IMG/VR virus record: IMGVR_UViG_3300017697_000016
Coordinates: 2,903 to 66,902 of that record
Length of the DNA: 64,000 nt
Source: a virus
Reading direction: 5' to 3' (one strand)
The notes under the pieces were generated by a model that was not told the origin of the DNA, did no database searches, and saw only the letters and a program-made list of their open reading frames with translations. Shown here in pieces: positions 1 through 64,000 of the stretch. Position 1 is the stretch's first letter, and each line of letters begins with the position of its first letter. The position numbers were made by a program, and so were the translations under genes.

Positions 1-45
1 CTTGTCACTAAAATTATTAGGTTTTTCTTGAGGTAAGCTAGACAT
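1..45 (-). CDS. 5' end of a hypothetical protein running off the left edge (MSSLPQEKPNNFSDK...)
   Basis: ATG at 45 preceded by GGAG SD; frame open to the window edge. Confidence 0.6.
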   Translation of the reverse strand, partial: MSSLPQEKPNNFSDK

Positions 46-55
46 AATATACTCC

Positions 56-1333
56 TTAACTAAATTTTGCCTTTTCAGAGTCTGGTAAAGCGTCAAATCG
101 CGCTCTTGCTTCGTTTATGCCCCCTGCACTATTTCCGCTTTGAAAAGAACTTCTAAACTTTTGAAATTGTGCGTCTTGTTCTTGCGCAGGATTAGTGTCC
201 CCTGTAGTAATTGATGTTTGCCTCGATGATGCAATTGCTGATAAACCTGCAATTGCTGCTGTTGCTACTAGCAAGTCTTTGCCGCCGCCGCTGCCGCTGT
301 TCTTTGGAAAAAACGTTTGTGCAACTCCGCTAACATCAATGCCAGCAGCGTCACCAATTGCTCCAGTTAGGATACGCAGGCCGCCTTCTCGTAATCCTTC
401 TGAGTTTAAATCTCTTACATTCCTAGCTAGATTTGCTGCTGCAATTCCTGCTGCAAATGGGTTGCTAAAATTTTTGCCTTGTGTAATGTATTCATACAAG
501 TCTACACCTGCTCCAAACACTCCATCAATGCCTAACGTGCCTCCACCTTCTAATGTAATAGGACTAGGAGTTCTGTCATAATGATCAGTTCTACCAAAGC
601 CTGTTGGGCTTCCGTTTTCGCCTGCTTCAACATAGCCCCTGTCATAAAACACAGAGTCATATGCAACAGTCATTTGATTTTCTAGTATGTTACTACTTTG
701 TGTATTGTCAAGTCTATCGTGTTGCCAAGACTGTATTAGCGGATTAACTAATGTAAATTTAGTATAACTCTTACGTGCCATTTGCGCAATTTCAATACGA
801 TCAAAAAACGGTACACTAGGTGTGTTGTTGTTCATACCATATTTGTATTCATTGGCACTTGCGCCAGCATAAGTGTTGTCGCCTGTAGTTCTATTACCGT
901 ATGCTCCGGTACTTAACGAATGATTGCCGTCTGCATAATAATACTTGTAGTATGCTTCCATTAATGCAGTAGTAGCACCAAAGTTGTCATCATGAAATGT
1001 AATATTAACTGGCGAATAGTCTATACGTGTCTGTACATTCTTCTTACGATTGTACATATTCTTAGTATCTGTTTGCGCCTGGAATTTAGGTAGATCAACG
1101 TTCTTAACTAACATGCCAATGACATTAGTATACGATGCTAGTTCTGGTATAATTGCTTGTGCTTCTTTAGTTAGCGTAAATGTAACATGATACAAAAATC
1201 CAAGTTTTGGAGCATGTTTTTGTGTGTCGTCGGTATATAGACGTGCGGCATGCTGCCAATCAGCCATATTGCCTTTTGGCCCTAAAATGCCACTTGCTAT
1301 GTTATCTAAGAATCCTGTAAACTTACTTGCCAT
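56..1333 (-). CDS. Tail-tube-like baseplate / tube initiator protein (T4 gp48/gp54-like)
   Basis: 425 aa; tube-fold-like segments (VKNVDLPKF, IDYSPVNITFHDD, FTLVNPLIQSW); directly downstream of the tail tube gene. Confidence 0.6.
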   Translation of the reverse strand: MASKFTGFLDNIASGILGPKGNMADWQHAARLYTDDTQKHAPKLGFLYHVTFTLTKEAQAIIPELASYTNVIGMLVKNVDLPKFQAQTDTKNMYNRKKNVQTRIDYSPVNITFHDDNFGATTALMEAYYKYYYADGNHSLSTGAYGNRTTGDNTYAGASANEYKYGMNNNTPSVPFFDRIEIAQMARKSYTKFTLVNPLIQSWQHDRLDNTQSSNILENQMTVAYDSVFYDRGYVEAGENGSPTGFGRTDHYDRTPSPITLEGGGTLGIDGVFGAGVDLYEYITQGKNFSNPFAAGIAAANLARNVRDLNSEGLREGGLRILTGAIGDAAGIDVSGVAQTFFPKNSGSGGGKDLLVATAAIAGLSAIASSRQTSITTGDTNPAQEQDAQFQKFRSSFQSGNSAGGINEARARFDALPDSEKAKFS

Positions 1334-1338
1334 ATAAA

Positions 1339-1344
1339 TATTTA
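1339..1344 (-). promoter_or_regulatory. T4-like late promoter TAAATA
   Basis: TAAATA 5 nt upstream of the ATG at 1333; no SD. Confidence 0.6.
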
Positions 1345-1371
1345 TCCTTTATAATAAAGTACGTATATAAT

Positions 1372-1397
1372 AAAAAAGGGAGCTAAAAAGCTCCCTT
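1372..1397 (-). terminator. Rho-independent terminator after the tail tube gene
   Basis: AAGGGAGCT-TTTT-AGCTCCCTT stem followed by a T-run on the minus strand. Confidence 0.75.
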
Positions 1398-1422
1398 AAT
1401 TGTAGAATGGCTGTGGAGTTTA

Positions 1423-2049
1423 TTATACGCCGCCACCTGTAATCATTGTATTAGTTGTACGGCCTACTGCTGTACCAATACCTGTTCCATCTGGTGTTTG
1501 GATAGCATTGTCGAATCTAATTGCTAATGTAACTGTAACAGGTTCGTTTGCACTGTAAGATAATTGGTTATACGCTGCGTTTTGTACAAAGCAACCGTAT
1601 AGTTCAAATGTCTCTAGTACGTTTGGTGTATTAGCACCGTTGCCGCCGTCTAAGATCTCAATACGTGTTGTAAATTTATAATCTTGTCCAGATGCTGCAC
1701 TTGACTGCTCGTAGAAGTCAAACTGTTTCTGTAACTGTTCGCCTACTAGCTTCTGTACGTTATTATTAACATCTTCACGTAAGTTAAGTGTAATAGCTTC
1801 CCACGCATGTTTACCAGCTAGGTAAGCACGTGAGTTGTAAACTGGAATTTCGATTTCTTCGAAACTTACCGTTGGACGGGTTACATCTACTACTTGTTTT
1901 GTTAATTCTGTTGTCGGTGTTGATACACCAAAGTTCTCTAGCGTAACACGGAAGCGGTACTGTAGCTTCGGCATTAATAAACCTTGACTAGCTGCGCTAT
2001 CGCCTGTTGCCAAAGGAACTGTAATTTTGCTTAGTGTTGAAATTGCCAT
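1423..2049 (-). CDS. gp19: Tail tube protein
   Basis: 208 aa; PKLQYRFRV, YLAGKHAWEAITLNLRED, ETFELYGCF motifs; follows the sheath gene; SD AGGAG. Confidence 0.85.
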   Translation of the reverse strand: MAISTLSKITVPLATGDSAASQGLLMPKLQYRFRVTLENFGVSTPTTELTKQVVDVTRPTVSFEEIEIPVYNSRAYLAGKHAWEAITLNLREDVNNNVQKLVGEQLQKQFDFYEQSSAASGQDYKFTTRIEILDGGNGANTPNVLETFELYGCFVQNAAYNQLSYSANEPVTVTLAIRFDNAIQTPDGTGIGTAVGRTTNTMITGGGV

Positions 2050-2070
2050 TCTGTTTTCTCCTGTTGCAAG

Positions 2071-2076
2071 TATTTA
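2071..2076 (-). promoter_or_regulatory. T4-like late promoter TAAATA
   Basis: TAAATA upstream of the SD and ATG of the tube gene. Confidence 0.65.
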
Positions 2077-2080
2077 GCAA

Positions 2081-2110
2081 ATTTAGACCCCATATTTCAG
2101 GGGTCTAAAT
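2081..2110 (-). terminator. 11-bp hairpin after the sheath gene (terminator or processing stem)
   Basis: ATTTAGACCCC-8nt-GGGGTCTAAAT perfect inverted repeat 7 nt after the sheath stop; U-tail is short. Confidence 0.55.
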
Positions 2111-2117
2111 CTATGCC

Positions 2118-5100
2118 TTATAGCCCGCCTATTTCCCCAGTATTTTTAAGTCTTAGTGGAACGTAAATAAACTCAACTGCTTTTACAGGCTCAATAGCAA
2201 TGTCTAAGTATAGTTCATTTCTATCGATTCTGCTCGGAGTATTGTTTGATTCATCGCAAACTACTAAGAAGTCGTACAATGCTCTTTGACCAACAAGCTC
2301 AAGCATCAAGCTCTCTGCTGCCTGTTTAATCTCATCGCGTGTAATCTTATCGTTTGGTTCAAAGATATAAGGTTTAGCTAACTGACTTAGTTGTGAACGT
2401 AAGTAAATTACCAAACGTGCCACGTTAATTCTGTCTAGTGCGCTCGAACCTCTTGCACGAGTTTTTTGACCGTAGTTAACAAGTCCTGCACCACTAATAA
2501 ATGTAATTGGGTTAACATTCTGTGCATACAATGTATCGCGCTGACCTTCGTTTAGTGCAACACTTACAAATTCGCCTTCGTTGTTGATATATCCAACACT
2601 TGTCGCATTAGTAATGCCGCCACGTCTTGTACCTGCTGGTGCAAACCATGGGTAGCTAACTTGGTCACTTAGTGCAACTGTGCGTAGCATCATGTGACTT
2701 GGCGGAACAACAACATTGTTACCAAAGTTGTCACTTGTAAAGCCCCATGGGTAGAATGTACCGAAGTATTCATCTCTACTTACTAGACCGTCATCATTAT
2801 CCTCAACTGCTAGTTTAACGTTAGTTGCCCATTCATTTAATGAAGTTGCATCTGGTGTTAATCTTGCTGGTGAATCACCAATAACAAAAGCACTTAAACC
2901 TCTGTCATAATTTAGTGTAATCATTTCACCGATTAGTTCTGGATATCCTGGTGTTGCCATTAAGTTAAAGATACGTGACTCATTATCTCTAATGTCATCA
3001 TTACTATTAAGCATTGCTTGTAATGATTGTACAATAACTTTACGCTGTGCAATTCTGCCAAAGCTACCTGCGCCATCAGCTTGGTTGCCTGATTCAGTAA
3101 CCCAACGATGTGGATAGTATGATCCCATTGCTTCGTCGTCCATGCGTCCGTTGTCTGCATTAACATCAATTGCGTTACGTACAAACTTCTTAACATTAAA
3201 GCCAGAACGTCTTAGGTTCCATAACAACATACCTTTTGGATATAGTGCTGGATCTGGAGCATCTGGGTCTAAGTAGTTACTTACTAGTAAATCTGCAATA
3301 TCGCCTTCCAGGCCACTGTTTGCGCCTGCTGTATTATAACGTGCATCTGCAAATAGTACACCGTTTTCTGATGTTTGATCAGCTTTGTCTAACAATACCC
3401 AACGATTGGCTGTTGGTGTGTTAACTAAGTTAGCGTTAAAGCGATAAATCATCGGATAGTTTTCTAAGTCGCTAGTGTCAATCCAAAGATCACCGTCTGC
3501 TAGTGCTGTGCCATTACTTTGTAGTAGCGGAGTACTTGCTGCAACAATCGGACCTGCCGGATCGCAGTTTAAATAATCTGCACTATAGTTTTGATAGCCA
3601 ACCCATGTAGTACCGTTGTGGATCATAATGTCAACTTCGTCAACAATTGAATTGTACCATAATGCGCCATCTAAAGCAAGTGAAGTTACTGGATCGGCTG
3701 ATGCAGTGTAAAATGCAACTTCAGTACCTGAACTGTTACGTGTTGCTTTCCATTGACTTGCTACTAATTGTAATGGATCTGTGTCGCTGGATGTGCCTTG
3801 TGCATAGTATAAGTTAGGCGTACCATTTGTTACACTTGCAAAGCGTGTAAATCCTAAGTTGCCTAATACTGCATTAGATAAATCATCACGGAATTTAATT
3901 TCACCACCTTTAGCATGTGTAATTACAATCTTATTTTGACTTGTAACTGATGCACTAACATGTGCAACACCTGCATTAGTAATTGCAGTTGCAAATGCCT
4001 CTGCATCTACTGTACTATTTGTAGTTGTAAATTCAATAGTCACTTGCTCACTAAAAGCTGCACTGTTTGGTGCTGTAGCCGATAACCCAATTGCATAATT
4101 GCCCGGAGTTACGCCTGTTACTGCTGCACTTGTAATTGTAGTTGGTGCAACTGCTTCGCGCTTGTAAACAGTAAATGTCGCTAATGGATCTGCATCCCCT
4201 GCAACGTTTGCTTGTACATAAAGTGCGCCGACTGCAATGTTTGAACCGCCGCCTACTTTATCTAGACTGTATAATGCTTCTTCATGTGATGCAAAAAGCG
4301 GTGCTTCAACAGTATCCCATAATAGCGTAGCTGTGTTCCATACTTTAACTCTCCAACGTGCGCCGTTGCCCGGCTCGGTTGTTTTCATCCATACACTTCC
4401 TGTTGGGCGTGAGTATGTGTCTTGTGTTTTGTAAGCTGGAACTTGTGTGTGCTTACTAATTTGCAATGCTGGTGGATAATATGTACTAGCTGATAGGCCT
4501 AACTCGCCTAAAAGTAGTGCATCACCTGCGACTTCAATTGAACCTTCTGCTGCTGAATCGTCAGCTGCTGAATCAGTTCCGTCACTGTAAATTTCTAGTC
4601 TGCCGTCAACTGCTGCTGCATTGATATTTCCTAAAGGAAACAATGAAGTAATAGTAGTTGCAACATCACCGATAGTATTGCCTGAAGTAACAGTAACTGG
4701 TGTACCGTTTAGTGTAAAGTTTGCTGAGCCTTGGGAGAAAACAGGATTAGACTTAGTACCGCGTACTGTAGCCCAACTCTTTTTCCATACATCACTACCA
4801 ACTAGTACCCATGTGCCGCTTTGATTTCTGTAAAATGTTCTAGCAATTGTACTGCCAAACACAACAGCATAGTCGCCAATGGCACCTACAGTAGTTTTTG
4901 GAATTTGTCCCTGTGTACCGTTTGTTAGATCTGAACCAGCTGTTAATTGGGTGCTGTCAGTAATAACAATAGGTGTTTTGTATGTATATGACTGTCCACC
5001 AGTTACTGTTACTGCTGCGCCATTCCACTCTTGGATGCCAAAACTTGTTGTTTGTGTGTCGATCCAATATGTTCCAGCCATTGGATTAGCTGATGGTGCT

Positions 5101-5471
5101 GTTGCTGATGGACTTAGTGCTGCTAAGTCGATATCTGCACGTACAACCCATGCTCTGTTACTTACGCCCAAATATGAATAAGCAGCATGTAAGCCGTATT
5201 CGTTAAGTTCGCCTGCATGAATTGGATTATTATTGTTATCTGTATAAAATAGCGGATCGCCAAAGGTGTCTGCTAAATCACGCTGTGATGTTAATAAGTA
5301 AGGTTTGCCAGCATTTGCCTTAATGGTTCCCTGTGCTGTTCCTGTTCCGCTTGCGTTCGTTTTGTTTTCAGCGGAAGCAACAAAGATCATTGGTGTTGTG
5401 CCTGGCTCTGCCGGGGTGTAGAACGATTCGTCAATTACTTTGACTTCTACTCCTGGGGATGTTAATGCCAT
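2118..5471 (-). CDS. gp18: Contractile tail sheath protein (1117 aa, with large insertions)
   Basis: Likely start MALTSPGVEV at 5471 (SD AGGAG); C-terminal sheath motifs PWFAPAGTRRG, DRINVARL, FEPND, IEPVKAVEFIYVP. Confidence 0.92.
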   Translation of the reverse strand: MALTSPGVEVKVIDESFYTPAEPGTTPMIFVASAENKTNASGTGTAQGTIKANAGKPYLLTSQRDLADTFGDPLFYTDNNNNPIHAGELNEYGLHAAYSYLGVSNRAWVVRADIDLAALSPSATAPSANPMAGTYWIDTQTTSFGIQEWNGAAVTVTGGQSYTYKTPIVITDSTQLTAGSDLTNGTQGQIPKTTVGAIGDYAVVFGSTIARTFYRNQSGTWVLVGSDVWKKSWATVRGTKSNPVFSQGSANFTLNGTPVTVTSGNTIGDVATTITSLFPLGNINAAAVDGRLEIYSDGTDSAADDSAAEGSIEVAGDALLLGELGLSASTYYPPALQISKHTQVPAYKTQDTYSRPTGSVWMKTTEPGNGARWRVKVWNTATLLWDTVEAPLFASHEEALYSLDKVGGGSNIAVGALYVQANVAGDADPLATFTVYKREAVAPTTITSAAVTGVTPGNYAIGLSATAPNSAAFSEQVTIEFTTTNSTVDAEAFATAITNAGVAHVSASVTSQNKIVITHAKGGEIKFRDDLSNAVLGNLGFTRFASVTNGTPNLYYAQGTSSDTDPLQLVASQWKATRNSSGTEVAFYTASADPVTSLALDGALWYNSIVDEVDIMIHNGTTWVGYQNYSADYLNCDPAGPIVAASTPLLQSNGTALADGDLWIDTSDLENYPMIYRFNANLVNTPTANRWVLLDKADQTSENGVLFADARYNTAGANSGLEGDIADLLVSNYLDPDAPDPALYPKGMLLWNLRRSGFNVKKFVRNAIDVNADNGRMDDEAMGSYYPHRWVTESGNQADGAGSFGRIAQRKVIVQSLQAMLNSNDDIRDNESRIFNLMATPGYPELIGEMITLNYDRGLSAFVIGDSPARLTPDATSLNEWATNVKLAVEDNDDGLVSRDEYFGTFYPWGFTSDNFGNNVVVPPSHMMLRTVALSDQVSYPWFAPAGTRRGGITNATSVGYINNEGEFVSVALNEGQRDTLYAQNVNPITFISGAGLVNYGQKTRARGSSALDRINVARLVIYLRSQLSQLAKPYIFEPNDKITRDEIKQAAESLMLELVGQRALYDFLVVCDESNNTPSRIDRNELYLDIAIEPVKAVEFIYVPLRLKNTGEIGGL

Positions 5472-5512
5472 TTGTTTTCTCCTATAATACGAGTTGGTAG
5501 TTTCGTTACATG

Positions 5513-5518
5513 TATTTA
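5513..5518 (-). promoter_or_regulatory. T4-like late promoter TAAATA
   Basis: TAAATA about 40 nt upstream of the sheath start. Confidence 0.6.
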
Positions 5519-5577
5519 GCAACCGCAGGAGAAAACCCATGCGATATATGCCCAAAAAAGGGACCGAAAAGGTGAGC

Positions 5578-5583
5578 TAAATA
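5578..5583 (+). promoter_or_regulatory. T4-like late promoter TAAATA
   Basis: TAAATA 5 nt upstream of the ATG at 5589. Confidence 0.55.
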
Positions 5584-5588
5584 ATAGT

Positions 5589-5924
5589 ATGCGCCCATTA
5601 TGTAAATGCGGAGAGCGTCCCGCAGCAATAAACTACAAAAAAGGAAACAGAACTTACTATCGTAAGCTCTGCGAAACCTGTTTGCGGAATGGTGTTAATC
5701 ACGGAATACCTAAATGGAAACAACGTGGATACGAAAAGAAAGACAACTGCGAAAAGTGTGGATACCAATCAATCCATAAAGAACAGTTTAACGTATTTCA
5801 CATAGACGGAGATTTAAATAACTGCCGTCCTACAAATTTAAAAACTATATGTGCTAACTGTCAACGTCTACTTCAGAAAGAAGGTATCCGTTGGAAGCAG
5901 GGTGACCTAGTCCCTGATTTTTAA
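5589..5924 (+). CDS. Zn-binding HNH endonuclease-like protein
   Basis: Cys pairs (CKC, CETC, CEKC, CANC) and HIDGDLNNCRPTNLKTICANC HNH-type motif. Confidence 0.7.
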   Translation: MRPLCKCGERPAAINYKKGNRTYYRKLCETCLRNGVNHGIPKWKQRGYEKKDNCEKCGYQSIHKEQFNVFHIDGDLNNCRPTNLKTICANCQRLLQKEGIRWKQGDLVPDF

Positions 5925-6414
5925 AAATTGTGCGCATAAGAACTGCAACGTTCTTTTCTAATCTTTCTAACGAACCATTATTGTCAAGTGTGTAATCACA
6001 CATCCATTGTTCGATACTCATTGAACTAGGATCTTCTTTAGGCAAATGATCACAACGATCTACCCAAATAGCATAATCAAAAATTTGTTCATTTTGCATT
6101 GCAAAGAATTCTCGACGATTACGCAATCCGCAATAGATATTATGTTCTTTAAATAAGTTACGGCCTAGTCGTGCTAGATCATCTTTGCAGTAATCATGAA
6201 TCATGTTGTACCATTCGGTACGATGATTGTGTCTATCTGCATAGCAATGTTCTTGGTCTTGATAACCGTATTTGTCTTTTAAATCATTAAAGATAAAAAG
6301 GTCAGAACAAAACTTTGAACTTGATTCAAACTTGTAACCATAATTTTCTAAAATTTCGCAGACGGTATCTTTACCATGCCTGCCATGTCCAACTACTAAT
6401 AATTTAGGTAACAC
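5854..6414 (-). CDS. Deoxynucleoside monophosphate kinase-like P-loop protein (T4 gp1-like)
   Basis: N-terminal Walker A GHGRHGKDT; C-terminal DYTLDNNGSL; GTG start with AAGGAG SD. Confidence 0.7.
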   Translation of the reverse strand: MLPKLLVVGHGRHGKDTVCEILENYGYKFESSSKFCSDLFIFNDLKDKYGYQDQEHCYADRHNHRTEWYNMIHDYCKDDLARLGRNLFKEHNIYCGLRNRREFFAMQNEQIFDYAIWVDRCDHLPKEDPSSMSIEQWMCDYTLDNNGSLERLEKNVAVLMRTIFKNQGLGHPASNGYLLSEVDVDS

Positions 6415-6453
6415 AGAATACTCCTTGGTGAATATACTGTTTATTATAGCATC

Positions 6454-6657
6454 TTATTGTTGTTTGTCAAGAACTTTTTGATAGGCTTCTTCAAACCCTT
6501 CTTCGTGGATATAATTTTCATTGTTATTCCACAACCTTTTGAAATACGAATCATATATGCGTTCAATGGTTGTGTCTGACTCGGACTTGTCAATTAACTG
6601 TCCTTTGATCATCCAGTTAAGTCGGTTAGCTTCTTTACGTACATATGGACTGCACAT
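6454..6657 (-). CDS. Hypothetical protein (67 aa)
   Basis: Strong SD (AAGGAGG) and upstream TAAATA. Confidence 0.65.
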   Translation of the reverse strand: MCSPYVRKEANRLNWMIKGQLIDKSESDTTIERIYDSYFKRLWNNNENYIHEEGFEEAYQKVLDKQQ

Positions 6658-6680
6658 GTTAGTACCTCCTTGTTATACTG

Positions 6681-6686
6681 TATTTA
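6681..6686 (-). promoter_or_regulatory. T4-like late promoter TAAATA
   Basis: TAAATA upstream of the 67-aa ORF. Confidence 0.55.
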
Positions 6687-6723
6687 CAGCATAACAGAAT
6701 GTTAGCGCCAACTTTGAATGTTT

Positions 6724-7473
6724 TTAGCCGATTGCAAATCCGTAGCCAACACCGCCTGCAACTTGTAGTTTAAGTTCTTCTTCAAGTTTTTCCATTTCAG
6801 CTGATGCTTCGGCTTTTAGTGCATCACCGTTAAGGCTTGTGCCGCCTTGTGGTCCTGCAATTGTAGCAAATTTTGAACGTGCTTCGCCTAGCATATGCTT
6901 ACAGGCTGCTAATGTATAATCTTTAAGCCATTGTTTTGCTAGATAGTCGTCTAGCAACTGTTCATCAGTTCTATAATTATAAACATATAGTAACAATGCT
7001 TCTTCAGCTCTAGGACGCTGTAGTAAAGTTAGTTGCTTAGATTGGGTATTCCATTTAAATTCAATAAATGATCCAAACATACGTCCAACTAATTCTTGAT
7101 ACTGTGAGAACATATCGTATGTTGCTAATCCGCCTAAGTTTGAACTAGACAACAAATAAGTGTTTGTGTATGCCATGTTAAATGGTTCAAATAATGTTCC
7201 GCCATCGCCGCCACCTGTTCTTGAGCCAATACTTCTGCGAAAAAGCTGACGTACTTCTACAACTTCATTTGGCAGTGTGTATGTGTTTTGATCAATTACT
7301 GTTGGCATAAACATATATGATTCTTCAACTGCGTTATCGCTGCGCTGTCTAAATTTAGACAATGCCTTATCTAATCCTGTATTATAATGGATCGGATCTA
7401 GCTCTACGTCAATCATTCCGCCGCCGAGCATTGCATTTACATAATCAAATACTTGTTGTTTTACTGTTGACAT
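6724..7473 (-). CDS. gp13: Neck protein (T4 gp13-like)
   Basis: LGGGMIDVELD, WLKDYTLA..K...GEARSKF, GPQGGTSLNG motifs typical of gp13-like neck proteins. Confidence 0.8.
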   Translation of the reverse strand: MSTVKQQVFDYVNAMLGGGMIDVELDPIHYNTGLDKALSKFRQRSDNAVEESYMFMPTVIDQNTYTLPNEVVEVRQLFRRSIGSRTGGGDGGTLFEPFNMAYTNTYLLSSSNLGGLATYDMFSQYQELVGRMFGSFIEFKWNTQSKQLTLLQRPRAEEALLLYVYNYRTDEQLLDDYLAKQWLKDYTLAACKHMLGEARSKFATIAGPQGGTSLNGDALKAEASAEMEKLEEELKLQVAGGVGYGFAIG

Positions 7474-7491
7474 ATAATATTCTCCACATAG

Positions 7492-7512
7492 TATTTATCC
7501 GTAGCATAAATA
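7492..7512. promoter_or_regulatory. Divergent pair of late promoters (TAAATA on both strands)
   Basis: tattta at 7492-7497 (minus, gp13) and taaata at 7507-7512 (plus, gp14). Confidence 0.65.
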
Positions 7513-7516
7513 TAGT

Positions 7517-8896
7517 ATGCCAAGAATAAGTTTATATAAACCAGAAAAGGGTAAAGACTACAGCTTCTTAGATCGTCAGATCACAGAGATGTTTACAGTC
7601 GGAGGTACGGATATTAATGTCCACAAGTACTTAGGCCCTAAAAACCCCGATGACGCAGATGCTACAGCTGACCAGCCGAAGTATGATAGCGTTAAGGAAA
7701 CCAATATACAAGACTTGCTGTTTATGGAAAATAGAGATCGAAAATACGATCCAGACATTTATACCATGCGTGGCATTTATAGCGTAAACGACAATGACTT
7801 TAATATGTCACAGTTTGGGCTATTCTTAGATAACGATACATTGTTTATGACTATTCCAATAAACAAAAGTGTTAAAACAATTGGCAGAAAAATGATGAGC
7901 GGTGACGTTATTGAATTGCCGCATATGAAAGACGAGTACGCACTAAACGATTACAGTGTTGCGTTAAAACGCTTTTATGTAGTAGAAGATGTTAACCGTG
8001 CAAGTGAAGGTTTTAGTCCTACATGGTATCCACATCTGTATAGACTAAAATTAAAACAAATTGTCGATAGTCAAGAATTCAAAGAAATACTTGATTTGTC
8101 AGCCGAAGATGGAGATACTGGCAATACATTACGTGACCTACTGTCTACATACGAAAAAGAAATGCAAGTAAATGATGCTATTATTAATCAGGCAGAAGTA
8201 GACGCACCTAAGTCGGGGTATGACACTAGCCACTATTACCAAATGGAAGTTAAATCTACTGAAACTAGTAGTGAAATTCAAATAGAAAAAGTCGACGGAG
8301 CTAGTGTAACAGCACCACCGTCTAAACTTGGGTATAGTGGATATCTAGTTGGTGACGAGTTTGCTCCTAACGGTTCAAATTTTGGCCATGGCATTTCTTT
8401 TCCTGAAATTGCAGGCTCAGGTGATTATTTTTTACGTACTGATTTTATGCCAAAACGTTTATTTCAATATGATGGAGCAGCGTGGAGGAAAGTACACGAT
8501 GTTGACAGAATGACAATGACAAACAATACAAATCGTATGCACCAAAAAGGTACGTTTATTAACAACAAAGCATATGTGTACAACGATAAGGTTGCATCAG
8601 GAAGTTCTGTACTTACTGTAGGTGCAATATCGTTTGATACTAGTATTGCATACCCTGTTACTGCATTGTATCTAGAATTAAAAATTGACACACATACTAA
8701 ACATTATGTCATTGCAGATCATCCAGGACTAGTTACTGCAAACAGTGATTCAACGGTGCTAATTACACTTCCGGAAATTGCTAATGTACAAGACACAATC
8801 GAATACGATGGACAATGGACTATAAACTTCTACAATAACAGAGAAGCAGAGAAACAAAGTCTAAGTAAGGCACTAAGGCCTAAGGCGGATAATTAA
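7517..8896 (+). CDS. gp14: Neck / head-closure protein (T4 gp14-like) with C-terminal extension
   Basis: DLLFMENRDRKY, SQFGLFL, GDVIELPH motifs; lies between the gp13- and gp15-like genes. Confidence 0.65.
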   Translation: MPRISLYKPEKGKDYSFLDRQITEMFTVGGTDINVHKYLGPKNPDDADATADQPKYDSVKETNIQDLLFMENRDRKYDPDIYTMRGIYSVNDNDFNMSQFGLFLDNDTLFMTIPINKSVKTIGRKMMSGDVIELPHMKDEYALNDYSVALKRFYVVEDVNRASEGFSPTWYPHLYRLKLKQIVDSQEFKEILDLSAEDGDTGNTLRDLLSTYEKEMQVNDAIINQAEVDAPKSGYDTSHYYQMEVKSTETSSEIQIEKVDGASVTAPPSKLGYSGYLVGDEFAPNGSNFGHGISFPEIAGSGDYFLRTDFMPKRLFQYDGAAWRKVHDVDRMTMTNNTNRMHQKGTFINNKAYVYNDKVASGSSVLTVGAISFDTSIAYPVTALYLELKIDTHTKHYVIADHPGLVTANSDSTVLITLPEIANVQDTIEYDGQWTINFYNNREAEKQSLSKALRPKADN

Positions 8897-10335
8897 TGGA
8901 TCATTTTTACGACGGTCAGATAAGACGATACTTAACTCAATTAATTAGAATGATGAGTGGGTTTACATACGCAGACGGCAGTGGTCAACTTACTACTGTT
9001 CCTGCTATGTACGGTGATATTACTAGACAAGTTGGAAGTATTTTAAGAGACAACTCGGAGAACAAAATACCAAGTGCTCCGCGTATGGGCGTATATATTA
9101 CTGGTCTAGAAATGGATCGTAATAGGACTAGCGATAGTTCATATGTTAACAAAGTTAATATTAGAGAACGTGCATATGACGCAAATGGCCAAGAATATTT
9201 AAACCACGAAGGTCGTAATTATACTGTAGAACGTCTAATGCCTACTCCGTATACACTTACTGTTAATGTAGACATATGGACTAGTAATACTGAACAAAAA
9301 TTGCAACTGATGGAACAAATATTAATGTTGTTCAATCCTAGTTTAGAACTGCAAACAACAGATAATTATTTAGACTGGACTAGTTTAAGTGTTGTTAACT
9401 TAGATACTGTTAACTGGAGCAGCAGAAGTATTCCAACAGGTACAGAAAGCGAAATTGACGTAGGTACACTAACATTTAGTACTCCAATTTACATTAGTCC
9501 TCCTGCAAAGGTTAAACGCCTTGGAGTTGTTACAGATATTCTTACAAAAGTATTCCAAGAAATACCAAAAACTGACATTTTGCCAGAAGCAAATCTACGA
9601 ACTGGCGTTTATGTAAGTCCTACAGGCGAGATTAAACGAGAGCGTACTGAACAATCTTGGACACAATCTCTTACACAACTTAATGTAAATAAATCTGCAT
9701 ACCAAGAATGCGAATTGTTAGTATTAAATACCACTGCTAAATTAATTAAACGAGGCATAGTAGGCGGCATTTCATGGGACGAATTTGTTAAAGGATTTCC
9801 TAGTAAATTTGAAGATGGCGTAACTACTATTAGATTATCTCGCTCTGACTTTGAATACGACATCATTGGAAGAATTGCAATTAGTCCAATATCTAATACA
9901 GAAGTAACAGTTGATTGGGATATAGACAGTTTACCAACTGACACTGTTATTTCAAGTTCTCAAGGAAATAGAAGTAAGATTGACGCAATTATTGATCCTA
10001 CTAAATCTGATCCACGTACACTACAAAGCGTAAGCATGTCAGATAACCCAAGAATATTATTATTAGCGCCAATAGGAAGTAGTATAAACACCGACGGCGC
10101 CGATGCTTGGAAAAACAACGACGGTACTGATTTTGTTGCTGATGCAAATGATATTGTAGAATGGGACGGTGCCAAGTGGAGCGTTGTATTTGATGCAGAT
10201 ACTGATGTTAGTGTATACGGAACAGTTTATACTACAAATCTTAACACAGGCGTTCAATATAAGTTTGATAGCGGCGAATGGATTCTTTCATTCGAAGGCG
10301 AATATCCAAATGGCGCTTGGAAAATAGAATTCTAA
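8896..10335 (+). CDS. gp15: Tail terminator / sheath stabiliser (T4 gp15-like) with C-terminal extension
   Basis: HFYDGQIRRY, VPAMYG, MPTPYTLTVNVDIWT, QLMEQILMLFNP motifs. Confidence 0.8.
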   Translation: MDHFYDGQIRRYLTQLIRMMSGFTYADGSGQLTTVPAMYGDITRQVGSILRDNSENKIPSAPRMGVYITGLEMDRNRTSDSSYVNKVNIRERAYDANGQEYLNHEGRNYTVERLMPTPYTLTVNVDIWTSNTEQKLQLMEQILMLFNPSLELQTTDNYLDWTSLSVVNLDTVNWSSRSIPTGTESEIDVGTLTFSTPIYISPPAKVKRLGVVTDILTKVFQEIPKTDILPEANLRTGVYVSPTGEIKRERTEQSWTQSLTQLNVNKSAYQECELLVLNTTAKLIKRGIVGGISWDEFVKGFPSKFEDGVTTIRLSRSDFEYDIIGRIAISPISNTEVTVDWDIDSLPTDTVISSSQGNRSKIDAIIDPTKSDPRTLQSVSMSDNPRILLLAPIGSSINTDGADAWKNNDGTDFVADANDIVEWDGAKWSVVFDADTDVSVYGTVYTTNLNTGVQYKFDSGEWILSFEGEYPNGAWKIEF

Positions 10336-10348
10336 TATAACTACTTGT

Positions 10349-10780
10349 ATGAAAGATATTATTTGCAGTGGTGCTCTGGTCTATGCACTAGACTCTAACC
10401 GGTTTTTATTTTTACATAGAGCAAACAGTAAAAATAAAAATGTATGGGGGCTAGTAGGCGGAACAAATGAAGACTCTGAAACTCCTTGGGAGGGGTTACG
10501 TAGAGAAATTGAAGAAGAAATTGGTCCTTTAGAAATAAAGAAAACAATTCCTCTTGAAACATTTGTATCTGTGGACACTAAGTTTTTATTCCATACATAT
10601 CTCTGCGTTATTAAGGAAGAATTTATTCCTTGTCTAAACAGCGAACATAACGGATATGCATGGGTATCGTTTGGGCACTGGCCAAAGCCATTGCACTATG
10701 GACTACAAAACACTTTAAACAAAAAAGTAAATTTGAATAAATTAGAAACATTGTTTGAAGTAATTAATTTAATTGATTGA
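10349..10780 (+). CDS. Nudix hydrolase
   Basis: Complete Nudix box G-x5-E-x7-REIEEEIG. Confidence 0.9.
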   Translation: MKDIICSGALVYALDSNRFLFLHRANSKNKNVWGLVGGTNEDSETPWEGLRREIEEEIGPLEIKKTIPLETFVSVDTKFLFHTYLCVIKEEFIPCLNSEHNGYAWVSFGHWPKPLHYGLQNTLNKKVNLNKLETLFEVINLID

Positions 10781-10787
10781 GGATAAA

Positions 10788-11171
10788 ATGACAACAAATA
10801 ACAACGTTGAAAAAACAACCTTTGGCTATATCGTTACCTGGGTTAAGACAGAAACATATCTTGGTAAAATTATGGTATTTGATAAGCAAGGTGGCAAGAC
10901 GCCAATTTACTTTAATCAAAATGCGACTAAGAGTTGGTTTATTAATAGTGGCAAGTTTAAAGTTAGCTACATTAACACTCAAGAAGGTAAGTTATACGAA
11001 CAAGAAATGACTGAAGGATCAGTATTTCATGCTCCTCCGTGTATGCCTGCAGGACTAGAATTATTATCTCAAGAAGGATCTATTTCTCAGATTAGCGATA
11101 AAGATGATAAAGAAGATCGACTGTATTTGTCTGAGGCAGTGCTAGAAGTAGAAAAAAGTCCGTTTGTTTAA
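10788..11171 (+). CDS. Cupin-fold protein, apparently lacking metal ligands
   Basis: Start MTTNNN with GAGG SD; cupin-like WFINSGKFKV and EGSVFHAPP segments. Confidence 0.55.
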   Translation: MTTNNNVEKTTFGYIVTWVKTETYLGKIMVFDKQGGKTPIYFNQNATKSWFINSGKFKVSYINTQEGKLYEQEMTEGSVFHAPPCMPAGLELLSQEGSISQISDKDDKEDRLYLSEAVLEVEKSPFV

Positions 11172-11713
11172 GACAACGTAAAATTATAAGCAATAGATAT
11201 TCTTGGCTCGCTACTTTGGTTATGTTCGACATAATGGGTGAGCCAAGAAGGAAATGCAATTACTAACCCATTAAACGGAGTAACAGACCATCTAGGAGAG
11301 TTATGCAAGTTTCCATTATTAACATAACTTCTAGGAATAGTTAACTCAACATTTTGATGCGGTGACATAAAAATAATATTACCGCTATCTTCATTGGCAG
11401 TTACATAGTATACAAAACTAACCCAATTGTCTGCATGTGCATGTGGATGATTTATATGAAACGATTGTTTGTTTAATATATTAACCCAACATTCATTAAG
11501 ATTAACTTTTAAATGACTATGAAGTCCTTGTAATTCTTTAAAGCCATTTGCTCTAGATACCATCCATTCAGTTAAATCAGAAAGTTCATTAACAAACGGG
11601 TCAACTGTTACACTTTCACCTACTAAGCTGTTACAGTATGTTGCAATTATATTATTATCGACTTTAGGTTCGTCGCTGGCTAGAAAACTAGGAAATAGCG
11701 GAGTTATATTCAT
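11168..11713 (-). CDS. 2OG-Fe(II) oxygenase (HxH type)
   Basis: WVN..HPHAH..SFVYY..FPSWLTHYV..RISIAYN. Confidence 0.85.
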   Translation of the reverse strand: MNITPLFPSFLASDEPKVDNNIIATYCNSLVGESVTVDPFVNELSDLTEWMVSRANGFKELQGLHSHLKVNLNECWVNILNKQSFHINHPHAHADNWVSFVYYVTANEDSGNIIFMSPHQNVELTIPRSYVNNGNLHNSPRWSVTPFNGLVIAFPSWLTHYVEHNQSSEPRISIAYNFTLS

Positions 11714-13254
11714 TTGTGGAACTGACTATAATATTCTAAACTAGTCGGAAACCTAGCAGTAATTTTTTCTTTATCTAAGTTGTTATTATTAATAACAGTT
11801 TGTAAATCCTTAACCATGTCGTCGAAGTCTACATTCCAAAATTTCATATTACTATGTTTAAAACTAGTATACGGATTTATTTTATGTCCAGCTAACATGT
11901 AAATATTAGCACCTAATGTTTCAAACTTTAGTTTATCTTCTATATTGAAGAATTGAGATCCTCGAAGTTCGTAAATTTCTTTTAACAAATCACTATCGTT
12001 AAACTCTTGCATTTGTATGTCGCGCCAATACTGTGTATCGTCTCTATTTGTCATAGCGTAATGCAATGTAATAAAATCTGCAAAATATAAAAACTGTTCA
12101 CGACATACGTTATTAAATGTATGTGCGTCAAAATTGTTTAATGCATCTTTGCCTTCTGCAATGTTTACAAAGTTCAATAAAAATTCATGTACGCTCATTA
12201 ATCCATTTGATTCTAACGGTTCAATAAATGCACCAGCAAGTCCGATACTTATACAGTTTTTGACCCAAAGTCGTTCGCTCATGCCATTGCGCATGTGTAT
12301 ATGCTTAAATTCCATTTCATCAGCAACCGGGCCTAAATAATCTTTAAACTCTTGTAATGCTTGTTCTTTAGTGGTGTACTTGCTTGCATAATTATATCCA
12401 GTACCGATACGCTCCCAAGTTGGTATTTCCCATACCCATCCGTACCCTAGTGCAACTGAATTAGTATAAAGTCTTAATTCTTTTTCTTTATCTTTATACG
12501 GCCGTGCTGCTGCCCAAGCACAGTCAGTATAAGTTTTATTATTAAACTCGCCCCACGGTTCTTCTAATACACCTTCAATCAATGCACGTTTAAATCCAGT
12601 GCAATCAAAAAATAAGTCGCCGGTAATTGATCCTTGATCTGTATCTAAACTTGTAATGTATCCGTTTTCATCAGTTTGCGCTCCGTTCACATCTGTAACT
12701 ATATGTATTACGCCCTTAGGCAAACAATATTCGTCACGCAAATAAGCGTAAAATTTATGAGTGTCAAAATGCCAGGCGGCATCTTTTTCTAACGACCAAA
12801 TGTTTCCTATTACTCCTCCATCACCAAAAGGCGTAACAGGAACTTTGTTAGAATCCAAACATTGTGATATAGGTGACATGTCGTTAACTAGATTTTCAAA
12901 AGGTACCTTAGTAAGATATTGATGTTGAAACCATTCTGCTACACTGAAGAATCTTTGATCTAATCTTCCAAACGGATAATGAAATCCTACTTTGTCATCT
13001 TTATGAAAGTTTTCAAATCGAATACTCAGTTTATTAGTAGCATTGCATTTTGTAATAAAATCAATGTCAGGTATTTCTAAGTATTTTTGCCATCGGCGCA
13101 TTAATTGCGTGGTGCTTTCGCCTACTCCTACTACGGGTTTTGTCGGCGATTCGACAATCGTAATGGTATTATTTGGAAATGCTTTGGCCATAGTAGCTGC
13201 TGTCATCCAACCTGCACTACCGCCACCAACAATTACAATATCTTTAAATTTCAT
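11710..13254 (-). CDS. prnA: Flavin-dependent tryptophan-halogenase-family protein (Hal1)
   Basis: GGGSAG FAD motif, VGVGEST, catalytic Lys in ATNKLSIRF, WVWEIP, FIEPLESNG. Confidence 0.92.
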   Translation of the reverse strand: MKFKDIVIVGGGSAGWMTAATMAKAFPNNTITIVESPTKPVVGVGESTTQLMRRWQKYLEIPDIDFITKCNATNKLSIRFENFHKDDKVGFHYPFGRLDQRFFSVAEWFQHQYLTKVPFENLVNDMSPISQCLDSNKVPVTPFGDGGVIGNIWSLEKDAAWHFDTHKFYAYLRDEYCLPKGVIHIVTDVNGAQTDENGYITSLDTDQGSITGDLFFDCTGFKRALIEGVLEEPWGEFNNKTYTDCAWAAARPYKDKEKELRLYTNSVALGYGWVWEIPTWERIGTGYNYASKYTTKEQALQEFKDYLGPVADEMEFKHIHMRNGMSERLWVKNCISIGLAGAFIEPLESNGLMSVHEFLLNFVNIAEGKDALNNFDAHTFNNVCREQFLYFADFITLHYAMTNRDDTQYWRDIQMQEFNDSDLLKEIYELRGSQFFNIEDKLKFETLGANIYMLAGHKINPYTSFKHSNMKFWNVDFDDMVKDLQTVINNNNLDKEKITARFPTSLEYYSQFHK

Positions 13255-13274
13255 ACTCAGTTATACTCCAATAA

Positions 13275-13294
13275 TATTTATAGTGTTGTAAATA
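13275..13294. promoter_or_regulatory. Divergent late promoters driving Hal1 (minus) and Hal2-Hal3 (plus)
   Basis: tattta 13275-13280 and taaata 13289-13294 within a 66-bp intergenic gap. Confidence 0.65.
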
Positions 13295-13320
13295 CTTGCA
13301 TAGCATAATTGAGAGGCAAT

Positions 13321-14814
13321 ATGATTAAATCGTTAACAGTTTTAGGTGGCGGCAATGCAGGATTAATGTCTGCATTATATCTCAAAACATCTGTACCAGA
13401 TGTCAAGTTTACTATTATTAAGTCGAGTAAGATTGGCACAATTGGAGTAGGCGAAGGCAGTACAGAACACTGGATGTACTTTGCTAAAGCAGTAGGAATT
13501 AGTTTTGTCGAGCTTGTTAAAGAGTGCGGCGCAACTTTTAAAATGGGATTAAAATTTGAAAACTGGCACGGTGATGGTACTAGTTATTTTCATAGTCTCC
13601 CAACTGCTTTTACACATCAAGATCCGCTTACCGGTGTTGCTCATCAGATGATGGGATTAATTGCCAACGGTACTAGTACTCAAGATCTAAATTGGAAGTT
13701 GCCAATGGAAGGATATGTTGCCGAACCGTTTGAGAACGTATTCCAGTTCCACTTTGATAGTGAAAAATTAAATGCATTTTTAATTAAAAAATCTATCGAA
13801 GCCGGTATTAATATTATCGAGGCTGATATCGTAAATACTAATGTAGATAATGAAGGCTTTGTAGAATCAATTGTAGACACTAACGGTAATGTACACTTCG
13901 CTGACTTCTTTATTGACAGTAGTGGATTTAATCGTGTTATTGCATCTAACGTAGGAGCAGGATGGGTTGATTGGTCGCATTATCTTCCATTAAATAGCGT
14001 CATTGCTTTTCAAACTCCTTACCAAGAAGAACTTCCTCCGTATACACTAGCACGTTGTATGAATGCAGGATGGATGTGGCGAGCGCCTGTACAAGAACGC
14101 TTTGGTAACGGTTATGTATATGATGACAGATTTATTACCGAAGAAGAAGCATTAACAGAAGTTCAACAATACTTTGACTTTCCATTAAAAGTAGGTCGTA
14201 AAATAAAATATAAATCAGGACATGTTAATAAGGCATGGATTAAAAATGTAGTATCTATCGGACTTAGTAGTAACTTTGTAGAGCCATTAGAAGCCAGCAG
14301 TATTTCTACTACTATTCAACAAAGCAGATTATTAGCAACTGCATTATGGAACTGGACACGTGAAGACACTGCATCCCCCGATAAGTATAATGAAGTAGTA
14401 GATAATATGATGCATAATATTTTAGACTTTATTCAGTTACACTACTACACACAACGAGAAGATACAGAGTTTTGGAGATGGGTTAAAAATGAATTACCTA
14501 GAACAGAATTTATTAAGAACAACTTAGAAAATTTTAAAACTAATTTTGTAAATCAACTACTTTTGCCCGAAGACGGCGCAGCAGATAACTATATGATATA
14601 CGATTGCTTAAATTGGATTCAAGTTATGCACGGATTACGTATGTTTGATGTCGACTCAATAAAAGAATTATACAACAGACGATGTAAACAATTTTATAGT
14701 AAGTTAGATGCAGAGCAATTAAGTTATTTGCCTAACGAACCAACAGCAGATTATTGGTTTACTTGCAGGGATGCAATTAATATTATTAACAACGAACTAA
14801 AGGTACAACTATGA
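13321..14814 (+). CDS. prnA: Flavin-dependent tryptophan-halogenase-family protein (Hal2)
   Basis: GGGNAG, IGVGEGS, ATFKMGLKF, WMWRAP, FVEPLEASS; start MIKSL with GAGG SD. Confidence 0.92.
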   Translation: MIKSLTVLGGGNAGLMSALYLKTSVPDVKFTIIKSSKIGTIGVGEGSTEHWMYFAKAVGISFVELVKECGATFKMGLKFENWHGDGTSYFHSLPTAFTHQDPLTGVAHQMMGLIANGTSTQDLNWKLPMEGYVAEPFENVFQFHFDSEKLNAFLIKKSIEAGINIIEADIVNTNVDNEGFVESIVDTNGNVHFADFFIDSSGFNRVIASNVGAGWVDWSHYLPLNSVIAFQTPYQEELPPYTLARCMNAGWMWRAPVQERFGNGYVYDDRFITEEEALTEVQQYFDFPLKVGRKIKYKSGHVNKAWIKNVVSIGLSSNFVEPLEASSISTTIQQSRLLATALWNWTREDTASPDKYNEVVDNMMHNILDFIQLHYYTQREDTEFWRWVKNELPRTEFIKNNLENFKTNFVNQLLLPEDGAADNYMIYDCLNWIQVMHGLRMFDVDSIKELYNRRCKQFYSKLDAEQLSYLPNEPTADYWFTCRDAINIINNELKVQL

Positions 14815-16319
14815 TTAAATCACTATGCATTCTAGGTGGCGGCACAGCTGGGCTTATTGCAGCGTTAATGGCAAGATCATCATATCCAAAATTAAGTATT
14901 ACAGTAGTAGAATCAAGTGAATACGGAATTGTCGGAGTGGGGGAAGGCAGTACAGAACACTGGGCAGGATTTATGCAGCACATTGACGTTGATGTTCCTA
15001 CATTAGTTAGAGAAACTGCTGCTACATATAAGACAGGAATTAGATTTACTAACTGGCACGGCGATGGCACAGAATATTGGCACAACTTATTTGAAGACTT
15101 GTCTCATCAAGATCAAAAAGTCGGACTATACACAGGCATGATTAAGTTAATTGCAGATAATGTAGATCCTGTTGATACAGTATTGCCGACTGGACGTAAA
15201 TCATTACACGCACAGCCGTTGCACTATTCGGTACACCAATACCATTTCGATACTAACAAATTAAATGTATTCATGCATAAGCTATGCAGCGAACGAAATA
15301 TTACAGTTATTGACGATAAAATTAATGACGTTACGCTAGATAGTCAGGGCAATGTACACAAGTTAATTGGTGAGAAAGATTTTTACACCGCAGATTTCTT
15401 TATTGACAGTAGTGGCTTTCGACGAGTAATTAGCTCTAAACTTAATGTTAAATGGAACAGTTGTGCAGATCAATTGCCTATGAATTCTGCATTAGCAGCA
15501 CCTACGCCATACGAAGAAGAAATTCCTTCACATACCGAAGCTAGAGCATTAAGTTCAGGATGGATGTGGCGTATCCCTACGCAAGATAGATTTGGTAACG
15601 GGTATGTTTACTGCGACAAATTTATTAGTGACGAAGATGCCGAAGCAGAATTTAAATCACAATTTCCGTATGAAATTACAGTTGCTAAAAAAATTAAATT
15701 TGAAGCAGGTTACTTAGACGAGCTATGGGTTAAAAATTGTCTTAATGTAGGCTTAGCAGGAATGTTTGTTGAACCGCTTGAAGCAACTAGTATTGGATTT
15801 ACTATTCAACAGATGTTTGGATTCTTAATAAGTTTGCCAAATTGTAGTTCTAAAAATACACTAGCACGAAGCACATACAACGATACATTTAAAATAGTTG
15901 CACAAAATATTATTGACTTTGTGCAACTACATTACTTTACTGAAAGAAAAGATAGTGAATTTTGGAAGTGGTGCAACAACGGCGGCATTACTAAATCAGA
16001 ATTTAACAAAACACATTTAGATAACTTTAAAAAAACATTGCCGGGGCAATACGCATTTCAAGATAAGTTTTTAATGTTTAAAGAGTTAAACTGGTTGCAA
16101 GTTATGCATGGATTACGCCTGTACGATTATAAAACACTTAATGAATGGTTCTACGATAACTTAACTCATACTATTCCGTTTATCGAAGAACAACTTAGAG
16201 AACGAGAATTTGTTACATCAAGTATTCAATATTTTTCACATAGAGAAGCGTTGCGTCATTTGACAGAACTTACAGAAACTATGATGATAAGAGATATTAA
16301 AGATTTAATTAGTACGTAG
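14811..16319 (+). CDS. prnA: Flavin-dependent tryptophan-halogenase-family protein (Hal3)
   Basis: GGGTAG, VGVGEGS, ATYKTGIRF, WMWRIP, FVEPLEATS; ATGA overlap with Hal2. Confidence 0.92.
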   Translation: MIKSLCILGGGTAGLIAALMARSSYPKLSITVVESSEYGIVGVGEGSTEHWAGFMQHIDVDVPTLVRETAATYKTGIRFTNWHGDGTEYWHNLFEDLSHQDQKVGLYTGMIKLIADNVDPVDTVLPTGRKSLHAQPLHYSVHQYHFDTNKLNVFMHKLCSERNITVIDDKINDVTLDSQGNVHKLIGEKDFYTADFFIDSSGFRRVISSKLNVKWNSCADQLPMNSALAAPTPYEEEIPSHTEARALSSGWMWRIPTQDRFGNGYVYCDKFISDEDAEAEFKSQFPYEITVAKKIKFEAGYLDELWVKNCLNVGLAGMFVEPLEATSIGFTIQQMFGFLISLPNCSSKNTLARSTYNDTFKIVAQNIIDFVQLHYFTERKDSEFWKWCNNGGITKSEFNKTHLDNFKKTLPGQYAFQDKFLMFKELNWLQVMHGLRLYDYKTLNEWFYDNLTHTIPFIEEQLREREFVTSSIQYFSHREALRHLTELTETMMIRDIKDLIST

Positions 16320-16860
16320 CACCGTCAATCTCAGTATCGCTATTGAAACTAATGATAGTTTTTGGTGTTGCTGTTTTGTTTACAGGTGCCCTATGTATAA
16401 CAAAACTAGGAAATGTAAGTATATCGCCTTCTTGAACATCCATTGTAATAACTTCACGACTCCACGGATCAATTAGTTCTGTTTTTGGAGTGCCGTCAGG
16501 TAAGTCCAAATAATACACATTAGTCCATTGACATTTAGTGTGTACATGCCATCCGTGTGTGCTACCTGTATTATATTGTTGAAACCAAATATTATGTATG
16601 CTATAAGATGCATAACCCAATTCACTGTATATAGATGTTAGTGCTTTTAATAAATGAGGCTGCATTACATCTGTCCAAGGACGTGGATCGTACGACTCTT
16701 TGTAATCGCAACGAGTTATATCTAAAGTACTAGTACCTTCTTCGTAAATTCTTTCTGCACTATCTTGTTCTCTAATTAATTTTAACACAGAGTCTTTTAT
16801 TAATGTGTGCTCTTCAAACTTAGTAATGATGGCAGGAACTGTTAGTTTAATCTTCTTCAA
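16309..16860 (-). CDS. 2OG-Fe(II) oxygenase (HxH type)
   Basis: WFQQY..HGWHVH..NVYY..FPSFVIHRAP..IISFN. Confidence 0.8.
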   Translation of the reverse strand: MKKIKLTVPAIITKFEEHTLIKDSVLKLIREQDSAERIYEEGTSTLDITRCDYKESYDPRPWTDVMQPHLLKALTSIYSELGYASYSIHNIWFQQYNTGSTHGWHVHTKCQWTNVYYLDLPDGTPKTELIDPWSREVITMDVQEGDILTFPSFVIHRAPVNKTATPKTIISFNSDTEIDGATY

Positions 16861-17498
16861 TCTAAATGATCCTTAGTTATAATTTGCTTACTATTCATCA
16901 TCATCTGTTCTAATTCTATATGCACGTTTTCTGAGACACTGTCCCATGGCATTCCCATTGCAGGACGTCCGTCCCATTTTAAGTCTGCGTTTGTGCCGTT
17001 AGCATCTACGTATTGTATAAATGCTTGTATTTGTTCATTGCCTTTAAACGCACCTTTGCGCCAGTGCGGCAGTTTATTTCCGGGATATATTAACATATCG
17101 CCCTTTTCTAATAAAACTCTTTCAATTGTATCGTCTTCATGCTTTACACACAGTAACCAATCAACATCATCTTTATCTAACGTTACTGACACAGTGTACT
17201 CTGAACTTCTGCGATCATAATGAGGATGAAGTACTGCTCCTGTCCTGTATATTCTTCCGTACGAATACGATGGATATAAAGTTTTATTTACGGCTGCTTC
17301 AACTTGAGGCTGTATTAATAAAGATAGTGTTTCAATAAACAACGGTGAATAAACAGAAAAACTTTCTGCCATGCCTTGTTCTTTACCAGCATCGGGATTC
17401 ATGATATCTATACAGCTATCCATCATACGAAACTCTGCTGATATAAAATCGCATATATCTAAACTTACTGCATTTTTTATAACTGTAACTTCACTCAT
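16857..17498 (-). CDS. 2OG-Fe(II) oxygenase (HxD type)
   Basis: YSYGRIY..LHPHYDR..GDMLIYPG..HWR. Confidence 0.8.
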   Translation of the reverse strand: MSEVTVIKNAVSLDICDFISAEFRMMDSCIDIMNPDAGKEQGMAESFSVYSPLFIETLSLLIQPQVEAAVNKTLYPSYSYGRIYRTGAVLHPHYDRRSSEYTVSVTLDKDDVDWLLCVKHEDDTIERVLLEKGDMLIYPGNKLPHWRKGAFKGNEQIQAFIQYVDANGTNADLKWDGRPAMGMPWDSVSENVHIELEQMMMNSKQIITKDHLD

Positions 17499-18022
17499 AG
17501 TATTGGCACCAAACTAAATTGTTCAAAGGGCAAGGCAGGCTCGTCGTGTACATCAAAGCCTAATGTCATCCTTGGCGTGTTAAATTCTTCTATTACTTCT
17601 ACTTTATGCTGACGATAACCTGGACCGATATAAATGTTTCCAATTTCATTTTTTATTTCGTATCCTTCAAACATTGTTTTTGTCTCTTTTGGATCAATAC
17701 TAATATATCCATGAAACGTCCAATCGTGTCCGTGCCAGTCTAACACTTGAGTAGGCATATGATAATTTATCCACGACTGCATCCATAAAGGTTTGTCGTG
17801 TCCTGCAAAAGTTCTTATGTGGGTTGATAATTCTTTAAACAACTCGTAGAATACAGGCGACGGTGATGTCGCAGCAAATACATTGTACATTCCATATGCC
17901 CAAGTTGAGTCTTTATTTGGAAACGCATTTAAAAAATGTCCATGCACTCTATGTAAATCACGCACCATATATTCATGATTATCTATTACATTTTGAGACT
18001 TATGTAATACCCAATCGCTCAA
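17495..18022 (-). CDS. Putative 2OG-Fe(II) oxygenase (HxH type)
   Basis: SWINYH..LDWHGH..QHKV..RMTLGFD. Confidence 0.7.
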   Translation of the reverse strand: MSDWVLHKSQNVIDNHEYMVRDLHRVHGHFLNAFPNKDSTWAYGMYNVFAATSPSPVFYELFKELSTHIRTFAGHDKPLWMQSWINYHMPTQVLDWHGHDWTFHGYISIDPKETKTMFEGYEIKNEIGNIYIGPGYRQHKVEVIEEFNTPRMTLGFDVHDEPALPFEQFSLVPIL

Positions 18023-18624
18023 AACAATAATCCTAAATTAATATTTACAACGCACCTAAATTTACTTTCTCTAGCAAATGAACTTGCATGATAAGTGTGC
18101 CCAGGAAAAATAACTACCCTTCCTTTTTTAGGCGTAACACGTTGTCTTACAGTAAAGTTATTTTTTTGCATTTCGTCAAAGTCTTTTTCAAACGTAGGAT
18201 TTGATTCATTAAAAATAAAAGTATCTCCGTCGCTATCGTTGACATAATAGATAGCAATATAATGAGGATACAAACTGTCAATATGCGGCATATGCCAGTC
18301 TAATTTAGAGTACTTGTTTTGATGTGTTAAGTTAAAGCGCATACGTTCTAACATATTAAACTGTACAGGAGACTTGTCTGCAATAGACAAATATAACGGA
18401 TATATTGATTCAAAAAACGGAGAAACTGCTTTTTGTTCTTCATACAGAAAATGATTAAACCCTTGTATGTTTTCTTCGTCCTTAGCAAGTTGCTCTTCAT
18501 TTGAAACTAAGTTTGTATTAAAATACCACGGAAACTGCAAACTAGTCACTTTGTCTAAAATGTGATTTTGATATGTTACAGGTATAACATCATCAATTAC
18601 ATAAATTTCATTATCTAGTTCCAT
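18019..18624 (-). CDS. 2OG-Fe(II) oxygenase (HxD type)
   Basis: PHID..IYYVNDSDGDT..PKKGRVVIFPG..YHAS..RCVVNIN; likely start MELDNE at 18624. Confidence 0.82.
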   Translation of the reverse strand: MELDNEIYVIDDVIPVTYQNHILDKVTSLQFPWYFNTNLVSNEEQLAKDEENIQGFNHFLYEEQKAVSPFFESIYPLYLSIADKSPVQFNMLERMRFNLTHQNKYSKLDWHMPHIDSLYPHYIAIYYVNDSDGDTFIFNESNPTFEKDFDEMQKNNFTVRQRVTPKKGRVVIFPGHTYHASSFARESKFRCVVNINLGLLF

Positions 18625-18625
18625 G

Positions 18626-19327
18626 TTATCCGCCTTTTGCAAAAAATACTAATGTTAATCTCGAATCTTCTTTAGTCTTGCCAAAGAAATTATTTGGAGC
18701 ATGCCACACTTTTGGATCAAATAAAATACATCTATTATAAACATTTTCAATAGTCATAGTAGGCCTAAATGTTGCACGTTGCTCTTCTCGGTATCTAGCT
18801 AGTGCAGCACGTTCATCTTCATTTGCATGTAACACATCCTTATGAAAGAAATCACTATATCGATCTGCATCGACTGCTATTTGATCTTTATAAATTGTTG
18901 TACCGCTGTTCGGAGCAGGTTCTGGATTTAAATAAATTAATCCAGAAACACTAAGAGTCGGATCATCATCGTGAACCCAGCCGTTGCCGTAAGTTTCATC
19001 AATTAAATGAAAGTTAGCCCATAGCTGTTCAAACCCTTTAAACATTGGTAAGTGTACTAGAAGTCGTTTTGCAAAGTCTTCAAAAGCTCCTTGATCAATT
19101 TGATTAAGAAATTGCGTTCGTGATCCTGGATATGTACTATCTGAAGCTAATTTATATTCTTGACTTAGTGCCAATGTCCTCCAAAGAGACGGAACATCAA
19201 AAAAGTTATCGATAATTTTTGTAGGTAAAAATTTATGTTTTCTTCGATTTTTTAAATCACGGTTTTGAATTAAGTCTACACTGTTTCTAGAATTATCCAA
19301 AATACTTTCTAAATTAACTTCTCTCAT
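18626..19327 (-). CDS. 2OG-Fe(II) oxygenase-like protein (DUF6445-like)
   Basis: IIDNFF..YPGSRT..WVHDD..GLIYL..GTTIY..YNRCILF..WH..RLTLVFF. Confidence 0.78.
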   Translation of the reverse strand: MREVNLESILDNSRNSVDLIQNRDLKNRRKHKFLPTKIIDNFFDVPSLWRTLALSQEYKLASDSTYPGSRTQFLNQIDQGAFEDFAKRLLVHLPMFKGFEQLWANFHLIDETYGNGWVHDDDPTLSVSGLIYLNPEPAPNSGTTIYKDQIAVDADRYSDFFHKDVLHANEDERAALARYREEQRATFRPTMTIENVYNRCILFDPKVWHAPNNFFGKTKEDSRLTLVFFAKGG

Positions 19328-19959
19328 CTGATTGCGTTCCCAAAAAATACTAATGTCATTCTAGCGTCTTCTTTAGTCTTGCCAAAGAAGTCATTTGCAC
19401 TATGCCAAGTACGAGGATCAAACATTACGCATCTATTATATAAGAAGTCTACTTCAGCTTCAGGAGGAAAAGTTGCACGTTGCTCTTCTCTATATTTCCA
19501 AAACTTCTTACGTTCTTCGGCATTTTCGTTTGTAACATCCTGTTGAAACATCTCTGTATAAAACTCTCCGTTAAATTCTTCAACATCTTTATAAAATGTT
19601 GTACCAGAGTGTAGCGGACATTCCGGAGTTAGGTATATAATACCTGCAACATCATGAATAGGATTGTCGTCATGGACCCAACCTCTGCCCCATGTTTCGT
19701 CAATGATCTGAAAGGTTGATTGAATTTCATCAAACCCTTTAAACATTGGAAGATGTTCTAATAATTTGCATTCTAGTACTTCGTATAACTCCATACTAAT
19801 TTCTTGCAGCATTGGTGATCTTAATCCTGGCCAAGTGCCTCGCTCTCCTTTGTAGTACTCTAACTCTAACGCCATTTTACGTATTAAGTCCGGAGTTTCA
19901 AAGAAGTTATCTACAACTGTAGTAGGGATCCAAGGAGTACCTTTACCGCGATCAGGCAT
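19324..19959 (-). CDS. 2OG-Fe(II) oxygenase-like protein (DUF6445-like), paralogue of the adjacent gene
   Basis: VVDNFF..WPGLRS..WVHDD..GIIYL..YNRCVMF..WH..RMTLVFF. Confidence 0.78.
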   Translation of the reverse strand: MPDRGKGTPWIPTTVVDNFFETPDLIRKMALELEYYKGERGTWPGLRSPMLQEISMELYEVLECKLLEHLPMFKGFDEIQSTFQIIDETWGRGWVHDDNPIHDVAGIIYLTPECPLHSGTTFYKDVEEFNGEFYTEMFQQDVTNENAEERKKFWKYREEQRATFPPEAEVDFLYNRCVMFDPRTWHSANDFFGKTKEDARMTLVFFGNAIR

Positions 19960-20537
19960 TATATCTTCTCCGCAGTAAAGTTCATTGTTAATACAATTCT
20001 ACTAGGTAGCATCTTAGGACACGTACTAGCATGATAGTGTCTACCATTAAATACTGCAAACTTTCCCATTTCTGGAGCAACATCAACACGTGGAACATAT
20101 TTTTCAGAAGCTTCAGTTTGATCAAAGATTACAGTATCGCCATCACTTTTATTTAAGTAGTACAATGCAGTGTAGTGATCAAAATCACAATCAACATGAG
20201 GCTGATTATAAACATAAGGCTGACTCGGTAAATTGTATCTAGTTTTTAATAAAAACCCTAACCTAAAACGAATTACTCCAATTGGTTTCAGTCCTGCTGC
20301 TGCGCATCCGTTTTCGAATACTGGTTTAAACATTTCAAAGTAATCACTTTGTGTTCCGTTATTGTTAAACAACAAATGTGTAAAGCCTGGGGTATTTGCT
20401 CCGGGCTTAGTTGCTCTTTCATAAGTTGTATCTTCTAAATAGTGCCACGGAAATGTAACATCAGTAACAGCATTGTATAATTTTTTCTGATATTCGCTGT
20501 CAACAATGTTAGAAAATTCTTGTAATTCAATTGCCAT
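19959..20537 (-). CDS. 2OG-Fe(II) oxygenase (HxD type)
   Basis: PHVD..LYYLNKSDGDT..YHAST..RIVLTMN; likely start MAIELQ at 20537. Confidence 0.82.
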   Translation of the reverse strand: MAIELQEFSNIVDSEYQKKLYNAVTDVTFPWHYLEDTTYERATKPGANTPGFTHLLFNNNGTQSDYFEMFKPVFENGCAAAGLKPIGVIRFRLGFLLKTRYNLPSQPYVYNQPHVDCDFDHYTALYYLNKSDGDTVIFDQTEASEKYVPRVDVAPEMGKFAVFNGRHYHASTCPKMLPSRIVLTMNFTAEKI

Positions 20538-21252
20538 TTTTATTAATCCTATACTTGTTTCTATCGACTGCATTAGTTGGTGCATCAGTTTTTAATCTTT
20601 GCCAACACGGAATACTAATAGATAGTCTAGTATTAGTTGGCTCTGCAATATGATATGCTCTTGACGGAATGTACAATGCATCACCTGGTTCAAGGGTAAC
20701 ATCAATTGCTGCACGTAGTGCATTATTATTTACTCTTCCATTCATTCGTCCAGTTGCAAATAGGCTTGAAATCCTATTTTCAAATACTTTCCAGTGTGTT
20801 GTGCCTTCTACTTGAATAATAAAATTTGACGGATAGTCGTCATGTACTGAAAAAGAACTGTGTGATTTTAGTCCTGCATATACATGAATAGCTGCATGAA
20901 CATCAAACATTTCTTCAAATCGACTTAGTAATTCATTTGTATAATCATTATGAAATCCGTAATTAGTAATTACTAACCCGGCGCCGTTATTTACTTTGTC
21001 AAAAATAAATTGCTTATCTTGTACAGGCTTATAGTAGTTCCACGCCTTTTGATGTTCTGGTATTACAATCTTATTACAATGTTCGTCAATTAGTTCAAAC
21101 TCGTAAAAGTTTGTGTTATTCATGCAATCTTCTACATCATTCCACGTTACTAGCTGTTCGGGATTACTAATAAAGTTTTTAAAATAACATGGCTTGTCAT
21201 CATTTTCTAAATCAACTTTAGTAAAGATCTTTTCTGCTAAGTCATGATACAT
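20527..21252 (-). CDS. JmjC / cupin_4 oxygenase (YcfD/NO66-like protein hydroxylase family)
   Basis: SFSVHDD..NFIIQVEG..W..LEPGDALYIP..YH..RLSIS. Confidence 0.82.
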   Translation of the reverse strand: MYHDLAEKIFTKVDLENDDKPCYFKNFISNPEQLVTWNDVEDCMNNTNFYEFELIDEHCNKIVIPEHQKAWNYYKPVQDKQFIFDKVNNGAGLVITNYGFHNDYTNELLSRFEEMFDVHAAIHVYAGLKSHSSFSVHDDYPSNFIIQVEGTTHWKVFENRISSLFATGRMNGRVNNNALRAAIDVTLEPGDALYIPSRAYHIAEPTNTRLSISIPCWQRLKTDAPTNAVDRNKYRINKNGN

Positions 21253-21835
21253 CTACAATCTCCAAATTAAAAGCTAGTGACACTCTTTCTTCTTCGGTTT
21301 GACTAGGCAATACTCCGTGCGGTAGGTACGAAGGGAACAACACCATTCTTCCATCTCTAGGTGGATATCGGCAGGTGGCTCCACTAATAGCAGTATGTGT
21401 GTCAATGTGTGCTGCTGATGCGATGATATGATCCTCGCTTGTATTTTTATAGAAAACAATGTCGCTTGCATTATTTGGAACAGTTACGTAGAACGTGCCT
21501 GATAAAAAAGAGCCAGCGTGAGTATGAATTTGATTTGAGTGACCTTTGCCGTTAACATTGAACCATAAATTGAGCATTTTAAATTTGTAACCTGGTGCGT
21601 AACCGTAGTCGCCTAAGCAGCGTTCAGAAGCACCTAAAATATAATCTATTAATGTGCTAAGTTCATTATGATCGCCGCCTTTAAAGTCTGCCGACTGCCA
21701 TCCTCCATTATTACTAATTTGTCTGCCATTAGGGTCTTCGTCGCGAAGTCGTTGACATAGCGCTCTTATAGGTTCAAGGTTTATATTTGTGTCATCCCAC
21801 CAAATCGGTGTAGGAAAATAAAAATCTAAATTCAT
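21242..21835 (-). CDS. 2OG-Fe(II) oxygenase (HxH type)
   Basis: SNNGGWQS..WFNVN..HTH..LSGTFY..FPSYLPHGV..RVSLAFN. Confidence 0.85.
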   Translation of the reverse strand: MNLDFYFPTPIWWDDTNINLEPIRALCQRLRDEDPNGRQISNNGGWQSADFKGGDHNELSTLIDYILGASERCLGDYGYAPGYKFKMLNLWFNVNGKGHSNQIHTHAGSFLSGTFYVTVPNNASDIVFYKNTSEDHIIASAAHIDTHTAISGATCRYPPRDGRMVLFPSYLPHGVLPSQTEEERVSLAFNLEIVDVS

Positions 21836-22647
21836 TTAAAAAAATCCTGTGCTGTCATTATACTGTGTTGAAAGGCGAATGTGTGACTCCATCTAAAATC
21901 TATACTATCTTCGATATACGGACAGTGCGGGGTACTAGATTTATACATTGTTAATTTAGAATATTCTGCAGGAACCATTCCTACTTTAACAAACCCAAAC
22001 TCAGCTGCTTCGTCGTCAGTCCAATTAGTCCACTTAGATAAACGTTTAGTTGTAGAAAGTTCTTTATACCTCTTATACATAGGATGTAATTCGTCAACTT
22101 GGAAGTCATAAAAACTAGCAAAGTTGCCATCATTTTTTCCAAATAACTCGTGAACTTGTCCTTTGTACTCGTATAAGTTTGTACCTGTAGTACCTAGAGC
22201 GTGATCTGAAAACCACAAATTTCCAACTATACCATGCGGATAATCTACGTGAGCCATTCTAAATGCATCAATGGGCTTACTTTTATTTTTCCAATACAAA
22301 TTCCCCCATTCGTGTACTTCTTCATTTGCAGAATACGGTTCGATATTATTTTTATAAAAATTAATAATTAAATTAATAACACCTTGCGTCATCCACTGCG
22401 GTAAATGTATTGTGTCAAACGGATTTGGATCAGTGCATGTATCTGCATTATTATTAATAGACACTGGAAAGGTAGATACAAGTTCTTTATATTTTTCAAA
22501 TCCGTCTGCTTGAAACGGGTTGTCAGCAATCCAATATCCTGTACTATCGGTAAGCGAAACGTATTCTACTTTCCAATCTTCTAATAGCTTTAATTTAATT
22601 TCTTGATCAAATGTATTAGCATCAGGGTTGCAAAATCTAAATTCCAT
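21832..22647 (-). CDS. Putative 2OG-Fe(II) oxygenase-like protein
   Basis: AHVD..GNLWF..GTNLY..PHCPY..RWSHTF; start MEFRF coupled by TAATG. Confidence 0.62.
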   Translation of the reverse strand: MEFRFCNPDANTFDQEIKLKLLEDWKVEYVSLTDSTGYWIADNPFQADGFEKYKELVSTFPVSINNNADTCTDPNPFDTIHLPQWMTQGVINLIINFYKNNIEPYSANEEVHEWGNLYWKNKSKPIDAFRMAHVDYPHGIVGNLWFSDHALGTTGTNLYEYKGQVHELFGKNDGNFASFYDFQVDELHPMYKRYKELSTTKRLSKWTNWTDDEAAEFGFVKVGMVPAEYSKLTMYKSSTPHCPYIEDSIDFRWSHTFAFQHSIMTAQDFFK

Positions 22648-23243
22648 TATCCAACATTCCACGTCATTACTATTCGTTCTTCATCTGTATTGTTCGGCTG
22701 TGTTCTATGTTTTAACCAGGCCGGAAAAATTAAAACATCATTTGTTTTGCATGGAATGGATTTCCATAAAGTCTCTTCAGGATCCATAGGCGTATTACCT
22801 TTATGATATTCTAACGGGTCTCTAAACTCAATATATCCACTATCTTTTGGAAGATTTAAATATGATGTAACTACAAACAATGCTTGATTATGATTATGCT
22901 CAAGCGTTACGCCTGTTTTTTTGTGCGTGTTGATCCAAGAATTTAAAACAGTAGCATCGCTATTAGCCCTAAATTCAAACTCTTTCCACATAAAGTCAAT
23001 AGGTTGAATTAACCACTCTCTAAAGTCTTCAAGTACATCCCACATGTGTGGAGGATAGCTTTGTTGAGAGGCTGTCGAAAATGCTTGTCCTTGCTCTAAT
23101 AAAGAATTTTCTGGTGTCTTTTGTTTTACTTCTTCAATTAAAGGCAAAAGTGTGCTATATGGAAATTCGTAATTAAATTTCCATATTAGCCTTGGGAAGG
23201 GATCTGCTAGTGTCCCATTAAGCGGGGGCAAGTGACGTTTCAT
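22647..23243 (-). CDS. 2OG-Fe(II) oxygenase (HxH type)
   Basis: SWIN..EHNH..IEFRDP..FPAWLKHRT..RIVMTWN. Confidence 0.85.
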   Translation of the reverse strand: MKRHLPPLNGTLADPFPRLIWKFNYEFPYSTLLPLIEEVKQKTPENSLLEQGQAFSTASQQSYPPHMWDVLEDFREWLIQPIDFMWKEFEFRANSDATVLNSWINTHKKTGVTLEHNHNQALFVVTSYLNLPKDSGYIEFRDPLEYHKGNTPMDPEETLWKSIPCKTNDVLIFPAWLKHRTQPNNTDEERIVMTWNVG

Positions 23244-23463
23244 ACGTTTCTTTAGCTAACTCTAAGCCTAAAATAACACCTTGCATTTTGGTAGTATCTT
23301 CTAGCAGCTCTTGTCGCTCTGAGAAGTCAATTGTTGTAATTCCGTATGGATTTAACTTAGTATCGCTAAATTCTGTTTCTAATTCTTTTAATCGTGCTAA
23401 CTTTTCGTCTAGTTGCGCTTGAACTTTAGTAGTCGCAATATTAAGCTCTGTAATGTAGTCCAT
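23218..23463 (-). CDS. Hypothetical coiled-coil protein (81 aa)
   Basis: AGGAG SD, heptad-like Leu/Glu pattern, upstream TAAGTA promoter variant at 23485-23490. Confidence 0.65.
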   Translation of the reverse strand: MDYITELNIATTKVQAQLDEKLARLKELETEFSDTKLNPYGITTIDFSERQELLEDTTKMQGVILGLELAKETYETSLAPA

Positions 23464-24233
23464 AATGTTTTTCTCCTGTGTTTATACTTATTCATCACTG
23501 AATTTGTTCGTTTTAATCTTGACTTCAGTGTGTCGTCATGTACTACGCTCCTATTAGCGTAGTTAAATGCTTTTTCTAATAGCTTGTCATCTTCATTAGC
23601 ATCGTCGCATATTAAATCAATATTTGAAATGCCAAAACTTCTTGGTACTGGAATATATTGACACAACGGCGTTCCTGCTTTAACAATTGTCGTTCCGTTA
23701 AGTACATGCCAGTATAATTGAACATTAACAACGTGTGCATGCCGCGGATCTAAAATACCTTGTGCTGCTGTAAATCTTGCTTCATTGTTATACGGTATAG
23801 GCAATTGCAATAGTAGTACATCGTCTGATGCTTTTAATCTCCAAGGAGTATCTATTTTAACTGCTACACTAAGTGACTTGGTAGGGTCATCTAACGTAGG
23901 AGCTGTTTGATGCTGATTGTGTGAGCCTACGTAACGTTCACTACCAGGGCCACCTTCTGTATTAAATCTCATTGCTTCGCCTGCAATGAAATCTATTTTA
24001 CTACCGTCTGTTTTAATTTCAAAGTCAGCAGGAGCACGTAAGATATATCCCATTGATACTAGCTTAGTAATACCAGGACAATTCTTAGTATGCATATTTC
24101 CGTTTTCAGGATCAGGTGGATCGTTGCGTTGCATCCATTCACGTTTTACTTTATGTGCAGGAATAATTGGTACAACTTCTGGTACACCCGGTTCTAACGA
24201 ATAAAATCTTATCCAAGGCTTTTCTTTAAACAT
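23409..24233 (-). CDS. Conserved-looking phage hypothetical protein (KxCPG motif; possible dUTPase-like beta fold)
   Basis: TKNCPGI..GYILRAP..KIDTPW..KAGTPLCQYIP; likely start ATG 24233 with GGTGG SD. Confidence 0.6.
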   Translation of the reverse strand: MFKEKPWIRFYSLEPGVPEVVPIIPAHKVKREWMQRNDPPDPENGNMHTKNCPGITKLVSMGYILRAPADFEIKTDGSKIDFIAGEAMRFNTEGGPGSERYVGSHNQHQTAPTLDDPTKSLSVAVKIDTPWRLKASDDVLLLQLPIPYNNEARFTAAQGILDPRHAHVVNVQLYWHVLNGTTIVKAGTPLCQYIPVPRSFGISNIDLICDDANEDDKLLEKAFNYANRSVVHDDTLKSRLKRTNSVMNKYKHRRKTLWTTLQSLILRLLKFKRN

Positions 24234-24251
24234 TATTTTTACCACCGTGTA

Positions 24252-24329
24252 AGTATGGGTAGTAGTACAGAATTTGACAAAAGTATCCGGTGTATACTGA
24301 TCAGGATAGATAGTAGATATTTCTGATCA
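24252..24329 (-). pseudogene. Relic fragment of a halogenase paralogue
   Basis: Translates *SEISTIYPDQYTPDTFVKFCTTTHT, aligning without gaps to Hal4 WGKLSSLYPEEFTPETFARMYCPTNT (25618-25695). Confidence 0.55.
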
Positions 24330-24345
24330 AAGTTCTGTACTACTA
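24260..24345. repeat. Long imperfect inverted repeat (hairpin)
   Basis: Perfect 13-bp arms TAGTAGTACAGAA (24260-24272) / TTCTGTACTACTA (24333-24345), extendable inward to about 28 bp with bulges. Confidence 0.85.
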
Positions 24346-24399
24346 GTGCGACAATAATATAAGGACATGTTTTTATAAAATTTACAAAAACTAACATCA

Positions 24400-26025
24400 T
24401 TAATCCTTAAAGTTGTCAACACCTCCATAGATGTTCTCTTTTAAATATTCGTAATGCGAAGGTAGCTTACTTACATAGTCTGCTAACCATTCTTGATGTT
24501 GATGATAACGTCTTCTAGAATCTTCAAGTCTTCCAGATGCATCTGGCACTCCTCTTGCTACTTGATTATTAACTTCTTCAAGTACAAGTTCCTTGGTTGA
24601 AATATTTCTTACACCCATGCCAGCTGCAATATAATTATTACCTTGTTGAGTTTCTTGATAAACATTGCCGCCGCTAATAGCACCAAGAAGATTAGTATAA
24701 CTGTTTTGCTGAGGTAAAAAGTCATTAAACGCAATAGGATGATAAACAACCGTTTGTGTTACGTATCTCCAATACGGAGTATCTGTTCTTCTAGAAAGTG
24801 CATAGTGCTGAGAAACAAAGTCTCGGAACGCTAGTAAGTCATATTCGACAGCATAATTGTATCCATCTCGTTCAGCTTGTGTACAATATCCGTCTCTTCT
24901 ATTTAAAACATCAACTAATTTAATAATGTTTTCATGTGTTGTTAATAGTCCTGTAGATTCTAAAGGTTCAACAAATCCGTAGCTTAGGCCAATACCAACA
25001 ACATTCTGAGCCCAGGCTTTACGTCTACGGCCGTGCTTAATGTCAATCTGTGACATTTGTGCCGCATCAGCAATTTCTTTACCATGTACTTCTTCTAAGT
25101 GTGCTCTAAATTCATTCATTGCACCTTCTAAGGAAACAAATCTACTAGAATAAACATACCCAGTGCCAATGCGATGCCATAGCGGAATGTTCCATACCCA
25201 ACCGTTACCAAGTGCATGACAGTCAGTAACATTGTGCATTTGTTCTTCTCTATTCGTGTAAGGAAGTCTACATGCTAGAGCTTTGTCATTCTGCAAATGC
25301 GGAGTAAATGGGATAAATTGTTCGCCGAGCCATTTCTCTAATAATAAAGATTTAAACCCAGTACAATCAATAAACAAATCAGCTTGTACGCCATTACCGT
25401 TTGATAACATGATACTTGTGAAGTATCCTCTAGAATCTTGATTATAAGAATGAACAGTTCCAAGAGTATGTGTAACCCCGTTTGGAATACAAATTTCAGT
25501 CTTTAAATACTGTCCAAATGCTGTTGCATCCATATGATAAGCAGTATCGTATGTAAAGTCATAATTTCTTAGTTTGCCTTCTTCGTCTCTAGTTTGTTTA
25601 TTTTGTTCAGCTAACGCAGTGTTAGTTGGACAATACATTCTTGCAAACGTTTCTGGAGTAAACTCTTCAGGGTACAACGACGATAGTTTACCCCATGTTT
25701 GTAATCCGTCATGTGCGTCAGTATAATCATAGCCACTACCGAACGGATATTCAAAACTTGTGTTGTCGTTATCTCTAAAATTTGTAAAGCGAATAGAGTT
25801 TTTGTATGTAGCGTTACACGCAGCCATCCAATCTTTATCTTCTAATCCAAGTAATCTTAAAAATCTATTAATATGTCCTAACGTACTTTCGCCGACGCCA
25901 ACAGTAGCATAATCTTCTGATTCGACTAATTCTACTTCAAGATGCGGACATAGTTTTGCTAATGCTGCGGCTGTCATCCATCCTGATGATCCGCCGCCAA
26001 TGATTGCAACTTTTTTAATGTGCAT
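24400..26025 (-). CDS. prnA: Flavin-dependent tryptophan-halogenase-family protein (Hal4)
   Basis: GGGSSG, VGVGEST, ATYKNSIRF, WVWNIP, FVEPLESTG; AGGAG SD. Confidence 0.92.
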   Translation of the reverse strand: MHIKKVAIIGGGSSGWMTAAALAKLCPHLEVELVESEDYATVGVGESTLGHINRFLRLLGLEDKDWMAACNATYKNSIRFTNFRDNDNTSFEYPFGSGYDYTDAHDGLQTWGKLSSLYPEEFTPETFARMYCPTNTALAEQNKQTRDEEGKLRNYDFTYDTAYHMDATAFGQYLKTEICIPNGVTHTLGTVHSYNQDSRGYFTSIMLSNGNGVQADLFIDCTGFKSLLLEKWLGEQFIPFTPHLQNDKALACRLPYTNREEQMHNVTDCHALGNGWVWNIPLWHRIGTGYVYSSRFVSLEGAMNEFRAHLEEVHGKEIADAAQMSQIDIKHGRRRKAWAQNVVGIGLSYGFVEPLESTGLLTTHENIIKLVDVLNRRDGYCTQAERDGYNYAVEYDLLAFRDFVSQHYALSRRTDTPYWRYVTQTVVYHPIAFNDFLPQQNSYTNLLGAISGGNVYQETQQGNNYIAAGMGVRNISTKELVLEEVNNQVARGVPDASGRLEDSRRRYHQHQEWLADYVSKLPSHYEYLKENIYGGVDNFKD

Positions 26026-26055
26026 TATTATCTCCTGATGATTTGTATACGCAAA

Positions 26056-26061
26056 TATTTA
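26056..26061 (-). promoter_or_regulatory. Late promoter TATAAATA for the Hal4-oxygenase operon
   Basis: Full TATAAATA (tatttata 26056-26063) 30 nt upstream of the Hal4 start. Confidence 0.7.
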
Positions 26062-26094
26062 TAGTGTTACTATGTTACCAGATGCAAATGTGGT

Positions 26095-26124
26095 AAAAAA
26101 ACAGGAGATAAACTCCTGTTTTTT
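26095..26124. terminator. Bidirectional-type Rho-independent terminator
   Basis: AAAAAAACAGGAG-ATAAA-CTCCTGTTTTTT. Confidence 0.8.
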
Positions 26125-26145
26125 CTAAATTAATTTTAAATTAGA

Positions 26146-26391
26146 TTAAGTAGCTACACGCCACGAAGGGTTAATTGATGCTACTTCTGTTACTCTAGAA
26201 TCTCCTCTTGGGATAGTACCAATATATAATCTTCTGTCATTATTGTACACTAGTGTTAAGTCACTGCCGTCATAATTTACTACCATATTATCTTTCTTTT
26301 CAAAAGATACTAACGGTACTGAGACCGTTTTTCCTGTTTCTACAATGTCAAGTAATACCGGACTTACTGCTTCTAATTGTGGTAATGCCAT
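26146..26391 (-). CDS. Hypothetical protein (81 aa)
   Basis: TAATG-coupled to the upstream ORF; ends just before the terminator. Confidence 0.65.
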   Translation of the reverse strand: MALPQLEAVSPVLLDIVETGKTVSVPLVSFEKKDNMVVNYDGSDLTLVYNNDRRLYIGTIPRGDSRVTEVASINPSWRVAT

Positions 26392-26927
26392 TATTCAATC
26401 TCCCCATGTAGGTCATTTGCTGTTCCAATGTCTGGATTGCTATATCCGTGCCACCCTGTATATCTTACCCAACACGGTTGTGTTTCGTTAGATAGTTTTG
26501 GTTGTGAATTTACACTAGGTTCCATTACTGCTTCTAATGCCATCATTTCCTCCGGAGTCATATCTTCATCTCTTTCGGGTGGCGGATCTAAGGTTGCCTT
26601 AACTGTAGCAATGTGCGATGCCCATGGACCACTTGCTGAAATACTTCCAGTATCTTGTAGTTCATGAAACAACATATCTAGTTGCTCGCCTACTTCTCCA
26701 TAAGCAATTGATCTTGCTAGTGTAGGATCAGTTGGAGGTGCGTCTCTTTCACACCATACCATTGTGTTTTGTGCTGGGCTCCATTCAAGTGTCCAGTACA
26801 GTGTTACATCATCGGGTGCATCTACCCATTGGATAGTAGCATCTGGGCCGTTATAAATCTCAAAGTCGTCGCCCGGCTCTTCGATTTGATGGATGTATCC
26901 CATTTGACTCATTAGTGCTTTTTTCAT
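26391..26927 (-). CDS. Putative tail-fibre assembly/accessory protein
   Basis: RSIAYGEVGEQLDMLFH..W..HIATVK motif of the type seen next to phage fibre genes; follows the Gly-rich trio. Confidence 0.5.
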   Translation of the reverse strand: MKKALMSQMGYIHQIEEPGDDFEIYNGPDATIQWVDAPDDVTLYWTLEWSPAQNTMVWCERDAPPTDPTLARSIAYGEVGEQLDMLFHELQDTGSISASGPWASHIATVKATLDPPPERDEDMTPEEMMALEAVMEPSVNSQPKLSNETQPCWVRYTGWHGYSNPDIGTANDLHGEIE

Positions 26928-26928
26928 G

Positions 26929-27777
26929 TTATCTATACTCCGTTACTACAACTAAACCAGGTCTTCCGTTTGAGCCTCTGTGGCCATTATAATATCCGCC
27001 ACGCCCGCCTGATCCTGGAGGTGAATGTGATTCGTGTCTGTGACTAAAGTGACCACCTTGTGGGTGTCCACCTGCAACTGATCCACCCCAAAAACTCGAA
27101 CCACCTGGTCCGATACTTTCGTGATGCGATCCGCCACCGCCGCCATAAATGTTTAGGTTGCCACCGCTACCAACTCCAGATAGTCCACCTGAGTGTTGAT
27201 TATTTCTGTTTGCACCATACCCGCCACTTGCGCTTAGGTATGGACCAAATGACGAACCGCCACCGTTATTTCCTCTACCTGAGTAGTATGTTCCGTTTGA
27301 TTGTCCTGAAACACCTACACTTGTTGAACTAATACCATCTACGTTTAAGATTCTTTCTGAGTAGCCACCTGATCCACCACTTTCGCCGTGTCCTGATCCG
27401 CCGCCTCCTCCACCTACTACCTGTACGTGAACAAATCTTACTCCTGCAGGACGATTCCACGTTCCGCTACCTGTAAACACTGCCATACTACGCATACCAA
27501 TGTCTGCATACTGTAAACTACTACCGTTAGAACGTAGTACTTGCAAGTTGCTACCTACACTAGATAATCCTGTTCCGCCAACACCGACGGCTACAGATCC
27601 AGAAACTTTAGATCCATTAATGTCAACTGCGTTGTTTGCAAGTTTAGCTTCAGTAACAGAATTTGCTGCTAATTCACTAGCCGCAACAGCATTTGCTGCA
27701 ATTTGTCCTGCCTGAAGTGTACCGTCGACAATTCCTGAGCCAGTTATTCTTTTTAGTGTATCGTAATTAAATGCCAT
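26929..27777 (-). CDS. Gly/His-rich fibre or adhesin paralogue 3
   Basis: MAFNYD start, LAANSV-type repeats, FTGSGTW.RP.GV..V..GGGGGG glycine-rich domain. Confidence 0.75.
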   Translation of the reverse strand: MAFNYDTLKRITGSGIVDGTLQAGQIAANAVAASELAANSVTEAKLANNAVDINGSKVSGSVAVGVGGTGLSSVGSNLQVLRSNGSSLQYADIGMRSMAVFTGSGTWNRPAGVRFVHVQVVGGGGGGSGHGESGGSGGYSERILNVDGISSTSVGVSGQSNGTYYSGRGNNGGGSSFGPYLSASGGYGANRNNQHSGGLSGVGSGGNLNIYGGGGGSHHESIGPGGSSFWGGSVAGGHPQGGHFSHRHESHSPPGSGGRGGYYNGHRGSNGRPGLVVVTEYR

Positions 27778-27800
27778 TAGTCGTTATACCTTTGTTACTT

Positions 27801-27806
27801 TATTTA
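27801..27806 (-). promoter_or_regulatory. Late promoter TAAATA
   Basis: TAAATA in the 29-bp gap upstream of 27777. Confidence 0.45.
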
Positions 27807-28661
27807 TTAGTAATACATAGTTACCACACAGAAGCCTGGTCTTCCATTGGAACCTCTATGTCCATGAAAGTAGCCTCCTGATCCACCAGAACCTGGTGCT
27901 GAGTGATTTTCGTGTCTGTGACTAAAGTGACCGCCTTGTGGATGTCCGGCTGCTACTGCGCCTCCCCAAAAACTATCTCCGCCTACAGACGATCTATTAT
28001 GATGCGATTGTCCGCCGCCGCCGTAGATCGTAAGTGTGCCGCCGCTGCCTGTGCCACCTAAGCCGCCTGAGTGTTGGTTATTTCTATTTGCGCCATAACC
28101 TCCCGAAGCTGACAAGTAAGGCCCAAATGACGAGCTGCCGCCGTTATTGCCAGCTCCTGAATAGTATGTTCCGTTTGAAGTTCCACTGAGTGAAACACTT
28201 ACACTACTAATACCAGTTACATCTAATACTCGTTCGGAATAACCGCCTGCACCGCCACTTTCGCCGTGTCCTGAGCCACCGCCGCCGCCACCGGAAATTT
28301 GTACTTTAATAAATCTAACGCCACTTGGTCTACTCCAAGTTCCACTACCTGTGAATACTTGCATACCGTACATGCCAACGTTAGCATATGTTAACCCATT
28401 GTTTGATGAGTTAATAGTTAGAGCTTGATTTGCGCCGCCAACACTAGTTAGTCCGGTGCCGCCTCTACTTACAGGCAACGATCCCGTAACGTCACTACTT
28501 GAGAGTACAACAGAGTTATTTGCAAGCTCACTAGATCCTACAGAACTATTTGCTAGTTTTGCGTTTGTTATCGAATCTGCTGCTAAGTCTCCTGCACTTA
28601 TAGTGTCGCTAACAACACCTTCTCTTGTAATGCGCTTTAGTGTATCGTAATTAAATGCCAT
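27807..28661 (-). CDS. Gly/His-rich fibre or adhesin paralogue 2
   Basis: Same architecture; C-terminal domain nearly identical to its neighbours. Confidence 0.75.
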   Translation of the reverse strand: MAFNYDTLKRITREGVVSDTISAGDLAADSITNAKLANSSVGSSELANNSVVLSSSDVTGSLPVSRGGTGLTSVGGANQALTINSSNNGLTYANVGMYGMQVFTGSGTWSRPSGVRFIKVQISGGGGGGSGHGESGGAGGYSERVLDVTGISSVSVSLSGTSNGTYYSGAGNNGGSSSFGPYLSASGGYGANRNNQHSGGLGGTGSGGTLTIYGGGGQSHHNRSSVGGDSFWGGAVAAGHPQGGHFSHRHENHSAPGSGGSGGYFHGHRGSNGRPGFCVVTMYY

Positions 28662-28683
28662 ATTCTAACCTTTGCCTCTTTGC

Positions 28684-29535
28684 TTAATAGTAATTAGTTA
28701 CTACACAGTAGCCAGGGCGTCCGTTTGATCCCCTGTGTCCATGGAAGTAACCGCCTGCGCCGCCTGAGCCGGGCGCTGAGTGATTTTCGTGTCTGTGACT
28801 AAAGTGGCCACCTTGTGGGTGTCCGCCTACAACAGCTCCGCCCCAAAAACTGCGTCCGCCAAATCCCGAACGCTGGTGATGATTTCCGCCACCGCCGCCG
28901 TACACCGTAAGTGTGCCGCCACTGCCTACGCCACCTAAGCCGCCTGAGTGTTGGTTATTTCTATTTGCGCCATAGCCGCCACTTGCACTTAGATACGGAC
29001 CAAATGACGAAGCGCCACCGTTATTGCCAGCGCCTGAGTAGTATGTACCGTTCGATGTTCCACTTAGTGAAACACTCACGCTACTAATGCCAGACACGTC
29101 AATTACTCGTTCAGAGTAGCCGCCTGCGCCGCCACTTTCGCCGTGGCCTGAGCCACCTCCGCCGCCACCACTGATTTGTACTTTAATGTATCTAACATTA
29201 GACGGTCTACTCCAAGTTCCACTACCTGTGAATACTTGCATACCTTGTATACCGTGTTGCTTACTAGTAATACCGGAGCCATTGGAAATAAGTGTTCTAT
29301 AAGAGCCGCCGAAGGGATTTGAAGTTCCGGTTCCGCCTTTGCTAACACTTGCTGTTCCAGTAACTTTGCTTCCAGACAAATTAACAGAGTTATTTGCTAA
29401 TTCACTAGACCCAACTGCACTAGCTGCAATTTCACTAGCCCCGATTGTCGAACTTGCAATTTCTGCAGATCCGATCGATCCATCAACAATACCGCTACTA
29501 GTAATTCTTTTAAGTGAGTCGTAATTAAATGCCAT
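28684..29535 (-). CDS. Gly/His-rich fibre or adhesin paralogue 1
   Basis: Same architecture; GHPQGGHFSHRHENH motif. Confidence 0.75.
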   Translation of the reverse strand: MAFNYDSLKRITSSGIVDGSIGSAEIASSTIGASEIAASAVGSSELANNSVNLSGSKVTGTASVSKGGTGTSNPFGGSYRTLISNGSGITSKQHGIQGMQVFTGSGTWSRPSNVRYIKVQISGGGGGGSGHGESGGAGGYSERVIDVSGISSVSVSLSGTSNGTYYSGAGNNGGASSFGPYLSASGGYGANRNNQHSGGLGGVGSGGTLTVYGGGGGNHHQRSGFGGRSFWGGAVVGGHPQGGHFSHRHENHSAPGSGGAGGYFHGHRGSNGRPGYCVVTNYY

Positions 29536-29547
29536 TGTAAACCTCTA

Positions 29548-31326
29548 TTAAATACCGTTCATCATTCTCCAACCGTAGGTGCTGTTACCTGAAAATACTA
29601 AAGTAAAGCCTGCACCCTGTGTTGAAACTGTCATGTTATCTGCAATGCCCATAATACGTTGGTTATTTCTAGCAACTGTTAAAGCTCTCGAATTAAATGT
29701 TCCGCCATAATCTACAAAGGTAACTGTATCGCCAAGATTTGGGCTTGCAGGTAATGTGATTGTTCTTGCTGACGATGTAGTATTTACCATTAGTCTGTCA
29801 CCGCTTGACGCAGTTATGTTTGAACTTTGTATTACCCAAGACTTACCGTATTGACGTTCAGTATAAGTTTTAGTCATTAAGTCGTAAGCGTTTGACGGAG
29901 TAAAAGATGCTGTAGCTGCTACAGAACCGCCATTAAACTGTACACTACCGCCAAACGTAGAAGTACCAGTGCCTACACTGAATGTACTTGATCCCGTTAC
30001 GGAAGTATTGCCGCCGAGTGTTGTAGTACTATTAGTTCCAAGTGTTGTAAATAAGCCTGTGCTACGACTAATGTTACCAATTGCGCCCTGGAAGCCGCCG
30101 CCGGAGTATACACGCTTTGCAATACTTGCACCACCTTCGGCACGTAAAATGCCAGTGTCACCAGTTGCATTAGTAGCTTCTGTTGTTCCGGTAATGTCTA
30201 CAGTTGAGTTAGCATTTAATGATGTAAATGCTCCAGAACTTGCAGAAGTATTGCCAATTGGCGTGCTTTGAATGCCGCCTGCATAAATTGACCCAGTAAC
30301 ACCGATACCGCCAGTAACACGCAGCGTACCAGAAGTTGTGTTAGTAGCAGCAACGTTTTGAGTCAACGATACTGCGCCACTTGCTGTAATAGTAGTTGCT
30401 GCAATTGTTGATGCTGTTCCGCCGCCAAGTGGTCCATTTAGTCCGCCTGCGTAAACTGATCCACCTACACCGATGCCACCAGTTGCAACTAATGCTCCCG
30501 ATGTTGTACTTGTTGATGCAGTTGTTGCGTTTGCTTGAATTGTACCACTAGCTGCTAGTGATGTAAATGCACCAGTACCCGGATTAATTGTACCAATGCT
30601 CATATTGTTAATAAGGCCGCCAGTAGTAGAAGTAATTAATACTTGTCCGCCTGCACCAATAGTTGTATCTCCACCTGGGTTAATTACAACATTACCTGTT
30701 GCACCACTTGGCGATAATGTAATTGTTTGTCCCGGAGCAGACAAGTTAAGGTCGCCGTTAATAAATGTATCTAACCCTGCTGTACCAATAGTAACTGAGC
30801 TACCTGCAGAGGTAATAGATACTGCTTGCGAAGGATTAATAGTAACTTGACCTGTACCCTGCATTTGAACATGGCTAGCTGGGCTAATGTCAACAATACC
30901 TGATCCTGTCGGACTAATTTCTACATTGTTGTTATTTGGATTTAACTCTACTTTTCCGTTTGCTTCTAATAAGTCTTCAAAGTGTACAGGAAGTTGGAAT
31001 TCTGTAGTACCTGCCAACGCACTTGTTAGGACGTAATTAGCACCATCCGATGTCATTGTATACGTTGAGTTAGTTGGAATTTGTACTGAATTTCCTAACG
31101 CAACACCGTTACCGGTAATATTTCCTGATGCAGCGTCTAATGTTAAAAATCCGTCTGTTGCATTATAAAATGTTTGCCTACTTCCAGGAAAAAATACAGG
31201 ATTCACCATAGTAACTGTATACCCCGGCGTTCCTGTCATTGAGATGATTCCGCCAGTAAACGCATATTGGAGCTCAGTTTCTCCAGTTATCGATAGCGTT
31301 TGCGGTGATGTATTATAACGTGCCAT
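29548..31326 (-). CDS. Tail-fibre-like structural protein
   Basis: Thr/Gly-rich STTSGALVATGGIGVGG repeats; C-terminal T4 gp34-type module (VNTTSSARTITLPASPNLGDTVTFVD). Confidence 0.7.
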   Translation of the reverse strand: MARYNTSPQTLSITGETELQYAFTGGIISMTGTPGYTVTMVNPVFFPGSRQTFYNATDGFLTLDAASGNITGNGVALGNSVQIPTNSTYTMTSDGANYVLTSALAGTTEFQLPVHFEDLLEANGKVELNPNNNNVEISPTGSGIVDISPASHVQMQGTGQVTINPSQAVSITSAGSSVTIGTAGLDTFINGDLNLSAPGQTITLSPSGATGNVVINPGGDTTIGAGGQVLITSTTGGLINNMSIGTINPGTGAFTSLAASGTIQANATTASTSTTSGALVATGGIGVGGSVYAGGLNGPLGGGTASTIAATTITASGAVSLTQNVAATNTTSGTLRVTGGIGVTGSIYAGGIQSTPIGNTSASSGAFTSLNANSTVDITGTTEATNATGDTGILRAEGGASIAKRVYSGGGFQGAIGNISRSTGLFTTLGTNSTTTLGGNTSVTGSSTFSVGTGTSTFGGSVQFNGGSVAATASFTPSNAYDLMTKTYTERQYGKSWVIQSSNITASSGDRLMVNTTSSARTITLPASPNLGDTVTFVDYGGTFNSRALTVARNNQRIMGIADNMTVSTQGAGFTLVFSGNSTYGWRMMNGI

Positions 31327-31342
31327 TTTTTACTCCGTCCCC

Positions 31343-31663
31343 TTATGTAGTAGATGTTTCAATGCCGTAAACAGTACATCCAATGTTTGCAGTATCTGAA
31401 TAGATAACTAAGTTTAATCCGCCTTGCATTACTAAGCCTGTTCGCTCAAATACGCCTTTTGGAATAACAATAGTGTCATACTCTAACCACTCTTGATCAG
31501 TCGGTGTTGCTGTTGTAGCCATTGCAACACGTAATCGTACTGCCGCATCATTTCTATTAGTCAATGACACGTTTGCCACCGCATACGTCCCAACCGGGAC
31601 AGTATACGCTGTTGTGTTTGTTGTTGCCGGAATATCTACATTTCCGAGTCTTCCTGTTGCCAT
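31343..31663 (-). CDS. Small beta-rich virion protein (probable paralogue of 53331-53660)
   Basis: 106 aa, GGAG SD; pattern shared with the 109-aa ORF. Confidence 0.65.
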   Translation of the reverse strand: MATGRLGNVDIPATTNTTAYTVPVGTYAVANVSLTNRNDAAVRLRVAMATTATPTDQEWLEYDTIVIPKGVFERTGLVMQGGLNLVIYSDTANIGCTVYGIETSTT

Positions 31664-31678
31664 GTTCTTTCTCCGTTG

Positions 31679-34600
31679 TTATCTTGCTAGGAAGAAACCA
31701 AGTGCAACCGGTGCACCGTCAATTCCGCCTGTAAAGTTCATCTTCGCTTTAATATTTAGCTGTCCGCCGCTGGTTGTTGTAATTTCATCGTTTGCAATGA
31801 ATACAACACCTGCTGTTAGTGTGTTAACGTTCAAACTACTCTGACCACCACCAATTTGTGCTGTAATGTATGATTTAATAGCACGTTGTGTTGGTACAAT
31901 ACTGTCACTGTTTGCAGTAAAGAATGGATCTGTACTGAACTGCGTAATAATAGCAGACCCAATACCTAAACCAATACCTTGAAGCTGCAATGACTGCAAG
32001 CCTGCTAAGTTAAACGCATCAGCGTCCAATGTCGCAGTACCAGTACTCTGTTGAACACCAAACAATCCACCAACGTTAAAGTTACCGTCTTGGTCAGTAC
32101 TTGTAAAGAATACTCGTCCGCCACCGCTACTTAATTGTTGTCTAGCTACACTTGATGTTGTAATATCCACATATGGATAATTAGTTTTAGCTTGGTTACC
32201 AGTACCAATGTACAAGAAGTCATGTCCTGTTAGACGTACTTGCGAGTACTTATTAGTAGCAGTAATTTGTACACCGTCTAGTGGTGCTTGCAATACTGTT
32301 AGTCCTGGACTAATTTGCAATGTAGCACTGTAATCGCCTGCTTCGCCAACTACTGCATTAACAGCAACTAGTTTAAACCATGTTCCGTCAATGCCAGTAA
32401 ACTCAACGTTTGATCCAGGTTCTGGTAAGTCAAACAATCCACGTACAGCAACAAACGTTGCTGGTTGGAATAAGTCTGCAAATCCGTCACCAGCACCTTC
32501 ACTTGTTGCAGTTTGGTAACCTGTACCTCTGTTAGTAAATGTTGGGTTGCCTAGTACGCCATTGCCTTGTCTTGCGTGTATTGGTGCTACCTCAGTTGAA
32601 TTAGGATCTACAATTACATGTAATGGTCCTGCTTTCCAAGTTGCTCCTGTTGGAGCACTAGTTGCAACTGTTACTGGAATACCAGTGTTTGCAATTAAGC
32701 TAACTGTAATTTCAGTTGTACTTGGAATAGTATTAACATAATACACTTGATTGTCATTTAACGTTGCAGTTGAAAGTCCGTAGAACGTAATCGGCTGTCC
32801 AATTTGCAAACGTGCAGTTGAGTCAATTGTAATTGTGTTAGCTGCTGTTGTGCTTGTTGCATTACCGTTTGGATATGCTGATCCTGGTTCAATCATTCTA
32901 GTTGTAACAATTGCGCCATCAGCTTCGGATAATCTTGCTCTTGCAGTTGACCCTGTAGCAATAAGAGTAGCTACTGTATCTGCTGCGTTTGTTAATGCTA
33001 CCCAACGAGGCTGTTGTCCAGTAGCTCTACCATGTGCTAGGCCATGCCATGCACCTGAAGCACTTAATGTTTCTTCAGTCCATACAATACCATCCCACGA
33101 TGTTGCTACTTTGTCACTAGTTTCAGCTACACAAACAAACAAGCCTTGTGCATACTTAATAGTCTTCCAGTCTGCGCCACTCGGTAATCCACCAGGTGCT
33201 GCATACCATGTAACACCCTCGTCAATACTGTACGCAACGTCTCTAGCACCGTTTGCAATAGTAACAAAACGTCCGTTACCATATACTACGTCTACCCATG
33301 CTGCACTTGTTGGTAGGTTTCCGCCTGCTGTCCAAACAATACCGTTTGTACTTACAGTTGTGCCAACACCGCCTGTGTTAACTGCAATAAACTTTCCTTG
33401 TCCATACGCTACACTTGAGTATGTTCCAGCGCCTAGTGCAGGCATTGCTCTACCTGTCCAAGTGCTACCGTCTGTTGACGATGCTCCTGAACCAACTCCG
33501 CCTGCTCCGCCAACTGCTACATATGTGCCGTTGCCGTAGATTACTGAAACAAAGTTAGCATTTGGTAATACACTACCAGCTGTCCAGTTATTTCCTGCTT
33601 CAATGTCTGCTAGTGTAATACTAGCATTAGTAACTGAACCAGTTGCAACTGCAACAAACTTAGCATTTGTATCTTCAATAGTAATTGTTGGCTGTGTAGT
33701 GTAACCTGCACCGTTTAGAATGTTATTATCGATATCTAGTCCGATAGTAATAAATGCTACGCCTTCATTATCCATTGTTGGTACTAATGTAGCCTGTGTA
33801 GTTGCGCCACCGCCTGTTAAAGTAATTGTCGGTGGAGTTTTGTATCCACGTCCAGTTTGAATAACTTTAACTTCAGTTACTTTGTCTGTATCTGCTTGTA
33901 CATTCGGTACTGCGCCGTAACCTGCACCAGTACTTGTAATGATTACATCTTGAATCGAACCATTTAGTACTGTACATACTGCTGATGCACCGCCGCCACC
34001 ACTTGTTGGAATAAATGTAATTGTAGGAGCAGTTGTGTAACCTTTACCACCGTCAACAACAGTTACTTTAGCAATCTGTGTTGGCCCTGGTAATCCGATA
34101 CTGTTAAGCTCGCCTAGTTCACATGTTAGTACTGCGCCTGATCCGCCTAAGCCACCAATAATAACTTCAGCTTCTACACCTGTGCCACCGCCGAATGTAA
34201 CATCCGACCAATTAGCAGCACTTGGTAGTGTACCAATGTCTGTCCAAGTTTCGCCATCAGCACTTTGAATTACTTGATCTGCACCGTATGGTAATCCGTA
34301 GAAGTTACCATTTGCATATGTAGCTACTTCGTATGCATTTGAAGTAACAGTTGTTGCAGTTGAACTAAAGCCTGGGCTTTGGTAAGTAATACGTGGTTCA
34401 ATAGTATAACCTGTTGTTAAGTCTAGTGATGCTGCAATTGGGTTACCTGGAATAGAATGTTCCCAGCCAGCTTCGTACATTGCAACAGTTTGCCCAGTTG
34501 TGGTTGTAAGCGTTACTGCTGTGCCGCCTTCTTCCTCACTTAGTACAACTGTACCGTCTCTGTTATCTGTAATTACGTAGTAAACATTACTCGGAGTATT

Positions 34601-37600
34601 ACCAATTAGCAATCCGCCTACACTTGATGCAACGTATACTGGCATGCCTACATAAATTTGTTCTGTAGGACCTGTAAGTGTCACAACATTTCCAGTTGCA
34701 TTAGTATCTGTAACTGTAAATGGACCAACGTTGTCTTTATAAACAGTAGCAACTTTTGTACCGTTATTAAATCCTAGAATGTTTCCGTATTGTCCAACAC
34801 CTGTACCAGCTGTTATTTGAATACGCATTCCGTTGTATCCGCCGCCTAGTGCAGTATCTGTTGCTGCAATAGTAACGTGAATTGGACTACCGCCCTGCGC
34901 AACGTTTTTAGCAGTTACATAATCTGAACCGCCAACACCGTTGTTGTCATTTAAGTCAATCAAACGTGTTTCAAATACGCCGCCGTCTCTGTACTCATCC
35001 ATAATACATGTAGCATTAAAGCCTGAGCCACTTAACGCAAACTGTGCATTAGTGTAGTTACGACCAGCATTGTCAAACTCCAAACGCATAATTGCGCTGC
35101 CGTCTGTAGGTACTTCACTTGCAAATGCATCTGCAGATTTGTTATTAACTTCTGCAAGAATTGGAACTTCGCCTGTGTCAGTGCCTTCAGCAATAACACC
35201 ATATGTACCATAAGATGAGTTACCGTTTGTAGCACGAATACGTCCGCCTAAGTCTGCAATGTATCCAGAGTAATTATAATATGCGAACACCGAAACAAGT
35301 TCTGTTAATGAGTTGTTACCAGTACACCATACACCGATACCATCACTTAGTACTTGTGTAAAGTCGTTACTAACAGTTGATCTGTTACCGCCAGCATGTA
35401 ATGCTCCGTCAATCTTGTTACCTACACAACCAACACCGAATGTTGTAACGTTTTGTACGTAAGGTGACTTGTTGCCAATCCAGGCTTCTTTATCCCATGG
35501 ACCAAATCCTGGATCAAGCGATACATAAGCACCTGCTGTTGGACGTCTTGTGCCAAACTCGTTAAGTTCTGTTAAGTTGCCACGTAATCCATTCAGTGTT
35601 TGGTTACGCACACCAGTTGAGTTGCGTACATAGAACATATCTGAACGCTCAGATCCGTTAACTGCATTTAGATAAAGCTCTGCTTGTCTTAGTGACTTAT
35701 AGTTACCTGGGTATTGTAAATCATAAGCAATAGCTTCGATATAACGTTCCATATCTATACGGAATGCTGTTTCGTTAAACTTGTATCTTGCAACACTTGT
35801 TCCTACTCCGCCATCTAATACAATCGGATCATTACCAACTTGTCCTACTGTTGCTGCAACAGTAATTGTAGTCAGTGAAGGTACACTAGACACATAGTAA
35901 GTAGTATCTGCTACTAGTCCGCCAAATGCATTTTCATCAAAGTAAATTGGATCGCCTTTAATAAAGTTATGTGCTGCACTAAATGTAATTGTGCCAGGTG
36001 AATCAGCAATACCTGTAGCTGTTCCTCCAAAGGACTGTTCAACGTGTGCAATTGCTTCTTGCGCTAAGAACTTACTGTTAGCTTTTAAGATGTCTACTCC
36101 TTTAATAGTCTGTACATCATTATAATAAGTGATTGTACCAGTCATCTCTGGAGTTTCGCCAACACCCTTGTCAAGCATTTGGATAATAATATCCATTAGT
36201 TCGTTACAACGTTTAACTGCAACCTTATCGTTAGTTACAAAAGTTGCAATTTGATTTTTAAGTTCTCTATAAGATTGTACTGTAGCAGTTTTTTGTTTTT
36301 CTAAAACAATCTCTGCTTGCGCACCTCTAGCATATGACAATGCTGCAACAGTAGTTTTATAATTACTGTGTAACATCATGTCATATCCAACTGCGTCAAC
36401 AATCAACCCAACATCACGTCTACATTTTGCTTCATTGTATACTAGTGTTGGATAGTTTTCTGCAAGATACTCAATAATAGTTTGTTGAATAGCTGATTTA
36501 GATCCTTGCAAGTTAGTATATTGCTGTTGTAGTGAAGCTGAAACATCAGTTAAGTCTGCAACTTTTCTTTCAATAATTAAAGAACCAATTGCTCCGCCTA
36601 GGCCGCCTGGTGCTTCATCTTCTAGAACATATTCAATGCCTCCAAAGGTGTCTGAAAGCGTTAATGTAGTCGTTGTCGGTGCTGTTCTAATATAATAAAC
36701 AATTTCAGAAATCATTCCTCCAAAATCTGTACTAACACTAATTTCGTCACCTGCTTTTAATCCGTGTGGGTCAACTGTTGTAATAACATTAGATGCAATA
36801 CTTTCTACGTCAGCAGTTCCTCTTGCGCCAGGTCCTGATTCGATTAAGTTAACAATATCTCCAGCTAATGCAAACGCAGTATCTCCGTCAGCCGGTGTGC
36901 CGACTACTTGTGTGTTTGCATCTCTAAACTTAGGAGCAATTTTAAATTGTAGTGCTCCTGGAGAGTCCAATCTGTTTTGTGCAAGTTCATCAACGATAAA
37001 CTGCATATGTTCAAACGCTGCAACTGTTGCTGCTTTGTCGTCTGGATCAATAACAATATCTTCTGCACCTGTTCCTAAATAATAAGATATACCAACTTGC
37101 TGTGAAGCAGAGTTGCCGCCATACGTTAAGTCGTAACGCAATGCATCAACTGCTAGGCCAACATCTCTTACACACTTATCTCTACTGTAAGAAATATTTG
37201 GATAGTTCTCATCTAGGTAAGCAAGTATCTCTACTTTAATAAACTCTTTGTTTTCCCAAATAGTTGTAGCTGCTGCTTGGGTAGTTGTTTCATAAATTGC
37301 CAAATCTAATAGTGGAAGTACCTGCAGTGCTGGTAGTTTGCCGCCATTAATGTAATTTGTAATGTCATCAATAATAATGTCTGCATGTGCTGCTGCTGTA
37401 GTTGCTGCAACATGGCGAAGTTTTTGTTTTAAGAAGTTAACTGCACCAATTGTTGCAAGTTTTTCGTTATCTCTAACTTCTTTAGTTGAAGATAGTCCTC
37501 TGTAATATGATCTACCTGCTATGATTGACGCAAAGTTACTGCCTGTTAGCAGATCTCTTGTAATGGCGTCAACCATTAAGCCTGCATCTCTACGGCAAGT

Positions 37601-40600
37601 GTCTTGATTGTATTCAATCTTCTGCCAAAACTTCTCGACCCAGAACACAACGTCTTCTTGAATTTCGTAACGACGATCAACTAAGCGGTTGTACGCATGT
37701 GTAAGATCAGGTAATGCCCACTTGTTTGCAATTTCGATAGTTGCGTTTGCTTCTGCATTATTAATCCAGTCTAAAACATCGTCAACACGGTCTTGTGCGA
37801 ACTCTACGGACTCTGAATTGCCTGGAGTGCCTGTAATATCTTGCACTTCGGTAACACCTGGGCTTGTAGTAACAGTTGTTTCTGCAATTACTTCGCTAAT
37901 TACTGTTCTCATTCTTGCATATGCTGCAAGTGTTGCCGGAAGTTCGTCTACTGCAATAGTTAAAATAAAGTTTGAGTAATATGCACTACCTGCAACTAAA
38001 GATTGTGTGTTACCACCGTACATTAAGTCGTAACGTACTGCATCAACAATGTATCCTACGTCACGGATGCAACGTGTTTGTGTATTTGCATTAAATCCGC
38101 CCCAATATGTGTCAAATCCGTTAACAGGATCTTCTAACCAGTGACGAACTTCGTCTTTAATAAATTCTTTGTTAAGTTGTAACTGATCAGCAGCATTTCC
38201 ATACGTATTACTGTTACCCGATGGGTTAGTAGTTGTTGCAAAAGCAAGATCTGTTAATGTAGCAGTGTTATGACCAGTAATACTTGGCATAATTACGCCA
38301 GGTACTGCGCCAATACCGTTAGCAAACACATCTTTAATGATGTCTGCTAGTTCTGCTGCTTTATCTGCATATTCTCTAGTTCCTAAGTCACTTTCAATGC
38401 CTTGGGTAATTTCAAGAAGTTGTGCATTAACAAAATCTACAGTGTCAATTGACGGCTCTAGTTGATTGTTTAGTACAACTTGAGCAGATGCAATGTCTCT
38501 ACGATATGACATGCCTGCTGTAATACTACGATAGTTACTTCCAAAGATAGCATCGTATACAATAGCATCAACCATGTAACCTACATCTCGTTTACACTTA
38601 GCTTCGTTATATACTAGTGCCGGATAGCTATAGTTAATATAAGCAATAGCAGCATCTTGAATAATTTCTCTTCTAGAATCAACTACAGTTTTTAATTTTG
38701 CTAATGCAGGATCTACCCAAAGAACTGATGGATTAATAGCTGCTGGAGAATCACCTGTATCGATAGTATTAGCAATTTCGTTCATACGATCCTGCGCAAA
38801 CGCTGCTGCGCCAGCTGTACCGGCTGTACCAGTTACATCTTGTACTGTTGTATTGCCAGTTGTTCTAGTAATTGTATTTCCTGTAGCAATATCGTCAATA
38901 ATATCTGCTAAACGAGATTGTAAAGCTAGTGTTGCTGCTTTTTGCCCAGCTAGTCTAACAAATACACCATCAACATAGTATGCTCTTGCAGTAACGATAG
39001 TTTCTAAGTTACCACGATATGTTAAATCATACTCTAATGAATTAATAGAGTATCCAACATCGGCTAACCAAGCTGTTTGCTCGTCAACTGTTAACGCTGT
39101 CCATACAGCATTATACTGATCTGCTAAGTATGCTTCGGCTTCGTCGATTAAGAATTGTTTATTTGCAACAATTAGGCGTCTAGCATTAAAGAATCCAGTG
39201 TCATACCCAGTTGGGTCTGAAATTGTAGTTGCAGCAACGTTGTTATTAATAATAATATCTTTAATAACAGTATTACTATTGTTAACTGATTTAGTACCTG
39301 TTGTAATTTCTCTAACTTTAGCTCTTACAACATCAATTGTGTCAACCGTTGCTTCTAACTGATTGGCTAGAACAACTTGTGCTGATGCAATACCTCTTTG
39401 GTACGACATACCAGCTTTAATAGACCTAAATGTTGAATCAAACATAATGTCAAAACGTAGTGCATCAAGCATAAACCCAACATCACGTGAACATTTAGCA
39501 TGATCGTATACAAAGTTACTGTAAGTATTAGTAATATACTGTAATACAGCCGGAACAACACTTGTATCCGCTAATACTGCATCAGCATCTGCTTTAATAC
39601 CAGCAGCAACCCATGTTGTGCTTGGATATACTTTAGTAGGCAAGTCAATCTTATCACCTGATGTAATTACATCAACAACAATTTGTAATAACGCTGCTAC
39701 TTCTGCTTCTTCAGTTGCACCTGACATGTAATCGGTAGCAATAATAGCCAATTGTGCCATTGCTGCTGCTGATGCTGCACGTTGTGGAAGCGGCAATGCT
39801 TGTGCATAACCAATAAAGTATGCATTAGCTGCTTCAATAATTGCACTGTTGCCGCCGTATTGAATGTCGTAGCTAACTGCGTCAATAATTCTGCCAGTAT
39901 CTCTTTCACATGTTTCAACTGTGTAATCTAAGTTCGGATAGTTTGCTGCGATCCAAACTGTTAAGTCATCAATGATGTCTTGTCTGTTTGTTTGTAACTG
40001 TGTTCGTGCTGTAGTTTTTGCTGCTACTCCACCCGGGTCACTAAATGTAATAGTATCTGCGTTTGCAGTACCGTTACTAACAATGTCAATTACTTCATCC
40101 CAGTATGCTGCGTTTCTAGTAATTGCAGTAGCGTCACTCATTAATGCTGCTACAAGTGTTTTTTCTTGTGTAATAGCACCTACAGTTTCAGTTAATTGGT
40201 TGTCAATAACTTCTTTTGACATCTGTCTTCTGTAAGAAAGACCGTCACGTACAGCATTATAGTTTGTGTTTAGTGCAACATCATATGCTGAGTTAGTTTG
40301 TAGCAATCCTGAATCTCTGCGACACTTAGCACTGTCATAAGTATAATCGCCGTAGTTTGTGTTAACGTGATCAATAACTGCATTTTGTATAGTTGCAGTT
40401 TGTGCTACAATATTAGTATTAACTGTTGTTAATGTTGCTGGAACCCAAGTAAGATCTGGAGCAACCGGTGTTGGCAATGTGCCATCGTTGTCAATACAGT
40501 CATAAATTTCTTGAATACGTGTATCTGTAAAAGTTTCGGCAGCTGCACTACCTGGTGTACCTGTAACATCTTGTGTTAACGTATTTCCAGAAGTTGGCGT

Positions 40601-43600
40601 AATAGCTGTTTCAGTAATTACGTCACCAATAATTGATTTTAAATGTGCATATGTTGCAAGTGTTTCGTCTTTCTTGCCTGTACCGTATACTGGATTACCG
40701 TTAACAAAGTAACTTCTTGCAGCAACAGTAGTTTCTAAATTGCCGCCATACGTTAAGTCGTAACGCAATGCATCAATAATGTATTTTGTATCTCTTTCGC
40801 AATTTGCAGTGTCAAAAGTAAAGTCTGCGGCAAATGGTGCAATTACATTAGTAACTTGGAATTGGATCCATGCTGTTTGTTCTGCAACAATAAAGTCAAT
40901 GTTTGCTTCAATTTGTGCAATTGCATCAGCGTGTCCTGCATCACTTGCATTATTTGCTCCACTTGTAGGAGTACTTCCTACAGCAGGCAACGCTGGAAGT
41001 ACATCTAAACCTTCTTGTAAGATTTCAGTAATTAATCCAGTGCCAACTGCTAATCTGTTTGATGCTGCTGTGTTTCCTGCATAACCATTAACATATTCTT
41101 GTACTGTTGTATTACCAGTTGTTTTAGTAATATCGATATTTTGTAACACATCTGGAATAACTTCTTTAATTCTCTTTAATGCGCTAGTAGCTTTATTACT
41201 GTCAGTTGCTAGTAATGGAGTAGCTGGTGCTGGTTGTACAACAGATGTACGTAGTTCGTCGCCAACAATAGCTGTAAATTCTGGCACAACAATTGGAAGA
41301 ACTTCATTGTATGTACCTGTTTTAATAAACACTGTAGTATTTGGATTAGTTGCTGTCGGGACTGCTGTTGCCGACCCTGCTGCGATGCCAGTAGTAATAA
41401 TATCTACTAGTCCAGCTGCTTTGGTCTTTGCAGTTTCTTCAGCTGTTAACGATAGATCAATAATTTGTACTGCTCTCTCGTCTCTAGGAATATTATTTAA
41501 ATGTTGAAAACTAACAGGCTGTTTGTTATTTAATACTGTGCCAATAATACTTTTTAATTGTGTATATGCTTCAACAGTTTGTACGTCCTGTGAACCAAAT
41601 GTTCCATTAATATACAAGTTACCTGCAACTGTGTAGTATGCTTTTGCTGCCTCAACAGTTTTAGATGTTCCGCCTCTTGAAACATCGTAAATTACCGCGT
41701 CAACAATATAGCCAGTGTCTCTTTCACATTTTACAGAATCGTATGCTAAGTCACCTACCATTTGTCCTACACCAGTTGTTAGGATTCTTGGAATGTTACT
41801 ATTTTGAATGTCGCTAATGCGGAATGTTGTACTAGTAATAATCTGATCAACAAAGTAAATTGTTCCAGCAGTGACGCCGCCTAGTGTACCGTCAAATACA
41901 ATTGGCATGCCTCTGTCTAATTTTGAAGTATCTGAACAAGTAAATGTCTGTGTACCAGTTGTTGCTTCTGTAATATTAACTCTATATGTATATTTTACCC
42001 AGTTTGTAATTTCCTTCATAAAGAACTCTTTGTTGTTCTTTAAGATATGTTTTGCTTCTGGATTTAGATAACCGTCACGCACTTGCTCTAACGCATAACG
42101 TACACTTCTCCAAGGTTTGTCAATTGTTAAGCCGGATGCAGGAGCTGGCTCGTTAGTTCCTAGTGGTCCGATATACACAACGTTGTCAATTAGACCGTAG
42201 TTTGCCCAGGCCGGTACGCCGTCAGTAGCACGTAAAATTTGTCCATCAATGCCTACTGGCAATCTTGTTGGACCATTTTCACCATAGTAAACCATGTCGC
42301 CGTCAGTAGTTAACGCAAATGCTTCACTACCAAGTGTTAATAGATTCCAATATGCTGCTGTTAGATCGTTATCTGGTCTGTCATCAACTGTAGCAGTATG
42401 TTTCGTAATAGCAATAAAGCTACTTGCGCCATATACTACAACATCGCCTACTGCATATGCTTGTCCAAGTTTCCATGTAGAGGATACACCTGTATGTGTT
42501 ACGCCTGTTACTTCACCTGCGTTAATAGCTGAAACTGTTACAGTTAAATCGTTTGCTGGGCTTGTGCCGCCAATAATATCACCTGTAATCTGAATGACGT
42601 CATTTACTGCATACCCTGTTCCAGCAAAGCCTGTTGAAACAGTAACAGTGTAAACTGTTTTAGATTTAACAATGTCAAATCTTACGCCAGAACCAGAACC
42701 AATTAAGTTGGTACCCTGTGCCTGGAGGAATGTCTCTGTACTAATAGTCCAGTTAATGCCAGTGTTTAAAACTTCCCATGCCGCAGCTGGTGGTTCAGTT
42801 CCTACGTTGTCAGTTTGTGCAACATATGTGTTGCCTCCTAGACGTACTACATCGCCAACTTTATAATTTGTTAATACAGCCCAATCGCCTTGGAATTTAA
42901 ATCCAGTAGTAAAAACATCCCAGTCATCTGGGTTAGCAGTTGGTTGACTATTTGTATTATTTGTTTTAGCAACATAGACATATCCGCCGTATGTTACTGT
43001 ATCTCCGATTTGGTAGTTAGATAAGTTAGTCCATGAATTCTCAAATTGGAACCCTTCAACAAATGATTCCCAATATGATTCATCTGCTTCAAAGTCTACT
43101 GAGCTGTGTGCCGCAGTAGCAATCCAAACATTACCACCGTATTTTACTAAGTCGTTAACACGGTATCTTGTTGCTGTTACCCATTCGCCTGTATAAACTA
43201 GACCTTCACTAAACAGCGTCCACTTAGCTTGATCACTTTCAAGTCCTAGTGTATCTGTAGTGGCAGAAACGTGTGCAGTATTACAAACATAAACATAACT
43301 TCCGTAGCGTACTAAGTCGTTAATTTTATATCTAGTAGTATTAGTCCAACTAGCTTTCCAATCAAACGATGTAGCAAAACTTGTCCAATCATCTAGGTTG
43401 GCTTCGAGACCTAAATAATCAGGTGCTACAAATGTAGCCGATGTATGACCGCTTTCGCAAATGTAAACATTAGCACCGTACTTAACAACGTCACCTGGAG
43501 CATATTCTACTTCAGGCGCCCAGTCAGCTTTCCAACTCGTTCCGTCTGAAACAATGTCCCACTTGGGGATGTCGCTTTCGAAATCTGTATTAAATTCTGT

Positions 43601-43735
43601 ATTAGATGTATGATTCTGAATACAAATGTAAGATTTACCGCCGAAACTTACAACGTCATCAGCAACGTATCCTACGTTTGCTGCCCAATCGCCTTGCCAT
43701 ACAAAACGGATTCTACCTAGTTTAAACTCTGCCAT
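31679..43735 (-). CDS. Giant virion structural/fibre protein (4018 aa)
   Basis: N-terminal W..Y..GD.V.YGG repeats (CBM5/12-like), split beta-helix, 12 helical CxRD-type repeats, YGNG-type propeller repeats, STDQDGNF C-terminal module. Confidence 0.85.
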   Translation of the reverse strand: MAEFKLGRIRFVWQGDWAANVGYVADDVVSFGGKSYICIQNHTSNTEFNTDFESDIPKWDIVSDGTSWKADWAPEVEYAPGDVVKYGANVYICESGHTSATFVAPDYLGLEANLDDWTSFATSFDWKASWTNTTRYKINDLVRYGSYVYVCNTAHVSATTDTLGLESDQAKWTLFSEGLVYTGEWVTATRYRVNDLVKYGGNVWIATAAHSSVDFEADESYWESFVEGFQFENSWTNLSNYQIGDTVTYGGYVYVAKTNNTNSQPTANPDDWDVFTTGFKFQGDWAVLTNYKVGDVVRLGGNTYVAQTDNVGTEPPAAAWEVLNTGINWTISTETFLQAQGTNLIGSGSGVRFDIVKSKTVYTVTVSTGFAGTGYAVNDVIQITGDIIGGTSPANDLTVTVSAINAGEVTGVTHTGVSSTWKLGQAYAVGDVVVYGASSFIAITKHTATVDDRPDNDLTAAYWNLLTLGSEAFALTTDGDMVYYGENGPTRLPVGIDGQILRATDGVPAWANYGLIDNVVYIGPLGTNEPAPASGLTIDKPWRSVRYALEQVRDGYLNPEAKHILKNNKEFFMKEITNWVKYTYRVNITEATTGTQTFTCSDTSKLDRGMPIVFDGTLGGVTAGTIYFVDQIITSTTFRISDIQNSNIPRILTTGVGQMVGDLAYDSVKCERDTGYIVDAVIYDVSRGGTSKTVEAAKAYYTVAGNLYINGTFGSQDVQTVEAYTQLKSIIGTVLNNKQPVSFQHLNNIPRDERAVQIIDLSLTAEETAKTKAAGLVDIITTGIAAGSATAVPTATNPNTTVFIKTGTYNEVLPIVVPEFTAIVGDELRTSVVQPAPATPLLATDSNKATSALKRIKEVIPDVLQNIDITKTTGNTTVQEYVNGYAGNTAASNRLAVGTGLITEILQEGLDVLPALPAVGSTPTSGANNASDAGHADAIAQIEANIDFIVAEQTAWIQFQVTNVIAPFAADFTFDTANCERDTKYIIDALRYDLTYGGNLETTVAARSYFVNGNPVYGTGKKDETLATYAHLKSIIGDVITETAITPTSGNTLTQDVTGTPGSAAAETFTDTRIQEIYDCIDNDGTLPTPVAPDLTWVPATLTTVNTNIVAQTATIQNAVIDHVNTNYGDYTYDSAKCRRDSGLLQTNSAYDVALNTNYNAVRDGLSYRRQMSKEVIDNQLTETVGAITQEKTLVAALMSDATAITRNAAYWDEVIDIVSNGTANADTITFSDPGGVAAKTTARTQLQTNRQDIIDDLTVWIAANYPNLDYTVETCERDTGRIIDAVSYDIQYGGNSAIIEAANAYFIGYAQALPLPQRAASAAAMAQLAIIATDYMSGATEEAEVAALLQIVVDVITSGDKIDLPTKVYPSTTWVAAGIKADADAVLADTSVVPAVLQYITNTYSNFVYDHAKCSRDVGFMLDALRFDIMFDSTFRSIKAGMSYQRGIASAQVVLANQLEATVDTIDVVRAKVREITTGTKSVNNSNTVIKDIIINNNVAATTISDPTGYDTGFFNARRLIVANKQFLIDEAEAYLADQYNAVWTALTVDEQTAWLADVGYSINSLEYDLTYRGNLETIVTARAYYVDGVFVRLAGQKAATLALQSRLADIIDDIATGNTITRTTGNTTVQDVTGTAGTAGAAAFAQDRMNEIANTIDTGDSPAAINPSVLWVDPALAKLKTVVDSRREIIQDAAIAYINYSYPALVYNEAKCKRDVGYMVDAIVYDAIFGSNYRSITAGMSYRRDIASAQVVLNNQLEPSIDTVDFVNAQLLEITQGIESDLGTREYADKAAELADIIKDVFANGIGAVPGVIMPSITGHNTATLTDLAFATTTNPSGNSNTYGNAADQLQLNKEFIKDEVRHWLEDPVNGFDTYWGGFNANTQTRCIRDVGYIVDAVRYDLMYGGNTQSLVAGSAYYSNFILTIAVDELPATLAAYARMRTVISEVIAETTVTTSPGVTEVQDITGTPGNSESVEFAQDRVDDVLDWINNAEANATIEIANKWALPDLTHAYNRLVDRRYEIQEDVVFWVEKFWQKIEYNQDTCRRDAGLMVDAITRDLLTGSNFASIIAGRSYYRGLSSTKEVRDNEKLATIGAVNFLKQKLRHVAATTAAAHADIIIDDITNYINGGKLPALQVLPLLDLAIYETTTQAAATTIWENKEFIKVEILAYLDENYPNISYSRDKCVRDVGLAVDALRYDLTYGGNSASQQVGISYYLGTGAEDIVIDPDDKAATVAAFEHMQFIVDELAQNRLDSPGALQFKIAPKFRDANTQVVGTPADGDTAFALAGDIVNLIESGPGARGTADVESIASNVITTVDPHGLKAGDEISVSTDFGGMISEIVYYIRTAPTTTTLTLSDTFGGIEYVLEDEAPGGLGGAIGSLIIERKVADLTDVSASLQQQYTNLQGSKSAIQQTIIEYLAENYPTLVYNEAKCRRDVGLIVDAVGYDMMLHSNYKTTVAALSYARGAQAEIVLEKQKTATVQSYRELKNQIATFVTNDKVAVKRCNELMDIIIQMLDKGVGETPEMTGTITYYNDVQTIKGVDILKANSKFLAQEAIAHVEQSFGGTATGIADSPGTITFSAAHNFIKGDPIYFDENAFGGLVADTTYYVSSVPSLTTITVAATVGQVGNDPIVLDGGVGTSVARYKFNETAFRIDMERYIEAIAYDLQYPGNYKSLRQAELYLNAVNGSERSDMFYVRNSTGVRNQTLNGLRGNLTELNEFGTRRPTAGAYVSLDPGFGPWDKEAWIGNKSPYVQNVTTFGVGCVGNKIDGALHAGGNRSTVSNDFTQVLSDGIGVWCTGNNSLTELVSVFAYYNYSGYIADLGGRIRATNGNSSYGTYGVIAEGTDTGEVPILAEVNNKSADAFASEVPTDGSAIMRLEFDNAGRNYTNAQFALSGSGFNATCIMDEYRDGGVFETRLIDLNDNNGVGGSDYVTAKNVAQGGSPIHVTIAATDTALGGGYNGMRIQITAGTGVGQYGNILGFNNGTKVATVYKDNVGPFTVTDTNATGNVVTLTGPTEQIYVGMPVYVASSVGGLLIGNTPSNVYYVITDNRDGTVVLSEEEGGTAVTLTTTTGQTVAMYEAGWEHSIPGNPIAASLDLTTGYTIEPRITYQSPGFSSTATTVTSNAYEVATYANGNFYGLPYGADQVIQSADGETWTDIGTLPSAANWSDVTFGGGTGVEAEVIIGGLGGSGAVLTCELGELNSIGLPGPTQIAKVTVVDGGKGYTTAPTITFIPTSGGGGASAVCTVLNGSIQDVIITSTGAGYGAVPNVQADTDKVTEVKVIQTGRGYKTPPTITLTGGGATTQATLVPTMDNEGVAFITIGLDIDNNILNGAGYTTQPTITIEDTNAKFVAVATGSVTNASITLADIEAGNNWTAGSVLPNANFVSVIYGNGTYVAVGGAGGVGSGASSTDGSTWTGRAMPALGAGTYSSVAYGQGKFIAVNTGGVGTTVSTNGIVWTAGGNLPTSAAWVDVVYGNGRFVTIANGARDVAYSIDEGVTWYAAPGGLPSGADWKTIKYAQGLFVCVAETSDKVATSWDGIVWTEETLSASGAWHGLAHGRATGQQPRWVALTNAADTVATLIATGSTARARLSEADGAIVTTRMIEPGSAYPNGNATSTTAANTITIDSTARLQIGQPITFYGLSTATLNDNQVYYVNTIPSTTEITVSLIANTGIPVTVATSAPTGATWKAGPLHVIVDPNSTEVAPIHARQGNGVLGNPTFTNRGTGYQTATSEGAGDGFADLFQPATFVAVRGLFDLPEPGSNVEFTGIDGTWFKLVAVNAVVGEAGDYSATLQISPGLTVLQAPLDGVQITATNKYSQVRLTGHDFLYIGTGNQAKTNYPYVDITTSSVARQQLSSGGGRVFFTSTDQDGNFNVGGLFGVQQSTGTATLDADAFNLAGLQSLQLQGIGLGIGSAIITQFSTDPFFTANSDSIVPTQRAIKSYITAQIGGGQSSLNVNTLTAGVVFIANDEITTTSGGQLNIKAKMNFTGGIDGAPVALGFFLAR
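35668..42050 (-). repeat. 12 alpha-helical repeats, consensus N.EFI..E...Y....Y...KC.RDVG..VDA..YDL.YG.N
   Basis: Ten copies keep CxRD (near 41720, 40795, 40318, 39905, 39488, 38590, 38065, 37590, 37168, 36418); two copies lack it. Confidence 0.9.
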
Positions 43736-43760
43736 TTTTATTTAATACTCCATGTTCATG

Positions 43761-43766
43761 TATTTA
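43761..43766 (-). promoter_or_regulatory. Late promoter TAAATA
   Basis: In the 33-bp gap upstream of the 4018-aa gene, before its GGAG SD. Confidence 0.6.
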
Positions 43767-43768
43767 TC

Positions 43769-46700
43769 TTATTGTTGTCCATCACGTGTCGGATCGGCAA
43801 AAGTCTTGGTAAAATACGCTAATGCTAAACCATCTCCACCCCAACCACTATTACCAAAGACACCTGTAAAGTTTGCTTTGGTTGTAATTTTAATTTCCCA
43901 TCCTTCACCACCTTCTTGTACTGTGGATGTAATCTCATCTGGGCCACCTACTTTAACAGTACCTGCTGTTAGCAAGCCTGTAAATGTATCTGAACCACCT
44001 TGCGACAAACGACTTGTTAAGTAAGTCTTAATCGCTCGTTGAGTTGGTACTAACTGATTCGAGTTTGCTGTAAATGTGCCGTCTGTACTAAACGCTTTAA
44101 CAACAACAGGTGATCCACCAAGTGCAACACCACCAATACTCAATTCACTCAATCCATCAAGTCCAAACTCGTCAGCACTTAGTGTAACAATACCCGTTGC
44201 CTGTTCAACAGCAAACAAGTCGCCAACTCTAAAGTTACCATCTTGGTCTGTACTTGAGTAAAACACACGACCGTTGTTTGTTTCTTGAACTTCGTCTTGT
44301 GGTTCAAGTCCTGTATTTTCAGGAAGCAACGGATAGTTAGACTGTAGTTGGTTACCAAAACCAATGTTTAAGAAGTCATGGTTTGTTAAACGTACTTGAC
44401 TAAATCTACTACGAATAGTAAACGCTGTGTCGTGTGCTGGAGTATCTGCTTGTGTTAGTCCTGGAGAAAGTTGTATCTCAGCCTCTAAGTTCGGAACTGT
44501 TGTTCCTCTAATTGTAGTTGACTTAGCAACTCTATATACTTCCGGGTTGCCTTCGAACTCGACGTTATCGCCTGGTTGCGGAACACGAGTAATATTTCTA
44601 CAAACAATTTTTAAGCCAGTTTGGAATGAGTCAGAGAATCCGCTACCAGTAATAGCAATTGCTGTTGAAGATGTACTATAACCAAATCCTTGATTTGCAA
44701 ATGTCGGAGCGCCTAGTACACCATCGCCAATACGAGCTGTAAACAACGCATCTTCAGAGTTGTTAGGATCCGTAACTGTTAATGTGGGCACTGAAGTATA
44801 TCCAGAACCCGGAGTTAGTATACTAATACTTGTAATTTTTCCATCAGTAATAGTTGGTCTTGCTAGTGCCTTAGTTCCGATACTAAATTGGCTTGTGTTA
44901 GCATCCTCGTCAATTGTTATGAAATACCCTTTTCTAGTTGTCTTATCAAAAGTAAATCCTAATGCTGAATACGATGCAGATGCTAGTGTAAATGTATGCC
45001 AATCTAACCCATCAATTGACTGGTAAAGTTTATTAGTTTCTGAATCAATTAATGCAAACGATCCGTTGCCATATGTAAGCAAATTACCCTTAACAAGTAA
45101 GTTAGAAGCATACCATGTTACAGCATCAAAACTGTATACAGCTGATCTTGAATCTGTTGATGTTGCAACAAATCGTCCATTACCGTATTCAATTTTATTC
45201 CAGTTAGTTACTGTACTATCTAACGAAGTGTCAACTGACGCAGTGTTCCAAGTTTCGCCGTTAGTTTTTGAATATATAACAGTATTGCTTGAACTATCAA
45301 TTGCTACAAACGTTTCGTTACCATATGCAATATCAACCCAATCATCGTCTGCAAATAGTAAATTAGTTCTAGTCCAAGTAGCACAATTATCTGTAGAGTA
45401 TGCACTAGTTTCGCCATCTCTAGCAATAGCAACAAATACACCGTTACCGTATGTTACAGATTTATAGCTGCCAGTCGTTAGTGTTGGAAGATTAACTGTT
45501 AACCAGGTTAACCCGCCTGAAACTGAATACAAGCAGTTTTGGCCTGTACTTGACATTATGAACCAAGTGTTATTACCAAACGTGCCGTTAATCCATCCAC
45601 CGTTGTAGTTTGGATTATTCCCTCCAAGCCCGTCATCTAATGAAGTATCACCTGCTACAGGTAGTTCAATTTCTACATTCCAGTTTGCAAAATCAGTTGT
45701 TGATCTTACATAAGTTCCAGTAAGTGGTACTGCTAACACAGTAAATCCGTCGGTTAAAATAGTTTGGTATCCCCATCCAACCGGTAATGCAGACATTGCA
45801 GTTTGAGTAAATCCTGGAGCACTAAATGTTACTCTTGGCTCAATTTGGTAAACTGATGTTGAATCCATACTAGGAACTGCCGGTGTTCCTGGATTAATAT
45901 GATCCCACCCAACTGCGCCAATTTGCATAGAGCCTGTATCGTCTGTTAGTGCAACAGGTGCACCGTCCAATGTTGCCGATACTTGTAGTTCTAATGGTGT
46001 TACGCCGCCTGTTGGAAATGCCATTATTGTCATGTTACCATTGTACGGATCGCCGTTAACTCCTCCTGAGAATGGACTAAAGTTTTTAGTTCCAATTGAA
46101 ATCAGTGCGCCAGCTGCTGGAGTACTCGGTAGCCAAGGATCGCCGGAAATTATAAGTTCTAAGTTTCCATATACACTGTCTGTAATATAGATAATATCAT
46201 CTTCAACTAAGTTTTGTAAGTAAGTTAAAAATGCAGCATCAGGAGTTGCATCTATTTCGATGCTAAACACACTATCTGCCCAGCCAGTGTTTGCTGAAAT
46301 CCAGTTACCAGTAACGTTATAAGCATCTGACGGAATGTCCGCAAATTTATCAAGTACATAGTATGTTGCACCTGCTGTAATTCCACCGTATGTTTCAGTG
46401 AAGAAAGACGATCCCATTGTTTTGCCGCCGTCTGACTCAACTTCTTCTTTTGCACCTGGAGTTTGCGCAGCCATTGTTGCGCCAGTTGCGTCTGTAACTA
46501 CAAGTGTTGCTCCTGCTGTTCTAGTAATAATATTACCTGTTGCTGTCGACAGTGCAACAGCTGATCCCGCTGGTGTCTCAGAAATTGTAAATGACGTAGC
46601 ATCGTTAACAACCTGTACATAGTAAACTTTATCATTTACTAAGCCACCGAATACTGTACCTGTAAAGATAACTGGTGATCCAGAAACAAATCCTGCTGTA

Positions 46701-49700
46701 CTATCTACTGTAACTAGGTTGGAAATAGCTTCAGTTGATGTTGCTGTTGCAGATACAATAGTGTCTGTAATAGTAAAGTCAGTACCGTCGATAATCTGTT
46801 TAACCCAATATTGGTAATCTTCTGTAAGGCCGCCTACAATATTTGATTTAAATATAATCGGATTCATCGGTATTAGTACTGACGTATCTAGAATACTTAA
46901 CTCATTAGTTGCTGAATCAACATCAGTAACTTCAACCGTTGACAGATTAGTTGCGATACTAAAGTTTTCTGCATCATAAATTTCATGAATATAATAAGTA
47001 GTACCTAATGTAATACCTCCTAAACTTACACCAGTAAACTGAATTGGATAAGCAACTCGCATATCACTTGTACTTTCAGCTTTTAAGTAACTAGTATTTG
47101 AAGGAAAGTTAATTTTAAATGTCGGCTCGTCATTAGTAATTACTAATGGAGCATCATCAGGATCTTCAATATTAGTATTAGTTAGCGGCCAAACACCCCC
47201 AGCTAATGTAGTTGAAATTTGTATTTTTGTATCGTCTACTACGTTAATAATGTAGTACGGAAATTCAACAGTAACGCCGCCAAATGTGGTGCCTGTAAAG
47301 TTAACTTTTTGTCCTACTCTTAATTGTGCTGTACTTTCAACAATCATTAAATTGTTTAAGTCACCTAATGTTGCAACAACATTTTGTGAATTTTGTGCAA
47401 CTGAATTAATATTTTGATTATAATAAGTAGGAGTAAACTGAATTTTTTGTCCAGGATAAATTGAATCAACGTAAGTTCCTGGAGCAATTACAAATCTATC
47501 CGATGTTGCATTAGAACTAACAATTTCAATTTCATTAAAAGATTCTTTAAGTACATAAACACGTTTGTCATCTGGTGTGTATCTAGAGATCTTTCCATAT
47601 TGTCCGGCTCCTAGCCCTGACTTAAGAACTAATCTCATACCTTCGTATTCAGCAGCGGTTGCTACTTCTGATCCAGCTAGTGTAATGTATTCATCGTTAC
47701 CTTGCTGTGCGTTGTTTGTTTGTAATTTGTAACCTTTTCCGCCTACTGTAAATTGATCTTCTTCAATTACACGAGTTTGGAACATACTTTCTGCGCGAAG
47801 TTCGTCTGCAATAATAAATGCGTTAGACCCTGCGCCTGCAATATTAATATTTGCATATGCACTTGGTCGGTTATTTTTAGTATTCAACAAGAATGTTGGT
47901 GTTTCGCCAATTTGTGCTTGCGAACCATAAAAATAAGTGAATCCTTTAATGCCGTCAATACCGCGTGGATAAATCTTTAACTCTACTGAATTATTTTGTG
48001 CATCAACATCATAAGTTGTAAACGAAATTCTCCACCAGCCATCTTGCTGGAACTCTGCAGTTTTTAACACGGGCATATATCCGCCGTCGTCTTTTGCAGA
48101 TGTTGTAACTGTTTCACTATCGAAGTTAAATCTTACATAACTAGTTCTTGTATTAAATCCGCTAAATGTAGTGTACATGTCAAAGTAAGAAGCATTTCCT
48201 TGTTTTGCATATATACTAAATGTGTATGGTAAAGCACTGCCTGTTGGAACAATACCAACATGAGTTACTGTTGAAATAGCAGTAATCGAAAGTGTTGCAA
48301 CATCAATTACGATATCATTTTCTGGACTTCTACCGCCGAAATTATCGCCTGTAATACGTATCTGATTTCCAACAACAAATCCAGAACCGCCGTTGTTAAC
48401 TGCAACTGTATATGATGTTGCTGTTACAGTAACATCAAAAGTTGCGTCAACGCCAGAACCTGTAATGTTATTGCCTGCTACATTTGTGTATGTTTTACCT
48501 TGTGGAGCAATAGCAAAACTTTGAGAAATATATGAACTATCTGTTAAGTCAGTAACACCGTCGATCTTCCAAGCATCTTGGTTAGCAAATGGTGTTGACG
48601 GAGCTTTAAGAATGTTAATATTACCGTCTGTTGTCCAAGTATCTGTTTCAAGGAATGAATTACTATTTTTTAACATATTAGTTGCAGATGTATAATATTC
48701 TTCGCCTGCATGACTAAATTGTATTTTTAAAATTTCTGCGTTTGCCCCTAATGCACCAACAGCTTCAGCAGTTGCTTCGTTGTTTCTGTTGTTTACATTT
48801 CCAACTGCTGGAATTTCAGTATCATCAAAACCTTCAGCAATACAGCCATATTGACCATATGATGAGTTACCATTAGTAGCACGAATCTTGCCACCATCTT
48901 CTGCAAAGTATCCTGCATAGTTATAGTATGAAAACACCGATACGCATTCTGTTAGTGCATCGCCACCTGTACACCAAATTCCAATTCCGTCTGAAATAAT
49001 CTGTGTAAAGTCGTTTGATGTCATTGACTTGTTGCCACCGTTGTGCAATGTACTGTCAATTTTTCCTCCAGTACATCCATTACCGAACGTTGTAACGTTT
49101 TGAATATACGGAGAGCGAGTAGTAATCCAAACTCGAGTATCATCCGGGCCATCACCTGGATCTAAACTTACAAAAGAGCCGCCTGACGGGCGTCTTGTTT
49201 CAAATTGATTTTGTGGAGTTAGTGTTCCTAACAATCCAGTTAAAGTCATATTTCGAACACCAGTTGCGTTAGTAACATGAATCATGTCACTTAATGCATC
49301 ACCGCCATATACATACATATATCCAATGTTAGTTTGTAGCGGAACTTCCGGACCGTCTTTTGTTGCCGAAACGCTAAACGTAGTGTCAGTAATACTACTA
49401 CCAATTACATAATATGTAATACCTTGTACAATGTTTGGTCCGCCGATTTTTGTACTAATTTCATCAACTGGGTTTAACGAAACAAATTGTACAGGAGTGT
49501 TATGCTGCATATTAACTGTTGAGCCAACAATAAATTGGTTAATATCACCGAATGTACGTGTACACAATGTATTAATAATATTTTTAGGTTTAATTGCAGC
49601 ACCGCGTAATTCGTCGCCGTTTAGTGCAGCTCTTGCTGGAACTTTAATGGGCAATTCTTCTTCATATGTACCTGATTTAATGTTGATTGTTGAGAACGAT

Positions 49701-52700
49701 CCTTCATTAGCAGGCGGAATACCATCCGGACTACCTAGTAGTAGTGGTTCTCTTAGAATTAATTCTAAGTTTCCTAAGAACGGAATTGTACTGACATCAA
49801 TGGTTAGGCTATTATTAAAGTACTGAGTTTCAATTGGTGAATACCCTTCAAGTACTTGGTAGCTTTGAGCAGGAGTAGTTTGATTGAGTGCATGTCTAAT
49901 TAAAACAAAAAGTTGCTCAATTGTTTTTTCGTAATACACTGCTTGATCAGCAACTGTTTGATTAGTAAATTTGTTTGTACTTTCTAAGTCAAAATATGCC
50001 AAAGCATTTCTAACAGTTTCTGCTGTTTGATTACGTGTTAAGTCTCTTACAATTCCGTCCACAATAAATCTACCGTCTCGATAGGTTGACTCATTATTAA
50101 AGTTAACCGAAGTGTCAAATGGTGCAATGTTCTGATTCTGTTGGTACAAGAACCAATTAAACATTTCTTGAATAATCCACTCTTTGTTGTTATCGAGCAA
50201 TACTTTTTCATTTTGTCTAGTAGTACCTAGTGCTACACGCTCACACGCATACTTAACACTTTTCCATGCAGTATCTGGAGTTGTGCCTCTCTCCGGAGAG
50301 TCAACACCGTTAGTAGCAACATAATATACATTTGGAGTAAAGTCGACATCACTCCAAGTTGGTAATCCTCCGGTGACTTTTAATACCTGTGACTGATCTC
50401 CGATTGGTAGTGCGCCTTGTTCGCCGCTGGTATAAATAACCATTTCACCAACATCACTTAAACTGTTACGCTGATCATGCAGTAGATATAAAATCCAATA
50501 ATTATTTAAAAAGTCATTATCTGGACGATTTACAAGTGCAGACGAATGTTCTTGAATACATGCATATGTTGCATTTTTCCAGTATACAATATCGTCTTGT
50601 TTATAAGCTACGCCGTTGTTTCTCCATTTACTTTTCCAAGTAGTACCAGGAATCATTAATTCCCAATAAGGGTAAGTTGTTCCAGCAAATGTTAAAATTG
50701 TATCATCAGCAATTGCACCATCTGGTGCTTCAGTTAAAACAATTGTAGTTTTTCCTGTTATTTCATTTGTAGATACAGTTTGCACTGATTGACCTCTAGC
50801 AAACCCTTCACCAATTACAGTCATACCTGTTGTAATTGACTTAGGGTCAACCGAGTCAATTGTATTAACTACAATAGTAGTTCCTGAGGACCCGTTGGCT
50901 TCGTACCCAACTTGGATTGTATTATTTCCGGGATTTTTACCTAAACTATCTTGAATTGCAACATACAAATCACTACCATAAGTTATAACACTACCGACTT
51001 TGTATTCGGTATTTGCATCCCACGGCCCTGTCATATCAAATGCTTTGCTAATTAATTCCCAAGCATCGCTTGAATCGTCTGCATTGTATGAAGGAGTAAG
51101 ATTAACGTTATTAATAATTTTTGACTGGTATAAATATCCACCATATAATACTATATCACCGGGTTGGTAAATTGCATCTTCTGTCCAAACATTATCAAAA
51201 TCAAGACCCGGAATCCATAGTTCCCAATAATCTTCGACGAAACTATTTTCTAATGCGCCACCTTCTTGTTGTTCTGTAACAACGTAACCTGACACTCCTG
51301 CTAGTGCTGGATTGTCTTGTTCTGGAGTGTTTCCATCTTGAAAGATAAGTCTAATAGTAGCAAGTGAAGGCTTGTCAATTACATTGCCAATATATGTATC
51401 ATACAACGCATAGCCTAATGGGTTAGAAGTTTGTATTCCGTTTGGTGTGCGCATGTCGTCTTTCCACTCTGGTGACAGACTTCCGCCTTCCCAGAGATCG
51501 GTATATTCAAACATACTAAAATTTAACAAATACAAGTATTCTTTTGCAGCAACAGGAAATTGTTCTGGATCAGTTTCCCAGTTAGGAGCATAATCACTTG
51601 GATCATATTTTCCTGCATCAATTGCTTCTTTCATTGCAAGGAATAGTGGTCCAGTTGCCCAGTCTGCACTAAATTCAGGATAGAGTTTTAATGCTGTACT
51701 GTCTAATCCATACATATGTAATGTATGGAAAATGTGTTCAATTACTTCTTGTGCATCATTATCACCGTCGCCGTAGCCGTCGCCAGTTGAATTCAAATAC
51801 CATACCATGTCGTTAGCAACAGTGGAATCAAATAACGGAGATAAATTCCAATCAATAATACCTTGATCAGTTAAGAAGTTTGGAGTATAATCTGCTCCTG
51901 CGCCTCTAGCTACTCGTTGTATAGTTGGAAGTCCTGCATGCCAAGTTCCTGCATCGCCTCTTAATGTTTTAATAACAGTTTCTTGTGCAGCAGTGTTAAT
52001 AGTTACACCTTCTTTGTTTAAAAATAATTTAAACATACGTGCAACTTTTTCAATAAACGCATCAGGTACTGCTACCTGTCCGCCTACTGAACCGGCACTT
52101 ACAATTCTAACACCATGAGCTGTTAATTCACGTTTAAAGAAATTACTACCAGCGCCGGTGAGATTTGTAATTGCTGTACTTGTATATACACCTAAGTCGC
52201 TTACTGCTGGAATAGACGGAACGTGTCCTTGAATACATTTATAAACACTAGGACCGTATTTTACTAGGTCTCCTAGTTTGTATCTAATTTGCGAACTATC
52301 TTCTGATGAGTCATTATATGTACTTCTATACTGAACACCTTCTTTGAGTAGTTTCCATTTTACTTGGGTACTATCTAACTGATCGTTATAATCTGTCTCT
52401 AAGCCTTCAATGTCTGTAGCTGCTGATGTATGTGAAATAATACACTCGTATGTCGAACCGCCGTATTGTACAATACTACCAACACCGTATAGTGTACTAG
52501 ATGTCCACTCACTTTGCCAAGTTTTAGATTCTGCGTATACGTCCCATTTTGCAAGATCAGTATCTAGAGCCGCACCACTCTGATGTTCCTGATTACACTT
52601 ATAAACAATACCGCCGAAAATTACAATGTTATCTAAACTATAAAAAGTAAATTGTTCCCAAATACCTTTCCAAGTTTGGCCAGTCATCATCAACTCCCAT

Positions 52701-52870
52701 TTTGGAATTGTTGCTTGAAGATCTGTATAAAATCCATTTGATGTATGAGGTACTAAACACACATAAGCCTTACCGTTATATTGAACGATTTCATCCTTAT
52801 TATATGCTTTTTGATCACTCCATTCTCCTACCCAGGAGAAACGTAATCTACTAATTTTAAATTCAGCCAT
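43769..52870 (-). CDS. Giant virion structural/fibre protein (3033 aa), paralogue of the 4018-aa protein
   Basis: MAEFK.SR.RF.W start, same N-terminal repeats, beta-helix, propeller and C-terminal module; extra zincin-like and CBM-like inserts. Confidence 0.85.
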   Translation of the reverse strand: MAEFKISRLRFSWVGEWSDQKAYNKDEIVQYNGKAYVCLVPHTSNGFYTDLQATIPKWELMMTGQTWKGIWEQFTFYSLDNIVIFGGIVYKCNQEHQSGAALDTDLAKWDVYAESKTWQSEWTSSTLYGVGSIVQYGGSTYECIISHTSAATDIEGLETDYNDQLDSTQVKWKLLKEGVQYRSTYNDSSEDSSQIRYKLGDLVKYGPSVYKCIQGHVPSIPAVSDLGVYTSTAITNLTGAGSNFFKRELTAHGVRIVSAGSVGGQVAVPDAFIEKVARMFKLFLNKEGVTINTAAQETVIKTLRGDAGTWHAGLPTIQRVARGAGADYTPNFLTDQGIIDWNLSPLFDSTVANDMVWYLNSTGDGYGDGDNDAQEVIEHIFHTLHMYGLDSTALKLYPEFSADWATGPLFLAMKEAIDAGKYDPSDYAPNWETDPEQFPVAAKEYLYLLNFSMFEYTDLWEGGSLSPEWKDDMRTPNGIQTSNPLGYALYDTYIGNVIDKPSLATIRLIFQDGNTPEQDNPALAGVSGYVVTEQQEGGALENSFVEDYWELWIPGLDFDNVWTEDAIYQPGDIVLYGGYLYQSKIINNVNLTPSYNADDSSDAWELISKAFDMTGPWDANTEYKVGSVITYGSDLYVAIQDSLGKNPGNNTIQVGYEANGSSGTTIVVNTIDSVDPKSITTGMTVIGEGFARGQSVQTVSTNEITGKTTIVLTEAPDGAIADDTILTFAGTTYPYWELMIPGTTWKSKWRNNGVAYKQDDIVYWKNATYACIQEHSSALVNRPDNDFLNNYWILYLLHDQRNSLSDVGEMVIYTSGEQGALPIGDQSQVLKVTGGLPTWSDVDFTPNVYYVATNGVDSPERGTTPDTAWKSVKYACERVALGTTRQNEKVLLDNNKEWIIQEMFNWFLYQQNQNIAPFDTSVNFNNESTYRDGRFIVDGIVRDLTRNQTAETVRNALAYFDLESTNKFTNQTVADQAVYYEKTIEQLFVLIRHALNQTTPAQSYQVLEGYSPIETQYFNNSLTIDVSTIPFLGNLELILREPLLLGSPDGIPPANEGSFSTINIKSGTYEEELPIKVPARAALNGDELRGAAIKPKNIINTLCTRTFGDINQFIVGSTVNMQHNTPVQFVSLNPVDEISTKIGGPNIVQGITYYVIGSSITDTTFSVSATKDGPEVPLQTNIGYMYVYGGDALSDMIHVTNATGVRNMTLTGLLGTLTPQNQFETRRPSGGSFVSLDPGDGPDDTRVWITTRSPYIQNVTTFGNGCTGGKIDSTLHNGGNKSMTSNDFTQIISDGIGIWCTGGDALTECVSVFSYYNYAGYFAEDGGKIRATNGNSSYGQYGCIAEGFDDTEIPAVGNVNNRNNEATAEAVGALGANAEILKIQFSHAGEEYYTSATNMLKNSNSFLETDTWTTDGNINILKAPSTPFANQDAWKIDGVTDLTDSSYISQSFAIAPQGKTYTNVAGNNITGSGVDATFDVTVTATSYTVAVNNGGSGFVVGNQIRITGDNFGGRSPENDIVIDVATLSITAISTVTHVGIVPTGSALPYTFSIYAKQGNASYFDMYTTFSGFNTRTSYVRFNFDSETVTTSAKDDGGYMPVLKTAEFQQDGWWRISFTTYDVDAQNNSVELKIYPRGIDGIKGFTYFYGSQAQIGETPTFLLNTKNNRPSAYANINIAGAGSNAFIIADELRAESMFQTRVIEEDQFTVGGKGYKLQTNNAQQGNDEYITLAGSEVATAAEYEGMRLVLKSGLGAGQYGKISRYTPDDKRVYVLKESFNEIEIVSSNATSDRFVIAPGTYVDSIYPGQKIQFTPTYYNQNINSVAQNSQNVVATLGDLNNLMIVESTAQLRVGQKVNFTGTTFGGVTVEFPYYIINVVDDTKIQISTTLAGGVWPLTNTNIEDPDDAPLVITNDEPTFKINFPSNTSYLKAESTSDMRVAYPIQFTGVSLGGITLGTTYYIHEIYDAENFSIATNLSTVEVTDVDSATNELSILDTSVLIPMNPIIFKSNIVGGLTEDYQYWVKQIIDGTDFTITDTIVSATATSTEAISNLVTVDSTAGFVSGSPVIFTGTVFGGLVNDKVYYVQVVNDATSFTISETPAGSAVALSTATGNIITRTAGATLVVTDATGATMAAQTPGAKEEVESDGGKTMGSSFFTETYGGITAGATYYVLDKFADIPSDAYNVTGNWISANTGWADSVFSIEIDATPDAAFLTYLQNLVEDDIIYITDSVYGNLELIISGDPWLPSTPAAGALISIGTKNFSPFSGGVNGDPYNGNMTIMAFPTGGVTPLELQVSATLDGAPVALTDDTGSMQIGAVGWDHINPGTPAVPSMDSTSVYQIEPRVTFSAPGFTQTAMSALPVGWGYQTILTDGFTVLAVPLTGTYVRSTTDFANWNVEIELPVAGDTSLDDGLGGNNPNYNGGWINGTFGNNTWFIMSSTGQNCLYSVSGGLTWLTVNLPTLTTGSYKSVTYGNGVFVAIARDGETSAYSTDNCATWTRTNLLFADDDWVDIAYGNETFVAIDSSSNTVIYSKTNGETWNTASVDTSLDSTVTNWNKIEYGNGRFVATSTDSRSAVYSFDAVTWYASNLLVKGNLLTYGNGSFALIDSETNKLYQSIDGLDWHTFTLASASYSALGFTFDKTTRKGYFITIDEDANTSQFSIGTKALARPTITDGKITSISILTPGSGYTSVPTLTVTDPNNSEDALFTARIGDGVLGAPTFANQGFGYSTSSTAIAITGSGFSDSFQTGLKIVCRNITRVPQPGDNVEFEGNPEVYRVAKSTTIRGTTVPNLEAEIQLSPGLTQADTPAHDTAFTIRSRFSQVRLTNHDFLNIGFGNQLQSNYPLLPENTGLEPQDEVQETNNGRVFYSSTDQDGNFRVGDLFAVEQATGIVTLSADEFGLDGLSELSIGGVALGGSPVVVKAFSTDGTFTANSNQLVPTQRAIKTYLTSRLSQGGSDTFTGLLTAGTVKVGGPDEITSTVQEGGEGWEIKITTKANFTGVFGNSGWGGDGLALAYFTKTFADPTRDGQQ

Positions 52871-52899
52871 TGTGTGCGGTTTCCTATTATCTTATCGTG

Positions 52900-52905
52900 T
52901 ATTTA
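52900..52905 (-). promoter_or_regulatory. Late promoter TAAATA
   Basis: In the gap upstream of the 3033-aa gene. Confidence 0.55.
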
Positions 52906-53319
52906 TTAGTATCCGTTGCCGCCATTATTATTTGCGCCACCGTCAACAATTTGTGTATCATCGTATGTGTAAGATTGGTTAATTCTTACAACTAGTTCAC
53001 CATTTTCGTTTACATAATAATACGTATTTTTATTATCCCAGCGATATTGATCCCACTGCAAATTATCGTAGGGACGACTGTGATCTAGTTCTAAACGTCC
53101 ATCAAAAAAGTCGACCCCGTATTCAAATTCCGTGAAGTCATCTACTGATGCTCCCGGGTTGTTAATAGTAATTGTATCAGTATCCTTTAACTGGTCAATT
53201 TTAGCAAAGAATAATGTCCCTTGTTCGGTTCTACGCAATGCGTAAAAGTATCGTGGTTGACCGTCACCTAATAGTTCGCTAACGTTTGGTGTTTGACCTA
53301 CATAGTGTGTTGATGCCAT
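52906..53319 (-). CDS. Hypothetical structural-module protein (137 aa)
   Basis: AAGGAG SD; within the structural operon. Confidence 0.7.
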   Translation of the reverse strand: MASTHYVGQTPNVSELLGDGQPRYFYALRRTEQGTLFFAKIDQLKDTDTITINNPGASVDDFTEFEYGVDFFDGRLELDHSRPYDNLQWDQYRWDNKNTYYYVNENGELVVRINQSYTYDDTQIVDGGANNNGGNGY

Positions 53320-53330
53320 TTTATATCTCC

Positions 53331-53660
53331 TTAAACAATTTCAACTGTACTTAAAATACAATCGAGACTGTTGTCAACATTTGCTTTTACATACAAGTTA
53401 TTATTTGGTGTTAAAATTAATTTCTCACCACCGTTTAGTACACGCAAACTCGTGTTAGGTGGTAAAATCATTTCTTTTGCATAATAGCCTGTTGAACTGT
53501 CTGCGTCTCTTAAAGTAACATCAAGTAGTACTACGCCGTCAGTTAAGTTTGCTAAACTAAATCCAACAACAGTAATTCTGTTATTGTCGTTAGTAGCTAA
53601 AACTTCAACGGTTTCTGTTCCTATTGCTGTTACTACTTTGTTTTTAAATGTAGTTGCCAT
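53331..53660 (-). CDS. Small beta-rich virion protein (109 aa)
   Basis: MATTFKN..SLANL..LPPNTSLRVLNGGEKLIL; within the structural operon. Confidence 0.7.
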   Translation of the reverse strand: MATTFKNKVVTAIGTETVEVLATNDNNRITVVGFSLANLTDGVVLLDVTLRDADSSTGYYAKEMILPPNTSLRVLNGGEKLILTPNNNLYVKANVDNSLDCILSTVEIV

Positions 53661-53664
53661 GTCT

Positions 53665-56600
53665 TTATCCTAATACTAATACTGTTGCTAGTGCAATTTC
53701 TTCTGCGTCATTTCGTGTAATACCTGATGCACTACCTGCAACAGATACCCAGTTCACGCCATCATATACTTCAACACGATTATCGTCTGTGTTATATCTT
53801 ACTTGGCCTAATTCTGTGTATTCAATTGGCGGTCTTGCGCCAGCACCGCCTGATGGAATAACAATACCGTATGATCCATCAAACTTAACGTATCCGTCTC
53901 CTGAGTTTTCAAACAATGTAATACTGTCTGTAAAATAGTTTGTGATTGTATTATCTTTAAACGCAAAGTTATCAAATTTAACACTACCTGTGCCATTTGC
54001 AGTCATAAGCAAATCTGTATTAGCAGTTGTAGTAGTAATTAAATTGCCGTTAATTTCTATGTCGTCAACATTAATTTTTGGTGCTGCTAAACGTGTGTTA
54101 TTAATTGTAACAACCGTTGAACCAGCAATATCAAATCTAATAATATTATCGTTTAGTCCTTCAGTTAATTCAGCAGTTACCCTAGTGTCACCGTCGAGGT
54201 CTTGTACACCTTTAATGTTAACCCAATTAGTCCCATTATAACCTTCAAATCTAGCTAGTTCTGAATTGAAACGTAATTGTCCCTGTGTTGCTGTAGGACG
54301 CTGACTGGTATCGCCTACCGGAATCGTCATTGCGCCTACTGCATTAATATTTAAAACTTGGCTTCCTGGTTGTAACACCATATCACCGGAAGTAGTAATA
54401 GTTGTACCATTAATATCAAATGTATCAATAATAATTGAACCGGTGCCAGCTGCTCTTAATTCTAAATCTGAATTGCTAACTGTAGTTGTAATAAAGTTAT
54501 CATCTATTAAGATATTGCCAGTTGTAAATCTATTTGCTGCAACAGTGTCTGTACTAGTAACATTTCCAACTGTAATTGTGCCACGTATGTCTAAGTTTTG
54601 TTGTATTTCAACATCGTTACTTGGCATAAAGATCCTGCCAGTACCGTTAGCACGTAATTCTAAGTTTGCATTAGAATCAGTTGTTGTAATTGAATTTCCT
54701 TCTAATGCAATTTGTTCAAAACTAATAACAGTAGCAGTAATTATAACTTCGCCAGTGACGTCTAAATTACCTGTTAAATTAATATCGCCGACTTGTGTTA
54801 CATTGCCAGTGTGCGTAATGTCGCCTACAATAGTTGTATTCTTTAAATTAGTAGACCCGTTGACAGTTAAGTTTTGATCTAAAATAGTATTGTTACTAGG
54901 AATACGTATATTACCAGTGCCATTTGCACGTAATTCTAAATCTGAATTACTTAATGTAGTTGTAACAAAATTGTCATCTATTACAATGTCGCCAGTTGTA
55001 AATCTATTAGCAGTAATTGCACCCGAACTAACAATGTCAGTTACGTTAATAGTGCCAGTGACAGTTAAGTCGTTTGCAATTTCAACGTTATTAGTTGGAA
55101 TAATAATATTTCCGTATTCAGTTGCTCTTATTTCAAGATCTGAATTACTAACTGTAGTTGTAATAATGTTGTCATCAATATTAATATTTTCAAACTGTGC
55201 GCCATCCGAAACTGTTACATTTCCTATTACATTAATAGCACCTGTAATATTAATATTTCCTGTTTGTGTAGTATTGCCAACCTGCGTTAATTCACCTTGG
55301 ATTACTGTATCGCTTAGAGTTGATGTGCCTTGTACAGTAAAGTTGTTTTCAAACAATACATCATTATTAGGAACACGTACACTACCAGTGCCATTTGCAC
55401 GTAATTCTAAATCTGAATTACTATCTGTCGTAGTAATATAATTATCGTCAATTACAATATTTTCAGTTGTAAACTTATTAGCAGTAATTGATCCAATTGT
55501 TGTTAAATTATTTGCTGTAATGTTTTTAACAACTGTTAAATTTTCATTAATTAATACATCATTATACGGAACATAAATTTCACCAGTACCACTAGCTCTC
55601 AAATCTAAATCAGTACTTGATGTAGTTGTAGTAATAATATTATCGTCAATTAAAATTTCTTCAAGCTGCGCTGCACCTGTTACAATTAGATCCTGCTGCA
55701 CAAACAATGTACCTGTAATTACTGTATTACCTTGCTGTACAAAGTCACCTGTAAGTGTAAAGTCACCGTTAATATTTGTATTTTGTAAAGTTGTAACACC
55801 GTTAACTGTTAAGTCTTGTTCGATAACAACATCGTTAGTTGGCATGTAAATTTCGCCAGTGCCGTTTGCACGTAATTCTAAATCTGAATTACTTTCAGTT
55901 GTTTCGATAAAGTTATCTCTAATAGAAATGTTATCTAATATAATTTCGTTAACATATAAATTCTTCCAAGTTTTAGATACTTGGCCTAAAGAATGTGTAC
56001 TAGTAAACTTAGGAGTAATATCAGAATCAATGCCAGCAATAATTTGAATGGTGTCTGTTTCTTCGTCACCAATAGTAATATTTCCGCCAATGGTAACATT
56101 GCCTGTAACATCTAAGCTACCTGTAATATTAACATTAGAGTTTATATTAACTTCCCCAGTAGCAGCAGTAAAGTTTGCATTCTGCGTTAATGTTTCAATA
56201 GTGTTGCCGCTAATACGCCAGTCACCAGTTTCAATTTTAGTTCCATCAACTAATGTACTTGATCCGTTTGTATTAAAAGTAACACCGTTTTCTGTGTCAA
56301 TTGTAAAGTCACTTACTGCAAATGTTACATTACCAGTTTCTTGATTAACATAAAATAAATCACCAACTCTAAAGTCGCCTTTATGATCTACTGAATTGTA
56401 ACGTATTTTAGCGCCTTCGGATTCTACAACTTCGTTTGCTTGAATAACTGTAGCAGGGTTATTATCTACTGCTTTTCCGTTACCAATGTATGCTAAGTTG
56501 TGTCCAATAGCGTACATAATAACGCCTGGTCCTTGGCCAACTAACCCTTGATTTCCGTAAACACTTGCTGACGCAATCAATCTTACTTCTGCACCAAACT

Positions 56601-58413
56601 CGCGTAAGTCAAAATTTGTAATACTTGTAGCTGTTGCACTACCGTCTGTAATACTCTGTGGTGTTAAATCAAATCCGTTTAGGTCTAAGTACCCGTCTAT
56701 ATAAACATTAGTTCCGTCTACACTACTAATGGTGCCTGTAAGCACTGTAGAGCCGTCTGTACTAGTCAATGTAAGTGTGTTGCCTTGTGTAAAGGTTCCT
56801 GTAACACCGCCTAATGCGAGCTTTGTTTTGCCTGTATATCTACGGCCTGCCTTACTATCATATGCGTACAATGAACGATTAGCAAAGTATGTAAAGCTGT
56901 TAAGCCATTCAACTCTAGCGCCGTTCGTCATTGTAATTGCATCAACACCGGGTGTAATAAATGTTGCTGAGTGAAATAGCAACGCTGTGTTTACTGTACT
57001 TGCTGTACCATATGCACCATCAATGTAAGCGCCTTTACCAGCGTCCCCTGCATCGTATCCTCTTGGATCGCTTACACTAGTTACACTACCTTTTGTAATT
57101 ACTGTAATGTTTCTAATATATGGACTACGACTCAATGCTTCGTAGTCTGTTGCATAACGAAAAGCATAACCGTTGTCTGGAAAAATTCTAGTATCGTTAT
57201 TGCAACTAAATGTAATATCTTTTAGAAATACTTCTGTCAAAAATCCTGCGTCAGGCCCTACATGAGTAATAGTTACTAATCCAGTTACATTATTATATAC
57301 TGCATTAGTAATGTTATATTCATTGCCAGCAAATGTAATTGTGCCGCCACTTACATATGTGTGCGCAACGTCTGTTGGTCCAACATTAACTGTTACTGTA
57401 CCCGGGGCGTGGGGTGCAATTGATGTGTAAAAATTACCACCACTATAAAAATCTTTAATAGTAAGTTCTTCAACAGTTGTTTCGCCGTTAAGCAAAACTG
57501 CATCGTTGTAACGTGTTTCAGTAGTAGGCTGAATAGTTACTGCACGGATGCCTTCACCTCTTAATGTAACGCCAGTTGGAATAGTAAGTGGAAATACTTC
57601 TGTGTACACGCCAGGAGAAACATAAACTGTATCTCCGGAAACTGCTTGACTTAGTGCATATTTAATAGTAGCGTAAGGATCTAGATAATGCTCTCCAACG
57701 TTGTCATCATTACCGTTTTCAGCAACATGAATAATATTACCATGTACTAATGTTAGACTAATTCCGTCAACTGTACCTGCATCACCATTAACACTAGATG
57801 CTACTAAATTTTTGGTCCATACATTATTCCAGCTTTTTCCGCCTGCATCTGGATCGCTACCAAGTGAATATGTATCATCTTGATCTGGAATAATACTGGA
57901 TGCAACTTCTGCATTAAATGTAACATTATCAGTGTTTGCATCGCCAATGTTAATATTGCCGTCTGCACTAATATTTCCAGTTGCATGAATATTTCCATCT
58001 ACATTTAGGTCACTGTGTACATTTACTGCACCAACGCCGTTAGGACGAAATTCTAGGTTTGCGTTTGAATTATTTGTTGTAATAGCATTGCCTTCGATGT
58101 CAATACTATCTATTCTAATTTTGTTAAGTGCTACAATATTATCAAGTGTGCCTAAATTTAAGTAAGGCGCAGTTGTACTAATAGTACTGCCACTAATGTT
58201 AATGTCAGCAATATCTGCATTGCTAGTAACAATTAAATCTGTAGTTTTTGTAGTTCCGTTAACATCTACCTCGTATTCAGGAGTGGAATTCTTGACGCCG
58301 ATACGCTGATTATTTACATCTAGATATAGTAGGTCCGTCTCAAAAGCTAAATCGATTCCATTACGAATCAAATTCGACTTTAAGAGCGGTCCGGATATAC
58401 GACCAACAGCCAT
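53665..58413 (-). CDS. Large virion structural protein (1582 aa) with beta-helix and SNSDLELRANGTG repeats
   Basis: MAVGRISGPLL start, HVAENGND..PYATIKYAL beta-helix entry, periodic repeats, G.LRFN..FEGY modules. Confidence 0.85.
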   Translation of the reverse strand: MAVGRISGPLLKSNLIRNGIDLAFETDLLYLDVNNQRIGVKNSTPEYEVDVNGTTKTTDLIVTSNADIADINISGSTISTTAPYLNLGTLDNIVALNKIRIDSIDIEGNAITTNNSNANLEFRPNGVGAVNVHSDLNVDGNIHATGNISADGNINIGDANTDNVTFNAEVASSIIPDQDDTYSLGSDPDAGGKSWNNVWTKNLVASSVNGDAGTVDGISLTLVHGNIIHVAENGNDDNVGEHYLDPYATIKYALSQAVSGDTVYVSPGVYTEVFPLTIPTGVTLRGEGIRAVTIQPTTETRYNDAVLLNGETTVEELTIKDFYSGGNFYTSIAPHAPGTVTVNVGPTDVAHTYVSGGTITFAGNEYNITNAVYNNVTGLVTITHVGPDAGFLTEVFLKDITFSCNNDTRIFPDNGYAFRYATDYEALSRSPYIRNITVITKGSVTSVSDPRGYDAGDAGKGAYIDGAYGTASTVNTALLFHSATFITPGVDAITMTNGARVEWLNSFTYFANRSLYAYDSKAGRRYTGKTKLALGGVTGTFTQGNTLTLTSTDGSTVLTGTISSVDGTNVYIDGYLDLNGFDLTPQSITDGSATATSITNFDLREFGAEVRLIASASVYGNQGLVGQGPGVIMYAIGHNLAYIGNGKAVDNNPATVIQANEVVESEGAKIRYNSVDHKGDFRVGDLFYVNQETGNVTFAVSDFTIDTENGVTFNTNGSSTLVDGTKIETGDWRISGNTIETLTQNANFTAATGEVNINSNVNITGSLDVTGNVTIGGNITIGDEETDTIQIIAGIDSDITPKFTSTHSLGQVSKTWKNLYVNEIILDNISIRDNFIETTESNSDLELRANGTGEIYMPTNDVVIEQDLTVNGVTTLQNTNINGDFTLTGDFVQQGNTVITGTLFVQQDLIVTGAAQLEEILIDDNIITTTTSSTDLDLRASGTGEIYVPYNDVLINENLTVVKNITANNLTTIGSITANKFTTENIVIDDNYITTTDSNSDLELRANGTGSVRVPNNDVLFENNFTVQGTSTLSDTVIQGELTQVGNTTQTGNINITGAINVIGNVTVSDGAQFENINIDDNIITTTVSNSDLEIRATEYGNIIIPTNNVEIANDLTVTGTINVTDIVSSGAITANRFTTGDIVIDDNFVTTTLSNSDLELRANGTGNIRIPSNNTILDQNLTVNGSTNLKNTTIVGDITHTGNVTQVGDINLTGNLDVTGEVIITATVISFEQIALEGNSITTTDSNANLELRANGTGRIFMPSNDVEIQQNLDIRGTITVGNVTSTDTVAANRFTTGNILIDDNFITTTVSNSDLELRAAGTGSIIIDTFDINGTTITTSGDMVLQPGSQVLNINAVGAMTIPVGDTSQRPTATQGQLRFNSELARFEGYNGTNWVNIKGVQDLDGDTRVTAELTEGLNDNIIRFDIAGSTVVTINNTRLAAPKINVDDIEINGNLITTTTANTDLLMTANGTGSVKFDNFAFKDNTITNYFTDSITLFENSGDGYVKFDGSYGIVIPSGGAGARPPIEYTELGQVRYNTDDNRVEVYDGVNWVSVAGSASGITRNDAEEIALATVLVLG
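54440..55920 (-). repeat. About 471-bp periodic super-repeat (157 aa) within the 1582-aa gene
   Basis: TAATTCTAAATCTGAATT anchors at 54457, 54931, 55402, 55873 (spacings 474, 471, 471). Confidence 0.85.
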
Positions 58414-58529
58414 CTCTTCTCCTTAATACGGGGATCCTGTCCCTCTAGCCAAATTTTCAACCTTTCGGTTCTTTGCCGGTTAACCACAGTTTGTCCTTGC
58501 AGCACAATGGTCGTATGCTGCATTAATAG
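58414..58529 (-). promoter_or_regulatory. Candidate structured 5' leader RNA
   Basis: 116-nt GC-enriched leader between TAAATA and ATG with a 9-bp hairpin, an AACC-GAAA-GGUU GNRA hairpin and GGGA..UCCC next to the SD. Confidence 0.5.
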
Positions 58530-58535
58530 TATTTA
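58530..58535 (-). promoter_or_regulatory. Late promoter TAAATA
   Basis: Immediately 5' of the structured leader. Confidence 0.6.
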
Positions 58536-58559
58536 TCGTTTATTGAAAAAAGGAGTTAC

Positions 58560-61500
58560 TTACCCAAAGATTAGAGTATATTCTAAGATAAGATCTTGCA
58601 TCTCATCTTCGCTGATTGTTGCTGCACTACCTGCGGCTGTAACAAAGGTATTACCGTCCCATGTTTCAAGAACTACTTCTTCTGTATTCCAACGCATCAT
58701 ACCTATTTCAGGTGTGAAACTAGGACGCTCTGCACTAGTTCCTGCTGGCAGAACAAATGCTCCAGACGAATTAAATTTAGCTTTGCCGTATCCTCTATTT
58801 GCAAATATCAGAGCAGCATTTGTATCGTTTATAAATTTATTTTGGCTTATCTTAATTTGATCTAATACTAGCTTCCCAGTGCCATTTGCAACTAAGTCTA
58901 GATCGCTATTAGAGTTAGTTGTTCTAACCGTTGACCCTTGCATACTTATGTCGTCAACAGATAGACCGTGTATTGTTAGTCCTGCAGAATCAACGTATCC
59001 AACTTGATTACTTAATACATTTAGATCAATAGTATCATTTGTAGGATGTGCTAGTACACTTGTTTGTCTATTACTCGAGTAAACTCCGCCAAAAGAAACA
59101 ACTTTATTTAAATCATTATAACCTTCAAACACACTATCGTCAGTATTGAATCTCAATGATGTTGATTCAACAAACCGCTGGGCCGACGTACCTGTAGGTA
59201 ATTTTAATGCGCCAGTAGCACTTATTAGTAATTCATTAGTTGCTGTTAAATTAATAGGCCCAACCGCAGATTTAATTGTATTATTATTGACTTGGAGGTC
59301 TTCTAGTTTTACATCTTTAGTTAATGATCTAAGTTCTAGATTTGAATTAGATTCTGTAGTAGTAATAACATTATCAAACAAGGTTGTATTATTACTGCTA
59401 ACAAAGTTCTCTGCTGCTATGTCATTAGTAACATTTGTAACGCCTAGTGTTAATGTCCCAATTGATGCATTGTTTAATATTAGCAAATCATTTGAAGTAA
59501 AGTCAATTACTCCAGATCCATTGGCTCTAAGTTCTAAATTTTCGTTTGAGTCGACAGTTTCAATAACGTTATCATTAAACAGCACATCGTCAAACTGTAC
59601 TTGGCTTTCAATGTTTGAAGTACTAACTGTAACATTACCTGTTATTGTTAAGTCGCCTAATTGATTTCGTGTTCCTGTTTGTACTATATTTCCGTTAATA
59701 GATAATTCGTCAATATCTGTAGTGCCGTTAACTGTTAAATTTTGATCTAATGTAACATTATTATTTTTAACAGTAACAATTCTTCCAGTGGTTGCACGTA
59801 ACTCTAAATTTTCATTTGAAGTTGTTGTTGAGATGAAATTATCGTCGATCTCAATAATACTGTCTGTAATAATTATTTCGTTTAATGCTAAGTCTTGATC
59901 AATAATAATATTATTAGCATATATGTCTCTTGCTGTAAGATTATTGGTAATGTTAACATTGCCTTTAGAAAAACTAACATTGCCAGTTCCTGCTGCTTTT
60001 AATATAAAATCTGCTCTAAAATAATCTCCGCTAAAAATATTACTATTATATTTTCCAGGGTTAGCAAATTCATCTTCTAATAGAACTTCAACGGCTGTAT
60101 ATAAAAATTCATCGTAATCAACATTATTTGTTGTGCCATTTGCAATGTATTGTAACCAAGCTAATCTATCAGCTGATGTAAGTGTACCGCTTTGATTAAC
60201 ATCAACATAGTTATTGTTAATAAGATAATTAATTAAATTTTGCTCTGTCAGTGCATAAGTTTCGACTGGTAATAAAGTACCATTAACTATTAGGTTTATA
60301 ATAGCTGGAATAGATTCATCGTCATTAATAAAACTTGGGTTTAGTCTTAGATCTTCTCTAAAGTTTTTTATTACGTTATCGTTGAAATTAAAATTTGCTA
60401 ACGTAGCTTCGTTACTAATAGTTAGTGCGCCTGTTTGATCAATATCACCTGTTTGATCAATATCACCCGTTTGTGTCTTACTTCCAGTTTGCGTCACTGT
60501 GCCTGTTAAGTTTACATCTAAAGGAATAATAGTTTCAACTAATCCAATATCTTCGATAATAGAAACATTGTCCCATCTCACTTGTGCATTTTCTGAACGA
60601 AAAATAACGTTAACTATATTACTTGTAGGAACAAATGATGTAGTATATTGTACGTTAGTTTGTCCTTCTAAATCTGCATAAAACTTTCCAAATAGGTCAC
60701 CTACTCCTGATTCAACTAATCGTATATAATACTCAGCATCGCCTACACCGTCAATTGCATTAATAAAATCTGCTGTTAAAATATAAGTTTTTCCTGGAAC
60801 AACTGTTACTTCTTGAGATACGTTTCTAGCAGACCCGATTGAACTAATATACAAGTTGCCTAGGAAGGCCCCCGCTGTGCCGCCGCCTGCTTGACTCCAT
60901 CCAGTTAAGTTAGACGTAAATGTTCCGTTATTAATAAGTTCAGGACCATATTGGTAAGAAATAAAACTATTTTTAAAATTAGTAAGTTTATTAACATTAA
61001 AGTCTTGATCAAATGCTACACTACTAGTTGCTAAAATTTTACCAGTGCCACTTGCACGTAATTCAACATCATTATTAGTTACTGTCGTAGTAATATAATT
61101 TTGTTCTATAGTAATGTCATTAATTACAGCATTATTAAATTTTACTTTATCCGCAATAGTAATGTTGTCTTGGGATATAATATCTTTAAGAACTTCAATA
61201 TTATTATCAACTACTGTGTTTTCGTTAAAAATAATATTCGCTGTTAAATCTGCTGCTCGCAATTCTAGATCAGAATTACTTTCTGAAGTTGTAATAACAT
61301 TATCATTAATAACAATATTTTCAAATTCTGCTTGTCCAGTAAGAGTTAAGTTACCAAACTCGTCTAGATTGTTTGAAACAAAATCTCCCTCAAATGTTGT
61401 TGTAGAAATAATATTAAAATCTTCATTTACTTCTATACTCTGATTAAATGTTGTCAATCCGTTAACTGCTAAATTTTCTTGCATTGTTACCGAGTTAGAC

Positions 61501-63572
61501 GGAATATAAATTAAACCAGTGCCGCTTGCACGTATATCTAAATTTGCATTAGACGTGTTAGATGTAATGTAATTTTCATCTATTGTAATACTATTAACTT
61601 CTGCACGATCTAAGTATACATTTTTCCACATTTGATTAGCATTACCTAAATCATGTGTTAAATTTAAATGTGGTTTAAAATCTTGTTCAAATGTTACGTT
61701 AAAGTCGAGTCTGTCAACAGCAGGTTCATCACCTGCTAATGTAATTTGCCCGCCGAAACTAAAGTTATCTCTGATCCAAACATTTCCGTCAGTATTAACA
61801 TTGCTCGAAATATTAACAACATTAGTAGAACCTTGTAAATTTATGTCGCCAACTGTAGATACAATACTATTGTTATCTATTCTAATATTTCCAGTTCTAA
61901 CATAGTCTCCAGAAAGATTAGTGGTGCCGCCTTCGCTGTTAATAACCAATCCAGTTAATGATTCAATGTCACCTGTATCAATTACAATACTTGTATTTCC
62001 AGTTTCTAAATCTACAAAAAAGTTATCGCCTACTCTAAAGTTACCTTGTTGGTCAGTACTAACAAAATGTATTTGTCCTGAGTTTAGTTCTACAACTTCG
62101 TTTGCTTGTATAACATCGTCTTGACTATTTGTTGTTGCAGAGCCTGCACCAATATAAGCAAAGTTATGTTGAATTAGATACATTAATGTATTAGCGCCGT
62201 CTGCCACTGCACCGTAATTACCGTACACGTTTGCAGATCCAATTGAACGCAGTTCTGCGCCGCCATTAGTTCCGTTAAATGCATACAATCCTCTATTAGC
62301 AAAATATGTAAAACTATTCAACCATTCAACTCTTACATCGTTGGTCATATTAATGACATCGGCATTTGGAGATAAGAATGTGCAACTATGGAATAACATT
62401 GTCTTGTTTATAGTTGCCGCATTTAATTCGTCACCGTCAATCCAAGCGCCGCGTCCTGCATCATTTGCTCCAGGAGTTGTTTCGTTTGTACGAACAGTAA
62501 TGTTTTGAATGTAGGGAGAACGTTCTGTTAATGTTGCGTCTGGCGCAAATCTAAATGCATATCCTTTATTATTTCCGCTATCATAATAAAAATCTTTAAT
62601 TGTAAGATTTGAAACAACTGATTCGTCGTTTAAGTGAAATACGTCTTCGCTTTGACTACTAGTATCAGGCATGACAACTGTATTACGAATATCTGTGCCT
62701 ATAACAGAAACATTAGTAGGAACAACTAATGGAAGTTGTTCTTGGTATTCACCTGGAGATACCTTAATTATAAATGGCTGACTACTACTAGATTCAGCTG
62801 CTTGTAACGCTCTTCTAATCGTAGCAAATGGCGACAATGGATGATCACCGTGATTTGCATCATTACCTTCTTGTGCAACATACAATATTCCGCCATTACG
62901 GAAATTAAAATCAATTCGTCCAATAACTAATGTATCAGCTGTAACAACATTTCCGTTTACAAGATTAGTATATAAATCTTCCCATCGATTTGTTGAGCTA
63001 CCTAAATTATAAGCATCACTTGTATCTGGAATAATATGTGAATCAATGTCAGCGCTAAACGTTACAGTATCTTGATTTATATTATCGCCTAATGTAATTG
63101 ATCCTTCGAAAGTAAGATTGCCAGGCGTATGTATATTACCATATACATTTAAGTTTTTTAATATTTCAGTAGTGCCAGTACCGTTTGGAGTTAGGTCGAT
63201 ATCTGCATTTGACTCAATAGTACTAATGGTATTATCGCTGATGCGAATAGTGCCATTTTCCATATTGGCCATAACAATAGCTTCACTTGCATTTAAAAAT
63301 ATATCTCCAAGTAGTACTCTAAATGTACTATTGGTAATTTCAAATCCTGGAGTATTTAAAGATGTAGTGGATACTAATCTAGTAGTGTCAGTAGTGCCTA
63401 ATACTTCAAAGGCATGAACTGGGGTGTTATGATTAACACTAATTTTACCATTATTAACATCTAAAAAAAGTAATTCTGTCGTAGATAGTGTATCTCTAAA
63501 TGCAAGATCAACTCCGTTACGTTCGAGATTTGCTGTTAATAGTGGTCCGGATATTCTTCCTACTTGACTCAT
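58560..63572 (-). CDS. Large virion structural protein (1670 aa), paralogue of the 1582-aa protein
   Basis: MSQVGRISGPLL start, YVAQEGND..PFATIRRAL beta-helix, SN.DLELRA repeats, CBM-like and dockerin-like inserts. Confidence 0.85.
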   Translation of the reverse strand: MSQVGRISGPLLTANLERNGVDLAFRDTLSTTELLFLDVNNGKISVNHNTPVHAFEVLGTTDTTRLVSTTSLNTPGFEITNSTFRVLLGDIFLNASEAIVMANMENGTIRISDNTISTIESNADIDLTPNGTGTTEILKNLNVYGNIHTPGNLTFEGSITLGDNINQDTVTFSADIDSHIIPDTSDAYNLGSSTNRWEDLYTNLVNGNVVTADTLVIGRIDFNFRNGGILYVAQEGNDANHGDHPLSPFATIRRALQAAESSSSQPFIIKVSPGEYQEQLPLVVPTNVSVIGTDIRNTVVMPDTSSQSEDVFHLNDESVVSNLTIKDFYYDSGNNKGYAFRFAPDATLTERSPYIQNITVRTNETTPGANDAGRGAWIDGDELNAATINKTMLFHSCTFLSPNADVINMTNDVRVEWLNSFTYFANRGLYAFNGTNGGAELRSIGSANVYGNYGAVADGANTLMYLIQHNFAYIGAGSATTNSQDDVIQANEVVELNSGQIHFVSTDQQGNFRVGDNFFVDLETGNTSIVIDTGDIESLTGLVINSEGGTTNLSGDYVRTGNIRIDNNSIVSTVGDINLQGSTNVVNISSNVNTDGNVWIRDNFSFGGQITLAGDEPAVDRLDFNVTFEQDFKPHLNLTHDLGNANQMWKNVYLDRAEVNSITIDENYITSNTSNANLDIRASGTGLIYIPSNSVTMQENLAVNGLTTFNQSIEVNEDFNIISTTTFEGDFVSNNLDEFGNLTLTGQAEFENIVINDNVITTSESNSDLELRAADLTANIIFNENTVVDNNIEVLKDIISQDNITIADKVKFNNAVINDITIEQNYITTTVTNNDVELRASGTGKILATSSVAFDQDFNVNKLTNFKNSFISYQYGPELINNGTFTSNLTGWSQAGGGTAGAFLGNLYISSIGSARNVSQEVTVVPGKTYILTADFINAIDGVGDAEYYIRLVESGVGDLFGKFYADLEGQTNVQYTTSFVPTSNIVNVIFRSENAQVRWDNVSIIEDIGLVETIIPLDVNLTGTVTQTGSKTQTGDIDQTGDIDQTGALTISNEATLANFNFNDNVIKNFREDLRLNPSFINDDESIPAIINLIVNGTLLPVETYALTEQNLINYLINNNYVDVNQSGTLTSADRLAWLQYIANGTTNNVDYDEFLYTAVEVLLEDEFANPGKYNSNIFSGDYFRADFILKAAGTGNVSFSKGNVNITNNLTARDIYANNIIIDQDLALNEIIITDSIIEIDDNFISTTTSNENLELRATTGRIVTVKNNNVTLDQNLTVNGTTDIDELSINGNIVQTGTRNQLGDLTITGNVTVSTSNIESQVQFDDVLFNDNVIETVDSNENLELRANGSGVIDFTSNDLLILNNASIGTLTLGVTNVTNDIAAENFVSSNNTTLFDNVITTTESNSNLELRSLTKDVKLEDLQVNNNTIKSAVGPINLTATNELLISATGALKLPTGTSAQRFVESTSLRFNTDDSVFEGYNDLNKVVSFGGVYSSNRQTSVLAHPTNDTIDLNVLSNQVGYVDSAGLTIHGLSVDDISMQGSTVRTTNSNSDLDLVANGTGKLVLDQIKISQNKFINDTNAALIFANRGYGKAKFNSSGAFVLPAGTSAERPSFTPEIGMMRWNTEEVVLETWDGNTFVTAAGSAATISEDEMQDLILEYTLIFG

Positions 63573-63590
63573 ACTGTATTCCTCATACAG

Positions 63591-63596
63591 TATTTA
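63591..63596 (-). promoter_or_regulatory. Late promoter TATAAATA
   Basis: Full TATAAATA (tatttata 63591-63598) upstream of the GAGG SD of the 1670-aa gene. Confidence 0.65.
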
Positions 63597-63602
63597 TAGG
63601 AT

Positions 63603-64000
63603 TTACTTATCGAAGTTATGTAGGACTGTTATAGGTTTAGCAAGATCCGGTGCAGAGGTAAACTTAATATACCATCCGTCAGCATATGGAGCATTAGGTC
63701 CTGCTAAGTTACCACTTGAACTTTGTTCTAGTGTATAGTTTGTTGTTGCAAGTTGAAAAACGTTTTCAACAAGAACTAAAATATTTTGTGCGCTTGCTGG
63801 TACTGGGTAATCTACATCGCCACTGTTTAACGGCCCAAATACAGTTTCGTCTGCATCTCCGTTACCTAAATTTTGTTGTACAATACCTGGATTTTGGTTA
63901 GGCTCTTTGTATTTTACTTTTCTCCAAGCACTGTTTTGGTATGCTTCTAATTCATTAGATGTTGTGTTATAACGCATATGCCCATTATCAGGTGTACTAG
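63603..64000 (-). CDS. 3' part of a virion structural protein (starts beyond the right edge)
   Basis: Frame open to the window edge; GHMRYNTTSNELEAY module shared with neighbours; LGNGD..ETVFGPL, NILVLVENVFQ. Confidence 0.75.
   Translation of the reverse strand, partial: STPDNGHMRYNTTSNELEAYQNSAWRKVKYKEPNQNPGIVQQNLGNGDADETVFGPLNSGDVDYPVPASAQNILVLVENVFQLATTNYTLEQSSSGNLAGPNAPYADGWYIKFTSAPDLAKPITVLHNFDK

Follow-up and report, generated by a model that had tools for sequence, protein, structure and literature searches.

An enlarged cyanophage-type halogenase and oxygenase cassette beside the tail-fibre genes of a virus from IMG/VR

Introduction

A described relative of the locus studied here is the gene cluster of cyanophage Syn9, which Iyer et al. 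(2010) described as ten tandem dioxygenases together with two tryptophan halogenases (PMC2938197). For VirX1, a halogenase of the same type, a review depicts a trimer whose active site is large and accessible and takes bulky substrates, and lists no natural substrate (PMC8407142). We analyzed an island of halogenase and oxygenase genes (11168-26025) in a 64,000-nucleotide stretch of an IMG/VR virus record (the window). An earlier note on this DNA had read the island as a RiPP-like cassette that tailors the phage's own fibre proteins, an interpretation that overall is partly supported by our results.

Results and Discussion

Conservation of the cassette

A conserved cassette of the Syn9 gp40-gp54 type is found in marine T4-like cyanophages, and the island is almost certainly an enlarged version of it. 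As such it expands an already described cassette and does not represent a novel class of island. Gene by gene, its order follows Syn9 gp38-gp54, and it is also collinear with S-RIM44 gp169-gp157, at 29-78% identity and with the enzyme families paired one to one. Besides VirX1-type halogenases, the cassette encodes a Cys protein resembling gp43, a small gp44-like protein and some ten non-redundant oxygenases of the Fe(II)/2OG type, which belong to at least six families; it lies directly downstream of glycine-rich fibre proteins and a gp40-like protein. The recurring order is giant fibre, glycine-rich fibre, gp40-like, halogenase(s), gp43/gp44-like and 8-12 oxygenases.

Using the gp40-like protein we retrieved 80 IMG/VR loci, and in every one of them (80/80) the gp40-like gene is preceded by a glycine-rich fibre gene and followed by a halogenase gene, all in the same orientation. 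Where at least 9.5 kb of downstream sequence was available (54 loci), the number of oxygenase genes per locus was 8-12, with a median of 10. Seven of the 10 cultured cyanomyovirus species examined keep the order fibre, Gly-rich, gp40-like, halogenase, oxygenases, and in P-RSM6 a 2OG oxygenase lies within the fibre genes. The linkage to fibre genes in related phages that the earlier note proposed is thereby borne out.

Such a neighbourhood could also arise if the slot between neck and fibre genes were a recombination hot spot, a hyperplastic "junk drawer" collecting unrelated accessory genes that have no common function and owe their late promoters merely to the landing site. A hyperplastic region between g15 and g18 has been described in cyanomyoviruses (PMC2984593), and among backbone relatives the slot from the NUDIX/cupin gene to the giant fibre is variable, being empty in some and holding one or two halogenases with other genes in others. 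Under this explanation single genes would be freely lost; however, the same genes stand in the same order in 80/80 loci and across genera, where the enzymes alone are only 29-55% identical. Conservation of gene set and order at this level of divergence points to selection on the whole set, and we regard the hot-spot explanation as very improbable.

Four full-length halogenases

The island encodes four full-length flavin-dependent halogenases (Pfam PF04820, Trp_halogenase), and the 66.9-kb record holds no others. As the earlier note had stated, all motifs are visible in the four translations (GxGxxG, the Lys of A-T-x-K, WxWx(I/A)P and FxEPLE), and the PF04820 E-values range from 5.6e-95 to 1.6e-107. 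Across 33 HAL4-type sequences, G10/G12/G15, K75, W276/W278/I280/P281 and F351/E353/P354/L355/E356 are invariant.

HAL1 (11710-13254, minus strand; E 5.6e-95), the first gene of unit A, is of the Syn9 gp41/S-RIM44 gp165 type, with 38-40% identity to both, and has VirX1 as best PDB match (4e-84). HAL2 (13321-14814, plus strand; E 3.4e-97) has 9luq_A as best PDB match (4.3e-65) and is 43% identical to HAL3 (14811-16319, plus strand; E 1.5e-97). The HAL2 reading frame is open from TTG 13309, and ATG 13321, which is preceded by GAGAGG, is the likely start. HAL3 runs towards unit C, and their 3' ends overlap by 11 nt. HAL4 (24400-26025, minus strand; E 1.6e-107), the first gene of unit C, is 55% identical to Syn9 gp42 and matches PDB 6qgm (VirX1) over residues 3-536 at 9.7e-192; on sequence grounds HAL4 is the VirX1 orthologue.

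Late-type promoter motifs at the unit heads

The island forms three units, and in agreement with the earlier note each of them has a T4-type late-promoter-like TAAATA motif at its head. On the minus strand, TATAAATA at 13275-13282 lies 28 nt upstream of the HAL1 start, and divergent from it TGTAAATA at 13287-13294 (plus strand) stands ahead of HAL2. The third motif, again TATAAATA (26056-26063, minus strand), has the HAL4 start 38 nt downstream. Of 42 genes, 10 have TAAATA 8-50 nt ahead of them, as compared to 1.7% of random windows (binomial 1.8e-9); besides the three island units, these include genes for tube, neck, fibre and baseplate. The note had listed the sheath gene as well; none was found ahead of the sheath ORF as called. 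The octamer itself is not enriched in the window (6 found vs 9.5 expected); the non-random feature is its placement.

Among the IMG/VR loci, 64 of 74 have TAAATA ahead of the first halogenase, at the head of the enzyme operon, as compared to the internal genes Oxy5_d (0/58), JmjC (0/61) and gp43-like (3/63). The enzyme genes are therefore predicted, from the motif, to be expressed late, as the earlier note had suggested. Sigma-70-like sites are not enriched in the island (70 found vs 69.2 expected); by contrast, a dNMP-kinase-like gene has a perfect TTGACA-N17-TATAAT. The fibre operon is closed by a terminator-like hairpin with a U-run (26095-26125, minus strand; RNA fold -16.4 kcal/mol, z -5.0), and 0/200 shuffles fold as well. 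Four RNA libraries contain short contigs at least 99% identical to island and fibre genes, which carry no timing and may be DNA carry-over.

Oxygenases and the remaining island genes

Of the twelve double-stranded-beta-helix oxygenases counted in the earlier note, eleven are well supported and one (21832-22662) has weaker support; all are on the minus strand. Seven exceed the Pfam curated cut-off. Four of these are 2OG-FeII_Oxy_5 proteins (PF13759): Oxy5_a (11168-11713; 75.8 bits, E 3.8e-21), the second gene of unit A, Oxy5_b (16309-16860; 41.7 bits, phrog_81 1.3e-30) at the end of unit C, the Syn9 gp48-like Oxy5_c (21242-21835; 87.7 bits) and the gp45-like Oxy5_d (22647-23243; 56.7 bits). Two are DUF6445 oxygenase-like proteins (PF20043), copy a (18626-19327; 42.1 bits) and the gp52-like copy b (19324-19959; 54.3 bits, 46% identity to gp52). 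The seventh is a gp49-like JmjC_2 oxygenase of the MINA/NO66/YcfD type (20527-21252; PF08007 58.9 bits, 46% identity to gp49). JmjC_2 is a family of ribosomal-protein hydroxylases, in a clade known for protein substrates.

The gp53-like P4H-type oxygenase (18019-18642; 48% identity to gp53) has weak Pfam Oxy_5/Oxy_3 matches (21 bits vs a cut-off of 27), matches PHROG 2OG families (phrog_61, 3.5e-12) and keeps H120, D122 and H185 invariant. Its paralogue (blastp 1.9e-25) is the gp51-like oxygenase (19959-20585; phrog_81 1.6e-4). The gp47-like protein (17495-18022), with H97, H99 and H139 invariant, is related to Oxy_5 by hhalign to the Oxy5_c family/Oxy_5 profile (probability 82%, E 1.1e-5). 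In the gp54-like 2OG oxygenase (16857-17498; 38% identity to gp54), H93, D95, H145 and R147 are invariant; the top Foldseek matches of its AF2 model (pLDDT 87.9) are all 2OG oxygenases, led by P. putida P4H (E 2.6e-7). The PHROG label of this gene, ferrochelatase, is wrong. The least certain call of the twelve, from sequence, is the gp46-like putative oxygenase (21832-22662). It has an invariant HxD...H (H138, D140, H246) and matches phrog_1644 (3.4e-21), a PHROG common to the DUF6445 genes; hhalign to DUF6445 was not significant (8.7%), and none of 22 family members has a Pfam 2OG family match.

These enzymes might instead act on the host, by modifying macromolecules (ribosomal proteins via JmjC, EF-Tu via P4H-like enzymes, or the envelope) or by consuming 2-oxoglutarate and so steering nitrogen-status signalling. 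P. putida P4H, which the gp54-like protein matches best in fold, was solved with EF-Tu, and hydroxylation of ribosomal proteins is known from the JmjC_2 family. For cyanophage 2OG oxygenases, Sullivan et al. (2010) proposed 2OG drawdown and DNA repair (PMC3037559). However, action on the host leaves both the halogenases and the 80/80 adjacency to gp40-like and fibre genes unexplained, a late-type promoter is odd for host takeover, and ten conserved distinct families are more than 2OG drawdown would need. We consider this explanation improbable.

Two island genes absent from the earlier note are non-oxygenases, both on the minus strand. The gp43-like protein (23409-24245; 51% identity to gp43, phrog_7084 9.7e-54), for which DUF6065 is a lead, has an invariant Cys, C56. 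The gp44-like 81-aa protein (23218-23463; 73% identity to gp44 over 44 aa) is also found in related loci.

Fibre genes and possible substrates

Upstream of the island, all on the minus strand, lie the gp40-like gene (26391-26927; 53% identity to gp40) and three paralogous glycine-rich fibre genes, fibG1-3 (26929-27777, 27807-28661 and 28684-29535; Gly_rich_2 over the Pfam cut-off, 57-78% identity to Syn9 gp38/gp39). The gp40-like protein ends in a conserved Trp-rich C-terminal tail, P-[A/C]-W-[K/V]-R-Y-x-G-W-x-G-Y. Its gene always lies directly upstream of a halogenase, and all 20 phage records holding the protein have a halogenase. The AF2 model of fibG matches the fibre of cyanophage Pam3 (7ypx_A, E 2.6e-7) and also the Bxb1 tail tip, and as modelled fibG is a real fibre fold. 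Further fibre genes (29548-52870; PHROG tail-fibre families) encode proteins of 592 aa, 106 aa and two giants of 4018 aa and 3033 aa, both tail fibres by phrog_9851 (1.8e-168 and 2.2e-130); they carry CBM_5_12 domains and are without NRPS/PKS domains.

Iyer et al. proposed organohalogen secondary metabolites as the role of the Syn9 cluster, and reported related bacterial neighbourhoods in which the same dioxygenase families and halogenases occur with NRPS, TonB receptors and SapC (PMC2938197). Halogenases and some ten oxygenases would then act one after another on a free amino acid, small peptide or host metabolite, yielding an organohalogen compound that either leaves the cell at lysis or is active within it during infection. 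Conservation of so many different oxygenases as one-to-one counterparts fits a linear pathway; VirX1 accepts many small aromatic compounds for halogenation in vitro (PMC8407142); and a jumbo-phage review predicts a halogenated amino-acid or sugar metabolite as the product of another cyanophage cluster (PMC7824862). Nevertheless, Pfam/PHROG scans of the window ORFs other than 5589-5924 gave no NRPS, PKS, ligase or transporter, in line with the earlier note, and the cassettes of Syn9, S-RIM44 and S-CREM1 likewise have no scaffold-building enzyme, ligase or exporter. Neither a late-type promoter nor a fixed post-fibre position is needed by a host-metabolism gene set, and proteins are the substrates for which the JmjC_2 clade is known. 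This pathway is in our view somewhat unlikely.

Both the linkage to fibre genes and the predicted late expression hold up and are conserved, and together they favour the idea of the earlier note over the published secondary-metabolite role. Our best guess, a tentative one, is that the cassette enzymes tailor a phage-encoded, fibre-associated protein. They would be produced late, alongside the fibres, and would form, in the cytoplasm, a line of successive hydroxylation and halogenation steps. Candidate substrates are the Gly/His/Tyr-rich fibG1-3 proteins and the C-terminal tail that is conserved in the gp40-like protein. A 2OG oxygenase has been found in CsCl-purified virions of cyanophage S-SCSM2R (PMC12801897). 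The term RiPP-like does not hold in the strict sense, as precursor, protease and exporter are not recognisable. Against tailoring, Pam3 and Bxb1 share the modelled fibG fold, which as such may not require these enzymes; T4-like gene order can reflect inheritance rather than function; and ten distinct conserved oxygenases suit a sequential small-molecule pathway equally well.

Co-variation of the enzymes with fibre genes, also suggested in the earlier note, was weak. The 20 cyanomyoviruses sampled are a biased set and not phylogenetically independent; 11 have both a Gly_rich_2 fibre protein and a halogenase, 3 the fibre protein only, 2 the halogenase only and 4 neither, so that 5/20 are discordant (Fisher, one-sided p = 0.078, two-sided p = 0.12). 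S-B64 has a VirX1-type halogenase among replication genes, distant from its Gly-rich gene, and in the backbone relative G001 Oxy_5 genes are scattered across 262 kb; we counted these three observations against tailoring.

The island is an enlarged Syn9-type cassette

The enzyme island (11168-26025) is an enlarged member of a known and widespread cyanophage cassette. By blastp, the minus strand of the window was collinear, gene for gene, with cyanophage Syn9. The three glycine-rich fibre genes, fibG1-3 (26929-29535, minus strand), matched Syn9 gp38/39 (57-78%), the adjoining gp40-like gene (26391-26927, minus strand) matched gp40 (53%), the halogenase gene HAL4 (24400-26025, minus strand) matched gp42 (55%), 23409-24245 matched gp43 (51%) and 23218-23463 matched gp44 (73% over 44 aa). 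The matches continued through the oxygenase genes: Oxy5_d, the 2OG-FeII_Oxy_5 gene starting at 22647, with gp45 (37%), 21832-22662 with gp46 (42%), 17495-18022 with gp47 (37%), Oxy5_c (starting at 21242) with gp48 (47%), the JmjC gene with gp49 (46%), 19959-20585 with gp51 (37%), DUF6445_b with gp52 (46%), 18019-18642 with gp53 (48%) and 16857-17498 with gp54 (38%). In the annotations of Syn9 and S-RIM44 the order is a long fibre, glycine-rich 'tail fiber assembly' proteins, a small protein, two halogenases and a run of 2OG oxygenases, followed in S-RIM44 by the neck genes gp13/14/15.

Exactly this Syn9 neighbourhood, gp41-gp54, was described by Iyer, Abhiman, de Souza and Aravind in 2010; their paper lists ten tandem dioxygenases of at least five families, the MINA/NO66-type gp49 included, along with two tryptophan halogenases and a protein of dUTPase fold that has a conserved cysteine (PMC2938197). 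The window is like Syn9 in its tandem dioxygenases of at least five families with one JmjC protein of the MINA/NO66 clade, in the halogenase at the head of the array (HAL4, orthologous to gp42, leads unit C), in having the same families in the same order with two halogenase types, and in its gp38/39/40 neighbours on the fibre side. Unlike Syn9 it has four halogenases instead of two and twelve oxygenase genes instead of ten, HAL1 has moved to a late unit of its own with an extra Oxy_5 gene, the HAL2/HAL3 pair is on the opposite strand, HAL4 is set apart from the gp40-like gene by a terminator and a late-type promoter of its own, and no homologue of the TPR-fused gp50 was detected in the window. 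The backbone is also different, and the sheath has its best matches in jumbo phages.

A second point of comparison is the hyperplastic region between g15 and g18 in the structural module of cyanomyoviruses, which is described as holding host-like metabolic genes (zwf, gnd, PTOX) (Millard et al. 2009, as cited in PMC2984593). Both have accessory genes among late structural genes near the neck, with a content that varies among relatives, whereas the cassette of the window is found next to the fibre genes and stays together as a conserved block.

Four halogenases of two types

The four ORFs that the earlier note called full-length flavin-dependent halogenases, HAL1 (11710-13254, minus strand), HAL2 (13321-14814, plus strand), HAL3 (14811-16319, plus strand) and HAL4, all matched Pfam Trp_halogenase (PF04820) with E values of 5.6e-95 to 1.6e-107 and scores of 319-361 bits (cut-off 21); the whole record has no further halogenases. 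The motifs named for them, GxGxxG, Lys, WxWx(I/A)P and FxEPLE, could be seen in all four translations, HAL2 having the WxWxAP variant of the tryptophan motif. We take the catalytic Lys to be the equivalent of PrnA K79. Across 33 HAL4-type sequences the positions of GxGxxG, Lys, WxWxIP and FxEPLE were invariant. Some of the motif names are those of a review (PMC8407142).

Judged by its sequence, HAL4 is a full-length orthologue of VirX1 and a predicted halogenase. It aligned end to end with VirX1 (PDB 6qgm, E 9.7e-192), is 55% identical to the Syn9/Syn10 gene and keeps GxGxxG, Lys, WxWxIP and the Glu of FxEPLE. HAL2 and HAL3, in contrast, are of another subfamily with 9luq_A as best PDB match and VirX1 at only 5.5e-42. 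The VirX1 type is, to our knowledge, the only viral halogenase type that has been characterised. A review describes VirX1 as an iodinating flavin-dependent halogenase of cyanophage Syn10 (PDB 6QGM), a trimer with an unusually open active site whose natural substrate is not known (PMC8407142). No flavin reductase was recognised in the window, and reduced flavin for the island halogenases is presumed to come from a host enzyme.

Interrupted frames were noticed in two cultured phages, a halogenase match with one in-frame TAA in S-PM2 (NC_006820, 121319-122608) and a Gly_rich_2 frame with five TAA in S-CREM1 (OP535465, 54758-55282); these may be decaying copies.

Oxygenases and other genes of the island

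Twelve double-stranded-beta-helix oxygenases had been proposed, and for eleven of them a basis in profile, fold or paralogy was found, which leaves 21832-22662 as the least certain. Seven passed the curated Pfam cut-offs: four 2OG-FeII_Oxy_5 (Oxy5_a to Oxy5_d, starting at 11168, 16309, 21242 and 22647), two DUF6445 and one JmjC_2. The product of 18019-18642 was sub-threshold in Pfam and matched PHROG 2OG families, and 19959-20585 is its paralogue. For the 17495-18022 product, the hhalign match to the Oxy_5 profile (82%, E 1.1e-5) brought the metal ligands into register, and a 2OG-oxygenase fold was predicted for 16857-17498 (pLDDT 87.9). The uncertain 21832-22662, which is gp46-like, has a PHROG in common with the DUF6445 genes and an invariant HxD...H, while its hhalign comparison with DUF6445 was not significant and the Pfam test was negative. 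The hhalign comparison of gp54-like with gp53-like was likewise not significant, phmmer of 16857, 17495, 21832, 23409 and fibG1 against PDB sequences gave nothing meaningful, and the profile of alignment A7 had no match in PDB.

Eleven of the oxygenase genes form a tandem minus-strand array (16309-23243) of Oxy_5, gp46-like, gp47-like, gp51/53-like, DUF6445, gp54-like and JmjC_2 families, and one more is found at 11168. HxD...H was invariant or nearly so in the gp54-, gp53-, gp46- and gp52/DUF6445-like families, and an H-D-D...H pattern was seen by eye in the translation of the JmjC ORF. The Oxy_5 members and the gp47-like family have HxH...H in place of HxD...H, and their metal site and chemistry may therefore differ. 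With 24 such oxygenases reported for S-SCSM1, twelve is no record. Several of the families carry misleading PHROG labels ('ferrochelatase', 'DNA endonuclease V', 'minor coat protein').

A role in DNA-base modification was considered and dropped, as none of the twelve oxygenases matched the TET/JBP families and AlkB-like signals were weak (3 of 22 gp54-like members, best E 0.0014).

Two further genes of the island, which are not oxygenases, encode a gp43-like protein (23409-24245, minus strand), an orthologue of Syn9 gp43 with a DUF6065 lead and an invariant Cys, C56, and an 81-aa gp44-like protein (23218-23463, minus strand).

Late-type signals head the island units

The island genes form three units: A, with HAL1 and Oxy5_a (13254 down to 11168, minus strand), B, with HAL2 and HAL3 (13321 to 16319, plus strand), and C, from HAL4 through Oxy5_b (26025 down to 16309, minus strand). 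The late-type TAAATA motif claimed for the head of all three was present at each, as TATAAATA precedes HAL1 by 28 nt and HAL4 by 38 nt, and TGTAAATA is upstream of HAL2. The same claim for the sheath gene did not hold, since no TAAATA was found ahead of the sheath ORF as called here. A TATAAATA-like motif is an established late promoter in T4, and presumably it serves as one in cyanophages too. By motif placement, the island units have the arrangement of T4-type late units, with a TATAAATA-like -10 element and no -35 element upstream.

TAAATA was found 8-50 nt upstream of 10 of 42 genes, compared with 1.7% of random windows (binomial, 1.8e-9), and 16 of the 58 hexamers overlap non-coding sequence, which totals 1327 bases. 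The octamer was not over-represented overall (6 found, 9.5 expected), and sigma-70-like sites in the island were at chance level (70 found, 69.2 expected). A contrasting case is the dNMP-kinase/thymidylate-synthase-like gene between the sheath and neck genes (5854-6414, minus strand), which has a perfect TTGACA-N17-TATAAT upstream and thus an early-type look, nested in a late structural region. Between the fibre operon and the HAL4 promoter there is a strong hairpin with a U-run (z -5.0). Among the scanned ORFs of the fragment no genes for the late factors gp55/gp33 were found. Short contigs of four RNA libraries fell on island and fibre genes, which indicates presence only and is no guide to gaps in cover, depth or timing; DNA carry-over may contribute. 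Inside unit C, a 154-nt non-coding gap between HAL4 and the gp43-like gene (24246-24399) has no TAAATA.

Linkage to fibre genes across phages

To what extent the cassette stays with fibre genes was analyzed in an IMG/VR scan with the gp40-like alignment, which gave 232 confirmed stretches and 80 loci kept. All 80 had an upstream glycine-rich fibre gene and a downstream halogenase on the same strand, which bears out the proposed fibre linkage. Since the loci were ascertained through the gp40-like protein, this shows how constant the module is and not how often phages have it. Where at least 9.5 kb of downstream sequence was present (54 loci), there were 8-12 oxygenase genes (median 10), and in 22 of these loci a HAL2/3-type gene on the opposite strand stood at the end, as in the window. 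The late-type promoter was also conserved, as in 64 of 74 loci the first halogenase gene had TAAATA 8-60 nt upstream; before internal genes it was found in 3/63 (gp43-like), 0/58 (Oxy5_d) and 0/61 (JmjC) loci. The linkage together with the late-type promoters supports the interpretation of the earlier note.

The gp40-like protein was found in 20 phage records, each halogenase-positive and with the gene directly upstream of the halogenase. Seven of ten cultured halogenase-bearing cyanomyovirus species had the linked arrangement (Syn9, S-RIM44, S-CREM1, P-TIM40, S-WAM1, P-RSM6 and S-SZBM1). It was absent from three: S-B64, with the halogenase among replication genes, S-MbCM6, with it beside psbA, and P-SSM2, with a divergent copy.

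Co-variation of enzymes and fibres, which would follow from the proposal, was seen only in part. We scored co-occurrence by Pfam Gly_rich_2 searches of whole records, as tblastn with fibG2 gave 4 records only, due to the low-complexity filter, and was unusable for this. Among 20 cyanomyovirus genomes, 11 had both Gly_rich_2 and halogenase and 4 had neither, whereas five phages were discordant, three with Gly_rich_2 alone (S-SM1, P-RSM4, Syn33) and two with halogenase alone (S-MbCM6, S-PM2). The signal is weak (Fisher one-sided p = 0.078, two-sided p = 0.12), and even this is optimistic, because 10 of the 20 genomes were picked for having a halogenase and the phages are related. Against a tight coupling, the neck/fibre junction of backbone relatives has 0-2 halogenases, which are of other types, and in one 262-kb relative (G001) the Oxy_5 genes are scattered over the genome. 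No gp40-like gene was found in the fragmentary pieces of the backbone relatives G001-G005.

Possible substrates of the cassette

In this conserved operon one to several halogenases stand with about ten mutually distant oxygenases whose families correspond one to one across phages, a T4-type late-promoter-like motif is at the head, and the position is right after the fibre-tip genes. On this basis the most likely reading, held tentatively, is that the substrate is a phage-encoded, fibre-associated protein; an unrelated collection of genes seems very improbable. The enzymes would be made late and would act jointly on a substrate that already exists. As FADH2, Fe(II), 2OG and O2 are cytoplasmic cofactors, this substrate must be intracellular during virion assembly.

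For the Syn9 cluster, Iyer et al. proposed synthesis of organohalogen secondary metabolites (PMC2938197). We regard such a small-molecule pathway as rather unlikely, and as the next candidate after a fibre-associated protein. As the earlier note stated, the window has no scaffold-building enzyme. Its description of the cluster as 'RiPP-like' was not borne out: a RiPP cluster would have a short leader-core precursor together with a leader protease and/or exporter, and no protease or transporter family was found in the scanned ORFs. MibH-type RiPP halogenases belong to the PrnA family and act on peptides. Halogenation of peptide Trp by a PrnA-family enzyme would be a mechanistic precedent for the island enzymes. 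Unlike MibH, these come without the core machinery of lanthipeptides or other RiPPs, and no leader protease and no exporter accompanies them. Iyer et al. also describe bacterial operons in which beta-hydroxylase/PhyH-type 2OG oxygenases and sulfotransferases are paired with tail-collar/collagen-like glycine-rich proteins, predicted there to be the substrates (PMC2938197). The island is similar in having 2OG oxygenases beside glycine-rich, fibre-like proteins and in that a protein substrate is proposed from the neighbourhood alone; it differs in its enzyme families, its lack of sulfotransferases and its virion rather than bacterial setting.

Candidate substrates for a protein-directed cassette would be the fibre proteins, which are rich in Gly, His and Tyr, or the gp40-like protein's Trp-rich tail. 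The fibG1-3 products belong to Pfam Gly_rich_2, and the fibG AF2 model (mean pLDDT 68, core > 80) matched Bxb1 tail-tip proteins and, with E 2.6e-7, the fibre structure of cyanophage Pam3 (7ypx_A), with a weaker match to ALK/LTK glycine-rich domains. The Pam3 and Bxb1 fold matches identify fibG1-3 as fibre proteins and not merely 'assembly' factors. Many His, Tyr, Asn and Phe were invariant in fibG homologues (n=40). The gp40-like protein has Trp residues that were invariant or nearly so, and behind a variable acidic linker there is a conserved C-terminal motif, P-[A/C]-W-[K/V]-R-Y-x-G-W-x-G-Y. This aromatic/basic motif looks like a docking or modification site, and the protein is, speculatively, a precursor-like candidate. 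Protein Atlas gave it weak leads only (XkdW and tail-assembly-chaperone clusters, 0.84-0.85, TM 0.26-0.32), too weak to assign it to a family, and the complex prediction of HAL4 with it (alignments A4 and A3; score 0.00, mark 0.32) speaks neither for nor against binding.

The more specific proposal, that VirX1-type viral halogenases and the approximately ten oxygenases beside them naturally act on parts of the phage's own fibre tip (the fibre proteins rich in Gly, His and Tyr, the Trp-rich C-terminal tail of the gp40-like protein, or both), is doubtful in our judgement. If true, residues iodinated, brominated and poly-hydroxylated by enzymes would be present in marine cyanophage virions. This would be the first case of a viral structural protein halogenated by an enzyme, and receptor binding or the toughness of the fibres would have a chemical layer that can be tuned. 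In favour of the broader reading, a fibre-associated protein as substrate, a 2OG oxygenase has been co-purified with virions of cyanophage S-SCSM2R (PMC12801897).

In cyanophage papers (PMC1079782, PMC2984593, PMC3037559, PMC9964418, PMC9602691), prnA is treated as a free-tryptophan enzyme or an accidental acquisition, the oxygenases are assigned to DNA repair, to nitrogen/2OG or to 'protein modification, lipid metabolism', and in one the genes are said to 'have not been specifically investigated' (PMC9602691). Host-directed modification or drawdown of 2OG by the island enzymes is improbable in our estimate. Full-text searches, in a collection with few subscription journals, brought up no paper that puts forward in its title or opening abstract lines that the cassette halogenates or hydroxylates fibre or virion proteins of phages. 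The protein-tailoring idea is thus a reasonable and apparently unpublished hypothesis with a published rival. The analysis adds the fixed position of the cassette behind fibre genes and its conserved late-type promoter, in a cassette widespread enough to give 80 collinear IMG/VR loci. The question of the natural VirX1 substrate becomes a concrete proteomics question on cultured Syn9, Syn10, S-CREM1 and S-RIM44, and if virion proteins proved to be halogenated or hydroxylated, phage host range or stability would have a determinant of a new class.

Backbone and distribution of the phage

The window is 64 kb of a 66.9-kb IMG/VR record with a CheckV completeness of 18%, which implies a genome of several hundred kb. 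Structural genes in the fragment encode two tube-like proteins, the sheath, neck proteins, a gp15-like sheath stabiliser and a baseplate wedge, and NUDIX and cupin proteins are also encoded. The sheath (2118-5555, minus strand) is unusually long at 1145 aa; its best cultured matches are jumbo phages of Agrobacterium, Sinorhizobium and Pseudomonas (Atu_ph07, PA5oct; 42-48% identity), with no cyanophages among them. The fibre and enzyme module, in contrast, is closest to Syn9 and S-CREM1, so that either the genome is mosaic or near relatives are missing from the collection compared.

The backbone is common to many uncultured relatives (152 confirmed stretches, 80 kept), and one contig (L002/L092) is 99% identical. 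Megablast of the island against the phage collection, from which near relatives may be missing, gave no match. The phage is widespread, as 85-93% of sampled words from 16300-26200 were present in 15 aquatic, marine or seawater metagenome runs of 13 coded studies (2017-2025); the source sample may be among these runs.

The neck operon ends with a NUDIX hydrolase and a small cupin (10349-11171, plus strand), as it does in nearly all backbone relatives (L004-L079), and variable genes, halogenases among them, are inserted between or after the two. The giant tail fibres of 4018 aa (31679-43735) and 3033 aa (43769-52870), both on the minus strand, matched phrog_9851 (1.8e-168 and 2.2e-130) and have CBM_5_12 carbohydrate-binding modules near their N-termini. 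A 1582-aa protein (53665-58413) has a bactofilin-like stretch. The G+C content is 0.43-0.47 at 26001-30000, over the glycine-rich fibre genes, as compared to 0.35-0.37 in the enzyme island; this is probably a result of Gly codon content, and a separate origin would also fit.
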